IMG/VR virus record: IMGVR_UViG_3300009370_000001
Direction: 5' to 3' (one strand)
From: a virus
Lineage: Duplodnaviria; Caudoviricetes
Length of the DNA: 64,000 nt
In this document: positions 1-64,000 of the stretch, piece after piece
How positions within the stretch are numbered: the first letter of the stretch is position 1
Layout: every line of letters starts with the position of its first letter
Notes under the pieces: generated by a model
Database searches by the model: none
Told to the model about the DNA's origin: nothing
What the model saw: only the letters and a program-made list of their open reading frames with translations
Made by a program: the position numbers and the translations under genes

Positions 1-171
1 TGTGTTTGATGAAACTGTTAAGTCCCATCAACAACTTCAAGATGATTACATTGAGGCATTCTTAGATCAAGACGACGAAAAGATGCGTGCCATTAATAGA
101 GAGTTAGTTGTTGTGGAGTCGGCATTTGAAGTTACAGCTAATATGATAGACGCTGTTGAGGAAGTGTATTC

Positions 172-438
172 TTGACCAAGATTTATTGTTATTGTCTCTT
201 TGATGGACGAGGCAATTTTCACGGGGTCTACTCTTCGGTAACTGCTGTCCATCGAGATGCGTTAAAGATCTGCAACAAAGGTTCTGGGCATGTCACGATG
301 GAGACTTCTACCGGACCCATTCCTCCTTCTGCCACTCTCCTCCGAAATGCTTTTAAGGGTGCGTTTGATGTGCAGGTGCATTATTCGGGCGGGCCCGGAA
401 ACCAAGCTAAGATTATAAAGACTAAACTAAAGGAGTAA
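172..438 (+). CDS. hypothetical protein
   Basis: ORF track; abuts next gene. Confidence 0.55.
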   Translation: MTKIYCYCLFDGRGNFHGVYSSVTAVHRDALKICNKGSGHVTMETSTGPIPPSATLLRNAFKGAFDVQVHYSGGPGNQAKIIKTKLKE

Positions 439-439
439 G

Positions 440-685
440 ATGACCTATTTTGTATATGGGATTACGGACTGTCCGGCCTGTCTCCGAGCGTGTGCAGACT
501 TGATGGAAGCAGATTTAGAATATGTTTTTATAGAAACTGATTTTGCACCCACTTATCGATCTCAACTCAAAAAGCAATATCGACGCTCCACATTTCCTAT
601 TATTATTAGAGAGAGTGGGCCCGAAACGTTAATAATTGGGGGCCATGACGATTTAACCATCCATTTAGCCAAGCGTTCTGGTTGA
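440..685 (+). CDS. glutaredoxin-like protein
   Basis: CPAC motif, TFP cis-Pro region, IGGHDDL. Confidence 0.75.
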   Translation: MTYFVYGITDCPACLRACADLMEADLEYVFIETDFAPTYRSQLKKQYRRSTFPIIIRESGPETLIIGGHDDLTIHLAKRSG

Positions 686-726
686 CAAAAACTTTACTTG
701 CAACTGATCCTCACGCGTGCTATATT
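682..726 (+). promoter_or_regulatory. sigma70-type promoter, partial version of the repeated element
   Basis: TTGACA 682, TTGCAA 698, 17 bp spacer, TG-C-TATATT 721. Confidence 0.65.
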
Positions 727-998
727 ATGATCAGACACATACTTACTATGTGGAACTTAAACGAGGAGACTTAGTAAGATGGGTAACAGACTGGGGGATT
801 TATGCAGCGAGCGCGGATGGGTACGTCCAACGAGAATACCCACAATATGCTTACGGCGTCATAATGGAAGTATCCCATCGAGACCCCGATGCTGTAGTGG
901 TTTATTGCTACGATTCCAAACACGAATTCGCGGAACAAGACACGTGGGTTATCCTGCATCTGGTTCACGACGAATTCGAGTTAGTAAGCGAGGGTTAA
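717..998 (+). CDS. KOW/SH3-like microprotein (true start is downstream of 717)
   Basis: LKRGDLV...YGVIMEV...FELVS; track start lies inside the promoter. Confidence 0.6.
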   Translation: MLYYDQTHTYYVELKRGDLVRWVTDWGIYAASADGYVQREYPQYAYGVIMEVSHRDPDAVVVYCYDSKHEFAEQDTWVILHLVHDEFELVSEG

Positions 999-1001
999 AA
1001 T

Positions 1002-1277
1002 GTGTCTAAGGCGACCGAAGAAGAGGCGCTGGAAGCGCTTAAAAAAGAAATCCGGGTATGGTGTCACACACCATTTTTGGTTAATACAGGAACAGATGAC
1101 GGGGGGCGTTATCTGCAAATCTGGATCGAACGCCAGGAACCATCAGCACGTTTGGACGCCTGGATGGTAGAAATGCTCCCCGGTAGTAAATATATGGGTT
1201 GGCGCTTAATTGTAAGCAAGTGCCCACCCGACTATATAAGATTATTTATTTTAAATAAAAAACAAAAGGATTGGTAA
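1002..1277 (+). CDS. hypothetical protein
   Basis: ORF track; coupled to neighbours. Confidence 0.6.
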   Translation: MSKATEEEALEALKKEIRVWCHTPFLVNTGTDDGGRYLQIWIERQEPSARLDAWMVEMLPGSKYMGWRLIVSKCPPDYIRLFILNKKQKDW

Positions 1278-1621
1278 TGGAGGTTGGGGAACTGGTTTGT
1301 TTATACCGACGAAAGCATAAAGGGATTGGAATCGTCTTAGAAAAAGAAACGATTAGCGATGAAAAAATAAGAATAATAGAGATTGCTCAAAAAGCCGACT
1401 GGAAACAAAAAGAAGAACTAAAACGCAAAGCTCTTAGTGGGGCGTCTCAAAAAGGATTAATCGAAGCGGCCTTTCTCTATAACTTGTGGCAAGCGAACGC
1501 GAAGCTCAAAAAGGATTTTGTTTATATTAAATGGTTTCAGTGTCCCTCGGAGTATGAACAGACAAAAACTACCACGGATGCTGATTGGTTTCCGGTTGAT
1601 TGGGTGGGAAGAATAAACTAA
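1271..1621 (+). CDS. KOW/SH3-like protein
   Basis: MEVGELV...GIGIVLE. Confidence 0.6.
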   Translation: MVMEVGELVCLYRRKHKGIGIVLEKETISDEKIRIIEIAQKADWKQKEELKRKALSGASQKGLIEAAFLYNLWQANAKLKKDFVYIKWFQCPSEYEQTKTTTDADWFPVDWVGRIN

Positions 1622-1637
1622 CTCTATACTTAGTTAT

Positions 1638-1907
1638 GTGGCAACTACTCACATTCCAGTCTACAAAATCGGGGATCTTGTAAAGTGTATTTATGATCTA
1701 TTCGATCACTACCAGTATTTCTGGGATCAAGAGCCCGCAAGTGGCTATCCTTTCCACGGGATTATCATAGATATCCAAGACAATATGCTGATGGACGAAG
1801 AGGTTCACGAATACGGTTATGAGAAACTTTATATTGTTCGCTGTTTCGATGGACACGTCAGATTTTTTGCTCACTGGGAAATGCGGCTCGTGTCAACATC
1901 TTCTTGA
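1638..1907 (+). CDS. KOW/SH3-like protein
   Basis: YKIGDLVK...GIIIDI...MRLVS. Confidence 0.65.
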   Translation: MATTHIPVYKIGDLVKCIYDLFDHYQYFWDQEPASGYPFHGIIIDIQDNMLMDEEVHEYGYEKLYIVRCFDGHVRFFAHWEMRLVSTSS

Positions 1908-1947
1908 CAACTTTGTGGTTGACACCGGTATTAGAAGATGCTATATT
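1893..1947 (+). promoter_or_regulatory. triple-TTGACA promoter element
   Basis: boxes at 1893 (TCAACA), 1904, 1919; TATATT 1942; would drive tRNA-Leu. Confidence 0.8.
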
Positions 1948-1955
1948 AAGAACAT

Positions 1956-2043
1956 GGCCGAGTGGTGGAATAGGTAGACACACCGGACTTAAAATCCGTT
2001 GATCATTATGATCGTGAGGGTTCAAGTCCCTCCTCGGCTACCA
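1956..2043 (+). tRNA. tRNA-Leu (anticodon TAA)
   Basis: GGCCGAG/CTCGGCT acceptor, CT-TAA-AA loop, long variable arm, GTTCAAGTC T-loop, encoded CCA. Confidence 0.95.
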
Positions 2044-2044
2044 C

Positions 2045-2099
2045 CTTACATCTTCTTGACAACTTTTGGCTTGACCACACAAACTGGGCATGCTATATT
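2045..2099 (+). promoter_or_regulatory. triple-TTGACA promoter element
   Basis: boxes at 2045 (CTTACA), 2056, 2071; TATATT 2094. Confidence 0.8.
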
Positions 2100-2156
2100 A
2101 TGAACACTGACCACATTAACATCTTCACCGACGAAGAAATCAACAAGGAGCTACGG

Positions 2157-2540
2157 ATGGGCACCCGCTCACACATTTATATTGAAACCGAACCAGGAAG
2201 ATTTCTGGGAACTTACTGTCAGTTTGACGGCTATCCTTCCCATATGTTTCCACAACTTGAAAAGCGCAGCCATGACGAAGTATATAGTATTATCGTCAGA
2301 GGACAAACACGCGGTGGCTTGGTAGGCATTGCTGCTACGCCGTCTTCTCCTATTGAATATCAAGATGGAATGGGGGAAGCATCTTTTCTTTTTAATCCGA
2401 CAGACTATCTCGAAAGCACCTGCGTTAACTACGTTTATGTAAAGCGACTGGATGGAACGGTACTATGGCGGGAAACCCGCAACGCTGAACCTGGAATCCC
2501 GATGCCCTGGTATAACACAGCACCCGAGGAGGAAGAATAA
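2157..2540 (+). CDS. phage hypothetical protein (MGTRS...DGYP type)
   Basis: AAGGAG RBS before ATG 2157; start corrected from the track. Confidence 0.65.
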   Translation: MGTRSHIYIETEPGRFLGTYCQFDGYPSHMFPQLEKRSHDEVYSIIVRGQTRGGLVGIAATPSSPIEYQDGMGEASFLFNPTDYLESTCVNYVYVKRLDGTVLWRETRNAEPGIPMPWYNTAPEEEE

Positions 2541-2541
2541 A

Positions 2542-2763
2542 ATGATGTTTGAAGCAGGCGAAAAAGTTATTGTAATGGCAGGCAGTGTTCATTCTCCGTC
2601 CTATCTACAGGGCGAGAGCGGAATGATCCTTGAAGTATCGGGATCATCTGATTATGTACCTGAACATTATACTATTAAGTTTGAGAAAGAGACTCATATT
2701 CTTTATGGGTCCGAACTACGGAGAGAAGAAAGTGAACAAGACGTGACGTATGAACTAAAATAA
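2542..2763 (+). CDS. KOW/SH3-like microprotein
   Basis: FEAGEKV...GMILEV...SELR; GGAGG RBS. Confidence 0.65.
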   Translation: MMFEAGEKVIVMAGSVHSPSYLQGESGMILEVSGSSDYVPEHYTIKFEKETHILYGSELRREESEQDVTYELK

Positions 2764-2769
2764 GTGGTT

Positions 2770-2924
2770 GGCCCCTGGAGTAATACTTAAGGACATTCGG
2801 GTTCAATGTCTACAATGAACCTTGTACCCATCTGGTGAGGTGAAACCTGCGAGGGTAATGCAGGAGTGGAAAGTAGGCTAACGAGTGGAAGACGCGGTGA
2901 AGACAGCGTTCCTCTCCAGGGGCC
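2770..2924 (+). ncRNA. candidate structured ncRNA of unknown family
   Basis: 11-bp closing stem 2770-2780/2914-2924, internal H-type pseudoknot and two hairpins in an intergenic gap. Confidence 0.55.
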
Positions 2925-2969
2925 TTTACATTGATTTGACTTGACAAAGAGAAGAAAATGAGATATATT
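2925..2969 (+). promoter_or_regulatory. sigma70 promoter with extra upstream boxes
   Basis: TTTACA 2925, TTGACT 2936, TTGACA 2941, 17 bp spacer, TATATT 2964. Confidence 0.7.
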
Positions 2970-2975
2970 ATACAT

Positions 2976-3182
2976 ATGAAAAAGGGTGACGTAGTTAAGT
3001 TTGTTTCTCCCCCAGGACTTCACCACTTGGATTCGGTGATGAACTGGAAACAGCAGAGTCCTGGTTTGGTCGTGGGGAGCAAAGACACTTCTCTCAAGAA
3101 GCGGTCTTATGAAGTGCTGTGGAAGAACGGCGAAAGAACTTTTGAATGGGAATCATATTTGGAGATTATTAGTAAAGCATGA
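2976..3182 (+). CDS. KOW/SH3-like microprotein, probably leaderless
   Basis: MKKGDVVK...GLVVG...LEIISKA; ATG 7 nt after the -10. Confidence 0.7.
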   Translation: MKKGDVVKFVSPPGLHHLDSVMNWKQQSPGLVVGSKDTSLKKRSYEVLWKNGERTFEWESYLEIISKA

Positions 3183-3358
3183 TTTATACAGTTATTTATA
3201 CAGATTACAAAAACGATTTGAAGTCCGAGGTAACGGATGGTCCGATGGACCGACCCGAAGCCTGGAAGGAAATGAAACGAGAATACGGCACAGTGCTGGC
3301 AATGGTGCCTGGGAGTCATCCCGTGTATACCAGCGGCTCAATGGAGCGAAAAGATTAG
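3179..3358 (+). CDS. hypothetical protein, 59 aa (below track cutoff)
   Basis: ATGA overlap with upstream stop; MIYTVIYTDYKND... Confidence 0.5.
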   Translation: MIYTVIYTDYKNDLKSEVTDGPMDRPEAWKEMKREYGTVLAMVPGSHPVYTSGSMERKD

Positions 3359-3418
3359 GAGACTGCTTACAGAGCATAAACAGTAAAGCTGGACGCTCAA
3401 AACATTAACCCCTATCCT

Positions 3419-3494
3419 GCGCCGGTAGCTCAGGGGTTAGAGCGTTGTTCTTATAAAGCAAATGTCGGTGGTTCAAGTCCACCCCGGCGTACCA
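3419..3494 (+). tRNA. tRNA-Ile (anticodon TAT)
   Basis: GCGCCGG/CCGGCGT acceptor, TTGTT-CT-TAT-AA-AGCAA anticodon arm, encoded CCA. Confidence 0.92.
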
Positions 3495-3522
3495 TTTTTT
3501 TATGACGAGGATATATACTAAT

Positions 3523-3711
3523 ATGAGCCATCACTATGGAGAATACTGGTCAAGCTGGAGCCACCAGCCTGCCACACCTAAAGAGCCTGAACTGCTTGAA
3601 GAGATTAAAACATTTCTTTTGACTCTCCATGAGAGTGATAAAGCTGCGGAGTTACTCCAAAAAATAGAGGCGGAAGCCGCCAAAGCGAATAAGCCTAAAA
3701 CTGATTTTTAA
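3523..3711 (+). CDS. hypothetical protein
   Basis: ORF track frame; start may be 3502 or 3523. Confidence 0.55.
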   Translation: MSHHYGEYWSSWSHQPATPKEPELLEEIKTFLLTLHESDKAAELLQKIEAEAAKANKPKTDF

Positions 3712-3935
3712 TGTTACCAGAGATTGACTGGCTTGAACACCAAATAGCGCAACTGCGAGAGCGGTGCGATCAGCTTGAGAAAGAAAACTTTGAGCTTAAG
3801 CGATGCATTGGCCGAGCTATCACAAACCTGGAACGAGATAATCAGCAGACCCGAGAATACATTGAGAAAGAAGAAACGAAAATCGTAGCGTTCGCCCCCA
3901 ACTTCAAGAAGCCGAAGTGGGAAACGCAAGATTAA
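3711..3935 (+). CDS. coiled-coil hypothetical protein
   Basis: heptad pattern; TAATG overlap. Confidence 0.6.
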   Translation: MLPEIDWLEHQIAQLRERCDQLEKENFELKRCIGRAITNLERDNQQTREYIEKEETKIVAFAPNFKKPKWETQD

Positions 3936-3946
3936 CCTTTCAATTT

Positions 3947-4022
3947 GGGTCCATAGCTCAATAGGTAGAGCATCGGACTTTTAATCCGCAGGTCGTGGGT
4001 TCGATTCCCACTGGACCCACCA
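3947..4022 (+). tRNA. tRNA-Lys (anticodon TTT)
   Basis: GGGTCCA/TGGACCC acceptor, CT-TTT-AA loop, encoded CCA. Confidence 0.95.
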
Positions 4023-4040
4023 TTTTTTTAAGAGAGAACA

Positions 4041-4217
4041 ATGAAACAAGAACACTATATTATTCAAGAATATAATCGCAAGACTCAAAAATATACGACG
4101 ATAGGTGAAGCTCAAGGGCTCACTGCCGACGCTGCCAAACTCAAGTTTATTGAGCAGACCAACTGGAAGCCGCGCCGCAACATTATCCTTTTCGTCCAGC
4201 ACCCCCTCTGTCGTTGA
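4041..4217 (+). CDS. hypothetical protein, 58 aa
   Basis: GAGAG RBS; stop lies inside the TTGACA box at 4214. Confidence 0.5.
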   Translation: MKQEHYIIQEYNRKTQKYTTIGEAQGLTADAAKLKFIEQTNWKPRRNIILFVQHPLCR

Positions 4218-4268
4218 CATTTACTTGACAACTTTGGGGTGGACAAGTGGCTTGCCCTATGCTATATT
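4214..4268 (+). promoter_or_regulatory. triple-TTGACA promoter element
   Basis: boxes at 4214, 4225, 4240 (TGGACA); TATATT 4263. Confidence 0.85.
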
Positions 4269-4274
4269 GTATGT

Positions 4275-4364
4275 ATGATCAGCAAATGGCTATGGATTCC
4301 GATTCTTCTGGTATACGGTTTCATCTTTGGAGCCAGCTACCTTCTAACCTCGTGGATGGTCTAA
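4275..4364 (+). CDS. 29-aa single-TM peptide, probably leaderless
   Basis: MISKWLWIPILLVYGFIFGASYLLTSWMV; ATG 7 nt after the -10; TAATG coupling. Confidence 0.55.
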   Translation: MISKWLWIPILLVYGFIFGASYLLTSWMV

Positions 4365-4561
4365 TGAGCCCAGGCAACCTTGTAATGATTAAGCGTGCTG
4401 CTATCGGCGTGCCTGCTGGCACCCTCGCACTATGCTTGAAGCGCGACGAGAAGCGCGGAGATTATGACGAAGGCCATGAGATTTGGACAGTCCAGCTTAT
4501 GCATGGGCAGCTACGGGGCATTGAGCGCCGGTATCTTGATATTGATTTGGAGATATTGTGA
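4364..4561 (+). CDS. KOW/SH3-like microprotein
   Basis: MSPGNLV...LEIL; start corrected from the track. Confidence 0.55.
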   Translation: MSPGNLVMIKRAAIGVPAGTLALCLKRDEKRGDYDEGHEIWTVQLMHGQLRGIERRYLDIDLEIL

Positions 4562-4761
4562 AAGTCGGTGACTTGGTAAAGAGCGCAGATCGTTTAGTTG
4601 GCAATCGGAATCGCATGCGCCTGGGAGTGATCGTAGAGGTAGACCCCGATAAAGCCGATCAACCGGGTTGTTTCGGGAGTTGTTTTATCCAGTGGATAGG
4701 CGATGCAGATTGGACATTCGTGTACGAAGAAGATATTGAGGTAATCAATGAAGGTCGGTGA
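4558..4761 (+). CDS. KOW/SH3-like microprotein
   Basis: MKVGDLVK...LGVIVEV...IEVINEGR. Confidence 0.75.
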   Translation: MKVGDLVKSADRLVGNRNRMRLGVIVEVDPDKADQPGCFGSCFIQWIGDADWTFVYEEDIEVINEGR

Positions 4762-4936
4762 TTTAGTAAGAAACCTTAACTCGGAAAGCGGTCTGCTTGG
4801 CGTTATTGTTTACTGGACAGATACCAAATGGCCCGACAACAATCAATGTACGAACCATCCAGTCGTACACTGGAACGACGGGCGCACAAGTTGGATTATG
4901 GCGCATCGTGTGGAGATTATAAATGCAAATCGGTGA
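4748..4936 (+). CDS. KOW/SH3-like microprotein
   Basis: MKVGDLVR...VEIINANR; 14-nt overlap. Confidence 0.75.
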   Translation: MKVGDLVRNLNSESGLLGVIVYWTDTKWPDNNQCTNHPVVHWNDGRTSWIMAHRVEIINANR

Positions 4937-5147
4937 CATTGTAAGGGTACATTGGGGCGCATGCGACTGGTCCGGCACGGAAGGTGTTGACTGGGGATAT
5001 GGCGTTGGCGTTGTGACGGGCGATATTGTGTGGTGGGAGAACACACGGCGTCTTGTGTCTCCGTGCGGCGACGTAGAGATTCTATTTCGCGGCGAGCGCG
5101 TAAACTATAACCTTGGTCGGCTGGAGATTGTAAATGAAAGTCGGTGA
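4923..5147 (+). CDS. KOW/SH3-like microprotein
   Basis: MQIGDIVR...LEIVNESR; 14-nt overlap. Confidence 0.75.
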   Translation: MQIGDIVRVHWGACDWSGTEGVDWGYGVGVVTGDIVWWENTRRLVSPCGDVEILFRGERVNYNLGRLEIVNESR

Positions 5148-5316
5148 CTTGGTGAGATATAAAGATTCACTCCGCGATGACGTGGGAGTTGTAATGAAAA
5201 TACAAACCGAGGGATCGTGTTCAATCTTTGGTCACACAGTGATCGTACAGACAACCGATGGGATTTGCCGTCAATATACCGAAAAGAATCTGGAGATTTT
5301 AAATGCAAGTCGGTGA
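5134..5316 (+). CDS. KOW/SH3-like microprotein
   Basis: MKVGDLVR...LEILNASR; 14-nt overlap. Confidence 0.75.
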   Translation: MKVGDLVRYKDSLRDDVGVVMKIQTEGSCSIFGHTVIVQTTDGICRQYTEKNLEILNASR

Positions 5317-5491
5317 CTTGGTAAAGATTGTGCAGTCAGCAATAGATCCGCTCAAGACTCCATTTTTGGAACAGGTCGGTGTGATTGTTAGAAAGACTAC
5401 ACTTGAATCAGAACAAAACGATTGGTATGATGTATTAACGCGGGATAGGATTCACTCATTCCGCGCAGACTATTTGGAGAAGATAAAATGA
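5303..5491 (+). CDS. KOW/SH3-like microprotein
   Basis: MQVGDLVK...YLEKIK; 14-nt overlap. Confidence 0.75.
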   Translation: MQVGDLVKIVQSAIDPLKTPFLEQVGVIVRKTTLESEQNDWYDVLTRDRIHSFRADYLEKIK

Positions 5492-5751
5492 AAGCAGGAG
5501 ATTTAGTAACACTTTCGGCGTATGCGAATGGGCTTCAAGCCCTCCAGCGGTGGTCAGACCGCTTCCGCCAATACCATAAAAAGCAGCCCCTGGTGGGATT
5601 GGTGATTAAAATCTCCCCGTCTCGGTGGGCGTGGGAAGGGATGCAGTATGAAGTACGATGGATGGAGCCGCATGGGCCGAAAGGTCGGGAGGGTAACTAC
5701 GGCGTACACACATTCAACCGCAAAGATTTGAAGTTTGTGAGTCGAGGATAG
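5488..5751 (+). CDS. KOW/SH3-like microprotein
   Basis: MKAGDLVT...GLVIKI...LKFVS. Confidence 0.72.
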   Translation: MKAGDLVTLSAYANGLQALQRWSDRFRQYHKKQPLVGLVIKISPSRWAWEGMQYEVRWMEPHGPKGREGNYGVHTFNRKDLKFVSRG

Positions 5752-6128
5752 TGGAAAATCTCACTCCAGAAAATTTTTTCCTGGTATTCCAGGTATTTAT
5801 CAAAGTTTTAGTTATATGGAGTCCCGTATTGTTTGGGACGTGGCTTTATATGTATTACACGCGCCCTAAAAAGCGCACAACCCAACGCAACAAAGGAAAG
5901 AAGATAATGAGAGCAGGCGAAGTATTTGAATGGCTGGATCAGGGACCAGCGGTATTGTTGGCACCATGTAAGATTGCCGATCCTATTCCCGTAGAAAAGA
6001 AGACCGAGTTTCTAAAAGATCCCGAAGGATTCTTGAAGGCATGGCCCAGCGAACAAGGCTGGACTATTAAACTTCTGGAAAGCGGCGACATCATCGACGT
6101 GCATGAAGACACGTTGACATACTCTTGA
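5751..6128 (+). CDS. hypothetical protein with N-terminal TM helix
   Basis: hydrophobic N-terminus; possible internal start at MRAGEV. Confidence 0.55.
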   Translation: MENLTPENFFLVFQVFIKVLVIWSPVLFGTWLYMYYTRPKKRTTQRNKGKKIMRAGEVFEWLDQGPAVLLAPCKIADPIPVEKKTEFLKDPEGFLKAWPSEQGWTIKLLESGDIIDVHEDTLTYS

Positions 6129-6168
6129 CAAGATTAACCTTGACTTACCGTCGCTGGCATGGTATATT
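6114..6168 (+). promoter_or_regulatory. triple-TTGACA promoter element
   Basis: boxes at 6114, 6125, 6140; TATATT 6163. Confidence 0.85.
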
Positions 6169-6174
6169 ATTAGC

Positions 6175-6306
6175 ATGAAAACGAAGAAAGTACCCAAGGC
6201 TCGTAACTGGCTCGCTGTCCATGCGTGGAATCGCAAGGGTGGAGCTATCCCTAACAAGAAGAAAGTTATGAATAAGAAGGCATGCAGGAAGAAGGTGCGA
6301 GCATGA
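6175..6306 (+). CDS. 43-aa very basic peptide, probably leaderless
   Basis: MKTKKVPKARNWLAVHAWNRKGGAIPNKKK...; ATG 7 nt after the -10; ATGA overlap with next gene. Confidence 0.6.
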   Translation: MKTKKVPKARNWLAVHAWNRKGGAIPNKKKVMNKKACRKKVRA

Positions 6307-6503
6307 GCAAATATGATTATGTTCCGTTTTTTGAGCGCGGCGATCTGGTAGAGATCAGCTTTGGCTATGGAGCTAAGAGCCTGGGCCTTTTTATGCATTA
6401 TGAAGGATGGGCTGACGATCTTCGCGCTAAGGTTTTTTGGGATGGTCAAGACCTTTCCACTCCGGTCGTGCAACTTACACTAATCAAGAGAGCAGCAGAA
6501 TGA
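6303..6503 (+). CDS. KOW/SH3-like microprotein
   Basis: FERGDLVE...LGLF...LTLIK. Confidence 0.65.
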   Translation: MSKYDYVPFFERGDLVEISFGYGAKSLGLFMHYEGWADDLRAKVFWDGQDLSTPVVQLTLIKRAAE

Positions 6504-6799
6504 ATATCTGGGTATTTATGGGACGCTGCGAAGGGGATCTATTCGCCACCACACACCTAACGGAGAAAGGCGCAGTCCTGGCGGCACTGGCGGATATTCT
6601 GGAATATCTGGGAATCGACAGCGACGAAGATGCGCGATCTAACCCCGAAGATGCCGATGCCCTCTTGCCCTGGGATTACGACGAGCTTAAAACATTTCCC
6701 ACCACGCAGCTATGGGAAGTCTACGCAGGATATCGTGAACATTTGTGGGATGATTTTTCGTATGAGATTGACATTCATCAGACACAGGTGACAGGATGA
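6500..6799 (+). CDS. acidic hypothetical protein
   Basis: D/E-rich; ATGA overlap; start corrected from the track. Confidence 0.6.
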   Translation: MNIWVFMGRCEGDLFATTHLTEKGAVLAALADILEYLGIDSDEDARSNPEDADALLPWDYDELKTFPTTQLWEVYAGYREHLWDDFSYEIDIHQTQVTG

Positions 6800-7083
6800 A
6801 ACTGGTTAGAGATAACATTCCCAAGATCATTAATGACTCGGGACGCGAATGTAAATATCATAAAGCTGACGAAGCTGAACATATAGCACGCCTCAAGGAT
6901 AAAATGGAGGAGGAGCTAACAGAGTTTATGCTTGAGCCATCTTGTGAAGAAGCAGCCGACATGCTGGAAGTGGTGCGCGGTTTGTGTCACATTCACGGCA
7001 TTGATTTTATGGATGCGCTGGATGCAGCCAACAATAAACATGCTCGACGTGGTGGCTTCGATGGAGGGATCGTATTGTGGTAA
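6796..7083 (+). CDS. MazG-like/phosphoribosyl-ATP pyrophosphohydrolase family protein
   Basis: KLVRDNIP and EELTEF...EEAADMLE motifs. Confidence 0.85.
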   Translation: MKLVRDNIPKIINDSGRECKYHKADEAEHIARLKDKMEEELTEFMLEPSCEEAADMLEVVRGLCHIHGIDFMDALDAANNKHARRGGFDGGIVLW

Positions 7084-7298
7084 AAGATACACTGCTGCAA
7101 GTCGGTGACTTGATAAGACATAAAACTTTGGGACACACCGGGTTGATTCTTCAAAGCGATCCGCGTTCCCTATGCAGTGAAATGATCCCAAGCTATTTTT
7201 TGATTGTGTGGAGCGATTGGCCTCGACTGCCCCAAGCAGATAACCAGACGTGGGCACTTGCAGATGATATAGAGGTGATTAATGCTGCAAGTAGGTGA
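7077..7298 (+). CDS. KOW/SH3-like microprotein
   Basis: LQVGDLIR...IEVINAASR. Confidence 0.72.
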   Translation: MVKDTLLQVGDLIRHKTLGHTGLILQSDPRSLCSEMIPSYFLIVWSDWPRLPQADNQTWALADDIEVINAASR

Positions 7299-7530
7299 TA
7301 TCGTTAAGTTTTTTGACTATGACTATGCCGCATTTCACCGCGATACGTCTGGTGAATGTTGGCGCATCGGTGTTGTGTCGGAGATCCGTCACGAGGTGTG
7401 GGATGAAGATTGGGATCCCGCATGTCTTCCGCTTGTCGTTGTCGTTCACGACGGACACAGCCAACCCCTCGTGATGCCAAACGAAAAAAATATCGGAACC
7501 TGGGTGGAGCTTATAAGTGCCCGTAAGTGA
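7282..7530 (+). CDS. KOW/SH3-like microprotein
   Basis: LQVGDIVK...IGVVSEI...VELIS. Confidence 0.72.
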   Translation: MLQVGDIVKFFDYDYAAFHRDTSGECWRIGVVSEIRHEVWDEDWDPACLPLVVVVHDGHSQPLVMPNEKNIGTWVELISARK

Positions 7531-7605
7531 TCGAATGTGGGTTATTGTTTCATTGGCGTTGGCCGTGACGGTGTGGTATTATGTGCGCTTCGGGGGAGGG
7601 GCATT

Positions 7606-7815
7606 ATGAAGGTCGGTGATTTGGTGCGACAGCGCGACGTTGGCATGCCTCGGCAGAATCGGAGAGTGGGCGTGGTGCGCGAGATCCGAAAGAAGGATCA
7701 CGCACGCTGGAAGGGTGATGGCTGGGATTCAGTCAGAGTATATTGGGGCGACAACCAGCGCATGAACGAGCGGTGGACTGTGCGCGGGTCATTAGAAGTT
7801 ATTGATGGCGCTTGA
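7606..7815 (+). CDS. KOW/SH3-like microprotein
   Basis: GGAGG RBS; MKVGDLVR...LEVID. Confidence 0.75.
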   Translation: MKVGDLVRQRDVGMPRQNRRVGVVREIRKKDHARWKGDGWDSVRVYWGDNQRMNERWTVRGSLEVIDGA

Positions 7816-7866
7816 CATTCTCTTTACAACATTAACCTTGACTACACCCCATTTACATGCTATATT
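7812..7866 (+). promoter_or_regulatory. triple-TTGACA promoter element
   Basis: boxes at 7812, 7823 (TTTACA), 7838; TATATT 7861. Confidence 0.85.
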
Positions 7867-7890
7867 ATAGGGGCAATCAGGAGAAAATAG

Positions 7891-8124
7891 ATGGCAGTTT
7901 ATGAAGCAACCGTCACCCGTGTGCGCTATGTTCACACAGTTATCGAGGTAGAAGCCGATAGCCCCGAGGAGGCACGAGAACAGGCACAACAAGTTATTGA
8001 TGCTGGCGTCTTTGGTCAACCAAATGTGACGCACCCTTATCCAGAACCCGTTTATCAATGGACAACGCACAACCGCGAAGGTGTGCTGGGTCACGACGAA
8101 TATGAGATTGTCGACATCGCTTGA
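7891..8124 (+). CDS. hypothetical protein (DpnD/PcfM-like beta hairpin, tentative)
   Basis: AGGAG RBS; IEVEADSPEEA. Confidence 0.65.
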   Translation: MAVYEATVTRVRYVHTVIEVEADSPEEAREQAQQVIDAGVFGQPNVTHPYPEPVYQWTTHNREGVLGHDEYEIVDIA

Positions 8125-8175
8125 CATTTACTTTACAACTTAACGATTGACAAACCCCCTGAAAAATGGTATATT
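8121..8175 (+). promoter_or_regulatory. triple-TTGACA promoter element
   Basis: boxes at 8121, 8132, 8147; TATATT 8170. Confidence 0.85.
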
Positions 8176-8202
8176 ATAGGGGTAATCAAGGAGAACACTA
8201 AC

Positions 8203-8553
8203 ATGGCCTATCTTCACAAACAAGACATCGTAATCATTCGCCAGGGCGGCAAGACCATCCAGGCTCGCGTGGTAGACATGCGTTTCCGGCGCTTTAGACG
8301 CGCCTGGAAGGACCGCAAGACCGGCGAGAACAAGTCACGCTGGAAGTCGGTGCCCTACGCAGTGTGCGAGGTATTTGCGGGGCTTCCCGTGGGGACCGAG
8401 TTTATTATTGCAGGCTACAAGCTGAAGAACGAAACCAAAGACGGCGAAAAGCTGCTGGTGCTGCGCGACAAGTATGCAGCCGAGTTTAATGGCGCGTGGG
8501 TAAACACCCTATTGGCCGAGAGCAAGAATATCCGTGCAAAGAGGAGTGCATAA
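8203..8553 (+). CDS. basic hypothetical protein
   Basis: AAGGAG RBS. Confidence 0.65.
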   Translation: MAYLHKQDIVIIRQGGKTIQARVVDMRFRRFRRAWKDRKTGENKSRWKSVPYAVCEVFAGLPVGTEFIIAGYKLKNETKDGEKLLVLRDKYAAEFNGAWVNTLLAESKNIRAKRSA

Positions 8554-8922
8554 ATGGGTTATCGATCACAAGTAGTATTGGCTATCGGAGAAGCATTGAT
8601 TCCACAGTTTATGGTGACAATGGCTAAATGTCCCGAGGCGCGAGCTATGTGCTTTGGGGATGCCGATCAGACGCGAGATTTCCAGGGAGAAAAGGGCAGT
8701 CTCTTTTTTGAATGGGATCATATTAAATGGTATGCCGGTTATGAAGAGGTCCAAGCCATCGAGGATTTTCTAAACTGGGCTGAAGATAAGCTGAAGATCG
8801 ACGGCAAAGAGATTGATGGCGACGAGCATTTTCGTTTCGTTCGCATTGGCGAGGAATATGATGATATTGAAACCCGTGGGTGGGGGTTTGACATTCACCC
8901 TGTTAGAAGTATTGAGTATTAA
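8554..8922 (+). CDS. acidic phage hypothetical protein (MGYRS type)
   Basis: RBS and coupling; KWY...RIGEEYDDIE. Confidence 0.65.
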   Translation: MGYRSQVVLAIGEALIPQFMVTMAKCPEARAMCFGDADQTRDFQGEKGSLFFEWDHIKWYAGYEEVQAIEDFLNWAEDKLKIDGKEIDGDEHFRFVRIGEEYDDIETRGWGFDIHPVRSIEY

Positions 8923-9033
8923 GGAAGGATAACATGACAGGTATGGCAACATTCACATTTATTTGTATTGCGACGGGATTTAGCGCGTTTGCAGTTGCAG
9001 TAAAACGAGAGATTTGTATTAAAAGAGGAAAAA

Positions 9034-9282
9034 ATGAATACTAAAGTATGTAAACACTGCGATGAGATTTTTAATCTTGATTCGATTGCTAAAAAAGCAG
9101 CGGGTGGAAAGATTAACGAGTGCCCCGACTGCGTTGAGGAGTTGGGCACCGAGACTGCTGTAAAATATACAGGGCTTCAGATTGAAGAAACAGGATCGTT
9201 TGCGATCAGTCGGCATGCTACAGAAGCAGACCGGCAGAAACACATGAACGACCGGCTGAAAATGGATGACTTGTCAAAATGA
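9034..9282 (+). CDS. zinc-ribbon protein
   Basis: CKHC and CPDC pairs. Confidence 0.65.
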   Translation: MNTKVCKHCDEIFNLDSIAKKAAGGKINECPDCVEELGTETAVKYTGLQIEETGSFAISRHATEADRQKHMNDRLKMDDLSK

Positions 9283-9530
9283 AAATGACACTTGTTATTG
9301 ATAGTGAAGATTTGGATGGTATTAAAGATTCATTTAAGATCATCAAGATGATGAACGATAAATATAACACGCCAGCGCGTCAGTATAATGATCGTTCATT
9401 CGGAAAGATTCGCTACATTAAACTTCTGCGTAAATACGCGAAGTTTGCGGCTGATGAAGATTTTGACGTTGATTCGCTCAAAGCCGCTAAACGCTTTGCC
9501 GATGCGTTGTGGGCAGGCGATTTTGATTGA
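9279..9530 (+). CDS. hypothetical protein
   Basis: ATGA overlap; stop in the TTGACA box. Confidence 0.6.
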   Translation: MKMTLVIDSEDLDGIKDSFKIIKMMNDKYNTPARQYNDRSFGKIRYIKLLRKYAKFAADEDFDVDSLKAAKRFADALWAGDFD

Positions 9531-9581
9531 CATTTACTTGACATGATAATGATTGACAGCAACGCCTTTTCATGCTATATT
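9527..9581 (+). promoter_or_regulatory. triple-TTGACA promoter element (three perfect boxes)
   Basis: TTGACA at 9527, 9538, 9553; TATATT 9576. Confidence 0.88.
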
Positions 9582-9608
9582 ATAGGGGCAAATAAGGAGA
9601 GAACCACA

Positions 9609-9935
9609 ATGAGATTTGAGTTTACAGAAGAAGAAGTCGGCGCTTTGATCGAGGCACTCGGCGCGTGGATGGAGCAACCGAGCGAATGGGAAGGCGAGGA
9701 GTGGTTGCGACGGCAGGACATCGGCGCAGACCTTGACCTTGAGTTGCGCGAGGGGCTGGCCACTGGTGATGGAAACGTCGTCGATGATGCAGCCGAGGCT
9801 TTTATTCAGGCAGGCATCGACGCCCGCGAACAAGCTAAGGCAACATCCCGGGCCGCAACGCGCCGTGAACAAAGGCTGGCCGAACTGGCGAAAGGCACCA
9901 CGGCTACCCTCGCCAACGACCCCGCAGACTGGTAG
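9609..9935 (+). CDS. acidic helical hypothetical protein
   Basis: AAGGAG RBS; start corrected from the track. Confidence 0.65.
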   Translation: MRFEFTEEEVGALIEALGAWMEQPSEWEGEEWLRRQDIGADLDLELREGLATGDGNVVDDAAEAFIQAGIDAREQAKATSRAATRREQRLAELAKGTTATLANDPADW

Positions 9936-9941
9936 CATAAA

Positions 9942-10151
9942 ATGAAAGTCGGTGATTTGGTTAAATGGTCCTGGCACCTTGATACAGATTGGGCGACGAC
10001 GCATTTTATGGGCGTCATCGTGGGCTCCAAGCTATACAAGATGGCGAATGGGCTGGATAAATGTATCGTGCTGCAAGTATTGACCAGGAATGGCCAAACC
10101 ATCCAGGTCCGAGAAGACGAAGCAACCTTAAAGTTGATCGCCGCGTCTTGA
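9942..10151 (+). CDS. KOW/SH3-like microprotein
   Basis: MKVGDLVK...MGVIVG...LKLIA. Confidence 0.72.
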   Translation: MKVGDLVKWSWHLDTDWATTHFMGVIVGSKLYKMANGLDKCIVLQVLTRNGQTIQVREDEATLKLIAAS

Positions 10152-10202
10152 CATTCTCTTGACAACTTTCCTATTGACTCTCACCTATCCAGGTGGTATA
10201 AT
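10148..10202 (+). promoter_or_regulatory. triple-TTGACA promoter element
   Basis: boxes at 10148, 10159, 10174; TATAAT 10197. Confidence 0.88.
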
Positions 10203-10231
10203 GATGGCATATCAAGTAAGGAGATATATCA

Positions 10232-10453
10232 ATGGCTACTAACCTTCCCTATGTAATGACCTTTGCACAAGCGTGCGACTACTTCACCGACGAGATTCTG
10301 CCCTTGGTTCAAGAGCAGCATGAGCAAGACGGTGTACCCGATTGGCCCGCCCGATGCGAAACCTGGAACAACTGGACCGATAGCCTATGCAAAGACGGAC
10401 AGATCAGCGACTGGCAGTATATGAACTGGACACACCCGCCCTGCAACGGTTGA
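10232..10453 (+). CDS. acidic Trp-rich phage hypothetical protein
   Basis: AAGGAG RBS; WNNWTDSLCKDGQI. Confidence 0.65.
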   Translation: MATNLPYVMTFAQACDYFTDEILPLVQEQHEQDGVPDWPARCETWNNWTDSLCKDGQISDWQYMNWTHPPCNG

Positions 10454-10504
10454 CATTCACTTTACAACATTAACCTTGACATCCACACCCCAGCATGCTA
10501 TATT
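10450..10504 (+). promoter_or_regulatory. triple-TTGACA promoter element
   Basis: boxes at 10450, 10461, 10476; TATATT 10499. Confidence 0.88.
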
Positions 10505-10529
10505 GTATGCATAGAACGGAGAAAACTAT

Positions 10530-11318
10530 ATGGGAAACTATAACGGAACAGTCCACTGCGGGCATTGCTACCAACAAGGACACAACCGGAGATCGTGCCC
10601 GAGAAAACTGGAGAGCCTGCAACGGCAATACGCCGAGGCTAAGGAAAGCGGCAATGACAATAGCTATACACAGTATTACGCGCAGCAGATTGCAAAGATG
10701 ACCGGCACGAACCCCGAGACTGGGGCGACACGCAAGCGTCGGAATGAAAGCTATGGGCGCAAGTGTTCCTATTGCCGCGAGGGTGGCCATTCGCGCCGGA
10801 CTTGTCCAACGCTCAAAGAAGACCAGCGCAACTATCGCCGCATGTCGTCAGTAGTGCGGAAAGATATGCTGGCTCGCATGCAGGAGCATGGTTTCGGTGT
10901 CGGTTCCCTGGTAACGATGACAGCGAACCAGTGGAATCAAGCAGCAGGCGAGTATCAGGAGGTAAAGAACGCTTATCTGGTGACAAACATTAAGTGGGAC
11001 AGCATTGGACCCCACAACCAGCACGGCAATAGCTGTGTCAAAGTGATGTCGGTCAAAGACCCGAGCAATCAAGTCTGGATGACGATGCCCACGGAGGTCA
11101 GCGGAAGCGAAGAGAACCGCTACAGCCGCGCCCCGGAGATTGTTGGGGCTACAGCCCCGGAAAAGATTAACCCTCCGTCAGCGTGGACAGCAGGAGCCCG
11201 AGCAGAAGAAGGCGAGAACGCACCTTTTGAGAAGGGTGCCCAGCGTCAAGGATACTGGTGGCACAACGAGGGCAGCGTTCTCCTGGATCGCTGGGCAGGG
11301 ATCGAGTCAACCGAGTAG
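10530..11318 (+). CDS. protein with two CCHC zinc knuckles
   Basis: CGHCYQQGHNRRSC and CSYCREGGHSRRTC, both CX2CX4HX4C. Confidence 0.8.
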   Translation: MGNYNGTVHCGHCYQQGHNRRSCPRKLESLQRQYAEAKESGNDNSYTQYYAQQIAKMTGTNPETGATRKRRNESYGRKCSYCREGGHSRRTCPTLKEDQRNYRRMSSVVRKDMLARMQEHGFGVGSLVTMTANQWNQAAGEYQEVKNAYLVTNIKWDSIGPHNQHGNSCVKVMSVKDPSNQVWMTMPTEVSGSEENRYSRAPEIVGATAPEKINPPSAWTAGARAEEGENAPFEKGAQRQGYWWHNEGSVLLDRWAGIESTE

Positions 11319-11373
11319 TTGACATTCCCTTTACAACTTGGGGGTAGACAGCCCCCAGGTTCTATGGTATAAT
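11319..11373 (+). promoter_or_regulatory. triple-TTGACA promoter element with inverted repeat around the -35
   Basis: boxes at 11319, 11330, 11345 (TAGACA); TATAAT 11368; G-run/C-run flank the -35. Confidence 0.85.
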
Positions 11374-11375
11374 GC

Positions 11376-11561
11376 TTGCATACGATGGAGAAAGCGATGA
11401 GCCCCTGGATGACCGAGAGACTAAACACCTTGAAAACAGAGAACCAGCCCGAGCGTCCCGCGCTCCGCATCCCGACACCGCGCCCGGCACCGGCACGTCG
11501 CCCCGAGCGTCGGCCCGAACCCACTCGCGGCGTTATTATCGTTGACTTGACAATCAGTTGA
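11376..11561 (+). CDS. small Pro/Arg-rich protein
   Basis: ERPALRIPTPRP...RGVIIVDL; start uncertain. Confidence 0.5.
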   Translation: MHTMEKAMSPWMTERLNTLKTENQPERPALRIPTPRPAPARRPERRPEPTRGVIIVDLTIS

Positions 11562-11601
11562 CAACTTCCTTGTTGACAGACCTATTTACCCATGCTATAT
11601 T
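11547..11601 (+). promoter_or_regulatory. triple-TTGACA promoter element
   Basis: TTGACA at 11547, 11558, 11573 (plus TTGACT 11542); TATATT 11596. Confidence 0.88.
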
Positions 11602-11642
11602 ATTAGCGTAAGAAACAAAGAACCCCGAACCCGGAACCAATC

Positions 11643-12731
11643 ATGTCAGTAGACTTCAAGACCTTTCAAACCGTAGTAGCTCATATCCTCGATTACAAGT
11701 TTCCCGTGCTGGTGCGCGGTAGGCATGGCGTCGGCAAATCCGAGGTAGTGTATCAGATTGCTGCTGATCGCAACCTTCCGATTGTCGAGCGTCGTGCAAG
11801 CCAGATGACAGAGGGTGACTTGCTTGGTCTTCCCGATACCTGTGACACCGCTATCAGTGGGCGCAAGGCTACCACGTGGAACGCTCCAGATTGGCTTGTG
11901 ACGGCTTGTGAGCAACCCGTGGTACTCTTCCTCGATGAAGTGGACCGGGCAACGATGGAAGTCCGTCAGGGACTCTTTGAGTTGACCGACAGTCGCAAGA
12001 TCAACGGCTGGAAGCTGCACCCCGAAACCCTCATTGTCGCCGCTGTCAACGGTGGCGAGCATGGCGCACAATATCAGGTAGGAGAAATGGACCCTGCCGA
12101 GTTGGATCGCTGGACCGTGTTCGATGTCGAGCCTTCCGTAGAAGACTGGCTCACCTGGGGCAAGGACAATGTTAATGAAGTGCTGTGGGACTTCGTGAAC
12201 CACAACCGTCAACACCTTGAGCATCAGGGCGAGCATGAGCCGAACAAAGTTTATCCTTCTCGCCGTAGCTGGAAGCGGTTTAATGATACCGCTGTTCCCA
12301 CTGGCGCGTTTACCGAGGATGGACAGAACGGCGAGTTGCTGTATCAGCTTGCAACCGCCTTTGTCGGCTTTGAAGCCGCTGTAGCACTTAAGGACTTCGT
12401 TGAGAAGTATGAGTGGCAAGTGACGGTAGAGGATCTGCTTGACAACGGACAGATCGAGCGCACCGAGAAGTGGGGCATCAATGACCATGCTGCGATGATC
12501 GAGAAGCTGGACGCCTCCGGTGTCCTGGCTGAAACGCTCAACGAGACACAGGTTAGTAACCTTGCCACCTATTTCGTCTCGCTGCCCTCGGAAGTGGCCA
12601 TGAAGTTGTGGACCGTCCTGGGAGACACCGACAACATTGAAAATGTCGTAGCACTCCACAAGGCAGAATCGGCCTCTGGACAGAAGGTTAGTGAACACCT
12701 TGTGGAAATCCTGGGAGGCTCCCAGGAGTGA
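11643..12731 (+). CDS. MoxR-like AAA+ ATPase
   Basis: Walker A GRHGVGKS, Walker B LFLDEVDR, DPAELDRW. Confidence 0.9.
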   Translation: MSVDFKTFQTVVAHILDYKFPVLVRGRHGVGKSEVVYQIAADRNLPIVERRASQMTEGDLLGLPDTCDTAISGRKATTWNAPDWLVTACEQPVVLFLDEVDRATMEVRQGLFELTDSRKINGWKLHPETLIVAAVNGGEHGAQYQVGEMDPAELDRWTVFDVEPSVEDWLTWGKDNVNEVLWDFVNHNRQHLEHQGEHEPNKVYPSRRSWKRFNDTAVPTGAFTEDGQNGELLYQLATAFVGFEAAVALKDFVEKYEWQVTVEDLLDNGQIERTEKWGINDHAAMIEKLDASGVLAETLNETQVSNLATYFVSLPSEVAMKLWTVLGDTDNIENVVALHKAESASGQKVSEHLVEILGGSQE

Positions 12732-12937
12732 GGATCTTGAAGGCTGGCGACCTACTAATCAGGGAGCGCGATAAGCGCCCCTGTATCGTCTTGGAGGTCC
12801 AAGAGAGTACGAAACCCCAGTGGGGCACCCTGGACGCCAGCAGACGGCGATACAGGCTCTTTGAGAGCCATTCTGGAGTGTCCCGCTGGGTAGTCGATAC
12901 CGAGGTTGCCGTCAAATACACCCTAACAACCGATTGA
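12728..12937 (+). CDS. KOW/SH3-like microprotein
   Basis: LKAGDLL...CIVLEV; inserted between the AAA and VWA genes. Confidence 0.6.
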   Translation: MRILKAGDLLIRERDKRPCIVLEVQESTKPQWGTLDASRRRYRLFESHSGVSRWVVDTEVAVKYTLTTD

Positions 12938-12988
12938 CATTCACTTGACAACTTTTCCCTGGACAAACCTACGTACCCATGCTATATT
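12934..12988 (+). promoter_or_regulatory. triple-TTGACA promoter element
   Basis: boxes at 12934, 12945, 12960; TATATT 12983. Confidence 0.85.
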
Positions 12989-13013
12989 GTATGTGTAGAA
13001 AGGAAAGAACCCT

Positions 13014-14270
13014 ATGAGCGACGACAAACCCACTCCCTTTGACTTGAACAAGCACACGGCGCGGCTGCTTATGCGCGAGCCGTTTTTCGCTGGGCTGTCT
13101 CGGCGGATCGACAAGACCCCGACGACTGAGATCCCGACTGCCGGTGTTCGCATTAATCCCGAACGGGCACAGTTTGAGTTGATGTATAACCCTGACTTCA
13201 TGGCGAGCCTTAGCGACAAGCACCGACTTGCGATCTTGAAGCATGAGTTTTACCATATCATCTTTGAGCATGTGACACACCGCAAGCCTGCCGATGGCAT
13301 TAGCCGCCTGGACAACATTGCGATGGATCTGGCAATCAACGGCTTGCCCGACATGAAGACTAACCTTCCCAACGATGCCGAGCCAGGACCACCGACCGGA
13401 TCGGCTGGTGAGCCCATGAAGGCATGCATCCCCGGAGAAGGGCCATTCGCTCACTTGCCTTGTGAGAAGTCCTATGAGTGGTACAAGGCAGCACTCCAAG
13501 ACATGCAGAAAGAGAAGCCAGAAGGCGAGCCAGGGGAGCCAGGACAAGGCGAGCCCGGTGATGGCGATCCCTTCGGCGGCATGGATGCGCTGGACGATCA
13601 CGGCGAGTTTGGCGAGGGTCAAGGCACCGCAGACGAGATCGCTAAGGAACGTCTGAAGGAAGCGGTAAAGCAGGCAGCAGAGGAAGCCGAGAAGGCTAAT
13701 AACTGGGGCACTGTTTCAGGAAACACCCGGCGCGACATTATGGATCGCATCGCTACTAAGGTTGACTGGCGCAAGGTGTTGCGTTATTTCGTGAAGACCA
13801 CGCAACGCTCCGACAAGACCAGCACGCCGAGGAAACTGAACCGCAGATTTCCACGCATCCACGCAGGAAAGCGCGTCCGTCGTCACGCTCGCATTGCTAT
13901 CAGCATCGACCAGTCTGGATCGGTGGATGATAAAATGCTTCAAGCGTTCTTCTCCGAGTTGAACAAGTTGGCCGAGATTGCCGAGTTTACTGTTATCCCA
14001 TTCGATTCAGTAGTGGGCGAGGATAAGATTTATGTATGGAAGAAGGGTGCAACCCGCAGAACCGAGCGCGTTATGTGCGGCGGGACTTGCTTTAATGCTC
14101 CAACCAAGTACGTGAACGAACACGGATTCGATGGACATATTATCCTTACTGACCTGATGGCACCTAAGCCGATGGCGAGCAAGTGTCAACGCATGTGGAT
14201 GACGACTAAGGCATACGCGGCGCGTCCCTACTTCCAGACTAACGAGCGAGTCATCGCAATCGACAGTTGA
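13014..14270 (+). CDS. DUF2201-type metallopeptidase plus VWA-like domain protein
   Basis: HEFYH (HExxH), NIAMDLAIN, MIDAS-like IDQSGS, GGT, TD. Confidence 0.88.
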   Translation: MSDDKPTPFDLNKHTARLLMREPFFAGLSRRIDKTPTTEIPTAGVRINPERAQFELMYNPDFMASLSDKHRLAILKHEFYHIIFEHVTHRKPADGISRLDNIAMDLAINGLPDMKTNLPNDAEPGPPTGSAGEPMKACIPGEGPFAHLPCEKSYEWYKAALQDMQKEKPEGEPGEPGQGEPGDGDPFGGMDALDDHGEFGEGQGTADEIAKERLKEAVKQAAEEAEKANNWGTVSGNTRRDIMDRIATKVDWRKVLRYFVKTTQRSDKTSTPRKLNRRFPRIHAGKRVRRHARIAISIDQSGSVDDKMLQAFFSELNKLAEIAEFTVIPFDSVVGEDKIYVWKKGATRRTERVMCGGTCFNAPTKYVNEHGFDGHIILTDLMAPKPMASKCQRMWMTTKAYAARPYFQTNERVIAIDS

Positions 14271-14320
14271 CAAGCACTTGACATTTCGGGGTAGACAACC
14301 TGCCCCGAATATGTTATATT
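14267..14320 (+). promoter_or_regulatory. triple-TTGACA promoter element with hairpin
   Basis: boxes at 14267, 14278, 14292; TATATT 14315; TTCGGGG...CCCCGAA inverted repeat around the -35. Confidence 0.85.
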
Positions 14321-14348
14321 GCTATATACAAACAGGAGATCCCTACTT

Positions 14349-15158
14349 ATGGCTCGCACAACCTACGCCGACCGCTTGAAAGCCCTTATCACCAACCCCG
14401 CTATGTCTGCGCGTGACTGCCAGTTTGCAAGCAGCTTGCTTGCCTACTACGTCAAGCGCAAGTCGCTGACCAGTGGCCGCGCTCGCTGTGTGCGCGAGCT
14501 TGAGGCACGGTACAGCGCCGAGGCAGTAGCCGAGCGTGCAGCCCGCACCGCACCGCTAACGGCTCGATTGCAGGCGCTCACTGCCCGTGTGACCGAGGGT
14601 TCATGGGCTGGCGGGTTCGTGGAGTCTTTGACCGAGCAAGTGGCGTCAGGACGCAACCTAAGCCCACGCCAGATCGAGATCCTGGAGAAGATCGAGAGCG
14701 AGCATAGCGACGAGGCTATTAATGCTGCCGCTTCCTGGGATGCCGACTTCTCCGATGACATGCGCGACCGGCTGACCGTTGCGGCACGTTATTATCGTCG
14801 CACTGGCTACTTTACTAACCTTGTGGATCGTGCGTTGACCCCTGATGGCCAACCGACCGCATTTATTCCGACTGAAAAGCAGTATCGGAAGGTCACCGAA
14901 AACAAGTATGCACAGAAGGTATTGACCGCGCACTATGACGCGCCAAAGTACGCCACTGGCTCGATGGTGCAACTGCGCCCGAGTTGCGGCTATCTCGCAC
15001 GTTCCAAAGCAGGCGACAAGCCCTGTGTCGTTATCTCGACCACGGAGCCCATCGTGAGCGCGTGCAAGGGTGCAAAGATGTATCGGATCTTGCCCATCGG
15101 ATCCGCAACTATGATCACAATCGAGGAGCGTCACATTAAGAAGGCGCGAGGAGTATAA
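14349..15158 (+). CDS. hypothetical protein with C-terminal KOW-like segment
   Basis: AGGAG RBS; start corrected from the track; YATGSMV. Confidence 0.7.
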   Translation: MARTTYADRLKALITNPAMSARDCQFASSLLAYYVKRKSLTSGRARCVRELEARYSAEAVAERAARTAPLTARLQALTARVTEGSWAGGFVESLTEQVASGRNLSPRQIEILEKIESEHSDEAINAAASWDADFSDDMRDRLTVAARYYRRTGYFTNLVDRALTPDGQPTAFIPTEKQYRKVTENKYAQKVLTAHYDAPKYATGSMVQLRPSCGYLARSKAGDKPCVVISTTEPIVSACKGAKMYRILPIGSATMITIEERHIKKARGV

Positions 15159-15160
15159 AC

Positions 15161-15466
15161 ATGAAGAGAATCCTAACCAACAGTAAAGTGATCGAGGCAT
15201 GGCAGCGCGGAGAACGCGCCGCTAACCATCGTGGCACACTTCAATGTTACAGTGATGGCACGCTGTATAGCTACAACCTGCATATCGGCCAGCGCACACC
15301 GTCAGGAGTGTGCATTGTGGGCGATTACACGGCTCCTGGCGGGGGGTTCAAGTCAGTGACTACCTCGTGCCATGTCGGACGCGCCAAGCGCGTTCCTGGG
15401 GTCACTGTGATGCACCCGCTTGTGTGGGTCGATTCTCCGTTGAGTAACGAGGAAATCCCATTCTAA
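15161..15466 (+). CDS. phage hypothetical protein
   Basis: GAGGAG RBS. Confidence 0.65.
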   Translation: MKRILTNSKVIEAWQRGERAANHRGTLQCYSDGTLYSYNLHIGQRTPSGVCIVGDYTAPGGGFKSVTTSCHVGRAKRVPGVTVMHPLVWVDSPLSNEEIPF

Positions 15467-15479
15467 CCCGAGACAGATT

Positions 15480-15725
15480 ATGGAAGACAACAATATCATT
15501 AACCTTGTCGAAATCCTTGAGGAGAAGGAAAGACAGAAAGAGAGAGAAGAAGAAATGGAAAAGGCCGAGCTACGCGATCAACTGCAATGGGTGTTGCAGA
15601 AACTCCATGAGAAGAACATCACCTATCGAGCAGAAGACGAAGAAGAAATAGGGTTTGATGCTTATGAGCGAGTTCCTAAACGTAACTGGTTCCAGCGTTT
15701 TCTGGACCGCTTTCGATACGATTGA
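15480..15725 (+). CDS. charged hypothetical protein
   Basis: ORF track; stop in the TTGACA box. Confidence 0.6.
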   Translation: MEDNNIINLVEILEEKERQKEREEEMEKAELRDQLQWVLQKLHEKNITYRAEDEEEIGFDAYERVPKRNWFQRFLDRFRYD

Positions 15726-15776
15726 CACACACTTGACAACCTAAACCTTGACAGTCACCCCGAAAAGTGCTATATT
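15722..15776 (+). promoter_or_regulatory. triple-TTGACA promoter element (three perfect boxes)
   Basis: TTGACA at 15722, 15733, 15748; TATATT 15771. Confidence 0.88.
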
Positions 15777-15799
15777 GTATGCATACAACGGAGAGAACT

Positions 15800-15991
15800 A
15801 TGACCACTTTGCCCCTTGAATCCGCCGCATATGCCTGTGAGGGCGTTATTACCGCTGTCGCAGTCCTGTCGCAAGTGCTGGAAGTCCAGCGCGTTGCGCC
15901 TGAAGACCCGCAGACCCCTGACGCAGTTAATCTGCTGTTGGAAGCCTATGCACTCGCATGCGTTGGTAGCGGCTGCGTAGCGGAGGCTTAG
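15800..15991 (+). CDS. hypothetical protein
   Basis: GGAG RBS; start corrected from the track. Confidence 0.55.
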   Translation: MTTLPLESAAYACEGVITAVAVLSQVLEVQRVAPEDPQTPDAVNLLLEAYALACVGSGCVAEA

Positions 15992-15992
15992 A

Positions 15993-16238
15993 ATGACTAT
16001 TAAAGTTGTACGCGAGAACCGCAACCCCCGAGATCATCAGATCCGAGTGGGTGATCTGATTCGGATCGTTAATCACGATCCAACAATGTCGATCCCCCTG
16101 GCGGCTGTCCCGCACACTCTCGGCCTTGTCACAGAAATGGGAGAACCGGCGACGTGCCCCGACTACGTGATCGCTGTCTTCCCGCACCTGGGCGAGACAG
16201 TCGTATACGAAGACGAATGGGAAGTGATTAGTGTTTGA
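15993..16238 (+). CDS. KOW/SH3-like microprotein
   Basis: IRVGDLIR...LGLVTE...WEVIS. Confidence 0.7.
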   Translation: MTIKVVRENRNPRDHQIRVGDLIRIVNHDPTMSIPLAAVPHTLGLVTEMGEPATCPDYVIAVFPHLGETVVYEDEWEVISV

Positions 16239-16470
16239 CGTGGGAACCATTGTATCAGTTATTTCGACCGACCAGCCACTTAAAGGGATCGTCGTGCCGA
16301 ATGGTTTTGATCCACCCGTGCATATCAACGCGGATCTTAAGACTCCGCCCTATCCGTGGGATGATCTTCCCGGTGTATCAATGGTGCTGATTACAAGTAG
16401 CGGAGAGTATCAAGGAAAAGTGTATCCCTTTCAGAAGCATCAACTGGAGATTATAAGTGACTCAAGTTAA
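16231..16470 (+). CDS. KOW/SH3-like microprotein
   Basis: FDVGTIV...KGIVV...LEIIS. Confidence 0.65.
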   Translation: MFDVGTIVSVISTDQPLKGIVVPNGFDPPVHINADLKTPPYPWDDLPGVSMVLITSSGEYQGKVYPFQKHQLEIISDSS

Positions 16471-16768
16471 AGTCAGTATCCCGCCCGCGCTGTTCACAGC
16501 CCCGAGCGGTCAACGCTATGCGGTTGCAGGCTCACAGTGGATTCGTGTGCCCCTGGACACGACTCACGCGACCCTTGACCAGTTTGTGAGCTACTCGCCG
16601 CCAGAAGTCCAGCAGGACGACAATAATGGATCGTGGCAAGTGCAAGGCTCCAAGGGCAACACTTATACTGTGCGCGTTCGCGCCGGTCAGTGGTTCTGCT
16701 CCTGTCCTGGCTATGGCTTTCGGCGCAAGTGCCGACACATCGAGGAGACAAGAAATGCAAATCGGTGA
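16457..16768 (+). CDS. SWIM zinc-finger protein
   Basis: YTV...WFCSCPGYGFRRKCRHI. Confidence 0.85.
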   Translation: MTQVKVSIPPALFTAPSGQRYAVAGSQWIRVPLDTTHATLDQFVSYSPPEVQQDDNNGSWQVQGSKGNTYTVRVRAGQWFCSCPGYGFRRKCRHIEETRNANR

Positions 16769-16964
16769 TTTGATTCGTTTTGTTAATACGGGTTGTCATG
16801 GCGTGGTTCTGTCCGTCCGTCCGTCCCGCCACCACATCGATCCCGACTGGATTTATGTCTTGTGCGGTCCTGATGCTGATGGCCACCGGGCAACAGGCGA
16901 ACCTACGGCTTTTCCCAGGGACTACCTCGCAAGAGTGTCGGAGGTTATAAATGCAAGTCGGTGA
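16755..16964 (+). CDS. KOW/SH3-like microprotein
   Basis: MQIGDLIR...SEVINASR; 14-nt overlap. Confidence 0.72.
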   Translation: MQIGDLIRFVNTGCHGVVLSVRPSRHHIDPDWIYVLCGPDADGHRATGEPTAFPRDYLARVSEVINASR

Positions 16965-17139
16965 TCTCGTAGTGTTTAGGGATGACCGGGTGCCTGGAGT
17001 GATTGTAGCAGAAAGGCGCGACGATCCGCTCCCCAAGAAACTCCGTGTGGGTGTATTGTGGATCGATTGTAATGATGTGTCGTGGGAGCCAATCCAATAC
17101 TTGCGAGTGATAAGCGAGACAGATAATGAAAATCGGTGA
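16951..17139 (+). CDS. KOW/SH3-like microprotein
   Basis: MQVGDLVV...LRVIS; 14-nt overlap. Confidence 0.75.
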   Translation: MQVGDLVVFRDDRVPGVIVAERRDDPLPKKLRVGVLWIDCNDVSWEPIQYLRVISETDNENR

Positions 17140-17308
17140 TCTAATAACATTTCAGATTGACTATGATTCAGAGTGTATTGAAGATATAGGGATTGTCACA
17201 GAAATAGAACCGACTCTTGGTTATGCCATAATCGCATGGCCGTGGGGACAGGGGCGACACCGCACATGCGGGTTGCATATATTAAGCGAGAACGGAGAAC
17301 AAGAATGA
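17126..17308 (+). CDS. KOW/SH3-like microprotein
   Basis: MKIGDLIT...IGIVTEI; 14-nt overlap. Confidence 0.72.
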   Translation: MKIGDLITFQIDYDSECIEDIGIVTEIEPTLGYAIIAWPWGQGRHRTCGLHILSENGEQE

Positions 17309-17406
17309 ATATGAGAAAAGCATATATTATGATCGCAGTGGATATTGCGCTGTGGATCATTATGTTGGGCTTAACGTGGCATTATGTAACATGCCCGTTG
17401 ACGTAA
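17305..17406 (+). CDS. 33-aa single-TM peptide
   Basis: MNMRKAYIMIAVDIALWIIMLGLTWHYVTCPLT; ATGA overlap. Confidence 0.5.
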   Translation: MNMRKAYIMIAVDIALWIIMLGLTWHYVTCPLT

Positions 17407-17420
17407 AAGAGGGAAGAGGA

Positions 17421-17717
17421 ATGTATAAAAGAATCGAATGTAAAGACGGCTTCAGTATGAGCGTTCAAGCAGGACAGGGACACTATTGTGATCCCCGTGA
17501 CGATACTGGCCCATATAATAGTGTTGAGTGTGGATTCCCAAGCGAATACGAAGAGTTGATCATAGCCTACGCAGAGTCAAGGCACGAACCGACTAAAAGT
17601 GTATACGGTTGGGTGCCTGTCGGTGTCGTGACTAATGTAATCGCCAAGCATGGCGGCCTCGTCGGCGGAACAGTGCCTAATGGCGTAGCACCACTAAAAG
17701 GGGGCGAGAGTGATTAA
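17421..17717 (+). CDS. phage hypothetical protein
   Basis: DGFSMSVQAG...HYCDPR...VECGFPS; GAGG RBS. Confidence 0.7.
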   Translation: MYKRIECKDGFSMSVQAGQGHYCDPRDDTGPYNSVECGFPSEYEELIIAYAESRHEPTKSVYGWVPVGVVTNVIAKHGGLVGGTVPNGVAPLKGGESD

Positions 17718-17796
17718 AAATATACTATTAGTATTAGGTATCATCATAGTATGGGAACACAGGTATGGTATCATTAAGTTAATAGAAGGTATTTGA
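17710..17796 (+). CDS. 28-aa hydrophobic peptide
   Basis: MIKNILLVLGIIIVWEHRYGIIKLIEGI; overlaps upstream stop. Confidence 0.4.
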   Translation: MIKNILLVLGIIIVWEHRYGIIKLIEGI

Positions 17797-17876
17797 TGTT
17801 TCTGTTTGTCTTTGCTAATGTGGTTATACTTGTATCAATGTGGTACGTAGTGGATCAAAGTGGAGCGTGGTGGTAG
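17796..17876 (+). CDS. 26-aa hydrophobic peptide
   Basis: MFLFVFANVVILVSMWYVVDQSGAWW; TGATG overlap. Confidence 0.35.
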   Translation: MFLFVFANVVILVSMWYVVDQSGAWW

Positions 17877-18085
17877 TGTGGATGTATGTGATATGGATAT
17901 TTCTATTCTAAATGTATATTTATTTGTGTTGGTTTGCGGTGGTATGTGGTTTAATACTTTATACCCTGCCCGGATCGCGCTGTCAACGGGTGCGTTTTGA
18001 TACGCCCACGCCGTCGCATTAAACCGCATGCCGTATACATTCTTATACGGTGCGCCGGGATTGATGGCCGAGAGAAGAAAACATA

Positions 18086-18217
18086 ATGATTAAACGTATC
18101 AAGAAAGCAGCGTGCCTATCCCACAGAGTGCTGGGGTATAGTATCTTACTCGCCGCCATATATGCGACAGCGTTGGGTTACATGTATAGTAACGCCAAGC
18201 ATGACAAGAAACATTAA
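18086..18217 (+). CDS. 43-aa single-TM peptide
   Basis: MIKRIKK...GYSILLAAIYATALGYMY; purine-rich RBS. Confidence 0.45.
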   Translation: MIKRIKKAACLSHRVLGYSILLAAIYATALGYMYSNAKHDKKH

Positions 18218-18519
18218 CCTTTAATATGTGTACGGTCAGCTCACGAACATTAACCTTAGCCGACCTGAGCCAAGCGAGCGCAGCGAGCGATTAATGGCCG
18301 AGAGTAACAAAAATATATATATAAAACATATATAACAGACAAAGCTTTTACGCGACAGCAGTACCCCCCACCCCCCTCCTACCCGGAATCTATGTCACAC
18401 TATAGGAATAGATGTATCAGCCGGGCTAGATCCCTTTTCGATATCGCTAAGAAAAAATCAGAATATTGAGTTTGTTAAAAATGCGCCGGTAAAAATTTCC
18501 CAAACCTACCTACTACAGG
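18218..18519. other. non-coding boundary region, candidate origin or genome end
   Basis: GCGAGCGCAGCGAGCG, (AT)n run, C6-A-C6 tract; compositional shift. Confidence 0.35.
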
Positions 18520-18762
18520 ATGGAGACTAAAGAAAAGCGCTTTCGATGCCGCATGATGGCCGCAGACTCAAAGTGTCCAAAGTGTGGTTTCCGAGTACAT
18601 TGGAGTTGCAACGGAACCAAAGGCTATGCCTACTGCGGACATTCACCCACCGCCACACGTATGTGGATCCCAGGTTCCCCCATAACGTTTTGTGAGTGGG
18701 AAGGCAAGTGTAAGCGCAGACCAGACGGAAGAGTAGAAATATTTTATTTAGAAGAGATATAG
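18520..18762 (+). CDS. Cys-rich zinc-ribbon protein
   Basis: CPKC plus further Cys/His. Confidence 0.6.
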   Translation: METKEKRFRCRMMAADSKCPKCGFRVHWSCNGTKGYAYCGHSPTATRMWIPGSPITFCEWEGKCKRRPDGRVEIFYLEEI

Positions 18763-18763
18763 C

Positions 18764-19009
18764 ATGCCATTCGACAAGCTATATCTCAAAGTCAAGTGCA
18801 ATGTGTGCGACGGTACGCGCCTTCACAACCACGGACACCATGACCCACATGAGCCGTACAAGTGGAAGAGGTGCCCATATTGCGATCCTAACGGGCACGT
18901 CGTCATTGAGGCAACCCCAGACCTTATTGCCGACTACATCGCCGGCACAGACGATTTAACGCGCCAACGATTGTGGGAGAAACTAGTCGAGATTCAAGAA
19001 AAGAAATAG
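18764..19009 (+). CDS. zinc-finger protein (DnaJ-type CxxCxG, tentative)
   Basis: CNVCDG and CPYCD. Confidence 0.6.
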   Translation: MPFDKLYLKVKCNVCDGTRLHNHGHHDPHEPYKWKRCPYCDPNGHVVIEATPDLIADYIAGTDDLTRQRLWEKLVEIQEKK

Positions 19010-19017
19010 TTATAGGC

Positions 19018-19257
19018 ATGAGGGCCCGCTATAAGAAGCAGCAATTCGTTGTTGGAGACTTAGTATACTACCGAGGATTCGAGATATTCGAACGCCACCC
19101 ACCCGACAATTACGTTGGCATTGTGGTAGGAGAGCCTTCAGATGCATATGCTTCCGGAACATATTATGTATTTTGGTTTAAATCAGGCTTGACAACAAGG
19201 ATGCATTGTGATAATATGACATTAGTATATGAAACAGAGCGCGCACCAAAAGAGTGA
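19018..19257 (+). CDS. KOW/SH3-like microprotein
   Basis: FVVGDLV...VGIVV...MTLV. Confidence 0.68.
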   Translation: MRARYKKQQFVVGDLVYYRGFEIFERHPPDNYVGIVVGEPSDAYASGTYYVFWFKSGLTTRMHCDNMTLVYETERAPKE

Positions 19258-19447
19258 TTTAGTCAGATGGTATGACTACTATGAAGATAGAATTGTGCGA
19301 GATGCAGGACTGGGCGTCGTTGTACAAGATCGTGGACATGGCGGTATGTACTTGGTGTATAGATTTAAACACGGTAATACGATGTGGTACGACTCATATG
19401 ACCTGGCCCCTATAGAGGAAATAAATGCTCCAGTTCCCGAAAGGTAA
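19229..19447 (+). CDS. KOW/SH3-like microprotein
   Basis: KSDLVRW...LGVVV...LAPIEE. Confidence 0.62.
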   Translation: MKQSAHQKSDLVRWYDYYEDRIVRDAGLGVVVQDRGHGGMYLVYRFKHGNTMWYDSYDLAPIEEINAPVPER

Positions 19448-19454
19448 ACTATTT

Positions 19455-19742
19455 ATGAATATGGCTGATGAACAAACTTTACCGCTTCGCAATCTTCGTT
19501 ATCTTATCCGAGAAGCTTTGACAAAAACTGATAAAGCTGAAATTAAGAGTATTGTTCGCAAGGAACTTGAGAGCGAACTTAAAGCTAAGCTTTCCAAAGC
19601 TGTTGAGGATGAAGTTGCAAAAGCGCTTAAGGACAAGTCGACGAAAGAAGAGATTGGCGAGATCGCCAAGAAGGTCCTTAAAAAGCTTTACAAGGACCTC
19701 TCCATGCATCACCCATACATTATCGACCGAATCAAGGTGTAA
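19455..19742 (+). CDS. helical Lys/Glu-rich protein
   Basis: LRYLIRE...VRKELE; start corrected from the track. Confidence 0.65.
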   Translation: MNMADEQTLPLRNLRYLIREALTKTDKAEIKSIVRKELESELKAKLSKAVEDEVAKALKDKSTKEEIGEIAKKVLKKLYKDLSMHHPYIIDRIKV

Positions 19743-19743
19743 T

Positions 19744-19947
19744 TTGAAAGATATTTTTACTGTATTGAACCAATTTGCGTATGCAGGGTCTTTTATCAAG
19801 GATCTCACTCATCAAAAGAGATCGCTTGGTTATGTGCTTGAGGTCAATAAAGAAACCAACATGATGCGAGTGCGGTTTCCTAAGATCGGTCGAGATGCTT
19901 GGATAGTGTGGGGAAATCACGGCCATTATAGAGTTATTGGTAAATAA
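19744..19947 (+). CDS. KOW/SH3-like microprotein
   Basis: LGYVLEV...VRFP...YRVIG; TTG start tentative. Confidence 0.5.
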   Translation: MKDIFTVLNQFAYAGSFIKDLTHQKRSLGYVLEVNKETNMMRVRFPKIGRDAWIVWGNHGHYRVIGK

Positions 19948-19992
19948 CGAACTATTTATCACCTAAGAGCCAAAAAACAAAGGATTTTTGCA

Positions 19993-20232
19993 ATGAAACT
20001 AATTTACTGGAGTGCGACGGCGATTGCGCTTGGTGCTGTTGCTCCGCAACCTCACTATTTTCAAAGTAACGTTATAGAGCGCGATCATGTGGAGGTGGTT
20101 TATTTACCAAACAACACATGTCATATTACGGGACCTTTGATTACACCTGCTGCAAATTATAAGGATTATGTGAGAGCATGCCTTAATAATCAACATTTAA
20201 GAAAAAAGATCAACACTTACCTCCCTAATTAA
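19993..20232 (+). CDS. hypothetical exported protein
   Basis: signal-peptide-like N-terminus. Confidence 0.5.
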   Translation: MKLIYWSATAIALGAVAPQPHYFQSNVIERDHVEVVYLPNNTCHITGPLITPAANYKDYVRACLNNQHLRKKINTYLPN

Positions 20233-20238
20233 GGGAGA

Positions 20239-20481
20239 ATGGAATTAACTTTAACTGTCGGTGATATCGTCATCGATAAAATAAGTGGTGAGATTGGTTT
20301 ATTGGTAGAACGCTATTTGCTTACTAATAAGGGCCCGGATGATCCTATCGCCTTGTGGGCATGGGATGTGTACTGGGTAGGTGCGAAAATTATACCTGAA
20401 AAAAGATTAACTCCGTGGACTGAGTATGGGCTAACCAATATAATTAAAGCTGGTACTTTTATGCATTATCGGAATATTTAA
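20239..20481 (+). CDS. KOW/SH3-like microprotein
   Basis: LTVGDIV...IGLLVE. Confidence 0.65.
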   Translation: MELTLTVGDIVIDKISGEIGLLVERYLLTNKGPDDPIALWAWDVYWVGAKIIPEKRLTPWTEYGLTNIIKAGTFMHYRNI

Positions 20482-20538
20482 TGTTGCATTGATGACCAAT
20501 AAGTGTTATATTATTAATATTCAATCATAGGAGATATA

Positions 20539-20991
20539 ATGAATTGGAATGTTTACAAGGTGTTTAAAAACGGCAAACGTGCTAAAGCACCGATAATAAC
20601 CTTTAAACATGCGGGCAAGAAAGAAGAAGTAACTCAATATTTTAATGCAAATATTAAGAAAAATTTTAACGAAAAAAATCGCGGATTAGAGTTTGTGGTT
20701 CTTCGAGAGGATGAATGCCAAGATCGTGCCGAAGAAAAAACCCACCAACAAGAAGAGGTCGCGCTTAAAAAACAAACCATTGTCCTGGCGCGCCTCTTAA
20801 AAGAGTCCGGCGTCAAATCAAAGCATAGGATGGTTGGCGGCCTTATTTTTGCGTCTGCCACAAACTGGAAGTGGCAATGGTGTGCACTGGAAGCCGGCTC
20901 AAATAATTATATCGAGGGACTTTCTCCTCGATTCGATAACCCCACGGAAGCGCATCGATGGATGAACCAACAAGTCCAAACTTTAACATAG
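20539..20991 (+). CDS. hypothetical protein
   Basis: AGGAG RBS. Confidence 0.65.
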   Translation: MNWNVYKVFKNGKRAKAPIITFKHAGKKEEVTQYFNANIKKNFNEKNRGLEFVVLREDECQDRAEEKTHQQEEVALKKQTIVLARLLKESGVKSKHRMVGGLIFASATNWKWQWCALEAGSNNYIEGLSPRFDNPTEAHRWMNQQVQTLT

Positions 20992-21194
20992 AGTGGCGGA
21001 TTAAGATTGGGGATATCGTAAAAATAATGCGTTATGATTATGACGCTTATAGTGTTCCGGTTTATGGAGTTGTAGTTAGTAGAGAGGAAACAAATCAAAT
21101 CTATATGTTTCCGGCCGTCGAGGTCTTTTTATTTGAATCCCAGCAAATTGAGATGTTCCCTGCCGGCACAGTGGAAGTAATCTCTAGTGCTTAA
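20958..21194 (+). CDS. KOW/SH3-like microprotein (start uncertain)
   Basis: IKIGDIVK...YGVVV...VEVISS. Confidence 0.65.
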   Translation: MDEPTSPNFNIEWRIKIGDIVKIMRYDYDAYSVPVYGVVVSREETNQIYMFPAVEVFLFESQQIEMFPAGTVEVISSA

Positions 21195-21363
21195 AACAAA
21201 CTTTAACATTCTTTCTTATGGCGCCATTTTTTTAAATTTAGGAATCTTGTTTGTAGCATGGCACACAAATGAGGTACAATTACAGTTTTTAGCAATTTTC
21301 AACATGATTATGCTCACAATTGGTCTTTTATTAAGATCACCGGAGAAAAAAGACAAGCAATAA
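21187..21363 (+). CDS. 58-aa two-TM protein
   Basis: two hydrophobic segments; overlap coupling. Confidence 0.5.
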   Translation: MLKTNFNILSYGAIFLNLGILFVAWHTNEVQLQFLAIFNMIMLTIGLLLRSPEKKDKQ

Positions 21364-21375
21364 CATAGTTATTGT

Positions 21376-22983
21376 ATGAAGAATTTAAAAAAAATTGCCA
21401 TTTTGTGTGCTAGCCTACTAATAAGCTGCAGCGATTATGAGTTAAATCCAAAAGTAGAAGAAATTCCTATTATTGAATCGCCCAATATTGAGGTGACACC
21501 TTCTTCTCTTAATTTTGGACACTTAGATGCCGGCGTGGGCGAGTCCAAAGCCCAAGTCATTACAATTACCAACGTGGGGAACAAAGATCTTAACTTATCC
21601 CATGTTGGCTTAGATGCCGCTGACTTAGTGTATACAATTACACTCCCCCATTTAACGACGCTAGAGCCCGATCAAGCGACTCGTGTGACAGTTACTTATA
21701 TACCGCGCACGTATGAGACGAATTCCAATAGTGTTCTCATTAATTCTAATGACCCTGACGAAGCAGTGGTGAAAGTACCCCTAAGAGGTGAAAGCTCGGC
21801 GCCGGTTATTGAAATCGATCCGACTTATTATGATTTCGGCACAACCTATATTGGATGCGAAGCTAAAACTGTAGTCGGCATTACCAACGTTGGTGATTCT
21901 GATTTAGTGATCACTGACATCCAATATTTTGTTTCTTACCCTCCGGAACTTTCCATTGAAATCGACACCGCCGCCATGGGTCCCTTTCCATGGACATTAG
22001 AACCCAACGAGAGGCAGCTTGTTACTATCTATCATGAACCATGGGACATCCAGGAAGATTCTGGCTTTGTCGAAGTACACTCCAGCGACCCGGCTACGCC
22101 TATAGCTCAAGCCGATCAAGAAGCTATGGGGGATTATTATGCCTGGGCCTCTGACTTTTACGAACAAGAAGAAGTAGCGAATGCCGATATCTTGTTTATA
22201 ATTGATAATTCGTGTTCAATGCACAGCCATCAAACCAATCTTAGTAACAACTTTTCTTCTTTTATAAGTGTCTTTGCTAATTCTGGTGTAGATTATCAAA
22301 TCGCCTTCATTACGACCGATAATGAAAATTTTGTTAATGGAAAGATAATACGCAGTACAGATGCCGATCCCATCGGAGATGTTACGGATATTATCAGCCA
22401 AATTAGCATTACGGGCCATGGTCTTGAGCGAGGATTATGGGAAAGCTATGAAGCCACGCAGGCTGGTGCAGACGCAGGTCCTGGAAGTACCTTTCTTCGA
22501 AATGACTCTCGACTTGTGATGGTTTACCTCTCGGATGAGCGCGACGGTTCCACCACATATTCGTCGATGACACCTACTGATTATGCCAACCATCTCCTGA
22601 CACTGAAACCTTTATCCGATCAATTATCAATTAACGCAGTTGCTGGCGATCATCCGAATGGCTGCAGCCCTCCATACGCCCAGCATGGCGCCGGCTATTA
22701 TGAAGTCGTCCAACAACTGGGAGGAACGTTTATGTCTATTTGTGCTACTGACTATGGATTACAGATGGATACCTTGGCGCGAGATTCAATTTTATTAAGC
22801 GCGTTTGAGCTTTCAGATATTCCCATTGAAGAAAGCATTATTGTAACAGTAGATGGCTACCAGTCGACCAACTGGACCTACAATTCCACCGAGAATGCCA
22901 TTTATTTTGACGCGTCGGCTATTCCTCCTACAGATGCAGAGATTTATATAGATTATGCGGTTTTAGCCGAATGCCCCCAATAA
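21376..22983 (+). CDS. lipoprotein with two ASH/choice-of-anchor D Ig-like domains and a VWA domain
   Basis: lipobox LISC; PSSLNFG...ITNVG...SNDPDE repeats; DILFIIDNSCSM MIDAS. Confidence 0.85.
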   Translation: MKNLKKIAILCASLLISCSDYELNPKVEEIPIIESPNIEVTPSSLNFGHLDAGVGESKAQVITITNVGNKDLNLSHVGLDAADLVYTITLPHLTTLEPDQATRVTVTYIPRTYETNSNSVLINSNDPDEAVVKVPLRGESSAPVIEIDPTYYDFGTTYIGCEAKTVVGITNVGDSDLVITDIQYFVSYPPELSIEIDTAAMGPFPWTLEPNERQLVTIYHEPWDIQEDSGFVEVHSSDPATPIAQADQEAMGDYYAWASDFYEQEEVANADILFIIDNSCSMHSHQTNLSNNFSSFISVFANSGVDYQIAFITTDNENFVNGKIIRSTDADPIGDVTDIISQISITGHGLERGLWESYEATQAGADAGPGSTFLRNDSRLVMVYLSDERDGSTTYSSMTPTDYANHLLTLKPLSDQLSINAVAGDHPNGCSPPYAQHGAGYYEVVQQLGGTFMSICATDYGLQMDTLARDSILLSAFELSDIPIEESIIVTVDGYQSTNWTYNSTENAIYFDASAIPPTDAEIYIDYAVLAECPQ

Positions 22984-23028
22984 CCCACTAGTTAATGTGT
23001 TAGAGAACACTGAAAAGGAGACACATTA

Positions 23029-23757
23029 ATGAAATTTTTAAGTATAGTACTCGGCGCGCTGTTAGTAAGTCCCACTCACGCCACCGAAATCATTAAAACC
23101 CACGATACTGACACCCGGACAATTGAGATAAGTTCGCAGATGTCTGACACTGAAATGGCCGTGCGGGGTGCCGCAGTGCGAGTAACGAGATTTGGAGAAG
23201 GCGGCCATGGCTCGGGTTCCCTGGTGCAGTATAAGGACGTCCAACTTGTTTTGACAGCCCAGCATGTAGCTGACGCCATTATTGGTACACCTTATCGTAT
23301 TACCCATGATGGTGAAATACGCGAAGGTATTTTAATATATTCAAATGAGGCACACGATATTGCAGTTTTATGGGTACAAGTGCCATGGCCACGTGGACAC
23401 GCACTAAAGTGGGATCCCACCACAGAAGTTGCTGAGGTGGGATCAAAAATAACTTATTCGGGCTTTCCCGGGCCACATAGTTTGATGACTTATCGTGGCC
23501 GTGTTGCGGGTTATGAGTTAATGCCTGATGGCTCTACTAACATTTTACTCCACACTTATGGATATTTTGGATGTTCAGGCGCCGTAATTTACAACGCAGA
23601 CAAAGAAATTGTAGGAATCCTATGGGGAATCGATAGAGGGCGTATTGCCCCTATAGAAGATATGATATGGGTATCTCCGATACAGAATTTAAATATTGAT
23701 TTATCATTGCGAGGATTGTGTCAGACATTACGTAATGAACCACGCGCATGCCGATGA
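23029..23757 (+). CDS. exported trypsin-like serine protease
   Basis: signal peptide; TAQH, HDIA, GCSG catalytic triad motifs. Confidence 0.85.
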   Translation: MKFLSIVLGALLVSPTHATEIIKTHDTDTRTIEISSQMSDTEMAVRGAAVRVTRFGEGGHGSGSLVQYKDVQLVLTAQHVADAIIGTPYRITHDGEIREGILIYSNEAHDIAVLWVQVPWPRGHALKWDPTTEVAEVGSKITYSGFPGPHSLMTYRGRVAGYELMPDGSTNILLHTYGYFGCSGAVIYNADKEIVGILWGIDRGRIAPIEDMIWVSPIQNLNIDLSLRGLCQTLRNEPRACR

Positions 23758-24209
23758 AATATTCATGGAAAGGCTTTCTTGGCGAAGGCAAAGAATCAGA
23801 AGTTGGAATTGTTGCTTGTCTAAACGATGAGCAACAATTTCTTATTTTAAGACGTTCAGAGATGGATGATCGAGCAGGGCAATGGACAATGCCGGGAGGA
23901 CATATTGATCCAGAAGACAGTTCTATAGAAGCCGGCACACTTCGAGAATTGAACGAGGAAGCTAATTTAACGTGTAAAATTAGTAATTTAATGTATTTGG
24001 GCTCTCCAAAAAAGAAAAAATACTATTTTTTGGCTCTTAAGTGGTCGGGAGAAGTAAGTGTAGATAAGCCAAATCCAAAAACTGACGAAATTGAACACGA
24101 TGACTACAAATGGGCAACAATTAATGAGATAAAAGACATTGACGATACTAATATTCCGATCTATTTACTGGAGAAAGCTTTAGAAATCCAAAAGGAAGGT
24201 GAAGAATGA
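23754..24209 (+). CDS. Nudix hydrolase with degenerate tag (MKYSWKGFLGE)
   Basis: Nudix box GGHIDPEDSSIEAGTLRELNEEANL. Confidence 0.9.
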   Translation: MKYSWKGFLGEGKESEVGIVACLNDEQQFLILRRSEMDDRAGQWTMPGGHIDPEDSSIEAGTLRELNEEANLTCKISNLMYLGSPKKKKYYFLALKWSGEVSVDKPNPKTDEIEHDDYKWATINEIKDIDDTNIPIYLLEKALEIQKEGEE

Positions 24210-24463
24210 GGTTTTTAACACTATTTTTGATGTTCTCGACCACTGCGATGGCAGACACGCCAGAAGAACCAACAAACGAGCGACAAATCGTTTACAAACA
24301 ACGCACAGAAATTGACTTTGAAGGTCTTGAAATCGAGGGAACACTCGTTCGACCTCAAGGCGCCCTAATCTTAGACAGAACGGCTGGATCATTTAATCCT
24401 CTTATCCGTTTAAGAATGGATTTCGAGCCAGAATTAAACAACTCGGTGAATTACATAAAATGA
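24206..24463 (+). CDS. cglF: adventurous gliding motility protein CglF/GltF-like
   Basis: signal peptide plus VYKQRTEIDFEGLEIEGTLVRPQG...FNPLIRLRMDFEPEL, matching the recalled CglF pattern. Confidence 0.75.
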   Translation: MRFLTLFLMFSTTAMADTPEEPTNERQIVYKQRTEIDFEGLEIEGTLVRPQGALILDRTAGSFNPLIRLRMDFEPELNNSVNYIK

Positions 24464-24557
24464 AAACTCTCGATAAAGCTTTAGAAGAACTTTCAGCCGC
24501 AGAACTGGCGGAATACGAAGAAGTCATCGAACTTTGGATTACATATGGTGGCGACTG

Positions 24558-25052
24558 ATGAAACTTATAATGGAAAATTGGCGGCGTTATTTAACAGAAC
24601 AAGAAGCTTCTTGGGGAGACTGGACAATTGAAGAACTCGAAGACTTAATTAAAAATGCTCGTGAAGAAGAGAATGTACAAGCCAAAAAATGGCTTGGGAA
24701 AACAATGGGTATTGAATTTATAAAACTCATTCCTGTTCTTGGTCACGCATTAACTGGAGGTGAGGTCTTGAGCGGTCTTTATAAGAAGCACAAGCGATCT
24801 GAGGCAGAATCCGATGATAATCCTGAAGATTTTCCAATTTTAGATATTTTAGACGTCGATCCTTATCTTATTCAAACACTCGATCAAGAAATTTTAAATA
24901 GTATTGATGAAGAATATGAAAAATATTTACATGGCTTGCCGGCCGGAACGCGCATAAAAGACATCACCGATATTAATGATTTTATTCGAGGAATCGTTGC
25001 GCGCCAAACGAAGAAGCATGTTACCATTGTTGATCAAAGCGGAGAAGGTTAA
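24558..25052 (+). CDS. tagged hypothetical protein (MKLIMENWRRYLTE)
   Basis: tag motif at the start; start corrected from the track. Confidence 0.7.
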   Translation: MKLIMENWRRYLTEQEASWGDWTIEELEDLIKNAREEENVQAKKWLGKTMGIEFIKLIPVLGHALTGGEVLSGLYKKHKRSEAESDDNPEDFPILDILDVDPYLIQTLDQEILNSIDEEYEKYLHGLPAGTRIKDITDINDFIRGIVARQTKKHVTIVDQSGEG

Positions 25053-27652
25053 TGATCAAGGTCCGTATTGGAAAAAAGAAATCGCATTGCGGCGAAGCCA
25101 AGAAAATAGGCTTTGGTCAGGGCACACCTCCAAAAGGTGAATGGTATAAGAAGCAAGAGATCGTCGTTGAAGACACAAAACTCCTCCGCGAACTCACTGA
25201 AGACGAGCTTGAGCGCGCGCTAGCTGCCGTCGAGGAAATCGATCCCGACGAATTGGCTTTTAACCAAATCTTTGGCGATAAAAAGCGCCTCGTTATTGAT
25301 TTTCCTGTCGCTAATTTAGATTCAGAAGCGGGACGCTTCATTAACATGTGGGGCGATCTGGATGATGTGGAGACCGGCAGCGGCTATAGCGCCGATTGGC
25401 AAAAAGGAATTATCTCAGGACTGCGCACTATCAAAGATGAAAGTCTTGTTGGTGTGCCTGCCGAGATAGAGCGCGCCGCGTTTGGTTTCGGTGGCGAGAA
25501 AGAAAAAGGCCCGAAACAGAAGAAAGTCCAAATGAAAATTGGAAAATTCTTTGCCAAAATACACGATTTAGCCACAAAGCGTCAAGAGATTATTCAACTA
25601 TATTGGAAAAAGCACCACGAAAAGCATTTTAAAGGCGACCGACCTTATAGAGGGGGCCAAGCAAACTTTTCTCACATTCCAGTCGGAGAGATCCGAGACC
25701 TAATTGGAGACGAAAAAGTGGAGCGTTACGATCAACTGACCAATCAGCTTAAAATGTATTTAGGCACCAAAGGAATGACCCGATTTGCCCAATTTCCAGA
25801 CACCGCCCTCCGCGCTGGCGAATACTGGCAGAAAAACGCAGGTTTTATTAAGAAAAACATCGACGGGATGACTAACGATAAATACGCCATCGTTATTACG
25901 CGTGATCCAGTCGATATGTTTCGCATGAGCGACTTCAATCAAATTACTTCATGCCACTCTCCACCATCAAGACCTTCGGAATCGGGCAATTCATATTATA
26001 AATGCGCGGTTGCTGAGGCTATGGGTCACGGAGCAGTCGCCTATGTAGTCGACAAGACCGATTTGCTGGCTGCTGCTGACGCTGAGGCGCTTCCAGAAGC
26101 AGAAGACAATATCCAGGAAGGAGAACTTTTTGCGGACGAGACACGGGGCTCTCACGTCGGTTATGAAATGGATCTGGTTCCGCTCTCGCGCATTCGTTTG
26201 CGTCAGTATCGCTATTACGACAGCACCGCTCTAGCAACTGACGCAGCAGACTATGCAAAACCTAGCATTGAAGGCGGCACACAACTGGCTGTGCCTGAAA
26301 TTGGAACCACACCATATGGTCTTAATATCCCAGGCTTCCTTGAACGCTTAGAAGGCTGGGCGAGAGAAAACCAGCAAGAGGCCATGACCCAAGTACCCAA
26401 GACGAGCAAAGGTAAAATAGAGTCGGGAGCCTTTGTACTTTATGGAGGAGCTTATGAAGAAGCTAGAACGAGCGGAGGCATGGGCCGCCGCAAAATGCTT
26501 GCAAGCTTTTTTGAAGTGCGCTTTGATGAAATGACAGGCGAGCCTCGACAAGACACGTCGACGGAACGCAAACTGCCAAAAGATATTGGAAAAGGAATAA
26601 TTGAGTTTACTGAAGAAGCAGTCGCACGAGTTGCGATGCAATGGAATGACTCTTGGCATCGGAGTTCACCCGGAACTGCCGAACACCCAGGCATGCAGGT
26701 CTTCGCCCGAGTAGAAGACATGGGACAAAACGAGGATGGCGGATATGATTTTGCTATCGAGGGATCCGCAGTGATGCGTGTATTTTGGGATGCCGATGAG
26801 TGGGAGAGGCTACCAAGAGCCGATGAGACAGATTGGATAGATCGCGAGGTTGCAGAATATGGCTTTGGCTTTGTTCAGGATTTAGTGGTCATTAGGCGTG
26901 GAGATATGATATATGCTAAATTCGATATTAACAATAATGGGGTTTATAATCTCTATCATTACGGTACGTCTATCGAAGTTGATTTAGTACATACTGGGGT
27001 AACTCACTCGCCAGACGGCTTCGAAGAATATTGTCTGGAAATTAACAAGATAGATGATGTTCGAGAAGGACTCAAGGCTGTTCTCTCCACCTTTTTTAAA
27101 CGCCAAGGCTGGCTTCAAGGGGGCGCCTACATGCAGTTAGCCATGGATATTGAAAACGACGAACTGACCTCTTATGAATGGGATCTCCGAACAGACGGAG
27201 AATATGAAGACTCCTATGAAGCCACCGCCACCGTTACACATGACTTTGATCCCGAAGAGTTAAATATCAATCCTGAAGTGTTATTGGGGATTCTTGAAGA
27301 CCGGGAATTTAGATTGCTGGTACGCACTCAATTCTTGCATGCGTTGCAGAAAACGACAGGCATAGACTTTCAGTTGGATATCGTGCCCGAGAAAGTAACG
27401 AATATTGGTGGGACGCTGCGGTTTCCATTTACTTTTCAAGTTACAGCCGATGACCCCACTGAACGTGTAGAATTATTTCGCGCTCTCGTTGAAGAGATCG
27501 ACGACGAAGATGATATTGCGGCGCGCTTCGAGAAAGCGATGGCTCACGCACTAAACAACATGAAGCCCGTAGCGTATCGACAGAATTTGGACGAGAACAA
27601 AAAATATGATGCCGATTGGGCACTAAAAAGATGGAAACAAAATTTTAACTAA
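25052..27652 (+). CDS. 866-aa acidic protein of unknown function
   Basis: long ORF; ITRDPVDMFRMSDF...SCHS segment. Confidence 0.8.
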   Translation: MIKVRIGKKKSHCGEAKKIGFGQGTPPKGEWYKKQEIVVEDTKLLRELTEDELERALAAVEEIDPDELAFNQIFGDKKRLVIDFPVANLDSEAGRFINMWGDLDDVETGSGYSADWQKGIISGLRTIKDESLVGVPAEIERAAFGFGGEKEKGPKQKKVQMKIGKFFAKIHDLATKRQEIIQLYWKKHHEKHFKGDRPYRGGQANFSHIPVGEIRDLIGDEKVERYDQLTNQLKMYLGTKGMTRFAQFPDTALRAGEYWQKNAGFIKKNIDGMTNDKYAIVITRDPVDMFRMSDFNQITSCHSPPSRPSESGNSYYKCAVAEAMGHGAVAYVVDKTDLLAAADAEALPEAEDNIQEGELFADETRGSHVGYEMDLVPLSRIRLRQYRYYDSTALATDAADYAKPSIEGGTQLAVPEIGTTPYGLNIPGFLERLEGWARENQQEAMTQVPKTSKGKIESGAFVLYGGAYEEARTSGGMGRRKMLASFFEVRFDEMTGEPRQDTSTERKLPKDIGKGIIEFTEEAVARVAMQWNDSWHRSSPGTAEHPGMQVFARVEDMGQNEDGGYDFAIEGSAVMRVFWDADEWERLPRADETDWIDREVAEYGFGFVQDLVVIRRGDMIYAKFDINNNGVYNLYHYGTSIEVDLVHTGVTHSPDGFEEYCLEINKIDDVREGLKAVLSTFFKRQGWLQGGAYMQLAMDIENDELTSYEWDLRTDGEYEDSYEATATVTHDFDPEELNINPEVLLGILEDREFRLLVRTQFLHALQKTTGIDFQLDIVPEKVTNIGGTLRFPFTFQVTADDPTERVELFRALVEEIDDEDDIAARFEKAMAHALNNMKPVAYRQNLDENKKYDADWALKRWKQNFN

Positions 27653-27663
27653 AGGAAGAGAAA

Positions 27664-28314
27664 ATGAGAAAGAGATTAATCGAAGCATGTGCATTTATGC
27701 TTTTGTTAGTAGCATGCACAACGTTAGTGTTTGGTATTGCAGGATGCAAGCCCAAGTTAACTACCGACGATAGCACAACCCCACCTATCCCCCAGGTAGA
27801 TGATTCTGCTATTACAATTTCCCCCACCGATAGCGATGATCGCTCTTGGGTAACTTGGGAGACTTGTTCACAAAAACCAGGAGATCATCCCTGTGATTTT
27901 GAATTGATGGATCAGCATGGAGATATGGTGAGTCTATACGATTATCACGGAAAGGTTATTGTAATTGATCTGTCAACAATTTGGTGTGGGGTGTGTAACA
28001 ACATCGCACAAGAAGGTGATGAGTGGCTCAATGATTATGGTGCGGAAAACTTTATCTGGCTAACTATCTTAATTGATAATGCTACAGGCGATCCTCCCAC
28101 ATTAGCTGATATCCAGCATTGGGCTACGGTATACGGCATCGAAGTGCCTGTGCTAGTAGGCGACCGAAGCTTAGTAGATCTAACCGCTGAAACGGGTTAT
28201 CCGTGCACCGGTTGGCCAACACTAGTTGTAATCGACCGAGAGATGGTTTTACAATACGGTATTAATGGATGGAATGAAACAACCATTCGTGGGTGGGTGC
28301 AAAGTCTGTTATGA
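27664..28314 (+). CDS. TlpA/redoxin-family lipoprotein
   Basis: lipobox IAGC; WCGVC; DFELMDQHG; GWPTLVVID. Confidence 0.85.
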   Translation: MRKRLIEACAFMLLLVACTTLVFGIAGCKPKLTTDDSTTPPIPQVDDSAITISPTDSDDRSWVTWETCSQKPGDHPCDFELMDQHGDMVSLYDYHGKVIVIDLSTIWCGVCNNIAQEGDEWLNDYGAENFIWLTILIDNATGDPPTLADIQHWATVYGIEVPVLVGDRSLVDLTAETGYPCTGWPTLVVIDREMVLQYGINGWNETTIRGWVQSLL

Positions 28315-28880
28315 TGTCCTTGTTGCTACTCTTGGGGTGCACCAACGCGCCTGTCATCGTAGTGCAAGAGACAACTACGCATGAAGAACGCCAACTCCAT
28401 AAAGTATCAGAGACTATTGATGCTTCGTTCTTTAATCGTGGCCCACAAAGTCAAGGAGGATGGCAGGGCACCCCCGACATCCGTGTGTGCACCACCGCAC
28501 CCATTTCTCAGCGGAGAGTAGAAAAAGGACTTGACTTTTGGCGAGAACTAGGTTATAGTTTTGGTAGGATATATTATAATGATGTATCGAGACATTGTAT
28601 TGAAGATATATTTTCATATAATACAATAATCATTGATTTGATTGACGGAACACACAGAGAGCCAGCGCTCGCCACCACAACGTCGTGGATTGACCGAGAA
28701 ACCCGAGAGATTTTGAAAGCCAAAATTGCGCTTAAAAATACATGGGGCGAAGCCGACCGAATTCTAGAACACGAGCTTGGGCATGCGCTAGGCTGGCTCG
28801 ACTATAATCAAACTGGTCATATTATGCACCACGAATGGAGTCGAGGAGGACTAAATACCATGGGAGTGGAAGTCCAATGA
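28311..28880 (+). CDS. matrixin-like zinc metalloprotease lipoprotein
   Basis: lipobox LLGC; HELGHALGWLD...HIM. Confidence 0.8.
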   Translation: MMSLLLLLGCTNAPVIVVQETTTHEERQLHKVSETIDASFFNRGPQSQGGWQGTPDIRVCTTAPISQRRVEKGLDFWRELGYSFGRIYYNDVSRHCIEDIFSYNTIIIDLIDGTHREPALATTTSWIDRETREILKAKIALKNTWGEADRILEHELGHALGWLDYNQTGHIMHHEWSRGGLNTMGVEVQ

Positions 28881-29506
28881 AACTTTTAATGGAAAATTGG
28901 CGAGAGTTTTTGAATGAGACCTCACCTCCTTTTGAAGAGATTCAATCTATTATTGATCAAAATCCTTATTTAAAAGGCAAAGTTAGTGCAACTGAGGAGA
29001 CAGTCTACGATATGGGGGATAAATATCTCCTGATGTCGGGGGTTTCCCACATAGCCGAGCGCCACCAAGATAAATGTTTTCCAGGCTCTCTTTTTCTCCA
29101 AGATGAGGAAGTGATAAAGAAAGCAATTCTCAATATTGTAGCCCAAATGCCCCCTGCGGAAGGAAAAGCGCTAGCTATGCCTTCGGGGATTTCTGGACTT
29201 GGAATGGAGAGATTAGTCAAAACAACACCTGAAGAAGTCGCCGGACTTGAAGATTACACGATGAATGATGGTACAATTGTTAAAATTAAACGCGAAGGCA
29301 ATAATCCCGGGCAAGTAACCGATAAATTAACAGTTATTGCTCCCTCTATTGGCAACATAGGTGGAAAGCCTCTACTTTCTCTAATAACTGCGTTTCCGGG
29401 TTTCATGGGAACTGGGCGCGGCGGTGACGGAGATATTGAGATCCTTGACCGCAGCGATTTTACAAAAAATGGATATTATTTTTTAATCCCAGAGGATTGT
29501 AAATGA
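28877..29506 (+). CDS. tagged protein with possible toxin-type RNase fold
   Basis: MKLLMENWREFLNE; HIAERH...SLF and ITAFP motifs. Confidence 0.5.
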   Translation: MKLLMENWREFLNETSPPFEEIQSIIDQNPYLKGKVSATEETVYDMGDKYLLMSGVSHIAERHQDKCFPGSLFLQDEEVIKKAILNIVAQMPPAEGKALAMPSGISGLGMERLVKTTPEEVAGLEDYTMNDGTIVKIKREGNNPGQVTDKLTVIAPSIGNIGGKPLLSLITAFPGFMGTGRGGDGDIEILDRSDFTKNGYYFLIPEDCK

Positions 29507-29949
29507 AACTCCTACTTGAAAATTGGCGGAAGTATTTGACGGAGACAATCGGATTAGACGATAATCCTGATTTATCACAAGACGGCTTTGAAACGGCAAA
29601 ATTGCCTATTCCCTTAGAATTTAGATATGCAGAAACAGACGAGACCATTGAAACAAAAGAAGGTCCAGTAAACGCAACCGCCGGCGATGCTATCATGACC
29701 GGCACTGAAGGTGAACAATGGCCGATCCCCGCAGAGAAATTTGCAGAGACTTATGATGATTTAGGCGACGGAACAGCCGCAAAGAAAAACATTCCTGTTT
29801 TTGCTAAAGAAATGGCTGAGCCCTTCCAAGTTAAAGTATCATGGTCAGATGATTTATTACAAGGCGAAGCAGGAGACTATTTAGTTCAATACGGCGTGGG
29901 TGACTACGGCGTTGTGGGCAGAGAAATATTTGGAAAAACATATAAATGA
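29503..29949 (+). CDS. tagged PGDYG-family protein
   Basis: MKLLLENWRKYLTE; TKEG...AGDAI...GEQWPI...F..TY duplicated; GDY. Confidence 0.8.
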   Translation: MKLLLENWRKYLTETIGLDDNPDLSQDGFETAKLPIPLEFRYAETDETIETKEGPVNATAGDAIMTGTEGEQWPIPAEKFAETYDDLGDGTAAKKNIPVFAKEMAEPFQVKVSWSDDLLQGEAGDYLVQYGVGDYGVVGREIFGKTYK

Positions 29950-30674
29950 AACTCCTACTTGAAAATTGGCGAGAGTTCATAAATGAAAACCAAGAAGGAT
30001 CTGGGCTGCTTTACCACGCCACCTTGTCTGGTGAGAATAACAGCATTGTTCGTTCATTTATTGATAACGGGATCGATCCAACGCGCGCTGGGGGCTTTGG
30101 TCAAGGTGGAGGCTTCTATCTTTGGACCGATATAAAGGATGCCCATCATTATATTAAAGGCTTGGTTTACGGCATGAAGGGCGCTTCGAAAGAGGAGGAG
30201 GTCGAAGGCAAGCCCATTATAGTAGTGGTTGACGAACCAGTTACTCCTCAAAACTTTGATATTGATTATGAACTGTATGCTAAGGGGCTTATTGGTTTTA
30301 TCGAAGGTAACCTTGATTACTTTAAACAAAATGGTGAAGCCCTAGGTATTATAACAAAAAAGCTTGACAGTCATTTGAGTGTTGATAAAAAAGCACTTGG
30401 CCTCCAGGGCGGGAGGAAGACTGTTGCTCGATGGGATTCTCGCGCTTCGTGGGATAGTGACATACATGGAGAAGACTACGGAATTGATATTGGCACTGGT
30501 GAACTGTTGGGAATGGTGGCATCTAAACTTCATGAATTGGACCCCACAAAATATGAAGAGTTTGAGAAGCAGGCTCTCCCGCCTGCCCGGGCTTTAAAAT
30601 ACAATGGCGAAACAAAGATTTGGCCATTACGCATTGAAGATGCCGAAGGCAATGTTCTGTGGAGCAGAGAATGA
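29946..30674 (+). CDS. tagged putative ADP-ribosyltransferase-fold protein
   Basis: MKLLLENWREFINE; LYHAT...NGID...GGGFYL (H-Y ART signature). Confidence 0.55.
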   Translation: MKLLLENWREFINENQEGSGLLYHATLSGENNSIVRSFIDNGIDPTRAGGFGQGGGFYLWTDIKDAHHYIKGLVYGMKGASKEEEVEGKPIIVVVDEPVTPQNFDIDYELYAKGLIGFIEGNLDYFKQNGEALGIITKKLDSHLSVDKKALGLQGGRKTVARWDSRASWDSDIHGEDYGIDIGTGELLGMVASKLHELDPTKYEEFEKQALPPARALKYNGETKIWPLRIEDAEGNVLWSRE

Positions 30675-31297
30675 AACTCCTACTTGAAAATTGGCGGAAG
30701 TTTTTAAACGAGAAAAAATGGGAAGACTTTGATCATCCCAAGAATCAATGGGCCGATGTTTCACCCAGTGATATCAAAGCCGCACAACATCCGATTAATG
30801 TAGACTTATCTGATGAATTATATGATCTGATTGATGTTGCATATGCTGCCATAGGAGGCAATTTTGATTTTGCTAACTCTGGCGATCTTCCTGGCGATCA
30901 TGATCAGTGGGGAGCTATTGACATCGATGATGATCCGGAACCAGATGCACTTCGTGTTTCCAAAACAAAGCCGGCCGGCTCAAAGATGACTGTCGCAGGT
31001 CATGACGGGTCCAAGTCTGGAAAAGATGCCTATATTAGCAGGACTGCCGAATTATTATCACAACCGGGACACTATGCGGAAATGTCCAAGAAAATTGCGG
31101 ATATTATGATAAAATATTATGATATCCCGGCGGTCACCGACCCCGAAAAAGTACAGCAAGTATTGGGTCCTAATAAGTCTATCAAATGGCTCGGACCCCA
31201 CCCAGAAGGAAAGCATCCTGGCATTGACGGCTGGTATACGAGAGACATCGGTCCCAATAAAGATATTCTCAAGATTATGCTTGGGAATCCAAAATGA
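30671..31297 (+). CDS. tagged protein, possible GNAT-like fold
   Basis: MKLLLENWRKFLNE; AYAAIGG...GHDGSKSGK. Confidence 0.45.
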   Translation: MKLLLENWRKFLNEKKWEDFDHPKNQWADVSPSDIKAAQHPINVDLSDELYDLIDVAYAAIGGNFDFANSGDLPGDHDQWGAIDIDDDPEPDALRVSKTKPAGSKMTVAGHDGSKSGKDAYISRTAELLSQPGHYAEMSKKIADIMIKYYDIPAVTDPEKVQQVLGPNKSIKWLGPHPEGKHPGIDGWYTRDIGPNKDILKIMLGNPK

Positions 31298-31743
31298 AAA
31301 TTCTATTTTTACACGGACTTGAATCAACCCCAGGCGGAAGAAAGCCCACGACCATCTCAGATGCTGGCTACGAAGTGATTGAGCCAATTCTTCCTGCGAA
31401 CAGTTGGAACGATAGTATCAGCGCAGCCCAAGAGGCATATGATGAAGAACAACCAGATATCATAGTTGGTTCGTCCCGGGGAGGAGCAGTTGCTATGGCC
31501 GCTAATCTTCCTGCACGTAAAATGATTTTAATTGCGCCGGCGTGGAAAAAGTATTGCCCTGGTTGTACTATTGCTCCCAATACAATTATTCTTCATTCGC
31601 CTGATGACGAGGTAATAGCCTTTGCAGACAGCAGACTATTGTCGAAGATGTTCGGCGCCGAACTAGTTATAGCGGGCGATGACCACCGCATGAATGATAG
31701 CGGAGCATTGGCTAAGATGATGCAGGCAATAGATAACTCATGA
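31294..31743 (+). CDS. alpha/beta hydrolase (YqiA-like esterase)
   Basis: FLHGLES, GSSRGG nucleophile elbow, DDEVI, DH. Confidence 0.85.
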   Translation: MKILFLHGLESTPGGRKPTTISDAGYEVIEPILPANSWNDSISAAQEAYDEEQPDIIVGSSRGGAVAMAANLPARKMILIAPAWKKYCPGCTIAPNTIILHSPDDEVIAFADSRLLSKMFGAELVIAGDDHRMNDSGALAKMMQAIDNS

Positions 31744-31775
31744 AACTCCTACTTGAAAATTGGCGAGGGCTATAA
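31740..31775 (+). CDS. 11-codon ORF consisting only of the tag (MKLLLENWRGL)
   Basis: exact 26-nt repeat copy followed by TAA, then the next ATG. Confidence 0.5.
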   Translation: MKLLLENWRGL

Positions 31776-33221
31776 ATGGCAATAACTCTAGAATATATGA
31801 GGCGTAAACAAAAACAACTGGAAAGAAAAATGCGGCGCGAAGCTGAATTGGAAGCTGAAAAAGAGGCAGAACGAGTTGCTGAGATAGAGGCCGAACTTCG
31901 CGAACAGGAAGAAATTGCTGCAAGGGCGCGCCTTCTTGTGGAACAACAGGAAGATAAGCGCCTTCATCAGAGGTATCTTAAAAGAAAGCAAAAAATAGCA
32001 GATCAAAAATGGGATAACCAGTTTGACGCTTTAATGACTCAGATAAAAAATCAAACCCAAAAGGATAATAAGCTTGAAGAAATAAGGTTTATAATCCAAA
32101 ATCGCGAACCCTCTCTTCAACAGCTTGATTGGGATACGTGGTTATCCGTTCCTTTCAATCAAAGGCTCGCTGAATTGGATTTTGAGCGGGCGATGGAAAT
32201 GTTTAAGCGCGATAATCTAATGTCTGCACGGCGTAAGAAAACGCGCGGGAAGTCTCCCAAGATCGATGCTGCTGTTAATTATGCATTATCATTCACTGGC
32301 AATGATGCAGTAGGCGCCCGCGCAGATTTGGTCGCAACATCGTTTACTCCTAATGATCCTACAAATAAAGGCTTTTCAAGTTCTGACAGAAAACCACTTG
32401 CAGAATCAGGATTTACTATATCATTTTGGTGGAGACCAGACCAAAACTATCAGGATTCATTTCCTATTGGCTGGAAAAGAGATACACATGCCAGATTTGA
32501 CTTTGGAATAAGAAATGCATCAAAACCATGGTTTGGTTTAGGCAGTTCAGAATTAAAAGGCGTAACTTGGGAAACTATGTTTGATGATTCAGGTAATTCA
32601 GATTTAAAAAACACATTATTGGATAGTGGCGAAGGAACAGACCCCGGCTCTGGTAATCATTTAATACTGGGTAAATGGTATCATCTTGTAGCAACATATG
32701 CAGGTACTGATAATCCTGATGGTGATGGTTACATGCTCCGTAAAATATATTTAAATGGATATCACATATATGGGGGATTTGGTGAAGCAAAGCAATCTGT
32801 GAACTGGACGAGCCACACTGGCGCTCAGATGGCCCGGGGTTTAGCTTTTGGTATGCGCGTAGTAGTAGCTTCAGGAACGGACTCAGAATCAGGACTAAGA
32901 AATGCTAAATATAACAACGGAAACGCATGTGGGCTTGATGAAATAGCTATTTATAGTGAAGCCAAAGATGCCGATTGGGTTACGAATGTATATAATGGTG
33001 GTGTGGATTACAATCATAAAGATTCGGGCGGCGATGGTCTTGTAGGATATTGGAGACTTAATGAAGGTAATGGAAATACTGTTAAAGATTTATCAGGATA
33101 TGGTTGGCACGGAACATTCACTAATGCTTCATACGGAACAAAGATTGATGCCGCTATAGCCGATCTACCACCTTCAGGAACACCAACTTGGATCAAGGTA
33201 CCAACAGGATACGGTCAATAA
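31776..33221 (+). CDS. coiled-coil plus LamG/concanavalin A-like domain protein
   Basis: FTISFWW, WYHLVATY, IYLNG, LDEIAIY, LVGYWRLNEG. Confidence 0.85.
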   Translation: MAITLEYMRRKQKQLERKMRREAELEAEKEAERVAEIEAELREQEEIAARARLLVEQQEDKRLHQRYLKRKQKIADQKWDNQFDALMTQIKNQTQKDNKLEEIRFIIQNREPSLQQLDWDTWLSVPFNQRLAELDFERAMEMFKRDNLMSARRKKTRGKSPKIDAAVNYALSFTGNDAVGARADLVATSFTPNDPTNKGFSSSDRKPLAESGFTISFWWRPDQNYQDSFPIGWKRDTHARFDFGIRNASKPWFGLGSSELKGVTWETMFDDSGNSDLKNTLLDSGEGTDPGSGNHLILGKWYHLVATYAGTDNPDGDGYMLRKIYLNGYHIYGGFGEAKQSVNWTSHTGAQMARGLAFGMRVVVASGTDSESGLRNAKYNNGNACGLDEIAIYSEAKDADWVTNVYNGGVDYNHKDSGGDGLVGYWRLNEGNGNTVKDLSGYGWHGTFTNASYGTKIDAAIADLPPSGTPTWIKVPTGYGQ

Positions 33222-33805
33222 TGAAACTCCTACTTGAAAATTGGCGACGATTTTTAAATGAGGAGCAGGAGTACGAGATTTACTGTGACATGGATGGTGT
33301 GCTTGTAGACTTCGAATTAGGGGCCGTAGAGCACATCACAAGCGACTTAAAAAGCGGAAAGGCTTCCGAGCTAGAGGAAGAGCTTGGACGCGATTATATC
33401 ACCGCTGAGGATATTAGGTCAAATAAGTCCGTTAGAAATTATATGTACAAAGAATTAGAACATAACGCAGAATTTTGGGAGAACTTGCCTTGGATAGAAA
33501 ATGGTCCCGAATTGTGGGCCGCAATTGCTCCATATAATCCGAATATATTAACAACCCCTATGGGATATGGATCCGAAATTGGCAAACAAGCTTGGATTGA
33601 TAAAAACTTAAGCCCCCTCCCCCAACAAGTTTTTATGTCGAGAGATAAATATCGCTGGGCCGATAAAAATAGTATTTTGATCGATGATTGGACAAAAAAC
33701 ACCATTCCTTGGGAAGAACACGGCGGCATAGCTATTTTACATCGAGATTCAGACATAGAAAAAACACTGTCAACACTGCAGGAACTCGGACTGCAAACTA
33801 ATTAA
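33221..33805 (+). CDS. tagged HAD-family 5'(3')-deoxyribonucleotidase
   Basis: MKLLLENWRRFLNE; CDMDGVLVDF; LIDD. Confidence 0.88.
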   Translation: MKLLLENWRRFLNEEQEYEIYCDMDGVLVDFELGAVEHITSDLKSGKASELEEELGRDYITAEDIRSNKSVRNYMYKELEHNAEFWENLPWIENGPELWAAIAPYNPNILTTPMGYGSEIGKQAWIDKNLSPLPQQVFMSRDKYRWADKNSILIDDWTKNTIPWEEHGGIAILHRDSDIEKTLSTLQELGLQTN

Positions 33806-33829
33806 AAGAGTGCGGCAGGAGGCAACAAT

Positions 33830-34147
33830 ATGGCTGATGGAGAATCTTGGGATCAATATTCCCGACTAGTTTTACAACAACTAGAAACACTTTCAAATGG
33901 CATTGAAGCTTTGCGTGGAGAGCTTCAAGATGTCAAAAACCAACTCACAGAATTAAAAGCAAAAGAGGATCGGGTACAAGACTTAAAAGATTGGAAAGAG
34001 AAGATTGACGAGGTCGCGTCTCCTTCTCAGCTACAAAATGCGCTACAAGAAATAGAAGATTTAAAGACCTTTAAGACAAAAGCGGTCACTATTTTTGCTG
34101 TAGTGCAGTTTTTGATGGCTGCAGCAATAGCTTTATCTAGGATATAG
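33830..34147 (+). CDS. coiled-coil protein with C-terminal TM helix
   Basis: heptads then AVTIFAVVQFLMAAAIAL. Confidence 0.65.
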   Translation: MADGESWDQYSRLVLQQLETLSNGIEALRGELQDVKNQLTELKAKEDRVQDLKDWKEKIDEVASPSQLQNALQEIEDLKTFKTKAVTIFAVVQFLMAAAIALSRI

Positions 34148-34161
34148 TAGCTATTTATCAT

Positions 34162-34452
34162 ATGGGATTTGACTACATAGATGAAAAAAAATTTAAGCGA
34201 TTGGTTAAGCAAATTAGTGGAACCATCACTGAGAGAGATGGAGAATTAGTCCCCTATCACTCCATAATCGGTAGTGGTGCGATGTGGTGCTATCAACCGA
34301 GTAACAAAACTATGGTAAGAGTTCTTCGCGGTACAAAAATCTTTGTTTTAGATTATGGAGACGAAACAGACGAACGCTGTCTGGCGTTAACCACGGATGG
34401 GGTACCCATTTTGATAAAAAAAGACGAAATTATAGAAATAGGCTTTGATTAG
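34162..34452 (+). CDS. hypothetical protein, possible SH3-like
   Basis: ORF track. Confidence 0.6.
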   Translation: MGFDYIDEKKFKRLVKQISGTITERDGELVPYHSIIGSGAMWCYQPSNKTMVRVLRGTKIFVLDYGDETDERCLALTTDGVPILIKKDEIIEIGFD

Positions 34453-34616
34453 TGTTATTTAAATTTGATAAATTTTGGAAAATTATTTTAGTAACGATAA
34501 GTTCGTGGCTTGTCTACGCCTGCGCAGGTTATGAATTTACTACTATCACCTTGTTATCCCTTATATTAGCGGATAACCTTTTTAGTGCGACAAACGATGG
34601 CAAAAAAAAGAAATAA
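34452..34616 (+). CDS. 54-aa membrane protein
   Basis: MLFKFDKFWKIILVTISSWLVY...; overlap coupling. Confidence 0.45.
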   Translation: MLFKFDKFWKIILVTISSWLVYACAGYEFTTITLLSLILADNLFSATNDGKKKK

Positions 34617-34833
34617 AAGTAAAAATTATGACATCACAGGAATTGTAGAAGTCATTAATATTACTCCGGGACATCGGAAAGCAACTATATTGAACTTAGA
34701 TGAACGTCGTTCGGTAGAAAAAACGGAAATTTCTGGCTCAATAGTTATAAAAAGAGCTATTTATGAAGCAAATGCTACAAAAGAACTCTCGAACCAAGAA
34801 ATACCTGCCGAACGACCCAGCGATGAAAGGTAA
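34585..34833 (+). CDS. hypothetical protein
   Basis: ORF track; start uncertain. Confidence 0.4.
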   Translation: MRQTMAKKRNKSKNYDITGIVEVINITPGHRKATILNLDERRSVEKTEISGSIVIKRAIYEANATKELSNQEIPAERPSDER

Positions 34834-34981
34834 GACACTATATATTCTTTATCAATTTGATATGAACAAAGACGAATTAGTGTCTGATGGCCCTTATTTA
34901 AAAAAGGAAGAAGCTTATAATCACATGCACGGTTTTTTGAAGAAAGGTATATGTGCCTGGGTAGTCGTCTATAATGGATGA
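34823..34981 (+). CDS. hypothetical protein
   Basis: start corrected to MKGKTLY. Confidence 0.5.
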   Translation: MKGKTLYILYQFDMNKDELVSDGPYLKKEEAYNHMHGFLKKGICAWVVVYNG

Positions 34982-35234
34982 ACAGGAACCATTTGGCACG
35001 ATAGCTGCTAATAGTTTAAAAGTAGGAGATATTGTAGAATGGTCGACGTGGGATCCTAGCCGTGATAATTGGGAATTGAATTATGGAATTATTATGGAAA
35101 TTAAAAATGAGGTAAAGGGCAATCGATTGGTTTCGGTTTCCGTAGTGATGCCGTTAGTAGGTCCAAAACAAGAAATTGAATTTTTTACTCCAACTTTAAA
35201 ACTTATTTCTGAGGCCTCTAAAGTAGGCGACTAA
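34974..35234 (+). CDS. KOW/SH3-like microprotein
   Basis: LKVGDIVEW...YGIIMEI...LKLIS. Confidence 0.7.
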   Translation: MDEQEPFGTIAANSLKVGDIVEWSTWDPSRDNWELNYGIIMEIKNEVKGNRLVSVSVVMPLVGPKQEIEFFTPTLKLISEASKVGD

Positions 35235-35579
35235 ATGAAATCGATTATAGACCATATAGCCCTTAAAGTTGAGGATCTAAAGATCGCAGAAGAGTGGTAT
35301 TGCAACAATTTAGATGCTGAAGTCACTTTTCGAGATAAAAAGTACACAAGATTAAAGGTAGAAAATACTAACATTGCCTTAATCGACAAAAAATACTATC
35401 CTTGGGAGCATATTGCAATTTTGATAGAGAACAAAGAGGATTTGCCTCATGATTTAGGAAAAACTATAGAACATCGCGATGGAACGGTGGGAGTTTATGT
35501 AAAAGACCCATTTGGTAACTATTTAGAGTATATCTGGTACTCTGAAGAGCAAAAAAAGGTATTTTTAGATAATGATTGA
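35235..35579 (+). CDS. VOC/glyoxalase-family protein
   Basis: IDHIALKVEDL...YVKDPFGNYLEY. Confidence 0.88.
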   Translation: MKSIIDHIALKVEDLKIAEEWYCNNLDAEVTFRDKKYTRLKVENTNIALIDKKYYPWEHIAILIENKEDLPHDLGKTIEHRDGTVGVYVKDPFGNYLEYIWYSEEQKKVFLDND

Positions 35580-36522
35580 TATTATTAATCCGATGATTAA
35601 GCAATTTATGCCTTTTGCACAGGAAAAAATGGGTTTTCACAAGCCCCCTAAATTGTTTTTGCGTGGATCTCCTAAGAACGCTGCTAACCCACTGGGGAAA
35701 ACGGCATTCTATGATCCTGCCGCACAAGCTATTACCATATATATTACAGATCGTCACCCTAAAGACGTTATGAGGTCACTATCACACGAATTAGTACACC
35801 ATACACAAAACTGTCGGGGTGACTTTGACAATGTCGGAGAAATGGGTGAAGGATATGCCCAAAACGACGAATATCTGCGCGAAATGGAGCGCGAAGCATA
35901 CGAAAAAGGAAATATGTGCTTTCGAGACTGGGAAGACAGCATCAAAAGTACTATTTATTTTGAACATCTACAAAAAGGAGCTAAGAAAACGATGTCTACT
36001 AAAGAATGGAGAAATGGAGAATTAACCACGATTCTCTCAGAAGCTTTTGGTTTTAAGTTTAATCTTGACCATCTTACTGAGGAACGAACTGGTTCAGGAA
36101 TCGATCACGGTGGTGACGATGATGAAGAGGCTGAGGAAGAGACCGAAGGCACAGCCGATAGCAAACGCGAAGAAAAAGGTCTTCGTGATGAAGGACAAGT
36201 TTCAAGCGGTCGCAATGGGCCAAATGACAGGCGCCCAGATCCACGGAAGCGTCCGATGGAAGAGGAAGAAGAGCCTTGGGGAATGGATACGGTTAAAGAT
36301 CCGAAGCCCCACAAGCGCCAGGATACCCTTGCACTCCCCGCTCGTAAAAAATGTGAGGATGGTTCGAAACCTGATCGACGAACGGGCAACTGCCCTGATG
36401 AGCGTGTACAGGTCGATTATCGAGCGTCCCCCTACGGACTTGAAGAAAAAGCTGAAATTACTGAGGTTCAAATCCGCGAAGCTGCCAAACGTGTTTTGGC
36501 TCGGCTCAAAGGAGGAAAATAA
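35572..36522 (+). CDS. zincin metallopeptidase with acidic C-terminal half
   Basis: HELVH plus downstream EREAY; internal RBS and ATG at 35992. Confidence 0.75.
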   Translation: MIDIINPMIKQFMPFAQEKMGFHKPPKLFLRGSPKNAANPLGKTAFYDPAAQAITIYITDRHPKDVMRSLSHELVHHTQNCRGDFDNVGEMGEGYAQNDEYLREMEREAYEKGNMCFRDWEDSIKSTIYFEHLQKGAKKTMSTKEWRNGELTTILSEAFGFKFNLDHLTEERTGSGIDHGGDDDEEAEEETEGTADSKREEKGLRDEGQVSSGRNGPNDRRPDPRKRPMEEEEEPWGMDTVKDPKPHKRQDTLALPARKKCEDGSKPDRRTGNCPDERVQVDYRASPYGLEEKAEITEVQIREAAKRVLARLKGGK

Positions 36523-36816
36523 ATGGGAAAATCATGGAAAAGACGCTGGAACGCCGCCCGGTTGGCCTCGTATAACACTACTACGACTGACACGGTTACA
36601 ACTACGGCACCAGAAGTAGAGACAATCACAGTAGAAACAACGACTCCCATAGTGGAAGCGACAGCGGCAGAGGAAAAAACAACTTCCCCTCAAACCACTA
36701 CAAAGAAAAAGACAACTACTTCGACTCGTACTGCCCGAAAAAAGGTAACCAATACAACAAAACGCCAAACACGCAAGAAAACCACTACTACCGAAGCCAC
36801 AACTCACACTACTTAA
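36523..36816 (+). CDS. Thr/Lys-rich low-complexity protein
   Basis: GGAGG RBS. Confidence 0.65.
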   Translation: MGKSWKRRWNAARLASYNTTTTDTVTTTAPEVETITVETTTPIVEATAAEEKTTSPQTTTKKKTTTSTRTARKKVTNTTKRQTRKKTTTTEATTHTT

Positions 36817-36830
36817 AGGAATAAGCAAAA

Positions 36831-37088
36831 ATGTCGTTAAATAAAGTCTGGAATGATTTCTTACTGAATGAAAATCTTCAAGATAAAAATATTTTTACTT
36901 ATTTGCAAGGTTTAGAAGAAATAATCTCCAATATTAAGCCAAAATCGATGACAGAAGAGCGTCGTTTGTCTTTGGCGAGGCAGCATCTGAAAGAAGCTCG
37001 CAGATCTGCACGCAGAATGCAAAACGAACTCCAAGTTCTAGAAGAAAGGCTTAATGTATTGGAAGAAAGCCTAAACGAGGGCTCGTAA
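36831..37088 (+). CDS. coiled-coil protein with tag-like start (VWNDFLLNE)
   Basis: AAGGA RBS; LxE motifs. Confidence 0.65.
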   Translation: MSLNKVWNDFLLNENLQDKNIFTYLQGLEEIISNIKPKSMTEERRLSLARQHLKEARRSARRMQNELQVLEERLNVLEESLNEGS

Positions 37089-39013
37089 TGGGTGGTGCGG
37101 CGGGCCATATGGCTCATCCCTTCGATTTGGGATGGGTAAACTCGGGTTCTGACCTCTTAGATTTCTTTGAGAAGGCAAAAACCTATGTTGAGAAGAAGGG
37201 CGCTGGCTCCGTCAAGATAGATGGCGTCAATGTATCGTTCAAAGTGGTCGGAGACGACGAAAACAAGCAATTTGCGGTTGATCGCGGCTCCTTAAAGCCA
37301 ATAGACATCGATGGAATTACGATGGACCGCGTTGATGACCGTTTTCCAGAAGGCCACGGCATGCGGCCGGCGATCCGGACCCTTTTGACCATTTTAAATG
37401 AAGCTTTGCCCGATATTCAACAAGAATTAGAAGAATTAGGCATGTGGGACGACCCATCGCGCTTTTTAAACACCGAATATGTCGCCGGAACGACAAATGT
37501 GACTCAATATGATGAAAATTTCCTTGCAATTCACGGATTAAGCCAATTTTATCAAAAAACCGCTAAATCTGGACCCAGCAAAGGAAATATACGCCCTGGA
37601 ATGGCGCGCCCGGAAGGAGTAAAGGCTCCAAGCGTCGAAGTGGCCTATGATCCTCAAACAATGGACAAATTAGTCACGAAACTCAATTCTGTAGCCGAAA
37701 ACTACGGTTTTAAGGTATATGGCTCCGTTCCAACCGAAAAAATCGACGAAATCGACTTTTCATCGACTTTATCGCAACCTTTTACAGTAAACGTGTCTCC
37801 TGATCGCCAAATCACTAAATCTTTGGAAGAATGGTTGCGCGAAGTCCAAAATCCACGTTATAAAGTGGTCAAATTAAAAGATGGGACCAAAATACACTCT
37901 CTACATAAACAACTTTATCTTAATATCTTAAATGGAGAGACCCCAGTGGTAGATTTACTTGATCAGGCAGATGCGCAAGATGCTATTTATGGTGCAGTGC
38001 TGATGCACGCCACTCGAATGCTTGGAAATGATGTTATGAAGGCCCTGACAAGCCCGATGGGCGATGTAATGAACCATGAAGGTATTGTTATGCGAGATGA
38101 GAAACTTTTTGGACCAAATCCTGTCAAAATCACCGGAGACTTTATTGTTGGTAACCTCGGAGGCGGATTTGGACAGGTCACTGAAGAAGAAGAAGAAATA
38201 GAGGTCATCGACAACGAAGATGCAGATCCTGTGGGAGAATTTGCTGGTGGTGAAACGGTTGCTATTGTCCCCGGCGCATTTAAGCCGCCACACCGCGGCC
38301 ATCTTGCAATGGTAGAACAATATGCCGATGAAGCAGACCGTGTAATAGTGTTAATTTCAGCCCCTGTGTTAGCAGGTAGAAAACTACCTAATGGGCGCGA
38401 AATTACTGCTGCAGATTCTCAAAAGATTTGGGAATTGTATGTTGATCACTTACCAAACGTTGAAGTAGAGATTTCCTCGCATGCTTCTCCCATAAATGCA
38501 GCTTATGAATATGTTGGAGAGGAAGGACCACTCAATGCGGGCGATAGTGTTATTCTCGGCTGCAGCAAAAAGGATTGTGATTGGAAACGATGGATGGGCG
38601 CTGAAAAATATATTAAAGATGGGGTAAGCCTGCTACCGCCCGAAGGTGTTTCCCCGACATATCGGGATAATGGTGAGCCATTTAGTGCTACCGAAATGAG
38701 AGACTTGCTTGGGCGCGCACAAGAAGACTCAGATGCAATTGAAGAATTAGAAGAATTTACCGGCGAAGATAATGTTTTTGATGTTTTGTCTATTTTGGGC
38801 CTAAATGTTGGTTTAAGTGAGATGTCTTCAATGGGTGGCGGGGCCGTCCAAGGTGCAGCCGTAGGAGCCAAGGGAGGACCTTGGCGCCACACTGATATTG
38901 AAGCCGAGAACGAAAAAGAAAAGAAACGTAGTAGACTTAAAAAAGAAAATATAGATTTATCTATGGTTGATGAAGTAATGAGACTATTTATGGAAAGAGG
39001 GATTATCCAATGA
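37088..39013 (+). CDS. RNA-ligase-like nucleotidyltransferase fused to a HxGH cytidylyltransferase-like domain
   Basis: KIDGVN, EGIVMR, VKIT; PGAFKPPHRGH. Confidence 0.7.
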   Translation: MGGAAGHMAHPFDLGWVNSGSDLLDFFEKAKTYVEKKGAGSVKIDGVNVSFKVVGDDENKQFAVDRGSLKPIDIDGITMDRVDDRFPEGHGMRPAIRTLLTILNEALPDIQQELEELGMWDDPSRFLNTEYVAGTTNVTQYDENFLAIHGLSQFYQKTAKSGPSKGNIRPGMARPEGVKAPSVEVAYDPQTMDKLVTKLNSVAENYGFKVYGSVPTEKIDEIDFSSTLSQPFTVNVSPDRQITKSLEEWLREVQNPRYKVVKLKDGTKIHSLHKQLYLNILNGETPVVDLLDQADAQDAIYGAVLMHATRMLGNDVMKALTSPMGDVMNHEGIVMRDEKLFGPNPVKITGDFIVGNLGGGFGQVTEEEEEIEVIDNEDADPVGEFAGGETVAIVPGAFKPPHRGHLAMVEQYADEADRVIVLISAPVLAGRKLPNGREITAADSQKIWELYVDHLPNVEVEISSHASPINAAYEYVGEEGPLNAGDSVILGCSKKDCDWKRWMGAEKYIKDGVSLLPPEGVSPTYRDNGEPFSATEMRDLLGRAQEDSDAIEELEEFTGEDNVFDVLSILGLNVGLSEMSSMGGGAVQGAAVGAKGGPWRHTDIEAENEKEKKRSRLKKENIDLSMVDEVMRLFMERGIIQ

Positions 39014-39831
39014 AAGCTGAGCAAGAGCAAATCTTAAGAGAGAATATAAGACAGTTAATTGAAGTTGTCAAGCAAAAAAGAAGTACAGTCCAAGAAACAC
39101 TGTTATTAGAAGAAGAACGCCTCCGCGGGATCGTTAGAGACTTAATTGATGTTGAACTCCAATCGCTCCGCGAGGATACTACCCCTGACAACGACCCGGT
39201 GCCCAATAAGTCTACTGGCATTAACGTTCTCGAAGATCTTTTGAAGAAAATTATTCCTGTCCTAGAGACTGATTATAAATTACTTACTACCGATGCCGAA
39301 CAGCGCCAATCATTCCGCGCGCATGTTATTAATGCTGTAGTTGATGCCTTAACACCTGCTGAAGTTAATAATGAGGCTGGTGAGGAGGTTGCTGCAGCGG
39401 ATGCACTAGAAGAAGAAGTAGATATAGCTATTGGCGATGAAGATAAGTTTATCGATATTCGAACTGATGCAGAAAAAAGTGCTGATGATGAAGAAGTCGA
39501 AGAGGACCCCCGCGATGGTTTTGGCGTCGCCGGCGAAGATGAAACTGGACGCAATGTAGCTTATAATGCCTTTAAAAAGATTCAAACTTCAATTATTGAT
39601 TCTTATGAATTATTATCTAATCCTGAAGACCAAGAATTGTTTTATGATTATTTGATCGCCAATCTTAAATTGTATTTTGATAAATTCGAAGGCGAATTGG
39701 CGCCAGACGTAGAAGAGCCCACAAATCAAGCCTATGACGATGCTAAGAGCGAAGAAGGCGATATGGGCGCGCCAGATGACACTGAGATGGATTTCGGTGG
39801 TGATGAAGAAGAGATAGAATTAGAATTATGA
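39010..39831 (+). CDS. highly acidic protein, head core/scaffold-like
   Basis: D/E-rich; multiple LxE motifs. Confidence 0.6.
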   Translation: MKAEQEQILRENIRQLIEVVKQKRSTVQETLLLEEERLRGIVRDLIDVELQSLREDTTPDNDPVPNKSTGINVLEDLLKKIIPVLETDYKLLTTDAEQRQSFRAHVINAVVDALTPAEVNNEAGEEVAAADALEEEVDIAIGDEDKFIDIRTDAEKSADDEEVEEDPRDGFGVAGEDETGRNVAYNAFKKIQTSIIDSYELLSNPEDQELFYDYLIANLKLYFDKFEGELAPDVEEPTNQAYDDAKSEEGDMGAPDDTEMDFGGDEEEIELEL

Positions 39832-40592
39832 AAATTTTAATGGAGAATTGGCGCCAATTTATAGAACATGGCGCGTCGACACCTGAGAATGGAAAAATAT
39901 ATCTTTTCGAAGATGAAAAGATCACAGAAGCATCTTTTAGCATAAGATTAAATCTATTAACAGAATCCACCACAGAGATAGAAGGCTTTTTGCGAGAATG
40001 GGAGACGTCTGCCGATTATGTGTTAAGCAAGAATGTTCTTAATGAGGGCGTAATGGATTTAGTTTCTCAGGCGGCTGCAGTGTTGAAAACACTCGCAGAG
40101 AAATCTTGGGATACGGTCACAAGTGTCACTTCAAAAGTTTTAAATTTTATTGAGAAATTTAAAGAAAAACACCCCAAAATATATAGCGCCCTCAAATGGG
40201 CCTGTATAGCAATAATATGTATAGCGGCACTTTATCTAATAGCCAAAGCCACAGGAATGACAGCTGTTGTCCAAGCTATGGAATCACTTGCTACATTCCA
40301 ATGGCCCGATGTAGCAATTTCTGAATTGGTAAGAGATCTAACCAACCAACAGACAGTAGATGCTCTTCGAAACCTACAAGACGCATTATTAAATCGAGCA
40401 GGAGACATAGGAGTAGATCTGGTGCAAAGTGATCATCAAATCCTTCAGGATCTAGGAGATAAAATCTTAGATTCTATTCCATCGGAGCAGTCGGCTGAAG
40501 CAGTATCGGATTTCTGGGGTCAGGCGATGGAACGGTTACAGCAAGGCGCCCAGGCCGGCACGGGACAAATTGAGACCTTCACTCCAAATTAG
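39828..40592 (+). CDS. tagged protein with central TM helix
   Basis: MKILMENWRQFIE; WACIAIICIAALYLIA. Confidence 0.7.
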   Translation: MKILMENWRQFIEHGASTPENGKIYLFEDEKITEASFSIRLNLLTESTTEIEGFLREWETSADYVLSKNVLNEGVMDLVSQAAAVLKTLAEKSWDTVTSVTSKVLNFIEKFKEKHPKIYSALKWACIAIICIAALYLIAKATGMTAVVQAMESLATFQWPDVAISELVRDLTNQQTVDALRNLQDALLNRAGDIGVDLVQSDHQILQDLGDKILDSIPSEQSAEAVSDFWGQAMERLQQGAQAGTGQIETFTPN

Positions 40593-40609
40593 ATATCTCT
40601 GAGAAAAAA

Positions 40610-40972
40610 ATGATAAAAAGTTCAAAAAAGAACTTGACAACCAAAAATAAGAGCGTTATACTAGCATTGAAGGCTAAAAACCTTATAGATGATAGTTTGT
40701 TAGTTTCTATTAATAGTTTAACTTTAGAAGATCTAATAGCTATAAAGTTTGAACTTTCAGCTAACCATATAAATAATAGACCTTATGGATTTGACATTTG
40801 GAGAAAATCAAGTTATATTATAAAAGAGGCTTTACTAAAGTTTGCGCTTTCAACCACCAACTCTAAAAAAGACGCGGCAAGGTTTTTAGGTTTAACCTAC
40901 AGTGATTTTAAAAAAGCCATTAAAAAATACAAGGTAACCAACTTTTTTAACGACGATGTGGAAGGTTTATAA
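40610..40972 (+). CDS. Fis-type HTH protein (start uncertain)
   Basis: ALSTTNSKKDAARFLGLTYSDFKKAIKKY. Confidence 0.65.
   Translation: MIKSSKKNLTTKNKSVILALKAKNLIDDSLLVSINSLTLEDLIAIKFELSANHINNRPYGFDIWRKSSYIIKEALLKFALSTTNSKKDAARFLGLTYSDFKKAIKKYKVTNFFNDDVEGL
40634..40662 (+). promoter_or_regulatory. sigma70 promoter
   Basis: TTGACA-17-TATACT. Confidence 0.65.
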
Positions 40973-41198
40973 ATATAACGGACACTATATCATGGGCGAC
41001 TTGGTCGGCTCACACAAAACAGAAGCTGCCGCCATGAAAAAAGCAAAGAAAGAAATAAAATTTAAATTTTCTGTGAGAGAAAAGAAAAAGAACGAGATAC
41101 TTATTTGGCTTGATGGTGAAAACCACGAACCACTAGGAGTTATCACACACGAATTAAAGGGGACGAAACGGCCTCGACAGGGTAAGGAGAAAGGATAG
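40956..41198 (+). CDS. hypothetical protein whose 3' end overlaps the tmRNA
   Basis: ORF track. Confidence 0.55.
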   Translation: MWKVYKYNGHYIMGDLVGSHKTEAAAMKKAKKEIKFKFSVREKKKNEILIWLDGENHEPLGVITHELKGTKRPRQGKEKG

Positions 41199-41580
41199 TG
41201 CAAGTAGTCAAACGTACCAGCAGACTTTAAATGCAGATACAAAACATAATTGCTAATAATAATAACAATTTCGAATCTGTCCGCTTAGCGGCTTAATCGG
41301 GTGGTTACCTAAAGCCATCAATCCAATTTAGGTATTTATCGCAACAGGATGGTAAGCGATATCTTATAGCCATCTATCTTTTTGTTAGTTTCTGATAGCA
41401 AACTGACGCATCGATTGGAAAGGGTGAGGGTTTAGCTTGTCAGTCGATTAATCACCCCGCTTTTGTTGATTTTCACATAGCGGATGCCGGCCGTCAGACC
41501 GGTAAAAATCAACTAAACTTGTGAATGACTTGAATTTTAATATGCTTTGGACGCGGGTTCGACTCCCGCCGTCTCCACCA
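41159..41580 (+). ncRNA. ssrA: tmRNA; tag peptide ANNNNNFESVRLAA encoded at 41252-41296
   Basis: GGGGACG/CGTCTCC-ACCA acceptor with G3:U70, GGTTCGACTCC T-arm, ATAATT-GCT resume context, tag ends LAA. Confidence 0.93.
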
Positions 41581-41592
41581 TCTTACTAAGGA

Positions 41593-42291
41593 ATGCGTAT
41601 ATATCAAAATAAAACTAAGACAGCCATATTGCTTATTAATTTAAAGGCGGCTTCTACATCTGCTGCGACACATTGCCGAAAAGGCGAAATTTCACAGGTT
41701 ACGAATTCATCAACAGAATATCGTAAAGTTGCAAGAGATCCACTATTATATAAACTAATGATAGTGCGAGAGCCCTACCAACGAATTGAAAGTTTTTATA
41801 AAAGTCGTTTTTATGTGCCTTACTCTCAAGATGAATGGCAAAAGCTCTTAAACACAATCACAGACTTAGAAATATATCAATGCCCTCTAACAGGCAAGTT
41901 TAAAGAGAGAAAATCCGGAAATAAATTACCGTTTTGGGTACGTATGGTAAATCATATATGTGAATATTTTGATAAAGAAGAATATTTTGCTGAAAAAATA
42001 GATTTTGAACAGTTTGTTATAAATGGGGTAGGAAAGGGATATCACGGACTTGGGCATTTATATGAACAAACCCGACTCTTGGAGCGCTCCCAAATTAACG
42101 CCGCGGCGGTAAATGAAATTATAAAACTTGAAAATCCGGATTTTACAAACTTAAACTCTTATTTTAATATAAATTTTGCTCATGAGAATAAAAGCTCGAT
42201 AGACACGACCTTAATTTGGACGTCCGAAATGAGGCAAATAGCTTATGAAAAATACAAAAAAGATTTCGAAGAATTTAAATATACAAGATAA
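41593..42291 (+). CDS. sulfotransferase family 2 protein
   Basis: NLKAASTS 5'-PSB-like; VREPYQRIES.Y. Confidence 0.7.
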   Translation: MRIYQNKTKTAILLINLKAASTSAATHCRKGEISQVTNSSTEYRKVARDPLLYKLMIVREPYQRIESFYKSRFYVPYSQDEWQKLLNTITDLEIYQCPLTGKFKERKSGNKLPFWVRMVNHICEYFDKEEYFAEKIDFEQFVINGVGKGYHGLGHLYEQTRLLERSQINAAAVNEIIKLENPDFTNLNSYFNINFAHENKSSIDTTLIWTSEMRQIAYEKYKKDFEEFKYTR

Positions 42292-42408
42292 TGAATTAAC
42301 AGACGAACAATTAGAAATAGTATGTGGCGGAATGAGAAAAGAAACATTCGACATATACGCAACAGATTTAATAAATAAAAATTTATTCTACAAACAAAAG
42401 GAAAAACA

Positions 42409-42849
42409 ATGAAAACAGTAGAAGTTGGAAACAACGTAAAAGTCCATTACGTAGGAACCCTTACAGATGGCACAGAATTTGATAGCTCGCATAAGCGAGG
42501 CGAGGCACTTCTTGTAGAAGTGGGCTCTCCTGGGCTATTAAAAGCTTTTGACGAAGCAATCGTGGGAATGACCGAGGGCGAAACAAAAGAGATCGTACTC
42601 TCCGCTGAGGAAGGATATGGTCCCCGAAACCCCGAAGCAATGCAAACGGTTCCCAAGGAAGCCTTTGGCCCTGAATTTGAATTTGAAGAAGGTCAGACTG
42701 TCCAAGGCAATGGCCCGTATGGACCTTTTTTAGCTACAATCAAGCAACTGGAAGAAACTCAAGTGGTATTGGATATGAACCATCCTCTTGCTGGTGAAAC
42801 ACTCAAATTTCAAATTGAAATGTTAGAAATTATTACGGAAGGAGAGTAA
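42409..42849 (+). CDS. FKBP-type peptidyl-prolyl isomerase (SlyD-like)
   Basis: VKVHYVGTLTDGTEFDSS; DMNHPLAG. Confidence 0.92.
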   Translation: MKTVEVGNNVKVHYVGTLTDGTEFDSSHKRGEALLVEVGSPGLLKAFDEAIVGMTEGETKEIVLSAEEGYGPRNPEAMQTVPKEAFGPEFEFEEGQTVQGNGPYGPFLATIKQLEETQVVLDMNHPLAGETLKFQIEMLEIITEGE

Positions 42850-42850
42850 A

Positions 42851-43066
42851 ATGAGCTTTTTAGACAAATTTAAGAGTATTATTACATTTGATAGGCTAAC
42901 AGTAGGAAATAAGGAAGTAGAATCAACACCAACAACCTCTACTTCCTCCGCTCCCGATCTGTCGACGCTTAAGGTTACGGAACTGAAGGCTCTGGCTAAA
43001 GAGCGAGGCATAAAAGGCTATTCTACATTAAAGAAGGCAGAACTGTTAAGCTTGTTGAGTGAATGA
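42851..43066 (+). CDS. Rho N-terminal/HeH domain protein
   Basis: DLSTLKVTELKALAKERGIKGYSTLKKAELL. Confidence 0.85.
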   Translation: MSFLDKFKSIITFDRLTVGNKEVESTPTTSTSSAPDLSTLKVTELKALAKERGIKGYSTLKKAELLSLLSE

Positions 43067-43413
43067 CTTATTTGTTATTATTGCTAATCGGATGTCTTCC
43101 GCCATTAGCTTATAGAAATTACGCCGGATCTAATTTCGATACTACTCGAAGTCCTTGCGTAGATGCTCTGTACGTTAATTTGGATAATTCCACCTGTGAT
43201 GATGCTTTAATTTTCGATTTTCCTTATCATGATTATTTCATGGTTAGATGTATTGACGATAACCCTGGAATAATTGATAATTGGACAATCCACTCTTTTT
43301 ATATCACTTCTCGATATAACACCTCTACATGGACCACGTTTATGATGGATGAATCATATACGTGGTTCTGTTCTGACCAGCAAATGGTCGTATATACCAA
43401 ACCAAGGAATTAA
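43063..43413 (+). CDS. putative lipoprotein
   Basis: lipobox LIGC. Confidence 0.6.
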   Translation: MTYLLLLLIGCLPPLAYRNYAGSNFDTTRSPCVDALYVNLDNSTCDDALIFDFPYHDYFMVRCIDDNPGIIDNWTIHSFYITSRYNTSTWTTFMMDESYTWFCSDQQMVVYTKPRN

Positions 43414-43414
43414 A

Positions 43415-43537
43415 ATGGATATAATTTCACAAATGTGTTTTCTAATGGCCGCACTTACATTCGGTGCTTTAGCAGGACACTACACAACCAAAGATTACTA
43501 TATCAAACAACTATTAACAAGGAAGGAAAATGAATAG
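43415..43537 (+). CDS. 40-aa single-TM peptide
   Basis: AAGGA RBS; hydrophobic stretch. Confidence 0.5.
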   Translation: MDIISQMCFLMAALTFGALAGHYTTKDYYIKQLLTRKENE

Positions 43538-45434
43538 ATTAATTTTATTACCCTTGTTGCTTGTTCCAGCATGCAACAAGGACTCGGGAAAGGATGCTCC
43601 CGACAGTGGCGACAGTGCCGCTGTAACTCCATTAGACCCACAAGGTCGAATTGGAGGATTTGTGACGGATGAAAATGGACAACCTATCGAAGGGGTTCTC
43701 ATTTCTGCACAAGAAACCACGGCTACGTCGGCCGCAGATGGCTCCTATACTCTTTTAGAGATGGAGCCACAAACTGACATCGTGCTTAAATTTAGTAAGC
43801 GCGGCTATGCGTCTAATTATAAGGTCACTTCATTGATGACTTGGGAAACAGTCGCATCCAACGCAACTCTTTTGTCAATTGACGGAAGCGAGACGTTCTC
43901 TAGCTTTGATGAATCTTATTTTATCATTGAGGATACTACTGTAGCTTTTGAGCCTAATAGTTTCACGGATAAATCCACAGGACAGCGTTACAATGGCGAT
44001 GTTACTGCTGAAGTTACTCACGTTGACCCGTCAACTGACGAGCTTTCTGGCGCACCCCGCGATCTGTCTGCTATTTCTAACAGTGAAGACTCTCAACTAG
44101 TTTCTTATGGAATGGTTGACGTGTCATTGTTTGGCGAGAATGGCGAAGAGCTTTCGATTGACTTGGATAAGCCCGCAACCCTGCGCATTCCAATCACCAA
44201 TGGAAGCCTTCCAGACGGTCTCAAATTGGAGCCCGGAGACATTCAGAATACTTGGTCCTTTGATCCCCTCCAGGGAACCTGGATCGAAGAAGCAACCGGC
44301 ACTGTCAGCGCCACTGACGATCAGTTGTATTTCATTTTTGAAGCTCCGCACTTTTCGTGGTGGAACTGCGATATGGGATTCGTTCCATCGTGCGCAGAAG
44401 GTCGTGTAATCGACTTTCAGGGCTTTCCGGTACGTGGAGCCGATGTGACGTGCGCCGGCGGTCAGACGACCTCTACGGCGGTCACAAATGACGATGGAGA
44501 GTATCAATGCAGCATCATGGTTGGCGATTATGTCAGCTTCACCGGCCACACTTTTGTCGGTGGACAAGATTGGCAAAAGACGAAGGGATCTATCTTTATG
44601 GATAGTGAAGGTTCATCGGCTGCAGACTGCGAACCGATTCCAGACATTCAGATTGATGTCTGTCGCATTGCGGGAGCAGTTAATATTGAAAACTATGATT
44701 CTATTGTAGATATCAATGAGCCTCAAGGCGTCGGAGCAGACGGAATTTCTGCTGTCTTTTGGGAACCCCCCGGACCTATTTCATATTGTGAAAACCCTTG
44801 GGATAGCTTAGAAGCCGGCGAATGCTGGAGTGGAACTAATGAAGAAATTGTTTCTATGTTCCCAGAGAGCGCTTTCCCTGGAATTCCCGATAGTGCCCGT
44901 TCCGCAGGCAACTGGGTTGAACTTTCCAATGATTATCGTTCTTATCGAATGGAGAAAAGCTTTGAAGGAACTTTGCCCTTTTATGTTTGGAATTCTCACG
45001 AAATGGAAGAAGGTCGTATCTTAACAGATCGCCCGGACTTCAAGCAAGGACAAAATATCAGCGTCGAAGCCGATGGCGACTTTACGTCGTATTTTGGCAC
45101 CTGGAGCGTCGAAGAATTTGCGACCATACCTGACCAAGTATATTTTTCTGCAGACAATCTAGTGTACAATGGCGGCGGCTTACTCGTAGATTATGGCAAC
45201 GCTAGTGGAGATCATGTCTTCTTTGCAGCCATTTTAGGAGAAAACCAAATGCTTTGCAAGTTTGATAACGATGGTGGGTTTATGGTACCCGCTGACGCTC
45301 TCAACAAGCTAGATGCAGGATGGGGAGGAGCATCGGTATTTAATCTATCGATGGAACTTTCCGCAGGTCCCGATGGCTTGCCAATTTATTCGCAAGTATT
45401 TTCAGGAGAAACTGTTCCTCTGCGAGTTGAGTAG
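43530..45434 (+). CDS. large lipoprotein with carboxypeptidase-regulatory-like domains
   Basis: lipobox VPAC; IGGFVTDENGQPIEG; HFSWWNCD; EGRVID...PVRGA. Confidence 0.8.
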   Translation: MNRLILLPLLLVPACNKDSGKDAPDSGDSAAVTPLDPQGRIGGFVTDENGQPIEGVLISAQETTATSAADGSYTLLEMEPQTDIVLKFSKRGYASNYKVTSLMTWETVASNATLLSIDGSETFSSFDESYFIIEDTTVAFEPNSFTDKSTGQRYNGDVTAEVTHVDPSTDELSGAPRDLSAISNSEDSQLVSYGMVDVSLFGENGEELSIDLDKPATLRIPITNGSLPDGLKLEPGDIQNTWSFDPLQGTWIEEATGTVSATDDQLYFIFEAPHFSWWNCDMGFVPSCAEGRVIDFQGFPVRGADVTCAGGQTTSTAVTNDDGEYQCSIMVGDYVSFTGHTFVGGQDWQKTKGSIFMDSEGSSAADCEPIPDIQIDVCRIAGAVNIENYDSIVDINEPQGVGADGISAVFWEPPGPISYCENPWDSLEAGECWSGTNEEIVSMFPESAFPGIPDSARSAGNWVELSNDYRSYRMEKSFEGTLPFYVWNSHEMEEGRILTDRPDFKQGQNISVEADGDFTSYFGTWSVEEFATIPDQVYFSADNLVYNGGGLLVDYGNASGDHVFFAAILGENQMLCKFDNDGGFMVPADALNKLDAGWGGASVFNLSMELSAGPDGLPIYSQVFSGETVPLRVE

Positions 45435-45453
45435 ACTAAGTAATAGGAACTTC

Positions 45454-45483
45454 GGGGGCCAGAGCAATCTGGCTCCCTTTTTT
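45454..45483 (+). terminator. intrinsic terminator
   Basis: GGGGGCCAGA-GCAA-TCTGGCTCCC followed by T6. Confidence 0.8.
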
Positions 45484-45498
45484 ATAGGAGACAAGAAA

Positions 45499-45714
45499 AT
45501 GGACAGACTTCAACAAAGGCGCGATCAAATTCGTGCACGCAACCGGGTTCGTTATACTGCGGACCAAGAAATCATGAGAACATATCACATTAATGCTGAT
45601 TTAACTCGTGAAACTACCGATGAAATCGAGAAGGCTCTGTGGGAGTTAAAAGACTCGATGGATCTGCCAACAGAAGAGATTGAATTGGCTATTGCTTCAC
45701 GTCGATTAAAATAA
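45499..45714 (+). CDS. hypothetical protein
   Basis: AGGAG RBS; start corrected from the track. Confidence 0.6.
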   Translation: MDRLQQRRDQIRARNRVRYTADQEIMRTYHINADLTRETTDEIEKALWELKDSMDLPTEEIELAIASRRLK

Positions 45715-45775
45715 ATTATTTTTTTATCCTTCTGTTAAAAAATATGGTATAATTATTAATGAAGGAGAATTATGA

Positions 45776-46222
45776 GTGGGAACTATTTTTGCGTTTAGTC
45801 TCGGATTACTTTATGCAAATTTCATGGAATGGTACGTCCACAAATATTTCTTTCATGGTCTTGGAAAAAAACAAAATAGTATTTTCGCTTTTCACCTAAG
45901 ACAGCACCATATTGAATCACGCAATAATAAGTTCCTAGATACTCGCGTAACCAAGCGCGAAACACTGGGGCTTTTAGCGTTTCTGGCGCTCTATCTGCCG
46001 CTCTATTCTGTAGTGCCCGCGTTTTATATAGCGCTGGTGGTATATGGGGCGGCATTTGTAATTGTGCACAAACTTTTACATATATACCCCCATATAGCTA
46101 AAAGGCATTTTTGGTGGCATTGGAACCACCATATGCATAATCAAAATAAAAGTTGGAACGTCGTCTTTCCTCTAATGGACTGGATCACGGGTACTTTGGA
46201 GGAACGCCAAGATGAAAGTTAA
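45776..46222 (+). CDS. fatty acid hydroxylase/sterol desaturase family protein
   Basis: His boxes EWYVHK..FH, QHH, HK..H, HWNHH; TM segments. Confidence 0.8.
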   Translation: MGTIFAFSLGLLYANFMEWYVHKYFFHGLGKKQNSIFAFHLRQHHIESRNNKFLDTRVTKRETLGLLAFLALYLPLYSVVPAFYIALVVYGAAFVIVHKLLHIYPHIAKRHFWWHWNHHMHNQNKSWNVVFPLMDWITGTLEERQDES

Positions 46223-46706
46223 AGTCGCGTTCTACAAAGGAAAGGGCAACTGGAAACATAAGATAGTGCGGTGGTGGACAAAAAGTCCCTATAGCCATGC
46301 CGAACTTATCATGCCAGACAATTACACATGGATAAGTATCAGCCCTCTTTTGACGGCCACAGTTTCAAAAAGGATTAAAACTGATTTTGATTTAGACAAT
46401 TGGGATTTTGTATCTTTAGAAATTGATGAAGTACAACATGAAGTTATTCAAGATTTTTATCAAGAAACAGAAGGGTGTAAATACGACTGGGTGGGAATGA
46501 TTTTATCTCAATTGTTGTCTTTTAATATTAAACAAAAAAACAAATGGTATTGTAGTGAATGGATCGCTTATGCTCTCCGTATTGCTGGCATAATCGATTG
46601 GAGAGTAATAAAAATTTATGATCAAAGTGATTTGTCTCCCAAAAAGCTTTATGAGATTATAACAAGCCAAAAAGAGGAACAACAAGAATGTCCTCCGGAA
46701 AATTAA
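46212..46706 (+). CDS. permuted papain-like (YiiX/YebB-type) amidase
   Basis: SPYSHAEL and KWYCSEW; YD. Confidence 0.7.
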   Translation: MKVKVAFYKGKGNWKHKIVRWWTKSPYSHAELIMPDNYTWISISPLLTATVSKRIKTDFDLDNWDFVSLEIDEVQHEVIQDFYQETEGCKYDWVGMILSQLLSFNIKQKNKWYCSEWIAYALRIAGIIDWRVIKIYDQSDLSPKKLYEIITSQKEEQQECPPEN

Positions 46707-46936
46707 TCGAAGAAATCAAGGCGGGCGATTTGGTTCTCTTAAGAGAGCGCCGCAAAAAATATAAGAAAAGGCCCGCATTAATATTAAAAGTTTTGAGCGA
46801 TCATGAGCGGATTTTTGTTGAATCTACGATCTGGACCGATTTTCACTATATGGTATACACTGAAGGAAAGACTATGTACGTGTCGGAGGGTCACATAGAT
46901 CGAGTTATAAGCAGTAATGAAGAGCCGGAAATTTAA
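46688..46936 (+). CDS. KOW/SH3-like microprotein
   Basis: IKAGDLV...ALILKV...RVIS. Confidence 0.65.
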   Translation: MSSGKLIEEIKAGDLVLLRERRKKYKKRPALILKVLSDHERIFVESTIWTDFHYMVYTEGKTMYVSEGHIDRVISSNEEPEI

Positions 46937-47123
46937 AATAGACGAATGGGTACTATATGACCCTTATCTATCTGGTGAAAACACTACACTACGACTCAAA
47001 GCAGTGGTCCTGGAGGTGCTAGAAAATGATTTATTCTATGATTACAGGATTTTTATCGACGGTAGGGGTACTATTACAAAAGTGCGGGAGGAGAATCTCT
47101 TTCTTTGTGAAGAAACTACGTAA
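46917..47123 (+). CDS. KOW/SH3-like microprotein
   Basis: FKIDEWV...AVVLEV...EENL. Confidence 0.65.
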   Translation: MKSRKFKIDEWVLYDPYLSGENTTLRLKAVVLEVLENDLFYDYRIFIDGRGTITKVREENLFLCEETT

Positions 47124-47179
47124 TAATGAGGAGCCACCATTCCGTTGCCCTTGCTGCGGTTTTGCTCCTTGCGACTGCG

Positions 47180-48076
47180 ATGACCATTAAAAAGATAAAA
47201 TTACTACTTTTAACAGCTTTAATAGTGCTCGGTTGCCAGCCAGATTATGGTATGCAGTACGAGGTGATAGAAGAGATCCAGCCAACTGAGGTAGTTGTAG
47301 ATTCGTTCGTACAACCAAGCCCTCCGACCAAATTAGATGTATTGATTGTGCTTGATACTTCGGGTTCAATGAACGATAATTTTCAACAAGTAAGCACAGG
47401 AGTGGAGTTGTTGCGCGGAGATATCGAAGCCCTAACACTTGATTATAAAATTGGCTTTATAAACTCAGGATTGGTCAGTCCGTATTTTGCTGGTCCTTAT
47501 GACTATAATTCGGATTCTATTGATTTTTTGTTGGCCCCTTATATATTGGGCGCTGATTGGTACGAAAGAGCGTTCCAGACAATGCATGGGTTCGTCTCAA
47601 GCACACCTGAAGGCATCGCATTCTTTCGAGATGATGCAGACAAATTAATTATTTTTGTTTCTGATGAAGACGAGCAAGGAGCCATCCCAACAAATACTTT
47701 TCATGATTGGCTTGTAGACAAGTTTAAAGGAGTGCAACATGACGTAGTGGCCATTGTGCAAGTTGAAGATGGTGAATGCGCAAGCACTTGGCAATATGAT
47801 GTAGGTCAGAAATTTATTGATTTAGTAGCTTATTATGGAAAAGTGGGAATTGACATTTGCAGCGATTGGGAAGCGTGGCTAGCCGACAGCACATTTTTAG
47901 TAGGTGAGATTAATTATATAAACCTCACTCAAAAACCACTCGAAGACAGCCTTGTAGTTTATAGAAACGGTCTGGAAACCGCACTATGGTATTATTTGCC
48001 TAGTACTAACACGGTATATTTAGACTTTGTGCCGGATCCGGGAGAACTCATTGAAGTAGGATATGTTGTTTTATAA
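47180..48076 (+). CDS. VWA-domain lipoprotein
   Basis: lipobox VLGC; DVLIVLDTSGSM; FVSDEDEQ; paralog of the C-terminal half of 21376. Confidence 0.82.
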   Translation: MTIKKIKLLLLTALIVLGCQPDYGMQYEVIEEIQPTEVVVDSFVQPSPPTKLDVLIVLDTSGSMNDNFQQVSTGVELLRGDIEALTLDYKIGFINSGLVSPYFAGPYDYNSDSIDFLLAPYILGADWYERAFQTMHGFVSSTPEGIAFFRDDADKLIIFVSDEDEQGAIPTNTFHDWLVDKFKGVQHDVVAIVQVEDGECASTWQYDVGQKFIDLVAYYGKVGIDICSDWEAWLADSTFLVGEINYINLTQKPLEDSLVVYRNGLETALWYYLPSTNTVYLDFVPDPGELIEVGYVVL

Positions 48077-48082
48077 AAATAC

Positions 48083-48110
48083 TTGACTTTCTTTTAGATG
48101 GTGTTATAAT
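48083..48110 (+). promoter_or_regulatory. sigma70 promoter
   Basis: TTGACT-16-TG-T-TATAAT. Confidence 0.6.
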
Positions 48111-48134
48111 ATAAAAGGAGTCAAGGAGGAAATA

Positions 48135-48350
48135 GTGGACCCGAATAACGAAAACAATAAAAGCTGGAAACAAGAAGGTATTTTTGATACTTATAACGAG
48201 GCTGATAGTACACGAGCAGTAATGCTCTCAATGAATACTGATAATAAGCTATTAGTAAAAGTAAAAAGGTGCGGACCTGGAGGAACGCGATTTAAGGTTA
48301 AATCGTACTATCCACCCGAACCTAAAAAAAATAAGAAGAGGAAAAATTAA
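48135..48350 (+). CDS. hypothetical protein
   Basis: GGAGG RBS. Confidence 0.6.
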   Translation: MDPNNENNKSWKQEGIFDTYNEADSTRAVMLSMNTDNKLLVKVKRCGPGGTRFKVKSYYPPEPKKNKKRKN

Positions 48351-48844
48351 TGACGATTCACCGCGATATGTATGATGTTAAGAAAGAAAAGCCAACTGTA
48401 ATGGTTTCTGGAGGATTTGATCCAGTGCATGCCGGACACATTCGATTAATTCGTGCGGCTGCAGAACATGGTGATGTAATCGTTATCGCCAATTCAGATG
48501 AATGGTTGTTCCGTAAAAAAGGATTTGTATTTATGGATTTTGATGCCCGGGCAGAAATTTTAAATGCAGTTAAGGGTGTTGTGGTGGTAGATTCGGTTGA
48601 TGATAGTGATGGCACTGTTTGTGATGCTATATATCGCCATCGGCCTACCTATTTTGCCAATGGTGGTGATCGAGGCCGAAATAATACTCCGGAGCAATCA
48701 GTTTGCGAAGAATTGGGAGTAGAATTATTGTGGGGAGTTGGTGGAGATAAAAAACTAGCAAGCTCCTCCGATCTTGTCGAGAACGCACGCAGTTTTGAGG
48801 AGAAGCCTCCGCGCCGGTATACTAGTAAAGTTTCCGAAAAATAA
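48350..48844 (+). CDS. cytidylyltransferase-like protein
   Basis: SGGFDPVHAGH (HxGH); ANGGDR; SSS. Confidence 0.9.
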   Translation: MTIHRDMYDVKKEKPTVMVSGGFDPVHAGHIRLIRAAAEHGDVIVIANSDEWLFRKKGFVFMDFDARAEILNAVKGVVVVDSVDDSDGTVCDAIYRHRPTYFANGGDRGRNNTPEQSVCEELGVELLWGVGGDKKLASSSDLVENARSFEEKPPRRYTSKVSEK

Positions 48845-48862
48845 TTATTTATGGAAAAGTAC

Positions 48863-48891
48863 TTGACAAATGCCAAATTTTAGATTATATT
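48863..48891 (+). promoter_or_regulatory. sigma70 promoter
   Basis: TTGACA-17-TATATT. Confidence 0.65.
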
Positions 48892-48955
48892 GTGAATTAG
48901 TGTTATTTTCCCTCGCAGGATTTATAATATGTTATATAATTGATGGAGGGTTAGG

Positions 48956-49225
48956 ATAGACTATCAAAAAAACGATATTGTGTTGGTAAAATCAGTTGCA
49001 GGCGATGCAATTCCGCTAATTCATGTTCGCCTACTAGAAAGAGAGATCAGACCGCCCTCTAAGGGAAGCACTTTTGATTGGCCCGGATATTCAGGATGGA
49101 TGGCAACGCCAATTTATCAAAAAGAGATCGAGATTTTAAAAAAAGAATGGAACATTCCATTTAAAAAAGCAAACAAAGATTTAACATTTGTTTATGATAA
49201 AAATATCATTAAAAAAATTATTTAA
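48956..49225 (+). CDS. KOW/SH3-like microprotein, possible ATA start
   Basis: GGAGG 6 nt before ATA; IDYQKNDIVLVK. Confidence 0.5.
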   Translation: MDYQKNDIVLVKSVAGDAIPLIHVRLLEREIRPPSKGSTFDWPGYSGWMATPIYQKEIEILKKEWNIPFKKANKDLTFVYDKNIIKKII

Positions 49226-49229
49226 AAAT

Positions 49230-49305
49230 TGGGGTGTAGTTCAATCGGCAGAACGTCTGACTGTTAATCAGAAAGTTGCAGGTTCGAGTCCTGCTGCCCC
49301 AGCCA
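49230..49305 (+). tRNA. tRNA-Asn (anticodon GTT)
   Basis: TGGGGTG/TGCCCCA acceptor, TCTGA-CT-GTT-AA-TCAGA, G discriminator, encoded CCA. Confidence 0.93.
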
Positions 49306-49325
49306 CACACCATAAAGGAGAAAAC

Positions 49326-49502
49326 ATGACTGTTGCAAACAATACACAGCAACTTAAAGAAGCAAAACAAGAGATTTTACAATTGCGCTTACGTATTAGC
49401 CAATTGGTTGACGAGATCACAACATTGAAGGCAGACGTTCGCACGTTCAAGAATAGTGTTGCAGAAGATGTAAAGTATTTGACCACCCGCGTCGATGGCT
49501 AA
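49326..49502 (+). CDS. short coiled-coil protein
   Basis: AAGGAG RBS; start corrected to avoid the tRNA. Confidence 0.65.
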   Translation: MTVANNTQQLKEAKQEILQLRLRISQLVDEITTLKADVRTFKNSVAEDVKYLTTRVDG

Positions 49503-49698
49503 GTGGAAAAAATTTAGTAAATTTTCACTAATTTGGTATAGCCAGCAATTTGCAATTCCTTTTTGGATTGTTGGACATATTCACTTGCATCTTAATGATT
49601 ACCGTGATATAATAGAATTATCAAGTTCGGCTGTAATGCATTTTATGGTCGCACTTGGTTTTTGGTTTGATTGGAAAAATTATGATAAAGGAGAATAA
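49495..49698 (+). CDS. small membrane protein
   Basis: two hydrophobic segments with His residues. Confidence 0.55.
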   Translation: MAKWKKFSKFSLIWYSQQFAIPFWIVGHIHLHLNDYRDIIELSSSAVMHFMVALGFWFDWKNYDKGE

Positions 49699-50172
49699 AT
49701 GTCATTTACTCAAAAATTAAAGAACCTGGAAGTTGATCCTTCCACAACGGCAACGTTGACTTATATTGATGGGGTCGATGTATTCGTACACAATGAGACA
49801 GAGATTGAAACCGCCCTGGCCGAGACCAATGTGGTAAATCAATTATGTGAATTAGTAGCCACACCCGGTTTAAATGTAACGACTGCATATGGAACTCATA
49901 TTTTGCAAGAATTGCGCAACTCCCACCTTCTCGAAGAATATGAACGTGGTAGTTTTGAGTTTTCAGATTATCTTACTGGTGTTGTCAGTGAGAATTTCTA
50001 TGAATTTGATTTCATCGATGCAAACATTCAAAAATTTGATCATAAGCGTGGCTTTTGCGAATTGCGCGCCGAGGTTAAAGTTCCAGTTGGTGAATTGATC
50101 GACGCGAGCGCTTTCTTGAGTACCTGGACCGTTTCTGTGCCGACAGAAAATGGCGTCCTTACTCTAGAGTAA
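49699..50172 (+). CDS. acidic hypothetical protein
   Basis: AAGGAG RBS. Confidence 0.7.
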   Translation: MSFTQKLKNLEVDPSTTATLTYIDGVDVFVHNETEIETALAETNVVNQLCELVATPGLNVTTAYGTHILQELRNSHLLEEYERGSFEFSDYLTGVVSENFYEFDFIDANIQKFDHKRGFCELRAEVKVPVGELIDASAFLSTWTVSVPTENGVLTLE

Positions 50173-50277
50173 AGCGCGTCCGCTGTATCGTCGGGTAAAT
50201 AATAACGATACGTGGCTGCCGAACGTCACGCAGGCAGGGGTTTACGGTCATCCTTGGACGCTTAAAACCGTTTCCTC
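50172..50277 (+). ncRNA. candidate structured RNA element
   Basis: GCGTCC/GGACGC closing stem with GTATCGT/ACGATAC and CTGCC/GGCAG hairpins in a GC-rich gap. Confidence 0.4.
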
Positions 50278-50292
50278 ATAGGCTAAACACAA

Positions 50293-51030
50293 ATGATTAT
50301 TTTTCATCAATACGGTGCACGAAGAACTGGCACCAATTATATTCAAGCCTTGTTAGAAGAAAACTATTCTAATGTAATGGTGTTAGATAATATTGTATGG
50401 AAGCACGGCCCGGCCCCATCGGCAGACGAATTTATTGGGTATTTTCTTCAAGATAGAGAAGAGCATTTTAACAACACATGCGCAGGACGCCAAGACTTAT
50501 ATGAATGTCTACAGAAAAAAGTACTTACTAATGAAGTTATACCTCTCTTAACCATTAAAAATCCCTACGCCTGGGTCGAGAGCATGTGGCGCTATGCGAA
50601 AAATTTAAGGCTATGCGATCCCCACGAATTAGGAACTAAATATGTTTTTTTGGATCCTACACAAAAATTAAGCTCTCAAGAAGAGAACATCACTGAATTA
50701 ATGAACTCATATAATCAGAGATATCAACAGTGGGGGCATACTACACGTTTTGTTGTACGATATGAGGATTTATTGATTGATTATAAATCAATTCTTTCTT
50801 TTTTCGAAGAGCAATATTCCTTGCAGCGAATTAATAAAGATTTGTTAAATATTAAAAGCGGCTGTGATCCTATACCTGTAAATTTAAAACGCATTAATCC
50901 GGATTGGGATTATGCAAATTATTATTTAACTGAAAGTTACTTAAAAAATCTACCCTCAAACATCATTGAATGTATTACAGAAGCCACAGATTGGGGCTTG
51001 TTTGAGAAATATCAATATAGTGCAATTTAG
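50293..51030 (+). CDS. sulfotransferase-like protein
   Basis: GARRTGTNY, WKHG, KNPYAW, VRYEDLL. Confidence 0.75.
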   Translation: MIIFHQYGARRTGTNYIQALLEENYSNVMVLDNIVWKHGPAPSADEFIGYFLQDREEHFNNTCAGRQDLYECLQKKVLTNEVIPLLTIKNPYAWVESMWRYAKNLRLCDPHELGTKYVFLDPTQKLSSQEENITELMNSYNQRYQQWGHTTRFVVRYEDLLIDYKSILSFFEEQYSLQRINKDLLNIKSGCDPIPVNLKRINPDWDYANYYLTESYLKNLPSNIIECITEATDWGLFEKYQYSAI

Positions 51031-51079
51031 GCAAGTGAACTATATAAGAACAGCATAAAGGCCTTTCACTTTAATTATA

Positions 51080-52417
51080 ATGGCTAAAAAAAATTACGTT
51101 TTAGATACAAGCGTGTACCTTACTGATGCAGAAGCAATTTATAGCTTTGACAATCACGATATCTTTATTCCACTGAAGGTGCTTGAAGAGGTTGACAAAC
51201 ATAAAAAACGTCAGGATTCAGTCGGGGTTAACGCACGCAAGATTATTCGCATACTAGATGAATTACGCTCTAAAGGAGATCTCCACAAGGGGATTCGTAT
51301 AGCGAAAGGAAAAGGCATTTTAAAGGTAATGTCTTATGGTTGCCTTAAAAATTCATTACAATTTCCGCCCGATCTTGATTTACGCATTCCAGATCATACA
51401 ATCATAGCGACAGCTTTGGCTGTTAAAACACTAGAACCAAAGCGTCCTATCGTTTTAGTTTCTAGAGACATTAACATGCGTGTTATTTGTGATTCTATTG
51501 GAATCGCAGCACAAGATTATATTATTGAGAGCGCAGTCACATCCTCATCAGAATTATATCAAGGGTTCATTGAATATCTGGTAGATGATGCTGTGGTTGA
51601 TAGATTTTATAATGGCGACGATATTCTTATCGAAGCAGATGAGATTGAGAGCGAGTGGCATCCGAACCAATATGTTATGATGGTATCCAATGCTCATCCT
51701 AAGAAATCAGCTTTAGCGCGCTTTGACGGTCACCACACGCCTCTTAAAAAAGTAATACATAGTAGCATTCCGGATTGGAAAATTAATTCAAGAAACAAAG
51801 AGCAGGCGTTTGCAATTGATTTGTTGATGGATCCTCGGGTGAAAATTATTAGTTTAGTAGGCAGAGCAGGCTCAGGCAAAACATTATTAGCAATTGCTGC
51901 TGGTCTTCAACAAACAATTGGTTTGAGACAAGACGAAAATTATTATTCTCGACTTATCGTGTCACGACCCGTGCAGCCTCTTGGAAAAGATATTGGCTTC
52001 CTTCCCGGAACAATGGAAGAAAAGATGCTGCCATGGCTGATGCCCATTCAAGATAATCTCAAGTTTTTAATGGGGGATAGAACGAATCTAGAAATGTATA
52101 TCGATAAAGGAAAAATCGAAATAGAAGCTTTGACATATATTCGAGGGCGCTCTATTGCCAATGCGTTTATGATCATTGACGAAGCCCAGAATCTCACTAT
52201 GCATGAAATTAAAACAATTATTACCCGGGTAGGAGATAATACTAAAATTGTATTAACTGGTGATATTGAGCAAATTGATAATATTTATGTAAATGAAACT
52301 TCTAACGGTTTGGCCCACGCAGTTGAAAAATTTAAAGAATATCCCATAGCAGGACACGTTACCTTTAAAAAAGGTGAAAGAAGCGAAGTTTCCACTCTCG
52401 CATCAAAAGTATTATAA
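51080..52417 (+). CDS. phoH: PIN-domain PhoH-family ATPase
   Basis: YVLDTSV PIN; GRAGSGKT; YIRGRS; IIDEAQN; GDIEQID. Confidence 0.93.
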   Translation: MAKKNYVLDTSVYLTDAEAIYSFDNHDIFIPLKVLEEVDKHKKRQDSVGVNARKIIRILDELRSKGDLHKGIRIAKGKGILKVMSYGCLKNSLQFPPDLDLRIPDHTIIATALAVKTLEPKRPIVLVSRDINMRVICDSIGIAAQDYIIESAVTSSSELYQGFIEYLVDDAVVDRFYNGDDILIEADEIESEWHPNQYVMMVSNAHPKKSALARFDGHHTPLKKVIHSSIPDWKINSRNKEQAFAIDLLMDPRVKIISLVGRAGSGKTLLAIAAGLQQTIGLRQDENYYSRLIVSRPVQPLGKDIGFLPGTMEEKMLPWLMPIQDNLKFLMGDRTNLEMYIDKGKIEIEALTYIRGRSIANAFMIIDEAQNLTMHEIKTIITRVGDNTKIVLTGDIEQIDNIYVNETSNGLAHAVEKFKEYPIAGHVTFKKGERSEVSTLASKVL

Positions 52418-52468
52418 AAAAAGTTGCATAATCAATAAAGGTATGTTATAAATAAAATAGGAGTTATT

Positions 52469-52768
52469 ATGAGCGACACAGATACCACAGTCACAGAAGA
52501 AGATTTGCATTCAAATCCTCTCTTGGCCGCACCAGTTGAAGGGACCACAGAACTTAAAGAATTTTTGGTTAATTATACTGGCACCAAATTACAACCAGAA
52601 GATGAGCAGGTCACTGTTCATATGATAGCTGAAACAGTGGCAGCGGAATTCCCAGAGTTTATGTTCGCAATCGCAGAAGAAAACTTTTTAAGAGGATACC
52701 AACTAGGATTAGAAGATGCTACAACACTTGAAACAGAAACAGAAGCAGATACAGGAAATGAAGAGTGA
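52469..52768 (+). CDS. acidic hypothetical protein
   Basis: AGGAG RBS. Confidence 0.65.
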   Translation: MSDTDTTVTEEDLHSNPLLAAPVEGTTELKEFLVNYTGTKLQPEDEQVTVHMIAETVAAEFPEFMFAIAEENFLRGYQLGLEDATTLETETEADTGNEE

Positions 52769-53414
52769 TTTTTACACTTCGCGCGGAACACACGTATACT
52801 TTAAAGACGACTTAGAGAATGACGAAATAGATACTGAAAGAGTTGTATCAAAAGTAGAGAGCGCAATTCCAGATCACTTATTATCCGAATTAGAAATGAT
52901 AATTATCGGATGGTTTGATGAATTTGAAGAACGTAATATTAATGCTTTTTATAAAGATGGAATTTTGCATGTTTCTAATATACAAGATGATGAAAAAGAC
53001 ATGTTTGATGATTTTGTGCACGAAATAGCCCACTCAATTGAGTCGCCCTATAGTTATGAAATCTACGGAGACCAAGAGGTGCGAGATGAATTCCTCCGAA
53101 AACGCACACTCTTACACGATAAGTTGTGGGCCCTAGATTATAAGGCGCCTCTTAAGTGGTTTTTGAATACCGAGTATAATAAAGAGTTTGATGATTTTCT
53201 GTTTAGTACTGTAGGAAAAGACAAGTTGCGTTTAATTTGTATGGGATTGTTTATCAATGCCTATGCCGCTGTCTCTTTAAGAGAGTATTTTGCGACCGGG
53301 TTTACAGATTATTATCTACACCCCAATCATAATTTTTTCAAAAAAGTAAGCCCGCAACTTTATAAAAAACTAACTTTTTTGAATGAAATAAAAAATCTTG
53401 ACACCGCCTTCTAA
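52758..53414 (+). CDS. putative zincin metallopeptidase
   Basis: HEIAH and REYFA. Confidence 0.65.
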   Translation: MKSDFYTSRGTHVYFKDDLENDEIDTERVVSKVESAIPDHLLSELEMIIIGWFDEFEERNINAFYKDGILHVSNIQDDEKDMFDDFVHEIAHSIESPYSYEIYGDQEVRDEFLRKRTLLHDKLWALDYKAPLKWFLNTEYNKEFDDFLFSTVGKDKLRLICMGLFINAYAAVSLREYFATGFTDYYLHPNHNFFKKVSPQLYKKLTFLNEIKNLDTAF

Positions 53415-53426
53415 ACAGGCTATAAT
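53398..53426 (+). promoter_or_regulatory. sigma70 promoter
   Basis: TTGACA-17-TATAAT. Confidence 0.72.
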
Positions 53427-53438
53427 ATATAAAATGGA

Positions 53439-54218
53439 GTGCCTGTGCCGCATATATCTTATTCTGAACTCAAAGACTGGGTTCATTGCGCCTTTTATCA
53501 CAAACTAACAAGAATCGATAAAATCGATGGATTCAAAGGAAACGCCTTCACAGCGTTTGGAACCGCAATTCACGATGTTTGCGAAAAGAAGTTATTAAAG
53601 GAAGACATCAACGATGATGAACATTTTCTCAAATCTTTTGAGGATAACTTAGCTAAACTACCTGCTGATGTTGAAGTTGACCCAAAGCTCGTATCGGACA
53701 TGCGAGAACAAGGAAAAAAGATCTTGCCCGAGATTCAAGAGGCTTTAGATGATTATTTTGAGGAATATGAAGTACTTGCAGTAGAATTTCCCTTAATGAT
53801 GGATATTGAGGGCGAAGAAGATTATAAATTTAAAGGTTATATCGATGCGATTGTCGTAACACCTGATGGTAAGATTCACATCTTTGATTGGAAGACTTGT
53901 TCATGGGGCTGGGATTCACGCAAGAAGAATGACAAGATGGTGACTTATCAGCTTACTTTATATAAGCACTTTTTTGCCTTGGGCGCCTGTCAAGATCCCA
54001 AGAATATTGAAACGCACTTCGCGCTTCTTAAGAGAACAGCAAAGAACAACAGAGTAGAGTTCTTTCGAGTCACAAGTGGTCCCAAAAAGACACAAAATGC
54101 GCTTAAAACACTCCATATGGCAATTTGGAATATTAAAAAGAAGCGTTATATCAAAAACAGATTATCATGCACTGCCGGTTATGGTTGTAAATTTCATAAC
54201 ACCAAGCACTGCCCATAA
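53439..54218 (+). CDS. PD-(D/E)XK (RecB/Cas4-like) nuclease
   Basis: GTAIH, KGYIDAI, FDWKT, QLTLY; four Cys as a possible Fe-S staple. Confidence 0.88.
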   Translation: MPVPHISYSELKDWVHCAFYHKLTRIDKIDGFKGNAFTAFGTAIHDVCEKKLLKEDINDDEHFLKSFEDNLAKLPADVEVDPKLVSDMREQGKKILPEIQEALDDYFEEYEVLAVEFPLMMDIEGEEDYKFKGYIDAIVVTPDGKIHIFDWKTCSWGWDSRKKNDKMVTYQLTLYKHFFALGACQDPKNIETHFALLKRTAKNNRVEFFRVTSGPKKTQNALKTLHMAIWNIKKKRYIKNRLSCTAGYGCKFHNTKHCP

Positions 54219-54226
54219 GGAACCAA

Positions 54227-55498
54227 ATGAAAAAAACAAAAATCTTAACTATATCGGATCACCCTTTAAGTCCATCCGGAGTTGGAACACAAACCAAATA
54301 TGTGATTGAGGCATTATTGAAGACAGGCCGATATCAAATTATCTCTTTGGGAGGAGCTATGAAACATGACGATTATACTCCCAAAGCTGTAAGCCCCTAT
54401 AACGATGATTGGAAAATATTTCCTGTAGATGGTTATGGGAACCAAGAAGCCATTAGGTCTATTCTGCAAAAAGAAAAACCTGATATGGTATGGTTTATGA
54501 CCGATCCTAGATTTTATGGCTGGCTTTGGGAAATTGAAAATGAAGTTAGAGCCGTGTGCCCTATGGTATATTACCATGTTTGGGATAACTTTCCAGCGCC
54601 CAAGTATAACGCTCAATTCTACGATTCAACCGACGAAATCATATGTATATCTAAGGTTACAGCGGCAATAGTAAAAGAAGTATCTCCGAATGTATCATCT
54701 TGCTATATTCCTCACGCAGTTAATTCAAACATATTTTATAAGTTTAAAACTGACGAAAAGCTCAAAGTTGTGGCAGAACTCAGAACACGCGTTTTGGGAA
54801 CCGACAATTCTCCCAAGAAATTATTCTTTTGGAACAATCGCAATGCACGCCGGAAGCAATCAGGTACTATTATTTGGTGGTTTAAAGAGTTTTTAGACGA
54901 TGTGGGGCACGATAAAGCTGTCTTGTTAATGCATACAGACGCGCGCGATCCTCACGGACAAGACTTGCCTCATTTGATTGAAACGCTAGGGCTAACCGAA
55001 GGACAAGTATTGATTTCTACTCAGAAAGTTCCCCCCGAAGATTTGGCCAATATGTATAATGCATCAGACTTTACCATAAATATTTCGGATGCTGAAGGTT
55101 TTGGACTGGCTACTTTAGAATCCCTGTCTTGCGGTACACCCATCATCGTTAATATGACCGGCGGGCTCCAAGAACAAGTGACTGATGGTGAAAACTGGTT
55201 TGGCTTTGGTATTCAGCCAGCTTCAAAAGCGATTATTGGTTCTCTGCAAGTACCTTATATTTATGAAGACCGCCTTGCTCAAAAAGATTTTCACAACGCA
55301 CTTAAAAAGGCAATATCAATGACTCCCAAGGCTTATAAGAAAGTTTCGATACAAGGTCGAGAACACGTTAGAAAAAATTATAATTTTGATAATTTTGAAA
55401 AGCAATGGGTCAGTAAGATTGATGAAATTGTAGAGAAATATGGTTCGTGGGAAAATAGACAAGGTTATAAACGCTGGCATTTATTGGAGGTGGCATAA
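54227..55498 (+). CDS. glycosyltransferase family 4 (GT-B)
   Basis: EGFGLATLESLSCGTP. Confidence 0.9.
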   Translation: MKKTKILTISDHPLSPSGVGTQTKYVIEALLKTGRYQIISLGGAMKHDDYTPKAVSPYNDDWKIFPVDGYGNQEAIRSILQKEKPDMVWFMTDPRFYGWLWEIENEVRAVCPMVYYHVWDNFPAPKYNAQFYDSTDEIICISKVTAAIVKEVSPNVSSCYIPHAVNSNIFYKFKTDEKLKVVAELRTRVLGTDNSPKKLFFWNNRNARRKQSGTIIWWFKEFLDDVGHDKAVLLMHTDARDPHGQDLPHLIETLGLTEGQVLISTQKVPPEDLANMYNASDFTINISDAEGFGLATLESLSCGTPIIVNMTGGLQEQVTDGENWFGFGIQPASKAIIGSLQVPYIYEDRLAQKDFHNALKKAISMTPKAYKKVSIQGREHVRKNYNFDNFEKQWVSKIDEIVEKYGSWENRQGYKRWHLLEVA

Positions 55499-57441
55499 TG
55501 CGTAAGAAAATTATTTTAAAGGGTCCTCTTTTGACTCGTTCTGGTTATGGTGAACAAGCACGTTTCGCTCTTCGGGCTCTCCGGAGCCGGCAGGATCTAT
55601 TTGATATCTATATCCAGCCGTTACAATGGGGCCAAACTTCTTGGCTAAGCGATTTAGATGAGGAACGTGTTTGGATCGATCAAGCTATTGAAAAAACAAT
55701 TCATCATGTTCATGCCGGCGGCAAGTTTGATATGTCCCTTCAAGTGACCATTCCAAATGAATGGGAACCAATGGCGCCAATAAATATTGGGTACACAGCC
55801 GGAATGGAAACAACAGCCGTAGATCCTGCATGGCTCATAAAAGCAGAAGAAGTGATTGATAGAATAATTGTTGTTTCAAGCCACTCTAAAAATACCTACG
55901 CTTATACCGCTTATGATGCCACAGATAACCACACCAATCAGAGCGTCACTCTCAAGCTAACAAAACCAATTGCAGCAGTCAACTATCCGACTAAGACATA
56001 TGAGGATTTGCCCGAAGTTGAATTAGAGCTTAAGCCCGATTTTAACTTTTTAGTTGTAGCTCAAATGGGCCCTAGGAAAAATTTAATGAATACAGTTAAA
56101 TGGTTTGTTGAAGAATTTCAAGATGAAGAAGTGGGTTTGGTGCTTAAGGCAAATATGATGAAAAATTGTCATATGGATAAGCTTAGAACTCATCAGGATT
56201 TAAAGGCCTTTGTTGCACAGCTTAATAAGAGTGATATGAAATGTAAGATTTATCTTCTCCATGGAGATATGACCGATAAAGAGATGCACAGCTTGTATAA
56301 TCACCCTAAGATTTCGGCTTTTGTTACATTCGCTCACGGCGAAGGCTTCGGGCTTCCCATTTTTGAAGCAGCATACTCGGGTGTTCCAGTAGTTGCTACA
56401 GGTTGGTCCGGACAATTAGATTTTCTCGTTTCGTCCGACAAGAAAGAAAATTTTTATAATGTTTCATATGATTTAGGACCCATTCCAAAAGAAGCTGTTT
56501 GGGAAAATGTGGTTCGCGAAGGAACAATGTGGGCTTATCCCCGAGAACAGTCTGCCAAAGAAAAGATGCGCGCCTGCTACGAAGATAATAAAAAGAAACG
56601 CCAAGCACGGTGGAGCAAGAATGCCAAACGCTTGCATGAAGAATTTACGCCCGAGAAACAATACGCAGCGTTTGTAGAGGGAATGTTAGGCGAAGCGCCC
56701 AAGAAGATTGATTTAGAGGACATCCCTAAGATCTCTATTATTACTTCGGTATATGACGGAGACGAATATATTCGACCATTTATGGAAGATATTACTCGAC
56801 AAACGATCTTTAAAGAAAAATGCGAATTAATTATGATTAATGCGAATTCTCCTGGAAATGAAGAAGAGACTATTCTAGAGTATCAAGAAAAATATCCCGA
56901 TAATATTATATACAAAAAGCTTGATGAGGATCCCGGGATTTATAGTACATGGAACATAGGCATTGAATTGGCCACCGGTGATTATATCACAAACGCAAAT
57001 TTGGATGATCGTAAAGCTGCTCACTCGTTAGAGCGTCACGCGACGGAACTGACCACTAATGAAGATGTAGATTTAGTGTACGCAGATATGCTTATTACAG
57101 ATCAACCTAACGAATTGTATGAGAATAATAATTCTAATGGTCGCCGATATAACTTTCCCCCCTTCTCTCTGGAAAATCTCAAGATGGTTAATATGCCCCA
57201 CGCTAGTCCAATGTGGAGAAAAGAGCTACATGACAAGTATGGGAAATTTGACGATAAGTATAAATCCGCCGGAGATTGGGAAATGTGGCTCCGAGCAGCA
57301 TCTCAAGGAAGCCGGTTTAAGAAGATAGAAAATGAAGTTTTGGGATTATACTATTTCAACCCCACAGGAATCTCCACAAACCCCGACAACTTTGGTTGGA
57401 AACAGAAGGAAGAAACAGAGGTTTACGAACGCTATAAATAA
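55498..57441 (+). CDS. fused GT4 plus GT2 glycosyltransferase
   Basis: EGFGLPIFEAAYSG; ISIITSVY...DPGIYSTWN...NLDD. Confidence 0.9.
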   Translation: MRKKIILKGPLLTRSGYGEQARFALRALRSRQDLFDIYIQPLQWGQTSWLSDLDEERVWIDQAIEKTIHHVHAGGKFDMSLQVTIPNEWEPMAPINIGYTAGMETTAVDPAWLIKAEEVIDRIIVVSSHSKNTYAYTAYDATDNHTNQSVTLKLTKPIAAVNYPTKTYEDLPEVELELKPDFNFLVVAQMGPRKNLMNTVKWFVEEFQDEEVGLVLKANMMKNCHMDKLRTHQDLKAFVAQLNKSDMKCKIYLLHGDMTDKEMHSLYNHPKISAFVTFAHGEGFGLPIFEAAYSGVPVVATGWSGQLDFLVSSDKKENFYNVSYDLGPIPKEAVWENVVREGTMWAYPREQSAKEKMRACYEDNKKKRQARWSKNAKRLHEEFTPEKQYAAFVEGMLGEAPKKIDLEDIPKISIITSVYDGDEYIRPFMEDITRQTIFKEKCELIMINANSPGNEEETILEYQEKYPDNIIYKKLDEDPGIYSTWNIGIELATGDYITNANLDDRKAAHSLERHATELTTNEDVDLVYADMLITDQPNELYENNNSNGRRYNFPPFSLENLKMVNMPHASPMWRKELHDKYGKFDDKYKSAGDWEMWLRAASQGSRFKKIENEVLGLYYFNPTGISTNPDNFGWKQKEETEVYERYK

Positions 57442-57444
57442 GAT

Positions 57445-58110
57445 ATGAATTCAAAAAAATTAATAACTTTTTCTTTATGGGGGCAAGATCCCAAATATTT
57501 AGTAGGAGCCATTAGAAATGCTGAGTTGGCTCAAGAGATATATCCCGATTGGATATGTCGATTTTATTTAGGAGCTAGCGTGCCGCTTCCTATTAAATTG
57601 CAATTAAAAAAATTAGAGAATGTAGAAATCGTAACAATGGATCAATGGGGCGATTGGCGTGGTATGTTTTGGCGTTTTCTCCCTGCCTCTGAGTCAGGAG
57701 TAGAGGCTATGATTTCTCGTGACACAGATTCGAGATTAAACTTCCGTGAAAAAGCGGCCGTTGATGAATGGCTGGAAAGCGATAAGGGATTTCATATTAT
57801 GAGAGACCACCCATTTCACAAGTTTCCAGTGCTGGGAGGAATGTGGGGAGTAAAGGCAGGAATTCTTCCCAATATGGCTCACATGATTAATCAATTTGCA
57901 CAAGAAGATAAATATGGCACTGATTATGAGTTTTTTGCTCAAGTTGTTGTCCCTCATATTCAAAACAATGCGCTTGTTCATGATGAATTTTTTGGTGGAA
58001 AGCCTTTTCCCACCCCAAGAGAAAATTATCAATTTGTCGGTCAAGTCTTCGACGAGAATGAAATAACTGTTGAAGAACACATAGCCGCGCTTCGAGCGCA
58101 CTCGAAATGA
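57445..58110 (+). CDS. glycosyltransferase-like protein
   Basis: ITFSLWG, MFWRFLP, SRDTDSR DxD. Confidence 0.65.
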   Translation: MNSKKLITFSLWGQDPKYLVGAIRNAELAQEIYPDWICRFYLGASVPLPIKLQLKKLENVEIVTMDQWGDWRGMFWRFLPASESGVEAMISRDTDSRLNFREKAAVDEWLESDKGFHIMRDHPFHKFPVLGGMWGVKAGILPNMAHMINQFAQEDKYGTDYEFFAQVVVPHIQNNALVHDEFFGGKPFPTPRENYQFVGQVFDENEITVEEHIAALRAHSK

Positions 58111-59174
58111 AGTTTTTTAATTTAGACTTGCACATATCAGTTATCGCCGATATAAAGCGCATTTTCACAGATTTGGGACATTCAGTAGACAATTGGAGTA
58201 TCTCGGGCCACGCTCATTTGATGGGATCTCCCACAGATCAAGTAGATATAGTCAACCAGCATACTTGGCGCCACCTTGATTCTGAAATGATAGAAGAATT
58301 TTATAAGCGCTATGAGTCAGACTTAAAACATTATGATGGATTTATTGTTACGCATACTCCGTGTTTCGCGATGCTGTATGAAAAATTTAATAAACCGATC
58401 ATCACAGTCGCAAGTACACGATACGAAGATCCCTTTTCGAATGATATGATTAAGTGGACAAAGTTTAATCGTTATCTGCAAGGGCAAATAGATAAGAATC
58501 TAGTCATTCCGGTTGCCAATAATAAATACGACAAAAAATATACGCAATTATTTACACAACGAGAGTGGCAGCATATTCCAAGCCTATGTGAATACACAGA
58601 AGCTCAATATACAGGCACCACTAATCAATTTTTATATTCCTCTAAATTTAAACCGCAAATTCAAATCGAAAATTTAATAGAAAAAGAAAGAGCATTTCCC
58701 CAAGGATACACTTGGCAGCAATTAGCTGATTATAAAGGCATTGTTCATATACCTTATAATATCTCTACTATGTCAATATTTGAGCAATATATGGCAAATA
58801 TTCCTTTATTTTTTCCGTCCTGGGAATTATTGTATAAATTACGCGAAAAACATGGTAACCATGGAGTTCTGTCTGAGACATCCTGGAACCAAATACATCG
58901 ATTAAGCTCTAATTCGATTCTTTTTCCGGGAATGAAAGATCCTAATAATTTTAACAACACCGCCGATATGATGGAATGGGCCAGACTCTCAGATTTTTAT
59001 GATGAAGATAATATGCCCTATATTCAATATTTTAATTCATTCGAACATTTAGGTGAATTATTAAAAACAGTTGATTTAAAAATCATATCCGAAAATATGA
59101 AAGAACACAACAAAAAAAGAAAAGAAAAAGTATATGAATCTTGGAAGGAGATTTTATCAAGGATAGAACAATGA
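58107..59174 (+). CDS. GT-B-like hypothetical protein
   Basis: cluster context; HIPYNISTMSIFE. Confidence 0.5.
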   Translation: MKFFNLDLHISVIADIKRIFTDLGHSVDNWSISGHAHLMGSPTDQVDIVNQHTWRHLDSEMIEEFYKRYESDLKHYDGFIVTHTPCFAMLYEKFNKPIITVASTRYEDPFSNDMIKWTKFNRYLQGQIDKNLVIPVANNKYDKKYTQLFTQREWQHIPSLCEYTEAQYTGTTNQFLYSSKFKPQIQIENLIEKERAFPQGYTWQQLADYKGIVHIPYNISTMSIFEQYMANIPLFFPSWELLYKLREKHGNHGVLSETSWNQIHRLSSNSILFPGMKDPNNFNNTADMMEWARLSDFYDEDNMPYIQYFNSFEHLGELLKTVDLKIISENMKEHNKKRKEKVYESWKEILSRIEQ

Positions 59175-60049
59175 AATACATCTGTTATAATTGGATGCCC
59201 CTAATGGCCACACAAGGTTTAGATCTGCCACCGCAGTTTTATACAAATGCCGGTACCTCTCGACTGCACGACTTGCCTCCCCTCAATCCTGCGAGTTTAC
59301 AAACAAATGAAACAATTTTTGTTAAAACAGATTATGTTGTAAATGGATATTTCCAAAATCATTATTTACGGCAAATCAATACAAAATTTAATCTTATTAC
59401 CGGCGTATCTGCTTATCATCTGGGGAGGGATGGAGGAAATGTTTATCAAGCAATTTTGGATCATCCCCACTTAAATAAGTGGATTTGTTCGAATCCTCCA
59501 GATATTGATGATGACCGAATCATTCCGATGCCTATTGGTTTTCAAGAACCAGATCGACAGGGAGGATATCAAGAATTTCTAGAACAAATTCAAGAATGTC
59601 GAACTCCTTTCGAGAAGAAAGAAGACGGTGTTTTTTTGCCTTATCATGATTTGAGCACAAACCCTCAAAGGGCTCAATTATTTCAAAAGCTCAGCCAGTT
59701 GCCCTTTGTACATGTACAAACAGAAAAACAAGATTTAATAGAATATTATGCGAGCTTAGATAAGTATAAATTTGTAATTGGTCTTGAGGGCCGCGGCCCC
59801 GATATTCATAGGAATTATGAGACCCTGCTCGTTGGCTCCATACCAATCGGTGTTAAAAATGTGATAAAACGCGTATTTGATTATCATCAGGTTGAGAGCG
59901 TCTTTTTAAATAATTGGGATGAATTAAATAATAATTTATTTGACACGTTGCTGCAAGCCGGTTATAATACTACTATAAATGATGATTTTTTAATAATAGA
60001 CAAGCACGTTTCTCATCTTAAAAAAATGCTTACTAAAGGAACACAATAA
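59171..60049 (+). CDS. exostosin/GT47-like protein
   Basis: YKFVIGLEGRGPDIHRNYETLLVGSIP. Confidence 0.7.
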   Translation: MKYICYNWMPLMATQGLDLPPQFYTNAGTSRLHDLPPLNPASLQTNETIFVKTDYVVNGYFQNHYLRQINTKFNLITGVSAYHLGRDGGNVYQAILDHPHLNKWICSNPPDIDDDRIIPMPIGFQEPDRQGGYQEFLEQIQECRTPFEKKEDGVFLPYHDLSTNPQRAQLFQKLSQLPFVHVQTEKQDLIEYYASLDKYKFVIGLEGRGPDIHRNYETLLVGSIPIGVKNVIKRVFDYHQVESVFLNNWDELNNNLFDTLLQAGYNTTINDDFLIIDKHVSHLKKMLTKGTQ

Positions 60050-60705
60050 TGCCCGGCCAAATAAATCGAGGTACATTTTTTGGAGATCAAGTTTATAACT
60101 TATCACTTAATAAAAATTTTAAAAATTATGTGGAAGTAGGCACTTGGAACGGTGAAGGGAGCACCAAGTGTTTTATGGATGCACTTCTACAGCGCCACGA
60201 CGAGTCCGTTCTGTATTCACTAGAAGCGAATATTGAGTTTTATACTCAGGCGCGGAGCTATTGGGATCCTTTCATGCTTTTAGTGCGCTCCCCCACGCCT
60301 AAATTACATTTATTATACGGGCGTATTATTGAAGCAGAAGAATTGGTATCCGCAGAAGAAGTACAAAATCACTCTCGATTCCACCAGCATCCCTGGCTGG
60401 AATGGCGTACTCGAAATATTAAAGAGTATGGCGAGTGTGAAAATGTTATAGGGCAGCTGCCATCTGAAATTGATGTATTACTATTGGATGGTGGACAGTT
60501 CTCAACACGGTCGGAATTCAATAAATTAAAAGATCGAACAAAGATTGTATTATTAGACGACACACTGTCTTTTAAGACAGAAAAAGCCCGTGAAGATATT
60601 TTGGCAGACCCTGATTCGTGGACCGTAATCTTTGATAATGTCGCGGATCGCCATGGCGTTTTTATGGCATGCCGCAGCGAATTTGCCCACCTCTTGCGAG
60701 ATTAA
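60049..60705 (+). CDS. class I SAM methyltransferase-like protein
   Basis: VEVGTWNGEGST; LLDGG. Confidence 0.65.
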   Translation: MPGQINRGTFFGDQVYNLSLNKNFKNYVEVGTWNGEGSTKCFMDALLQRHDESVLYSLEANIEFYTQARSYWDPFMLLVRSPTPKLHLLYGRIIEAEELVSAEEVQNHSRFHQHPWLEWRTRNIKEYGECENVIGQLPSEIDVLLLDGGQFSTRSEFNKLKDRTKIVLLDDTLSFKTEKAREDILADPDSWTVIFDNVADRHGVFMACRSEFAHLLRD

Positions 60706-60706
60706 A

Positions 60707-61420
60707 ATGAAAACAGCAATTTGTTTCACGGGCACCTGTAGGAGCTTGGAGCACACACACGAGAACATCAAAAATCTTCTGGTGAACACAACAGGGGCAG
60801 ATGTATTTTTATTGATAGCCGACAATCCGCATGCGCACAAAGTACATGAGTATTTTAATTTGCCTCAAACCAAAAAACTTATAATAGAAGAAGAGCCTAG
60901 CTATGACTTGACAGGATTACAGTTTCGACCCGGCTGGCCTCCCCCTACAACAACCACACAAATATACTATAAAATGATCAAATCGCGCCAACGATGTGAT
61001 GAAGTTTTGAAAGCCTATGAAGAAGAAGAGGGAGAGGAATATGAACGAGTCATATTTTCGAGATTAGACGTTAAATATTTTAATGACGTAGCACCACTTA
61101 TAGACAAAACCGATCTAAACAATTTATATGTACCGGATTTTCATAACACTTTCGGAGGCGCTATTGATGGGTATAATGATCGATTTGCAGTAAGCAATAG
61201 AAAAAATATGCACATCTATTTTGATGCTGTAGAAAGTGCTCACCCCTTTGTAGATAGCGGAGGCCGAATCACGGCCGAGACGCTTTTAAAATGGCACTTA
61301 ACAAACTCCCAGGTGAACGTTATGCACGTACCAGTGCGTTTCACCCGCGTCCGACCAGACGGTAGTGAAATTGACGAACGCCTTAAGAATTTCCAACCCG
61401 GTGTACATCGAGACTCATGA
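60707..61420 (+). CDS. putative glycosyltransferase-like protein
   Basis: AICFTGTCR, SRLD, NDRFA; start corrected from the track. Confidence 0.55.
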   Translation: MKTAICFTGTCRSLEHTHENIKNLLVNTTGADVFLLIADNPHAHKVHEYFNLPQTKKLIIEEEPSYDLTGLQFRPGWPPPTTTTQIYYKMIKSRQRCDEVLKAYEEEEGEEYERVIFSRLDVKYFNDVAPLIDKTDLNNLYVPDFHNTFGGAIDGYNDRFAVSNRKNMHIYFDAVESAHPFVDSGGRITAETLLKWHLTNSQVNVMHVPVRFTRVRPDGSEIDERLKNFQPGVHRDS

Positions 61421-62262
61421 ATAAATATTTAGTACTTGGTTCCTCGGGGCAGATTGGTGCCCCCCTAGTTGAGTTTTTGCGCGCTCGTGATCACGAGGTA
61501 TATACTTTAGATATTGTTGAAGATAAAGCAGAGGATCTGCGCTTAGCGCATAACGAGCTTCTTCTCAAATACGCTGCGCAGGCAGACTTTGTATTTTTCT
61601 TGGCTTTTGATGTAGGAGGCGCAAAGTATTTAAGCAAGTATCAAGATACCTTTAATTTTATACAAAACAATATTCAAATTATGTCAAACACGTTTGAGAC
61701 CTTGCGGCATCTTAAAAAACCCTTTATTTTTGCATCAAGTCAAATGTCGGATATGAATCATTCCACATATGGATTATGTAAAGCCATCGGTGAACGCTAT
61801 ACTAATGCGCTGGGGGGACTTAACATTAAATTGTGGAATGTTTATGGGTATGAAAAAGATTTAGAAAAGTCACATGTTATAACTGACTTTGTTTTAAAAG
61901 CTCTGCAAACCGGAACAATAGATATGCTAACAGATGGTCGTGAAGAACGCCAATTGTTGCATGTAGAAGACTGTTGTCGTGCGCTCTATACACTGAGCAC
62001 GCAATTTGAAAAAATTGATAAAAGCATAGATTACCATCTAACGAGTTTTGTATGGGACTCTATAATGGATGTGGCTGTCCAAGTAGCTTCAAATTATGAA
62101 GATATAGTTATAGAACCCGCAACGAGCACTGACTTAACTCATGGTAATTGGCGCAAAGAACCACCGGAGCATATTTTGCAATATTGGTCGCCATCTATCA
62201 CCCTGCAAGAGGGGATCAAGAGGGTTATTAAGGAAATTGAAAGTGGACTATCAACTAAATAA
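61417..62262 (+). CDS. NAD-dependent epimerase/dehydratase
   Basis: GSSGQIG, YGLCK, NVYG. Confidence 0.9.
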   Translation: MNKYLVLGSSGQIGAPLVEFLRARDHEVYTLDIVEDKAEDLRLAHNELLLKYAAQADFVFFLAFDVGGAKYLSKYQDTFNFIQNNIQIMSNTFETLRHLKKPFIFASSQMSDMNHSTYGLCKAIGERYTNALGGLNIKLWNVYGYEKDLEKSHVITDFVLKALQTGTIDMLTDGREERQLLHVEDCCRALYTLSTQFEKIDKSIDYHLTSFVWDSIMDVAVQVASNYEDIVIEPATSTDLTHGNWRKEPPEHILQYWSPSITLQEGIKRVIKEIESGLSTK

Positions 62263-62989
62263 AGATTTATTAAGCATCTTAAAAGGTAAGAGAGTTGCCA
62301 TAGTAGGACCCTCTCCACATTTAATGGGACATAATATCGGCGAATTGATTGATTCTTATGATATTGTATGCCGCGTTAATGAGGTGCACCCCACTGGATA
62401 TGAAAGTGATTACGGGGATAGAACCGATATTGTATTTCACAATTGCGGTGGCGCCTTTATAGATTTCTTTGGCCGACAACTAGTGGCTAAGTCTATTATA
62501 TCGAAATATCTCAAATTTGTGATATGCCCTTGCGTAAAAAATAATGGGAGTGATAATAATTGGTCTACATGGCCTGATGACTATGAGAGTGGGGTTGTTG
62601 CTAATTTTAGAAAAATTAATATATTTAATATCCCCTTTCACTGGATAGGGATGAAAAACTATAGACAAGTATATAATCTATACAGTGTAGAGCCAAACAC
62701 CGGCCAAGTAGCAATTTTAATGTTACTGAAGCATCAGGTTGAAGAATTGTTTATCACGGGATTCTCTTTTTACCAACAAGGAGATATGCCTAGTGACGCG
62801 CACCGTCCTGGTCACACCCAACTCGGGCGCGAGAATATTGCAGTTGGCAATTCAAGTCATTCTCAAAACCCTCAAATGCAGACATTCTCACAGAATATAT
62901 TAAAGGACTATGGAGAACGTATCGTACTGGACTCTGTTCTGAATGATTTATTACAGTGTGAACATTCTAACGTAGTAGAGTTGGCTTAA
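62243..62989 (+). CDS. GT29 sialyltransferase-like protein
   Basis: KRVAIVGPS...GELIDSYDIVCRVN (sialylmotif L-like); PNTG; GFSFY. Confidence 0.7.
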   Translation: MDYQLNKDLLSILKGKRVAIVGPSPHLMGHNIGELIDSYDIVCRVNEVHPTGYESDYGDRTDIVFHNCGGAFIDFFGRQLVAKSIISKYLKFVICPCVKNNGSDNNWSTWPDDYESGVVANFRKINIFNIPFHWIGMKNYRQVYNLYSVEPNTGQVAILMLLKHQVEELFITGFSFYQQGDMPSDAHRPGHTQLGRENIAVGNSSHSQNPQMQTFSQNILKDYGERIVLDSVLNDLLQCEHSNVVELA

Positions 62990-63636
62990 TGAAGATAGTT
63001 TCTTTAATTTTAGCCCGCGGCGGCAGCAAGGGAATACCAAGAAAAAACTTAATCCCACTGAATGGAAAGCCTCTCTTATATTACAGTATTACAAATTCAC
63101 TAAAAGCAGAGGTAAATGAAACCTGGGTCAGTACAGAAGATAGTGAAATGAAAAAGACATCTTTAAGGTATGGAGCAAAAGTGCTTGATCGACCACTTGA
63201 GATATCTACGGATACCTCAAAATGTGAGGAAGCTTTGTTACATTTTGCCGCTAATGTTGATTTTGATATTTTGGTTTTTATACAAAATACATCTCCGTTG
63301 GTTAGCCCCGAAGAAATAAACAATGGCATTAGGAAAGTTAAATCTGGCGAGTTTGATTCGGTATTCAGTGCTTACTTAGAGCACTGGGTGCCACGATGGT
63401 CCACGGATATCACCCCAATTGGGTGGAATACTAGCGCACGCCCGAGAAGACAGCAAAAGCCAGAAGTATACGTAGAGAATGGAGCCTTTTATATAACCAC
63501 CCGGCAAAATCTTTTAGAGTCTGGGGTTCGATATAGCGGTAAGATAGGGATTGTTGAAATGCCGTTTTCCAGGAGTTTTCAGATAGACACAATAGACGAG
63601 GCAAGATTAATAGAAAAACTGATGAGGGCAGTATGA
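62989..63636 (+). CDS. neuA: acylneuraminate cytidylyltransferase
   Basis: ILARGGSKGIPRKN; ENGAFY; IDT. Confidence 0.9.
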   Translation: MKIVSLILARGGSKGIPRKNLIPLNGKPLLYYSITNSLKAEVNETWVSTEDSEMKKTSLRYGAKVLDRPLEISTDTSKCEEALLHFAANVDFDILVFIQNTSPLVSPEEINNGIRKVKSGEFDSVFSAYLEHWVPRWSTDITPIGWNTSARPRRQQKPEVYVENGAFYITTRQNLLESGVRYSGKIGIVEMPFSRSFQIDTIDEARLIEKLMRAV

Positions 63637-64000
63637 TAATAGCAGAGATTGGCCTGAACCATATGGGTGTTGAGGCGTACGCCGAATATTATGTAAATCA
63701 ATTATTAGAAACCTCAGTAGATGCCATTACTTTTCAAATTAGAGAGCCAGATTTTTATTTGCGAAAAGAGAGAAAAGCTTTTGTTTTAGATATAGAGCTA
63801 TACCATAAATTAAGTAATAAGATCCAGAGACAAGGTAAAAGCTTTGGCCTCGCGTTATCCGATATTAGTTTGCTTAGCGACTTAGATAGATCTGTAGATT
63901 TTTATAAAATTTTAAGCAAAGACTTTAATGATAAGTTTATAAAAGAATTTACGGAAACAACCGAAAAACCAATTTTCATTTCAACGGGCCTTAGCTCGAT
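63633..64000 (+). CDS. neuB: N-acetylneuraminate synthase family, truncated by window end
   Basis: MIIAEIGLNH...TFQ...PIFISTG; ATGA overlap with neuA. Confidence 0.8.
   Translation, partial: MIIAEIGLNHMGVEAYAEYYVNQLLETSVDAITFQIREPDFYLRKERKAFVLDIELYHKLSNKIQRQGKSFGLALSDISLLSDLDRSVDFYKILSKDFNDKFIKEFTETTEKPIFISTGLSS

Follow-up and report, generated by a model that had tools for sequence, protein, structure and literature searches.

A conserved tandem hexamer module upstream of sigma-70-type promoters marks one gene block in marine T4-like phages and may dock a DNA-binding protein

Introduction

Why should a promoter carry three phased copies of a −35-like hexamer if only one of them has a −10 partner? 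The question is raised by the window studied here, a stretch of 64,000 nucleotides that is part of the genome of an uncultured marine T4-like phage. T4-like phages are a main model for viral takeover of host transcription, with devices that include UP-rich early promoters, Alt/Mod and AsiA/MotA. An abundant ocean clade of these phages appears to tag one early-gene block with a different, strongly conserved upstream module. The original prediction, made from the letters of the window, described fourteen such promoters and proposed that their two upstream boxes are selected protein-binding sites.

Results

The motif TTGACA-N5-TTKACA-N9-TNGAC-N17-TGnTATAWT occurs on the + strand of the window, between 1893 and 15776, in 12 exact and 2 degenerate copies. 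All fourteen predicted promoters were thereby recovered in place, those at 1893 and 2045 having a degenerate box 1 yet a normal box 2, box 3 and −10. The upstream pair TTGACA-N5-TTKACA matches 12 times in the window, always on the + strand, against a chance expectation of 0.03, and none of 100 shuffles reached 12. The sites and two associated elements are as follows.

682..726, + strand: decayed copy in which TTGACA-N5-TTTACT precedes a perfect TGCTATATT at a distance about 7 nt too short; box 3 is missing
1893..1947, + strand: three-box promoter, degenerate box 1 (TCAACA), −10 at 1942-1947; drives tRNA-Leu (1956-2043), with the inferred start about 2 nt before the tRNA
2045..2099, + strand: three-box promoter, degenerate box 1 (CTTACA), box 3 TTGACC; 2 nt past the end of tRNA-Leu, drives ORF 2100-2540
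4214..4268, + strand: three-box promoter, box 3 TGGACA; ORF 4041-4217 ends at the TGA within box 1
6114..6168, + strand: three-box promoter; ORF 5751-6128 ends at the TGA within box 2
7812..7866, + strand: three-box promoter, box 2 TTTACA; CCCC/GGGG inverted repeat around the −10
8121..8175, + strand: three-box promoter, box 2 TTTACA; CCCC/GGGG inverted repeat around the −10
9527..9581, + strand: three-box promoter
10148..10202, + strand: three-box promoter, −10 TATAAT
10450..10504, + strand: three-box promoter; drives a 262-aa protein with two CCHC zinc knuckles (10530-11318)
11319..11373, + strand: three-box promoter, box 3 TAGACA in a GGGGG/CCCCC hairpin loop (fold z = −3.95)
11547..11601, + strand: three-box promoter; drives a MoxR-type AAA_5 ATPase (11643-12731)
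12934..12988, + strand: three-box promoter, box 3 TGGACA; drives a DUF2201/VWA metallopeptidase-like gene (13014-14270)
14267..14320, + strand: three-box promoter, 8-nt gap between boxes 2 and 3, box 3 TAGACA in a CGGGG/CCCCG hairpin loop (fold z = −3.6)
15722..15776, + strand: three-box promoter, last of the block
18360..18400, + strand: C-tract element conserved across the clade, in a region of some 800 bp without ORFs (17718-18520), where the three-box block ends

At every site box 3 reads T[TGA]GAC[ATC] and is followed after 17 nt by TGnTATA[AT]T. Judged as sigma-70 promoters, all 14 have at most one mismatch to TTGAC in box 3, a 17-nt spacer and a −10 of TATATT or TATAAT, and in all 14 a TGn lies directly 5' of the −10. 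Perfect extended −10 elements occur 15 times on the + strand of the first 20 kb, 14 of them in the three-box family and the fifteenth in the decayed copy at 682-726. The spacing likewise agreed with the predicted 11/15/17 rule and its single exception of 14: box 1 and box 2 are 11 bp apart at all sites, which fits direct repeats with a 10-11 bp period, and boxes 2 and 3 are separated by 9 nt in the 13 sites other than 14267, which has 8 nt. Direct reading of the sites confirmed that only the third box has a −10 partner; the position 17 nt past box 2 falls just beyond box 3 and holds no TATAAT-like hexamer.

Together the two upstream boxes, hexamers arranged head to tail with an 11-bp period, form a conserved module of 22 bp, cTTGACAttcnCTTGACAAc, which spans about −62 to −41 (counted from the −10), within the UP-element zone of −40 to −60. 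The module is not the A/T-rich, A-tract DNA of an UP element, and A/T runs of at least 5 number 0.52 per three-box promoter vs 1.12 per single-box promoter. Promoters right of 18.5 kb were expected to have a single box, and this was the case: in six strong promoters of the form TTGACA-N17-TATAAT (−35 at 40634, 40791, 48083, 48863, 53398 and 59940) there are no upstream boxes, and the upstream DNA is 66-84% A+T.

The same three-box layout was found in 105 IMG/VR loci, with 177 sites of identical −10 geometry, and four complete genomes bearing the motif encode Gp23 (PF07068). The motif scan that had been suggested was run on six near-complete relatives of 172-204 kb (G001, G002, G003, G004, G007 and G008), and in each of them the three-box sites form one cluster on one strand, as mapped with a mismatch-tolerant scan for the window and G003 and with the exact pattern for G001, G002, G004, G007 and G008. 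A scan of 596 Gb of cellular genomes returned 12 matches, about the chance level, of which the true-looking ones sat either in a 3.6-kb contig or in short pieces that 100-N spacers link into a binned pseudo-chromosome. The layout is phage-only, and the cellular matches are chance or mis-binned phage pieces.

Comparison between related contigs revealed purifying selection on the module, of roughly the same strength as on the −10. In front of homologous genes, identity was 0.85 for box 1, 0.86 for box 2 and 0.90 for the −10, vs 0.36-0.38 for the spacers; the promoter sets behind these and the following statistics were drawn from loci found via the motif itself, with search-found hits left out and sites anchored on other elements, and some residual bias is possible. 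Where a gene behind a three-box promoter has a homolog in another contig, the counterpart also has a three-box promoter in 374 of 396 ordered pairs, lies behind the other promoter class in 20-22, and is never preceded by an intermediate form. Three-box and single-box promoters are all-or-none classes, the three-box class being confined to one genome block, and the predicted existence of a distinct promoter class in a single block is therefore upheld by two discrete classes and by a single cluster on a single strand per near-complete genome.

The module keeps a constant distance to the −35, from which only rare promoters depart, by −1 or +10 bp. The gap between boxes 2 and 3 is 9 nt in 335/375 promoters (89%), 8 nt in 25, 19 nt in 5 and 10 nt in 2; the 19-nt gap adds one helical turn and is found in two independent families. 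Base constraint differs between the boxes. In boxes 1 and 2, A4, C5 and A6 are conserved at 95-100%, T1 at 73-94% and G3 at 81-90%, and the flanks are conserved too, with a C before each box (63% and 90%) and an A following box 2 (83%). Box 3, scored in sites that were not chosen for it, shows T100 T90 G99 A88 C87, and its position 6 is T in 49% and A in 27%. The constraint is thus mirrored, with ACA invariant and TTG looser in boxes 1-2, and TTG invariant and position 6 free in box 3; this argues for a reader of boxes 1-2 other than sigma region 4. Promoters with a weak −35 do not have better boxes to make up for it (Fisher p = 0.49), and there is therefore no sign of activator logic.

In several related contigs a conserved element is flanked by arrays in which TTGACA recurs 3-6 times, every 11-12 bp and with no −10. 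This element is the counterpart of the C-tract element at 18360..18400, which the arrays flank in several relatives. Arrays of this kind fit a dedicated reader of the TTGACA box.

Discussion

The reading that we favour, with a probability of about 0.55 as judged from sequence, is that the 14 sites are host sigma-70-type early promoters carrying a candidate tandem upstream site for a sequence-specific DNA-binding protein. Since the layout is kept in more than 100 related fragments, the module is very probably a docking site. Each promoter heads a compact gene cassette in a hypervariable early block, in the order previous gene's stop codon, promoter, short conserved leader, Shine-Dalgarno sequence and ATG, an organization like that of PeSL elements. 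The −35, the 17-bp spacer, TGn and the −10 would form the core promoter, and the 22-bp tandem site at −62 to −41 would stand in for the usual A/T-rich UP region and mark promoters that are controlled as a class of their own. A sequence-specific protein distinct from the sigma region 4 bound at the −35 may occupy the module as two copies in tandem and, from beside the polymerase, switch or tune the whole block as a unit. This putative reader may come from the host or from the phage, in the latter case as an early or an injected protein. With core promoters already so near consensus, simple activation is less likely than a timed shut-off or a conditional modulation. As to the claim that the upstream boxes are selected protein-binding sites, selection on them as sites is supported by conservation, rigid spacing, discrete classes and the one-cluster, one-strand arrangement, and the activator or repressor site that was offered as one example may be their role.

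The hexamer is the sigma-70 −35 consensus, and the simplest guess is that polymerase itself reads the boxes, either through sigma region 4 of further holoenzymes (an antenna or sink) or through alpha C-terminal domains that replace the UP element; yet we disfavour this guess and consider it unlikely. The boxes lie exactly in the UP-element zone, where other strong promoters of the phage carry A/T-rich DNA, and T4 early promoters offer a precedent for stacked polymerase contacts (PMC2988021). The layout is also kept despite differing gene content, including in genomes without a phage sigma-4-like protein, which favours a universal host reader. However, conservation at boxes 1-2 mirrors the true −35 and does not match it, the conserved flanks are foreign to the −35 consensus, and cellular genomes do not use the layout. 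The extra sigma region 4 contact of the original prediction is not borne out on the first two of these grounds, and neither is its RNAP sink, for which holoenzymes 11 or 15 bp apart would moreover clash, judging from the polymerase footprint, and a non-productive complex would presumably be a competitor of the productive one. Alpha recognizes the minor groove of A/T-rich DNA rather than TTGACA. A phage-encoded reader could be sought in an 86-aa protein with four conserved cysteines followed by a sigma-region-4.2-like domain, which, made early, might read the boxes and then shut off or boost the three-box block; we consider this quite improbable. The protein is encoded by G002, G003, G004 and G008 (in G003 downstream of single-box promoters), it matches Pfam Sigma70_r4 (E 7e-11 and 2e-8), and the best solved relatives of its profile are almost all primary sigma factors (RpoD/SigA), at the TTGACA-reading helix. 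Its recognition helix SFAR[IV]KQIE is near-invariant across 26 diverse members, and relatives number more than 230 in IMG/VR and 0 in cultured phages. In an equally doubtful extension, such a free-standing primary-sigma −35-reading helix would bind the boxes and the TTGACA arrays and switch the immediate-early block, making sigma mimicry a timing device in phages without AsiA/MotA. But the boxes are identical in the complete G001 and the 95%-complete G007, in which the protein is missing even at E <= 5; it was not found within the 64-kb window, a fold search gave no significant match, and R584 and E585 of sigma-70 are F/L and A/S in the 86-aa protein, whose DNA specificity is putative.

Two further readings give the boxes no role as protein-bound DNA. 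It is very unlikely that they are cassette junctions for PeSL-type recombination that also supply the previous gene's stop codon, even though PeSL-mediated shuffling is documented in T4-like phages (PMC2839356, PMC4122927), the three-box block consists of small ORFans, and homologous genes sometimes lie behind a promoter of the other class. In 81/168 promoters the box 1 TGA terminates the upstream ORF, and in 18/168 the box 2 TGA does (8 and 2 in the window), but the three TGAs cover two reading frames only (offsets 1, 12 and 27). Homology-driven conservation would also preserve the spacers, which are near random, and it leaves the 11/15 bp phasing, the +10 bp variant, the invariant ACA and the all-or-none classes unexplained. 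We find it hardest to credit that the module works at the RNA level, in read-through transcripts, where it might for instance be processed or bound by a protein. Because the promoters follow one another in the same direction, leave no room for terminators and show a hairpin in only 5/14, the module is probably transcribed from upstream; however, it is identical to a DNA recognition consensus and keeps a fixed helical position relative to the −35, folding revealed no conserved RNA structure (mean z = −0.9), and the first promoter of the block has the module as well.

If the module is a regulator site, it would set apart a new sub-regulon of early genes, add a new step of control, provide a 22-bp tag for finding the gene block in metagenomes, and serve as bait for the binding protein and perhaps also the host. 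If polymerase reads it, the module would be a new means of promoter strengthening.

For a docked regulator, a lead comes from OmpR/PhoB-type tandem sites, namely the B. subtilis PhoP box, TT(A/T/C)ACA-N5-TT(A/T/C)ACA, and the E. coli pho box, TGTCA-N6-TGTCA. Like boxes 1-2, these are head-to-tail hexamers with an 11-bp period, placed just upstream of or abutting the −35 and with an invariant ACA core, and on the reverse strand boxes 1-2 read TGTCA-N6-TGTCA as in E. coli. Classic pho boxes, however, replace the −35, boxes 1-2 differ from them in orientation and position, and no such regulator (Trans_reg_C winged-helix protein) is encoded in the four complete genomes G001-G004. Sigma appropriation by T4 AsiA/MotA also redirects the host sigma-70 polymerase to a promoter class via a box upstream of the −10. 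There, with AsiA required, the MotA box at −30 takes the place of the −35; here the −35 is kept and the boxes lie further upstream, and neither AsiA nor the MotA C-terminal domain was found in the four complete relatives.

The T4 early "UP/−35/TGn/−10" promoters (PMC2988021) resemble the present sites in being very strong, in using host polymerase and the −35/TGn/−10 combination, and in having an extra conserved region at −40 to −60, but the upstream region here is not A/T-rich UP DNA. PeSLs (RB49/phi1, T4/PST, KVP40/nt-1; PMC2839356, PMC4122927) are also repeated near-consensus sigma-70 early promoters between small ORFans in a hyperplastic T4-like region, and the same setting is seen here, with Gp23 in relatives, ORFans and one cluster per genome. 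In both cases the element spans the upstream gene's stop codon to the next Shine-Dalgarno and ATG: here box 1 or 2 holds the stop in 99/168 promoters, and the Shine-Dalgarno and ATG lie 20-35 nt past the −10. Some copies in both have G-run/C-run hairpins over the −35 or −10, but a stem-loop is seen in only about 5/14 copies here (mean z −0.9), the G/C hairpins being clear at 11319 and 14267 but weaker at 4214, 7812 and 8121.

Architecture of the three-box promoters

Each promoter of this class carries two upstream TTGACA-like hexamers (boxes 1 and 2), a true −35 (box 3) and a −10 preceded by a TG. A pattern search for TTGACA-N5-TTKACA retrieved 12 matches in the 64-kb window, all on the plus strand, as compared to 0.03 expected from shuffles, and all 12 fall on positions where the original prediction had placed promoters. 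At every site box 2 is followed by 9 nt, box 3 in the form T(T/G/A)GAC(A/T/C), 17 nt that include the TG, and TATATT or TATAAT, with the one shorter spacing that had been predicted found at site 14267, where the gap between boxes 2 and 3 is 8 nt. Box 1 is decayed at sites 1893 and 2045, which otherwise resemble the rest. The first 20 kb of the plus strand contain 15 perfect extended −10 elements, every one of them in the three-box family, the fifteenth being a shortened remnant read in the window:

682 (box 1) and 721-726 (−10), plus strand: shortened three-box remnant

Neither box 1 nor box 2 has a −10-like hexamer at promoter distance, so that only box 3 is paired with a −10, as had been proposed; the strong promoters right of 18.5 kb are indeed single-box, with an upstream A+T content of 66-84%. 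In window 1942-2043, the −10 of the first promoter ends 8 nt before a tRNA-Leu, and its transcript should therefore start about 2 nt before the mature 5' end, with the second promoter starting 2 nt past the end of the tRNA. The T4 late motif TATAAATA was not enriched in the window (6 seen vs 4.3 expected).

The genes of the window are all on the plus strand and many are small ORFans. ORFans also make up most of the proteins encoded behind three-box promoters, among which we found no hint of a DNA-binding reader; the exceptions are an AAA_5 ATPase, a DUF2201/VWA protein and a CCHC zinc-knuckle protein. These genes, and a tmRNA located further downstream, are:

10530-11318, plus strand: early protein of 262 aa with two retroviral-type CCHC zinc knuckles (CX2CX4HX4C), matching no known family
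11643-14270, plus strand: MoxR-type AAA_5 ATPase and adjoining DUF2201/VWA metallopeptidase-like gene, each with a separate three-box promoter
41159-41580, plus strand: full-length tmRNA (Rfam RF00023, 112.5 bits, E 4e-43), with tag peptide ANNNNNFESVRLAA (ARAGORN)

The PHROGs label of the DUF2201/VWA gene, "HNH endonuclease", is at odds with its Pfam domains.

Selection on boxes 1 and 2

The conservation of the upstream boxes was assessed in a promoter set anchored on box 3, the TG and the −10 alone, excluding sites found via the search pattern. Boxes 1 and 2 were both present in at least 105 of these 189 promoters and both missing from 75, with almost no intermediates; since the 75 include three-box promoters whose gap is 8 nt, the true three-box share is above 105/189. 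Given a three-box promoter, its counterpart ahead of the homologous gene in a different contig was three-box too in 374 of 396 ordered pairs.

Sequence identity of promoter elements between homologous genes
Box 1: 0.85
Box 2: 0.86
−10: 0.90
Spacers: 0.36-0.38
Upstream coding DNA: 0.32

The gap between boxes 2 and 3 (n = 375) was 9 nt in 335 cases, 8 nt in 25, 19 nt in five (from two independent families) and 10 nt in two. Together, these identities and gap counts indicate that boxes 1 and 2 and their phase are kept by selection and not by recent copying.

The three-box layout belongs to a phage clade

In IMG/VR the three-box pattern was found at 177 sites in 105 loci, with the same −10 downstream. 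The complete genome of one relative, G003, contains 12-14 three-box promoters within 18 kb on one strand, and about 20 strong single-box promoters, all of them outside this cluster. In five further near-complete genomes (G001, G002, G004, G007 and G008) the sites matching the exact pattern are again grouped in a single cluster, on a single strand, and a reversed control pattern gave zero matches. A scan of 596 Gb of cellular genomes yielded 12 matches, roughly the chance level, and those that looked real were short phage pieces, either in a binned pseudo-chromosome with 100-N spacers or on a 3.6-kb contig. The three-box layout thus belongs to the phage clade and not to cells.

Three matches in a WOR-3 bacterium "chromosome" had hinted at a host or prophage, an idea we dropped, as this assembly consists of short contigs joined by 100 Ns and lacks Gp23:

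L118, L124, L125 (CP070664.1) and L121: mis-binned pieces of the phage clade in the public WOR-3 metagenome-assembled "chromosome" and in a Bacteroidetes UBA bin

The UBA bin contains one piece from the clade. The pieces in both records are mis-binned phage DNA and give no evidence for a host.

No close relative of the window was found among cultured phages by near-DNA or protein search. That the phage is T4-like is supported by its relatives: the major capsid protein Gp23 is encoded in four complete motif-carrying IMG/VR genomes (185-204 kb), with nearest cultured matches just 34-45% identical. In the four complete relatives we did not detect AsiA (PF09010), nor, in a search run without a positive control, the MotA C-terminal domain (PF09158).

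Candidate readers of boxes 1 and 2

Box 3, in promoters that were not chosen by it, reads T100 T90 G99 A88 C87, with T49/A27 at position 6, and the variants are TTGCAA-type, as is usual when a −35 decays. In boxes 1 and 2 it is A4, C5 and A6 that are held at 95-100%; position 1 tolerates C and position 3 tolerates T or A, a C precedes each box and an A follows box 2. This mirror-image constraint, the conserved flanks and the 11-bp head-to-tail layout suggest that the reader is something other than sigma region 4 bound at a −35. The original prediction, that the upstream boxes are selected protein-binding sites, for example for an extra sigma region 4 contact, is upheld as to selection and not as to this reader. 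That the two-box module is a tandem site for a DNA-binding factor is, judging from sequence, the most likely reading (probability about 0.55), although a weak −35 is not offset by better boxes 1 and 2, which gives no hint of an activator. The layout resembles the sites of OmpR/PhoB-type regulators; none of the four complete genomes encodes a regulator of this type, and such a reader would therefore have to be host-encoded.

Reading of boxes 1 and 2 by the polymerase itself seems unlikely: holoenzymes 11 and 15 bp apart would presumably be unable to bind together. More doubtful is a phage sigma-4-like protein of 86 aa with four conserved cysteines and a Sigma70_r4 domain, which four genomes (G002, G003, G004 and G008) encode but G001 and G007 lack even at E ≤ 5, although their boxes are identical. 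A role of boxes 1 and 2 merely as junctions has little probability: of 168 promoters, 81 do take the stop codon of the upstream ORF from the TGA of box 1 and 18 from that of box 2, but neither recombination nor stop codons account for the random spacers, the fixed phase and the all-or-none classes. That they act as RNA is highly improbable.

Representatives of the 86-aa family are:

L113, 1593-1853, minus strand
L128, 1833-2093, plus strand
L129, 1986-2231, plus strand
L211

Among solved structures, the matches to a profile of 26 members are nearly all primary sigma factors and lie in the −35-reading helix (region 4.2-like). More than 230 relatives of the family occur in IMG/VR, as against none in cultured phages or in the 64-kb window. 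With the protein model (pLDDT 83.7) as query, Foldseek found nothing at E ≤ 0.001. The contigs of 30-54 kb with the gene are only 16-30% complete and so say little on co-occurrence: the three-box pattern is present in only one of them. We regard this protein as a lead only. The gene is always preceded by an ORF of 108-112 aa, which by eye looks ribbon-helix-helix-like.

Relation to known early promoters

The three-box sites are real, conserved early promoters that resemble the promoter-early stem-loop (PeSL) cassettes of T4-type phages: position and content agree, and the stop codon of the preceding gene lies within the cassette. In some copies G/C hairpins cover the −35 or −10. What sets the three-box sites apart is the upstream part, which in PeSLs and T4 early promoters is A/T-rich UP-type DNA (PMC2839356, PMC4122927, PMC2988021) and here consists of two boxes. 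This two-box module is new, and defines a separate promoter class in one genome block. A "phage-specific promoter" with tandem TCAACA described in pf16 (PMC5587285) was dropped as a counterpart, since its position in the genome, abutting an ATG, is not that of an upstream promoter module.

A conserved element at the end of the block

The three-box block is closed by an ORF-free stretch that carries an element conserved in the clade:

17718-18520: ORF-free stretch of about 800 bp, with the core of the C-tract element at 18360-18400

The element consists of two C6 tracts followed by TACCCGGAAT and TATGTC, with a second conserved block about 60 nt downstream. It occurs once per contig in about 30 relatives, directly after the three-box block in the window and in G003, and may serve as an origin or control hub, or encode an RNA. 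No TTGACA array adjoins the window's copy. In several related contigs the element is flanked by iteron-like arrays, in which 3-6 copies of TTGACA/TGTCAA repeat with a period of 11-12 bp and without a −10:

L007, 4350-4800, minus strand
L020, 950-1950, minus strand
L012, 4550-5400, plus strand
L041, L075 and L091, further arrays

These arrays lend circumstantial support to a dedicated reader of the TTGACA box. The G+C content is 50.1% in the three-box block (window 1900-17700) vs 40.7% in 18500-64000, and 45.4% in the block of G003 vs 42.0% in the rest of that genome, climbing toward the end that adjoins the C-tract element.

Follow-up and report, generated by a model that had tools for sequence, protein, structure and literature searches.

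The window analyzed here is the whole stretch of 64,000 nucleotides of the virus record IMGVR_UViG_3300009370_000001 (Duplodnaviria; Caudoviricetes), in which four tRNAs and one tmRNA were identified with ARAGORN and Rfam. A promoter at positions 2071–2099 stands ahead of two small ORFs, and the element under study would be the last item of this ORF146–ORF73 unit. The tRNA-Leu(UAA) gene at 1956–2043 occupies the same type of slot between two promoter clusters, with a predicted transcript start about 2 nt 5′ of the mature end and no terminator downstream; RNA genes are packaged here as cassettes like the mini-ORFs. Within 2071–2106 and 2941–2978, the strong promoters end 6–7 nt 5′ of an ATG (A2976; MKKGDVVKF...). 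Given this spacing, translation of these small early genes probably starts on leaderless mRNAs, and the longer ORFs called from 2958 and 2100 probably begin further in. The second of these promoters separates the element from the next gene, which has a probable leaderless start near 2976. The features of the locus were as follows:

2542–2763, + strand: upstream 73-aa ORF (context), with its stop 6 nt 5′ of P1 and with 36 relatives
2770–2780, + strand: 5′ strand of the closing helix P1, GGCCCCTGGAG; two-sided changes across subfamilies in 12/12 P1 pairs
2781–2798, + strand: linker J1/2, variable, A-rich, 12–20 nt, usually with UAAGG; includes GACATT
2799–2822, + strand: hairpin P2, 7 bp (stem 2799–2805/2816–2822; 10-nt loop 2806–2815), with compensatory variants
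2808–2813, + strand: 5′ strand of the pseudoknot, GUCUAC, in the P2 loop; pairs with 2873–2878
2825–2842, + strand: optional hairpin P2a (2825–2831/2835–2842; variable bulge 2838), with a covarying pair 2826/2841
2846–2864, + strand: hairpin P3, CCUGC/GCAGG (2846–2850/2860–2864), variable in loop and length; two-sided changes in 5/5 pairs
2865–2872, + strand: A-rich strand J3/PK, AGUNRAAR, kept in all subfamilies
2873–2878, + strand: 3′ strand of the pseudoknot, GUAGGC, between P3 and P4
2879–2886, + strand: J PK/P4, near-invariant UARCGAG (2879–2885) plus 0–2 nt, found in every homologue
2887–2912, + strand: hairpin P4 (outer stem 2887–2890/2909–2912; internal loop GA; inner stem CGC/GCG 2893–2895/2906–2908)
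2896–2905, + strand: invariant 10-nt loop of P4, GGUGAAGACA; consensus GGYGARRACA
2914–2924, + strand: 3′ strand of P1, CTCCAGGGGCC, followed directly by the TTTACA box (2925–2930) of the next promoter cluster
2941–2969, + strand: sigma-70-type promoter of the next cassette (context), TTGACA-17-TATATT, with 11/12 consensus matches; kept in homologues

Around 45 homologous loci were collected from marine metagenomes and IMG/VR, forming at least eight subfamilies of 125–185 nt, and their habitats were represented by Tara, deep-sea, sediment, and vent metagenomes. Many metagenome contigs that share the gene order were reached through relatives of the upstream 73-aa protein, and nhmmer detected the element in all of these contigs save one group, whose diverged copy sits elsewhere. 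The invariant 22-nt motif yielded about 30 further loci (marine, deep-sea, sediment, vent), and 13 IMG/VR loci were reached through a protein encoded downstream of the element in several subfamilies. Using the covariance model R1, more diverged copies were recovered in IMG/VR as well as in two complete genomes, and a degenerate core pattern added five extra subfamily members, including one that lies on a contig of 203,859 nt.

The two complete genomes (195,690 and 195,459 nt) each carry a single copy, and elsewhere there was one copy per locus. Both encode a gp23-family capsid protein, by which the clade is assigned to the T4 type, together with a tmRNA. The carriers are a clade of uncultured marine T4-type phages of about 195–205 kb. 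No DNA relative was found among the 50,697 deposited phage genomes of INPHARED, a search for cultured relatives gave distant PhoH matches only, and a search of bacterial genomes with the 22-nt motif returned just three matches, which is the chance level. The element is of interest as a fixed, single-copy component of a diverse, globally spread clade of large marine T4-type phages with tRNAs and a tmRNA. Sequence identity was 88–93% for the element and 91–97% for its core, compared with 75–89% for the DNA of the adjoining 73-aa ORF.

The first-pass annotation had described positions 2770–2924 as a closed RNA structure with an internal pseudoknot, and every stretch that it quoted was found in its place. 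Its closing helix proved correct: GGCCCCTGGAG (2770–2780) and CTCCAGGGGCC (2914–2924) form a perfect 11-bp inverted repeat, and all 12 pairs of the extended helix covary in relatives, for example as GUCGGUGAGAGA/UCUCUCACCGAC in L100 and GGGCGACUGGCGCAG/CUGCGUCAGUCGUCC in L067. The 12th pair (2781/2913) is formed in many relatives and is U/U in the window. Separated perfect inverted repeats of 11–12 nt at a distance of up to 200 nt occurred four times in the 64-kb window versus about three times by chance, so that P1 by itself is not beyond chance. Compared with shuffles, the window copy folded moderately better on both strands (z −3.3 for the + strand and z −3.6 for the − strand).

The alignment A5 comprised 33 distinct sequences and 1239 base-pair cells over 40 pairs. 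Standard pairs occupied 98.1% of these cells, a value that fell to 36–42% once the partners were slid by 1–3 columns. Two-sided changes were present in 29/40 pairs versus 11.7 in the shuffles, and 0/500 shuffles reached as high a value. Since A5 was fitted to the nested helices, their pairing is favored; the pseudoknot was outside the covariance model, and the anchor-based table was model-free. The UARCGAG strand served as the anchor for this extraction and for the pattern search. Despite its absence from the model, the pseudoknot was paired in 98% of its cells, with two-sided changes in 4/6 pairs. The anchor-based extraction gave 13 distinct strand combinations (12 tallied plus that of L099), including GCCUGC/GCGGGC, GUCACC/GGUGGC, GUCGCC/GGUGGC, UUCAC/GUGAA, GUCUCU/AGAGAC, and AUCUCC/GGAGGA. 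The overall fold is almost certainly a four-way junction closed by P1, with an H-type pseudoknot formed by the P2 loop and positions 2873–2878. Its loops L1 and L2 measure 2 nt each, and the long L3 holds P2a and P3 and is A-rich at its end. Judged from this H-type geometry, the A-rich J3/PK strand could have a triplex role, occupying the minor groove of P2.

Several of the internal pairings proposed in the first reading were retained in this fold, some of them in altered form. The GGTTC/GAACC stem stands as part of the 7-bp P2, for which compensatory variants were GGAUUCA/UGAAUCC (L004), GCGUUCA/UGAACGC (L091), and GGGCUC/GAGCCC (L099). The CCTGC/GCAGG stem is P3, which appears as CCUGU/ACAGG in L004 and as CCC-UUCG-GGG in L097. 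Of GACGC/GCGTT, the inner CGC/GCG was kept within P4, and the A-U pair is A/A in 16/21 close relatives. The stem between GACATT (2792–2797) and AATGTC (2805–2810) had to be abandoned: 73.5% of its cells were paired in close relatives, its central C-G was kept in 3/15, and it was missing from all distant subfamilies. Accordingly, the internal H-type pseudoknot was right as to the hairpin loop that is knotted but wrong as to its partner, which is 2873–2878 and not that stem. J1/2, where GACATT is located, differs in length and sequence even between close relatives.

The remaining parts of the fold ranged from optional to strictly fixed. The P2a pair 2826/2841 changes from A-U to G-U to G-C within close relatives, and the hairpin as a whole is longer in L067/L071 and missing from L092/L093/L097 and from the 125–128-nt forms. 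The outer stem of P4 covaries (GGA/UCC, GAA/UUC, UGC/GCA, GGU/ACC, GGC/GCC, with the register judged by eye), while its inner stem and loop were unchanged in 33/33 distinct sequences. In L101, P4 is a continuous 8-bp helix, GAUGGCGC/GCGCCAUC. The first pseudoknot pair, G-C, has become A/A independently in two lineages (L066:1089–1239 and L101:1529–1708), where both partners are altered to a non-standard pair. The near-identical contigs L003:672–822 and L004:672–822 differ by two substitutions, each of which disrupts a P2 pair in L003, and the difference could reflect decay of this copy or a mistake in assembly or sequencing.

Two additional pairings were tried and rejected. Kissing between the P2 loop (UGUCU) and the P4 loop (AGACA) was discarded, as changes in the P2 loop are matched at 2873–2878 and the P4 loop stays fixed (L050, L071, L089, L091, L099). 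The helix CUCG 2795–2799/CGAG 2882–2885 is perfect in the main family and missing in L004, L067, L100, and L092.

G·U pairs that the other strand would show as A/C numbered 22 in P2, 27 in the pseudoknot, and 22 in P2a, and the + strand is consequently the functional one. All flanking genes likewise lie on the + strand. The earlier statement that no credible + strand ORF covers the element agrees with the homologues, in which no conserved ORF was found over it. A small ORF from the AUG at 2806, after the UAAGGA motif, was rejected because neither its start nor its stop is conserved.

The element was compared with known RNAs in Rfam 15, where a gathering scan of the window returned only the four tRNAs and the tmRNA. 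At E ≤ 10, the region 2650–3050 gave chance-level matches to snoRNA, lncRNA, and plastid families, far below the cut-offs, and at E ≤ 5 nothing was found on the element in three distant homologues. The first-pass annotation had recognized no riboswitch or ribozyme core, and this agreed with the Rfam results for the window copy and the three distant homologues. At the element, ARAGORN detected no tRNA, and the 3′ flanks carry no conserved CCA; GGGUUCAAUG begins like a T-arm, but its stem is 7 bp and its 10-nt loop pairs elsewhere. No Rfam match to Y RNA or YrlA was obtained on the element, and TROVE (Ro60) domains and RtcB were absent from both complete genomes, with the TROVE search positive in control genomes. 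Likenesses to 5S rRNA, SRP RNA domain IV, and the 23S GTPase center, like those to the sarcin-ricin loop and RNase P CR-I, were discarded as short, out of register across subfamilies, and without Rfam support.

Since T4 itself has small non-tRNA RNA genes of unassigned function in or near its tRNA cluster and on the tRNA strand, as is the case for T4-type phages carrying the new RNA, rnaC and rnaD are its nearest analogue in kind. In the T4 annotation, these genes (species 1 and species 2; 139 and 119 nt) stand at the end of the tRNA cluster. A cmsearch of T4 69000–75000 with R1 and filters off gave a best score of 8.8 bits, with no hit on rnaC/rnaD. T4 rnaC contains a tRNA-like T-arm (CCGGGUUCGAAUCCCGG) that the new RNA lacks, whereas the H-type pseudoknot and four-way junction of the new RNA are not shared by rnaC/rnaD. 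The element revives the 50-year-old question of why T4-type tRNA regions carry additional small stable RNAs. GOLLD and ROOL are orphan structured RNAs that are often found in phages or prophages near tRNA genes and are possibly co-transcribed with them (PMC5737381). The phage and tRNA neighborhood is common to both and to the new RNA, but GOLLD and ROOL are 3–5 times larger, come from other hosts and habitats, and gave no Rfam match here; nothing points to multimeric cages of their kind for an RNA of 125–185 nt.

The signature proposed for the family consists of P1, the pairing of P2 loop positions 3–8 with the 6 nt before UARCGAG, and P4 with CGC/GCG and GGYGARRACA, and it is present in all 33 A5 sequences as well as throughout the anchor-based table. 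From these sequence comparisons, the structure is near certain, and the element is well supported as a new family of structured phage RNA. The motif might be among the approximately 10,000 (10,006) unnamed viral structured-RNA candidates cataloged from IMG/VR (PMC10690425). The compact minimal form of the RNA, found at L093:11045–11169, has only 125 nt and lends itself to SHAPE, crystallography or cryo-EM, self-cleavage assays, and pull-down experiments.

The genomic setting differs among subfamilies. L067 and L071 have the order tRNA-Leu, small ORF, element, ORF, and tRNA-Arg/Ile/Lys, and L100 has its own extended −10 promoter (TTGACG-17-TATATT) about 30 nt upstream, followed after the element by an ORF and three tRNAs. 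Placement among the tRNA genes, as originally described, thus applies to several subfamilies but not to the two complete genomes, where an unrelated 124-aa ORF precedes the element and the tRNA cluster is about 6 kb away. There is no conserved protein neighbor, and the upstream ORFs of the different subfamilies are unrelated. Since the neighbors differ and a promoter intervenes in most subfamilies, the element is not the leader of a fixed gene; with a setting that differs among subfamilies and genomes, it behaves as a self-contained cassette of the promoter-dense, hyperplastic early region, like the PeSL-flanked cassettes of T4-type phages. In such regions, recombination at repeated regulatory sequences reshuffles the cassettes (PMC2839356).

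Two further ideas about the locus were dropped. A promoter of its own in the window, TGAACA-17-TAAAAT (2733–2761, 9/12), loses its −10 box in close relatives (TAACAG, TAAAAG). The notion that the element replaces tRNA-Met was contradicted by relatives with tRNA-Met in that slot, which carry the element about 6 kb away.

The reading of the element as a phage ncRNA was borne out, as covarying homologues exist and their covariation is strong. Strong covariation together with several invariant unpaired nucleotides almost always means a specific biochemical job, and a long helix that holds the termini is a typical trait of stable processed RNAs. As to what this job is, the explanation that we tentatively prefer is that the element is the gene of an early, processed, stable RNA acting in trans. 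This reading is favored because there is no fixed neighbor gene, a promoter intervenes in most subfamilies, a single copy is conserved across the clade, the termini are locked in a helix, and the placement resembles that of a tRNA gene. Host-type promoters would drive its early transcription, and host RNases would trim the product back to the P1 helix, as tRNAs are cut from the same transcripts; the RNA would then act in trans as a stable species. Its invariant unpaired nucleotides (the P4 loop, UARCGAG, and AGUNRAAR) would form a surface for binding a protein or another RNA, such as a host factor that may be sequestered or redirected early in infection. On the + strand of the 64-kb window, no complement to the P4 loop was found. 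Against the stable RNA, the U-rich tract after P1 in several subfamilies and the adjoining promoter also fit a role in cis at the ends of transcripts.

The exact DNA of the window occurs in four marine DNA runs from a single study, which is probably its source, and two RNA libraries contain small parts of it. In the oligo-dT metatranscriptome X20, 151-nt contigs with a depth of 4 covered 2797–2920 and 2899–3010, the unmatched 5′ letters of the former extending to one base before P1, and no contig covered 2000–2780. These contigs have the length of a read and also extend into the following gene; because they give no ends or strand and may stem from DNA carry-over, they were not counted as evidence. 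In a second RNA library, X19, coverage was confined to tRNA regions.

A lesser possibility is that the RNA is a third RNA related to translation or RNA processing, beside the phage tRNAs and tmRNA, in the form of either a new small ribozyme or a host-factor decoy. As a ribozyme, it would process early polycistronic or tRNA transcripts; as a decoy, its invariant P4 loop would capture a host RNA-binding defense or decay factor. If the decoy form were true, the RNA would be a counterpart in bacterial viruses of adenovirus VA RNA, which has a terminal stem and a pseudoknotted central domain.

We consider it unlikely that the element is a cis-acting 3′-end module of the upstream unit, in the form of an elaborate stem-loop whose P1 and following U-rich tract would stop or attenuate transcription ahead of the next promoter and shield the mRNA 3′ end from exonucleases. 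The model for such a module is provided by the PeSL (promoter-early stem-loop) cassettes of T4-type phages, whose GGGG...CCCC-rich stem-loops serve as terminators (Arbiol et al., 2010, PMC2839356). The likeness includes a G/C-rich helix right 5′ of a strong sigma-70-type early promoter, the hyperplastic region, and the shuffled cassette. P1 ends 0–10 nt from the first promoter box in most subfamilies, a U-rich tail follows it in the window (UUUACAUU), L004 (UUUUUCAUUU), and L091 (CUUUUUUG), and in G001/G002/L097 its pairing continues into the next −35-like box (TTGACA in G001/G002). However, PeSLs are simple hairpins, whereas the “loop” of the new RNA is a conserved pseudoknotted fold of 100–160 nt, and a terminator needs no invariant 10-nt loop, invariant junction strands, or covarying pseudoknot. 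A terminator scan of the window found just a weak local hairpin at 2908–2923 followed by CTTTACATTG, and the “loop” closed by P1 is 133 nt. For intrinsic termination, a loop of about 130 nt is kinetically poor. Moreover, L100, L067, L071, and L099 have neither a U-tract nor a promoter after P1, and in the first three the element precedes an ORF. No dedicated stem-loop stands before any of the other 14 promoter clusters of the window.

Distinctly unlikely, in our judgment, is a new class of RNA with self-cleaving or other catalytic activity, which would cleave the polycistronic early transcripts where cassettes meet. A compact pseudoknotted junction with an invariant core is the usual appearance of small ribozymes, and the element combines a multi-helix junction and a pseudoknot with peripheral helices that are optional and unpaired nucleotides that are few but strictly invariant. 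It also sits at the borders of transcript units, beside tRNAs that need excision. On the other hand, there was no Rfam ribozyme match, and no candidate cleavage site could be named. The hammerhead was rejected specifically: CUGGUGA at 2832–2838 deviates from the core CUGAUGA by a G in place of the invariant A6, and it lies within P2a, which is missing in whole subfamilies.

It is very unlikely that the element is a ligand-sensing, riboswitch-like aptamer tuning read-through into downstream genes or tRNAs. The SAM-I aptamer has a four-way junction closed by P1 and a terminal P2 loop paired to the strand that links P3 and P4. The helix connectivity of the new RNA is alike, with the same four-way junction and pseudoknot between the P2 loop and J3/4; its core is fixed while the P1 sequence varies freely, and the L100, L067, and L071 copies lie 25–50 nt ahead of an ORF followed by tRNAs. 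None of the conserved nucleotides of SAM-I is present in the new RNA, however, and the Rfam SAM, SAM-IV, and SAM-I/IV models, like the other Rfam riboswitches, gave no match on the window copy or the three distant homologues. There is no expression platform and no conserved alternative pairing downstream of P1, be it an alternative terminator or an RBS-sequestering helix, and no sulfur-metabolism gene follows. In most subfamilies, a promoter stands between the element and the next gene, and the downstream genes, which differ among subfamilies, lack a known metabolic role.

It is highly improbable that the element works at the level of DNA, as a recombination hot spot, an origin, or a packaging signal whose inverted repeats act in DNA rather than RNA. 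The shuffling of cassettes in the region and a position that varies between related genomes might speak for such an element. Against it, the G·U pairs that are frequent in four helices would turn into A/C mismatches on the complementary strand and make a cruciform asymmetric, and no role in duplex DNA is known for a covarying pseudoknot. Single-sequence folding was equal on both strands and therefore counts neither for nor against it.

Several minor observations were made at the borders of the element and in its surroundings. At L092:5072–5199 (−), L097:10834–10961 (−), and L101:1529–1708 (−), the element is flanked by UGUCAA ... UUGACA, and P1 is therefore extendable by 6–9 bp into the first −35-like box of the next cluster. 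L031:908–1010 has an insertion of about 35 nt after P1 that repeats the 3′ strand of P1 and contains a small, terminator-like GC hairpin, CCAGGGGC-UUU-GCCCCUGG. The tRNA cluster is variable when L077–L086 are compared with the window, L067, L071, and L087: some relatives add tRNA-Met(CAU), tRNA-Arg(UCU), and tRNA-Asn(GUU), and the order of Lys, Ile, and Arg shifts. The phage tmRNA of the window is located at 41159–41580 and encodes the tag ANNNNNFESVRLAA, and the tmRNA genes of the complete relatives are located at 59924–60255 in G001 and 85525–85864 in G002.

What the first reader, a model, noticed from the sequence alone, without database searches (positions are those of the whole stretch)
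4364..17308. Expanded library of ~30 KOW/SH3-like microproteins with a self-coupling gene junction
Seen: about 30 ORFs of 60-115 aa begin M(K/Q)(V/I)GD(L/I)V, have a central G-hydrophobic strand and end (L/I)E(V/I)I, while the loops are highly variable. Seven junctions overlap by exactly 14 nt (4748, 4923, 5134, 5303, 16755, 16951, 17126) with consensus (G)GAG-N6-7-AATG(A/C)A(A/G)(G/A)TCGGTGA. The upstream gene's final Glu codon supplies the RBS, and the downstream ATG...GGTGA supplies the upstream stop. The SWIM gene also carries this junction. Inference: any duplicated unit is automatically translated and terminated, so this is an accordion-like, recombination-friendly array of diversified small beta-barrels. 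They may act as binders of RNAP, ribosome or defence proteins (KOW, Tudor and the CarD RID domain share this start pattern).
Basis: partly seen in the sequence, partly recalled or inferred. Interest (0 to 1): 0.82.

Follow-up and report, generated by a model that had tools for sequence, protein, structure and literature searches.

The report
Shuffled SH3-like mini-gene cassettes in phage
An uncultured marine T4-like phage carries about two dozen tiny early genes for variants of one small barrel-shaped protein, many chained by a 14-base overlap that holds the ribosome site, the start and the stop; related phages swap whole genes at that overlap, and what the proteins do is unknown.

Summary
A profile of the family finds 19 members in 4364-17308 and 27 in the whole window, not about 30.

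- **Fold:** two AlphaFold2 models (pLDDT 92 and 80) give a five-stranded SH3-like barrel. No member matches any Pfam or PHROG family at a significant level.
- **Junction:** in 80 related IMG/VR loci the 14-nt overlap is the commonest junction (275 of about 620 family genes). Its synonymous sites are biased beyond what the protein requires. Glu is GAG 95:4 against 49% in the background, the motif Gly is GGT 71% against 41%, and Val and Ile codons extend the match to the 16S tail.
- **Turnover:** this is cassette shuffling, not a recent accordion. Three close relatives show unit A, unit B or no unit at one junction. The same unit has up to 9 different neighbours. Neighbours in the window are no more alike than non-neighbours (p=0.49).
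- **Selection:** dN/dS within unit types is about 0.23.

The arrays sit in early sigma-70-type operons. Binding to host or defence proteins is inferred, not tested.

The scan found the same system before on other DNA (e1-5335539, e1-5390451, e1-5319810, e1-5411281).

The parts
4240..4268 (+). sigma-70-type promoter-like site at the head of the first array operon
   Evidence: TGGACA-17-TATATT with an upstream TG. It is one of about 17 near-consensus + strand sites in 1-16000.
4364..4561 (+). family unit (start uncertain; the ORF runs 4247-4561); 4-nt GTGA overlap with the next unit
   Evidence: HMM E=4.5e-9; sequence.
4558..4761 (+). family unit, 67 aa
   Evidence: HMM E=2.9e-13. It ends ..EVINEGR, with its stop in the GGTGA of the next unit.
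4748..4936 (+). family unit, 62 aa; 14-nt junction at its start and at its end
   Evidence: AlphaFold2 pLDDT 92, five-strand SH3-like barrel. This single unit alone is shared at DNA level with L017, L037, L041 and L082 (4747-4944).
4923..5147 (+). family unit, 74 aa; 14-nt junctions on both sides
5134..5316 (+). family unit, 60 aa; 14-nt junctions on both sides
5303..5491 (+). family unit, 62 aa; 14-nt junction upstream, 4-nt ATGA overlap downstream
   Evidence: This single unit alone is shared with L034 (5302-5509).
5488..5751 (+). family unit, 87 aa, with a roughly 25-aa insert in the first loop
   Evidence: AlphaFold2 pLDDT 80: the same barrel plus short helices in the beta1-beta2 loop.
5907..6128 (+). 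divergent family unit (MRAGEV..), C-terminal part of ORF 5751-6128
   Evidence: HMM E=3.5e-4.
6282..6503 (+). divergent family unit with an N-terminal extension
   Evidence: HMM E=1.8e-8. A promoter-like site lies at 6140-6168.
7077..7298 (+). family unit; its stop lies in the GGTGA of the next unit (17-nt overlap)
7282..7530 (+). family unit, 82 aa (ML-QVGDIV)
   Evidence: HMM E=1.1e-12.
7606..7815 (+). family unit, 69 aa, basic (pI 10.8)
9942..10151 (+). isolated family unit
   Evidence: HMM E=6.6e-9. Its homologue in L034 sits in a different context (9945-10142).
12728..12937 (+). anchored family unit between the MoxR-type AAA ATPase (11643-12731) and the DUF2201/VWA gene (13014-14270)
   Evidence: It is 94-95% identical in L001 and L002 and holds this place in more distant relatives too (L003, L007, L008). 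Its 50% cluster never directly abuts another family unit (cluster 5).
15748..15776 (+). promoter-like site at the head of the second array operon
   Evidence: TTGACA-17-TATATT with TG, 11 of 12 matches.
15993..16238 (+). family unit with an N-terminal extension
   Evidence: HMM E=3.4e-10.
16231..16470 (+). family unit, 79 aa (MFDVGTIV)
   Evidence: HMM E=1.8e-10.
16457..16768 (+). SWIM zinc-finger gene embedded in the array; it ends in a 14-nt junction
   Evidence: Pfam SWIM E=9.3e-5, 22.3 bits against a cut-off of 19.6. The gene alone is shared with L017 at 86% (16445-16772).
16755..16964 (+). family unit that is polymorphic among close relatives
   Evidence: It is present here, replaced by an unrelated 52-aa unit in L001 and absent in L002. 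The breakpoints lie inside the repeated ATGCAAGTCGGTGAT. This single unit alone is shared with L047.
16951..17139 (+). family unit, 62 aa
   Evidence: 77-79% identical in L001 and L002.
17126..17308 (+). family unit, 60 aa, last of the second array
   Evidence: 61-64% identical in L001 and L002.

Best explanation
The region is part of the early, hyperplastic region of an uncultured marine T4-like phage of about 200 kb.

**The units.** It carries a repertoire of cassette genes of about 190 nt. Each encodes a stand-alone five-stranded SH3-like beta-barrel of about 63 aa. The core strands are conserved. The loops, above all beta1-beta2, differ freely in length and sequence.

**The junction.** Units are chained head to tail by a dual-coding junction with clade consensus TGGAGGTGATCA-ATG-AAAGTCGGTGAT.
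- The codons for the last strand of the upstream protein (Leu-Glu-Val-Ile) spell a strong, often extended Shine-Dalgarno site 6-7 nt before the next ATG.
- The Gly-Asp codons GGTGA of the next gene spell the upstream stop, which gives the 14-nt overlap.
- An ATGA at the start gives a stop in the other frame, so any out-of-frame upstream gene is terminated within 14 nt.

**Inferred expression.** This gives serial, coupled translation of every unit on polycistronic early transcripts made by host RNA polymerase.

**Shown by comparison.** The conserved 15-30 nt junction also serves as the crossover point at which whole units are gained, lost or replaced between related phages. The clade therefore shares a large pool of unit types (369 clusters at 50% identity among 625 units), and each type is kept under purifying selection.

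**Inferred function, about 35% confidence for this step.** The units are small binding modules with different targets, made early for host takeover or counter-defence.
For: **Phage and context**
- All genes lie on one strand. The window holds 4 tRNAs and a tmRNA.
- Relatives include a complete 195-kb contig with terminal repeats, a T4-type capsid and a T4-type portal. Its 23 family copies all lie within 90-123 kb.
- Near-consensus TTGACA-17-TATATT sites head the operons: 47 found against 23.5 expected.

**Fold**
- AlphaFold2 gives pLDDT 92 and 80, both five-strand barrels.
- Foldseek finds PetP, Tudor, PWWP, KOW and the Mfd/CdnL RID in the PDB, DUF4314, Hva1-TUDOR and DUF1918 in AFDB, and T-even Gp30.5 and DUF2158 in BFVD.

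**Junction**
- 275 of about 620 family genes in 81 loci have the 14-nt overlap. In 187 the upstream gene is a family member and in 88 it is not.
- The position weights over 266 junctions give the consensus. An SD-like motif is present in 82%, with 6-7 nt spacing, against 40-52% in the other junction classes.

**Selection at synonymous sites, one representative per 50% cluster**
- Glu is GAG:GAA 95:4 at junctions, against 82:26 elsewhere in the family (Fisher p=4e-5) and 49% GAG in the background.
- The motif Gly is GGT in 71%, against 41% in the background (p=1e-31).
- Val is GTG in 47% against 23%. Ile is ATC in 73% against 39%.
- An exact match of 8 nt or more to the complement of the 16S tail occurs in 18% of junctions, against 0.7-2% elsewhere.

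**Exchange**
- Three states exist at one junction in the window, L001 and L002.
- The same unit type has up to 6 upstream and 9 downstream neighbour types.
- DNA homology to other loci is confined to single units: 4747-4944, 5302-5509, 9945-10142 and 16755-16971.

**Real genes with varied chemistry**
- dN/dS within unit types has a median of 0.23, junction codons excluded.
- pI runs from 4.4 to 10.2, with a third acidic and a third basic.
Against: - Nothing shows translation, coupling or any binding partner. No listed sequencing run is on record as RNA.
- Termination-reinitiation is documented mainly for 4-nt and 1-nt overlaps, and longer overlaps are rare (PMC10666635). Coupling at 14 nt is therefore an extrapolation.
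- The strong Shine-Dalgarno site could work by independent initiation alone.
- Non-family genes in this region are shuffled as single genes too (8203-8553, 8554-8922 and the SWIM gene). Exchange is thus a property of the whole hyperplastic region, not of this junction only.
- Some units are fixed in place (12728-12937) and may have a housekeeping role rather than a variable one.
- dS between members of a cluster is near saturation (about 1), so the dN/dS values are rough.
Confidence: 0.6

Rival explanations
1. The junction is only a by-product. Units descend from one duplicated ancestor, and the conserved N-terminal and C-terminal amino acids happen to fix the DNA. On this reading the junction has no role of its own in translation or recombination.
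For: - The motifs MKVGDLV and LEVI are structural strands of the barrel.
- They are also kept in isolated units that have no family neighbour (9942, 20958, 46688).
Against: - Synonymous positions are strongly biased in just the direction that makes the Shine-Dalgarno site and the stop (GAG 95:4, GGT 71%, GTG and ATC enriched), even with one representative per 50% cluster.
- The bias is stronger where a 14-nt junction follows than elsewhere in the family (Fisher p=4e-5).
- Isolated units outside the arrays use GGA, GGG or GGC for the motif Gly.
- 88 non-family genes also end in the junction.
Confidence: 0.1
2. The array is a gene accordion in the poxvirus sense: recent local amplification of one gene under selection, followed by divergence in place.
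For: - The genes are tandem and head to tail, with repeated junctions that would favour unequal crossover.
- One same-type tandem pair exists in L017 (3201/3373).
- A natural in-frame two-unit fusion exists in metagenomes (P0006).
Against: - Window paralogs are at most about 38% identical, and the best paralog is often far away.
- Adjacent pairs are no more alike than random pairs (10.8 against 10.8 bits, p=0.49).
- Unit types are shared between phages in different contexts. This points to exchange of old cassettes.
Confidence: 0.08
3. The coupled units are subunits of one hetero-oligomeric assembly, for example a ring or stack of barrels. On this reading the overlap exists to fix their stoichiometry.
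For: [quoted passage not shown]
- SH3-like and Sm-like barrels often oligomerise (general knowledge).
Against: - Close relatives differ in which units they carry, and in how many, at the same place.
- Neighbours of a given unit vary widely. This fits poorly with fixed partners.
Confidence: 0.07
4. The units are nucleic-acid-binding KOW/Sm-like proteins, such as RNA chaperones or modulators of translation or transcription. On this reading they share one common mode of action and do not bind diverse protein targets.
For: - The profile gives weak matches to the KOW part of uL24, NusG, bL19 and eL21 (E 0.018-1.3).
- Foldseek matches KOW, Spt5 and ribosomal proteins.
Against: - None of these matches is significant, and no Pfam KOW hit appears.
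- pI ranges from 4.4 to 10.2, and a third of the units are acidic. This argues against a shared nucleic-acid-binding surface.
Confidence: 0.12

Closest known systems
PeSL (promoter-early stem-loop) motifs that mediate modular shuffling in hyperplastic regions of T4-type phages (Arbiol et al. 2010, PMC2839356; Comeau et al. 2014, PMC4122927)
   Same: - The phage is T4-like.
- Small early genes of unknown function sit in variable regions.
- Insertions, deletions and replacements between close relatives are bounded by a short conserved sequence, which also has a role in expression.
   Different: - Here the conserved sequence is not an intergenic promoter/terminator. It is a dual-coding stretch inside two overlapping genes, holding the ribosome site, the start and the stop.
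- The shuffled genes all belong to one protein family.
- Promoter repeats also occur in this region, but between operons, not between units.
Translational coupling by termination-reinitiation at overlapping stop/start codons (Huber et al. 2019, PMC6728339; PMC10666635)
   Same: - The genes are co-directional and overlapping.
- A Shine-Dalgarno site lies inside the upstream gene.
[quoted passage not shown]
   Different: - The dominant overlap here is 14 nt. The usual overlaps are 4 or 1 nt, and longer overlaps are reported as rare.
- The same junction is reused hundreds of times within one gene family.
- Coupling was not measured here.
Stand-alone SH3-like small proteins of phages and bacteria: T-even Gp30.5, DUF2158 (YodC-like), B. 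subtilis prophage YorP (PDB 2heq), cyanobacterial PetP (PDB 2n5u)
   Same: - The size is similar (55-85 aa).
- The fold is a five-stranded SH3-like barrel (Foldseek TM 0.70-0.74).
- Gp30.5 and DUF2158 occur in T4-like phages.
   Different: - No significant sequence relationship exists (no Pfam hit).
- I know of no report that those proteins form large tandem families or carry a common junction.
Expanded SH3-like small-protein family in a lytic Acinetobacter phage
   Same: About two dozen neighbouring small SH3-like paralogs in one phage, with a set that differs between sister phages.
   Different: - The motifs are different (VGD...NPNW), and that family is related to the Mind bomb SH3 repeat.
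- No dual-coding junction was reported.
- I did not test this finding here.

Membership tests
SH3-like beta-barrel fold (small five-stranded barrel) | Five antiparallel strands forming a partly open barrel, with a variable loop between strands 1 and 2 | tested here: met
   - Two AlphaFold2 models give strands at 6-9, 17-27, 34-42, 47-49 and 55-59 (pLDDT 92), and the same order with a loop insert (pLDDT 80).
- Every top Foldseek match is an SH3-like, Tudor or KOW domain.
KOW motif (Pfam PF00467) of NusG/Spt5/uL24 | Significant sequence match to the KOW profile | tested here: not met
   - No Pfam hit at E<=1 for 34 members.
- The family profile against PDB sequences gives uL24 E=0.018 and NusG E=0.26, both over the first two strands only.
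CarD/TRCF RNA-polymerase-interacting domain (Pfam PF02559) | Sequence match to the RID profile | tested here: not met
   - No Pfam hit.
- Foldseek matches to Mfd and CdnL have E 0.06-0.09, no better than PWWP or Tudor.
CarD/TRCF RNA-polymerase-interacting domain (Pfam PF02559) | Binding to the beta subunit of RNA polymerase | not testable with these tools
PeSL-mediated modular shuffling (T4-type phages) | Indels and replacements between close relatives are bounded by a short conserved motif | tested here: met
   Window, L001 and L002 show three states with breakpoints in the repeated ATGCAAGTCGGTGAT. Homology to other loci is confined to single units.
PeSL-mediated modular shuffling (T4-type phages) | The motif is an intergenic early promoter plus a stem-loop terminator | tested here: not met
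   Unit boundaries inside the arrays are overlapping coding sequence with no intergenic space. Promoter-like sites lie only between operons.
Translational coupling by termination-reinitiation | Co-directional genes whose stop and start overlap or nearly touch, with a ribosome site inside the upstream gene | tested here: met
   The overlaps are 14 nt (275), 4 nt (101) and 1 nt (40). An SD-like motif is present at 82% of the 14-nt junctions.
Translational coupling by termination-reinitiation | Downstream translation depends on upstream translation | not testable with these tools
   This needs reporter assays.
Gene accordion (recent tandem amplification) | Near-identical tandem copies, with neighbours as each other's closest paralogs | tested here: not met
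   - The best paralog identity is at most about 38% over the full length.
- The neighbour test gives p=0.49.
- One same-type tandem pair occurs in 75 distinct loci.

The most novel reading that the evidence does not exclude
The junction is a coding-embedded cassette site: one sequence of about 30 nt acts as ribosome site, start and double stop, and also as the crossover point. Through it a whole clade of marine T4-like phages shares and reshuffles a population-wide library of hundreds of SH3-like binder modules. Each module is tuned to a different host hub or defence protein. This would be an integron-like cassette system without an integrase, and a natural counterpart of engineered small-barrel binder scaffolds.
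Probability: 0.3. Interest if true: 0.8.

Novelty: new variant of a known kind. Interest (0 to 1): 0.62.

Why it matters
**Unnamed family.** The family has no Pfam or PHROG entry. Every database copy found is unnamed or called a hypothetical protein. Yet it takes up about two dozen genes per genome in a widespread group of uncultured marine T4-like phages.

**What it shows about variable gene sets.** A phage can keep a large, exchangeable set of small early proteins at almost no cost in intergenic DNA. The signals for translation, termination and recombination are all written into the conserved ends of the protein itself.

**If the units are binders.** They would be a rich source of new anti-defence or host-takeover proteins, and a natural small scaffold with free loops.

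**Annotation.** The junction also explains why gene callers miss or mis-start these genes.

Tried and rejected
- **Cultured phages.** Megablast of 4300-17400, and tblastn of one unit, against the INPHARED phages found no match. The DUF2201 gene finds only distant cultured phages.
- **Family libraries.** Pfam and PHROG scans of the units found nothing significant.
- **Own genome.** No whole genome is held for this window.
- **Complex prediction.** A job on two adjacent units (4748 and 4923) returned no verdict.
- **Sequencing runs.** The stretch is held by marine and seawater metagenomes, and no RNA holder is listed.
- **Laying contigs of four partial holders.** Many 'joints' between junction positions appeared (for example 4579 to 5133, 4771 to 5287, 5153 to 9941). 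Their short sides are only 18-36 nt, and the runs are mixed communities. They may simply be other phages' junctions, so I do not count them.
- **Bacterial genomes.** With a single unit it found two MAG contigs, which are probably mis-binned phage DNA and give no host.
- **Literature.** A search for the motif found nothing. A general search for SH3-like tandem phage families found nothing relevant.
- **Broader profile.** A profile built from 369 cluster representatives added only one member (18973-19257) and none inside the reported interval.

Full report
**What the window is**

Nearly all credible genes lie on the + strand. The window holds four tRNAs and a full-length tmRNA. It has no close relative among 50,697 deposited phage genomes.

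The DUF2201/VWA gene at 13014-14270 finds 190 related stretches in IMG/VR, some on contigs of about 185-203 kb. One complete relative has 195,459 bp and direct terminal repeats. It carries a T4-type major capsid gene and a T4-type portal gene. Its capsid protein is 34-47% identical to those of Microcystis phage Mel-JY01, Rhodothermus phage RM378 and some Flavobacterium phages.

The DNA is held by marine and seawater metagenomes. The window is therefore part of an uncultured marine T4-like phage of about 200 kb.

**Check of the observation**

The ORF list and a motif scan show the family as described. It has an N-terminal M(K/Q)(V/I)GD(L/I)V, a G-h-V strand, a Trp-containing strand, a D/G turn and a C-terminal (L/I)E(V/I)I.

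A profile built from 24 members finds 26 ORFs in the window, all on the + strand. Nineteen of them lie inside 4364-17308. A broader profile adds only 18973-19257. 'About 30' is therefore too high for the stated interval.

There is also a 17-nt variant at 7282. The 4-nt overlaps (GTGA, ATGA) lie at 4558 and 5488.

The tail N-(E/A)-(S/G)-R-stop of the upstream protein is simply the out-of-frame reading of the next gene's A-ATG-(A/C)AA-GTC-GGT-GA. The SWIM gene (16457-16768) ends the same way.

**Fold**

AlphaFold2 on the unit 4748-4933 gives pLDDT 92 and five strands. The 87-aa unit 5488-5748 gives the same barrel, with short helices inserted in the first loop (pLDDT 80).

Foldseek returns only SH3-like domains:
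- In the PDB: PetP, PHF19/PHF1 Tudor, PWWP, Spt5/NusG KOW, the Mfd and CdnL polymerase-interacting domains, and YorP.
- In AFDB: DUF4314, Hva1-TUDOR, KOW and DUF1918.
- In BFVD: T-even Gp30.5, DUF2158 and many unnamed proteins of uncultured viruses.

None of these matches singles out one family. No member reaches any Pfam or PHROG model. The family profile matches the KOW part of uL24 only at E=0.018. The protein is an SH3-like barrel, but it is not a demonstrable member of KOW, Tudor or the CarD RID.

In the large protein collections the relatives are unnamed or 'hypothetical' proteins from marine metagenomes. Many end in EVINESR or EVISESR, which is the mark of the same junction.

**The junction is a clade-wide, selected feature**

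In the window plus 80 related loci I found 670 family ORFs, all on the coding strand.

Of about 620 with a resolved start, 275 are preceded by an ORF that stops in their GGTGA, the 14-nt overlap. In 187 of these the upstream ORF is a family member. In 88 it is not. The next most common classes are 4 nt (101) and 1 nt (40).

The position weights over 266 junctions give TGGAGGT(G/A)AT(C/A)A-ATG-(A/C)AAGTCGGTGAT. An SD-like motif is present in 82% of them, at 6-7 nt from the ATG. In the other junction classes the figure is 40-52%.

The key test is at synonymous sites, taking one representative per 50%-identity cluster:

| Site | At 14-nt junctions | Comparison |
|---|---|---|
| Glu codon of the C-terminal strand | GAG:GAA 95:4 | 82:26 elsewhere in the family (Fisher p=4e-5); 49% GAG in long ORFs |
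| Motif Gly codon (all family genes) | GGT 71% | 41% for Gly-Asp pairs in long ORFs (p=1e-31) |
| Following Val codon | GTG 47% | 23% |
| Following Ile codon | ATC 73% | 39% |
| Exact match of 8 nt or more to the complement of the 16S 3' tail | 18% | 0.7-2% elsewhere |

The Val and Ile preferences extend the complementarity to GGAGGTGATC, the complement of the 16S rRNA 3' tail. That tail sequence is my own knowledge.

Amino-acid constraint alone does not explain this. The DNA itself is selected to be a ribosome site and a stop.

The start of a unit holds stops in both other frames (ATGA and GGTGA). An in-frame join gives a two-domain protein, of which one natural example exists (P0006).

That translation is actually coupled is an inference. 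Published work finds 4-nt and 1-nt overlaps by far the most common and longer ones rare. It also finds that the last 15 nt of the upstream gene suffice for coupling (PMC10666635).

**Evolution: cassette exchange, not a recent accordion**

Within the window the paralogs are old. The best full-length identities are about 28-38%. Adjacent units are no more alike than random pairs (p=0.49).

Across loci, 625 units fall into 369 clusters at 50% identity, 260 of them singletons. There is only one same-type tandem pair.

The same unit type occurs with up to six different upstream and nine different downstream neighbours (cluster 2, which includes 4748).

DNA homology between the window and other loci is often confined to exactly one unit plus the first bases of the next:
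- 4747-4944 in four loci
- 5302-5509 in L034
- 9945-10142 in L034
- 16755-16971 in L047
- the SWIM gene alone (16445-16772) in L017

The clearest case involves the two closest relatives, whose DUF2201 protein is 91-93% identical to the window's. After the SWIM gene the three phages differ:
- The window has unit 16755-16964.
- L001 has an unrelated 52-aa unit there.
- L002 has no unit there.

All three alignments break inside the repeated ATGCAAGTCGGTGAT.

Exchange is not unique to this junction, however. Non-family genes of the region are also shared singly, as expected for a T4-type hyperplastic region.

**The units are real, individually maintained genes**

Within unit types, and with the dual-coding ends left out, dN/dS is 0.04-0.51, with a median of 0.23. 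These values are rough, because dS is near 1.

Some units are fixed in place. The one between the MoxR-type ATPase and the DUF2201/VWA gene (12728-12937) is 94-95% identical in the close relatives, and it keeps this position in more distant ones too.

**Context and likely function**

Seventeen near-consensus TTGACA-17-TATATT sites, most with an upstream TG, lie on the + strand in 1-16000. They head the array operons at 4240, 6140 and 15748. In a T4-like phage this marks early genes read by the host polymerase.

In the complete relative, all 23 copies lie in one 33-kb region.

The units span pI 4.4-10.2, and a third are acidic. That argues against one shared nucleic-acid-binding role.

The following features fit a repertoire of small binding modules used for host takeover or counter-defence:
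- early expression
- small size
- a conserved core with free loops
- presence or absence differing between close relatives
- purifying selection on each type

That last step is inference only.

**Comparison with what is known**

The nearest described mechanism is PeSL-mediated modular shuffling in T4-type phages (PMC2839356, PMC4122927). The difference is that the conserved exchange point here is a dual-coding stretch inside overlapping genes of one family, not an intergenic promoter/terminator.

The nearest described expression device is overlap coupling by termination-reinitiation (PMC6728339, PMC10666635). Here the overlap is an unusual 14 nt, reused hundreds of times.

I rate it a new variant of known kinds.

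The same system was noted on other DNA earlier in this scan. One follow-up there (e1-5335539) reached the same reading. My analysis was done on this window and its own relatives.

Noticed in passing
window 41159-41580 (+): A full-length tmRNA gene in a phage genome: Rfam RF00023, 112.5 bits, with ARAGORN tag peptide ANNNNNFESVRLAA. It could help to find the host.
   Followed up: partly
window 698-15776 (+): About 17 near-consensus TTGACA-17-TATATT promoter-like sites, most with an extended -10 TG, lie at the heads of short operons. The scan found 47 sites against 23.5 expected by shuffling. They are probably the early promoters of this T4-like phage.
   Followed up: partly
window 11643-14270 (+): A MoxR-type AAA ATPase (PF07728) and a DUF2201 metallopeptidase/VWA-like protein have one positionally conserved SH3-like unit (12728-12937) between them, overlapping the ATPase gene by 4 nt. 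It may be a dedicated partner of this pair.
   Followed up: no
window 10001-16000: G+C is 0.53-0.55 here, against 0.36-0.49 in the rest of the window. Identity to L001 and L002 also changes at the array junction near 16772-16941: 87% to the left and 73% to the right.
   Followed up: partly
L017 3201-3560: This is the only case in 75 distinct loci of two adjacent units from the same 50% cluster, which suggests a recent tandem duplication.
   Followed up: no
protein P0006 (127 aa, metagenome): Two family units are fused in frame into one protein (...LEVVKQVKVGDLV...). It is a natural example of what an in-frame junction gives.
   Followed up: no
L082 (MAG Methylococcaceae TMED69, contig 305,838 bp) and L083 (MAG Halobacteriovorax, contig 101,404 bp): Contigs filed under bacterial MAGs encode close relatives of unit 4748 (63% and 39% identity). 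They are probably phage contigs binned with bacteria. The 305-kb length is larger than the roughly 195-kb relatives.
   Followed up: no
window 51080-57441 (+): A PIN-PhoH fusion gene (51080-52417) is followed, after two unexamined ORFs (52716-54218), by two glycosyltransferase genes (54227-55498 and 55498-57441). One of them matches the 'GT4-conflict' family.
   Followed up: no
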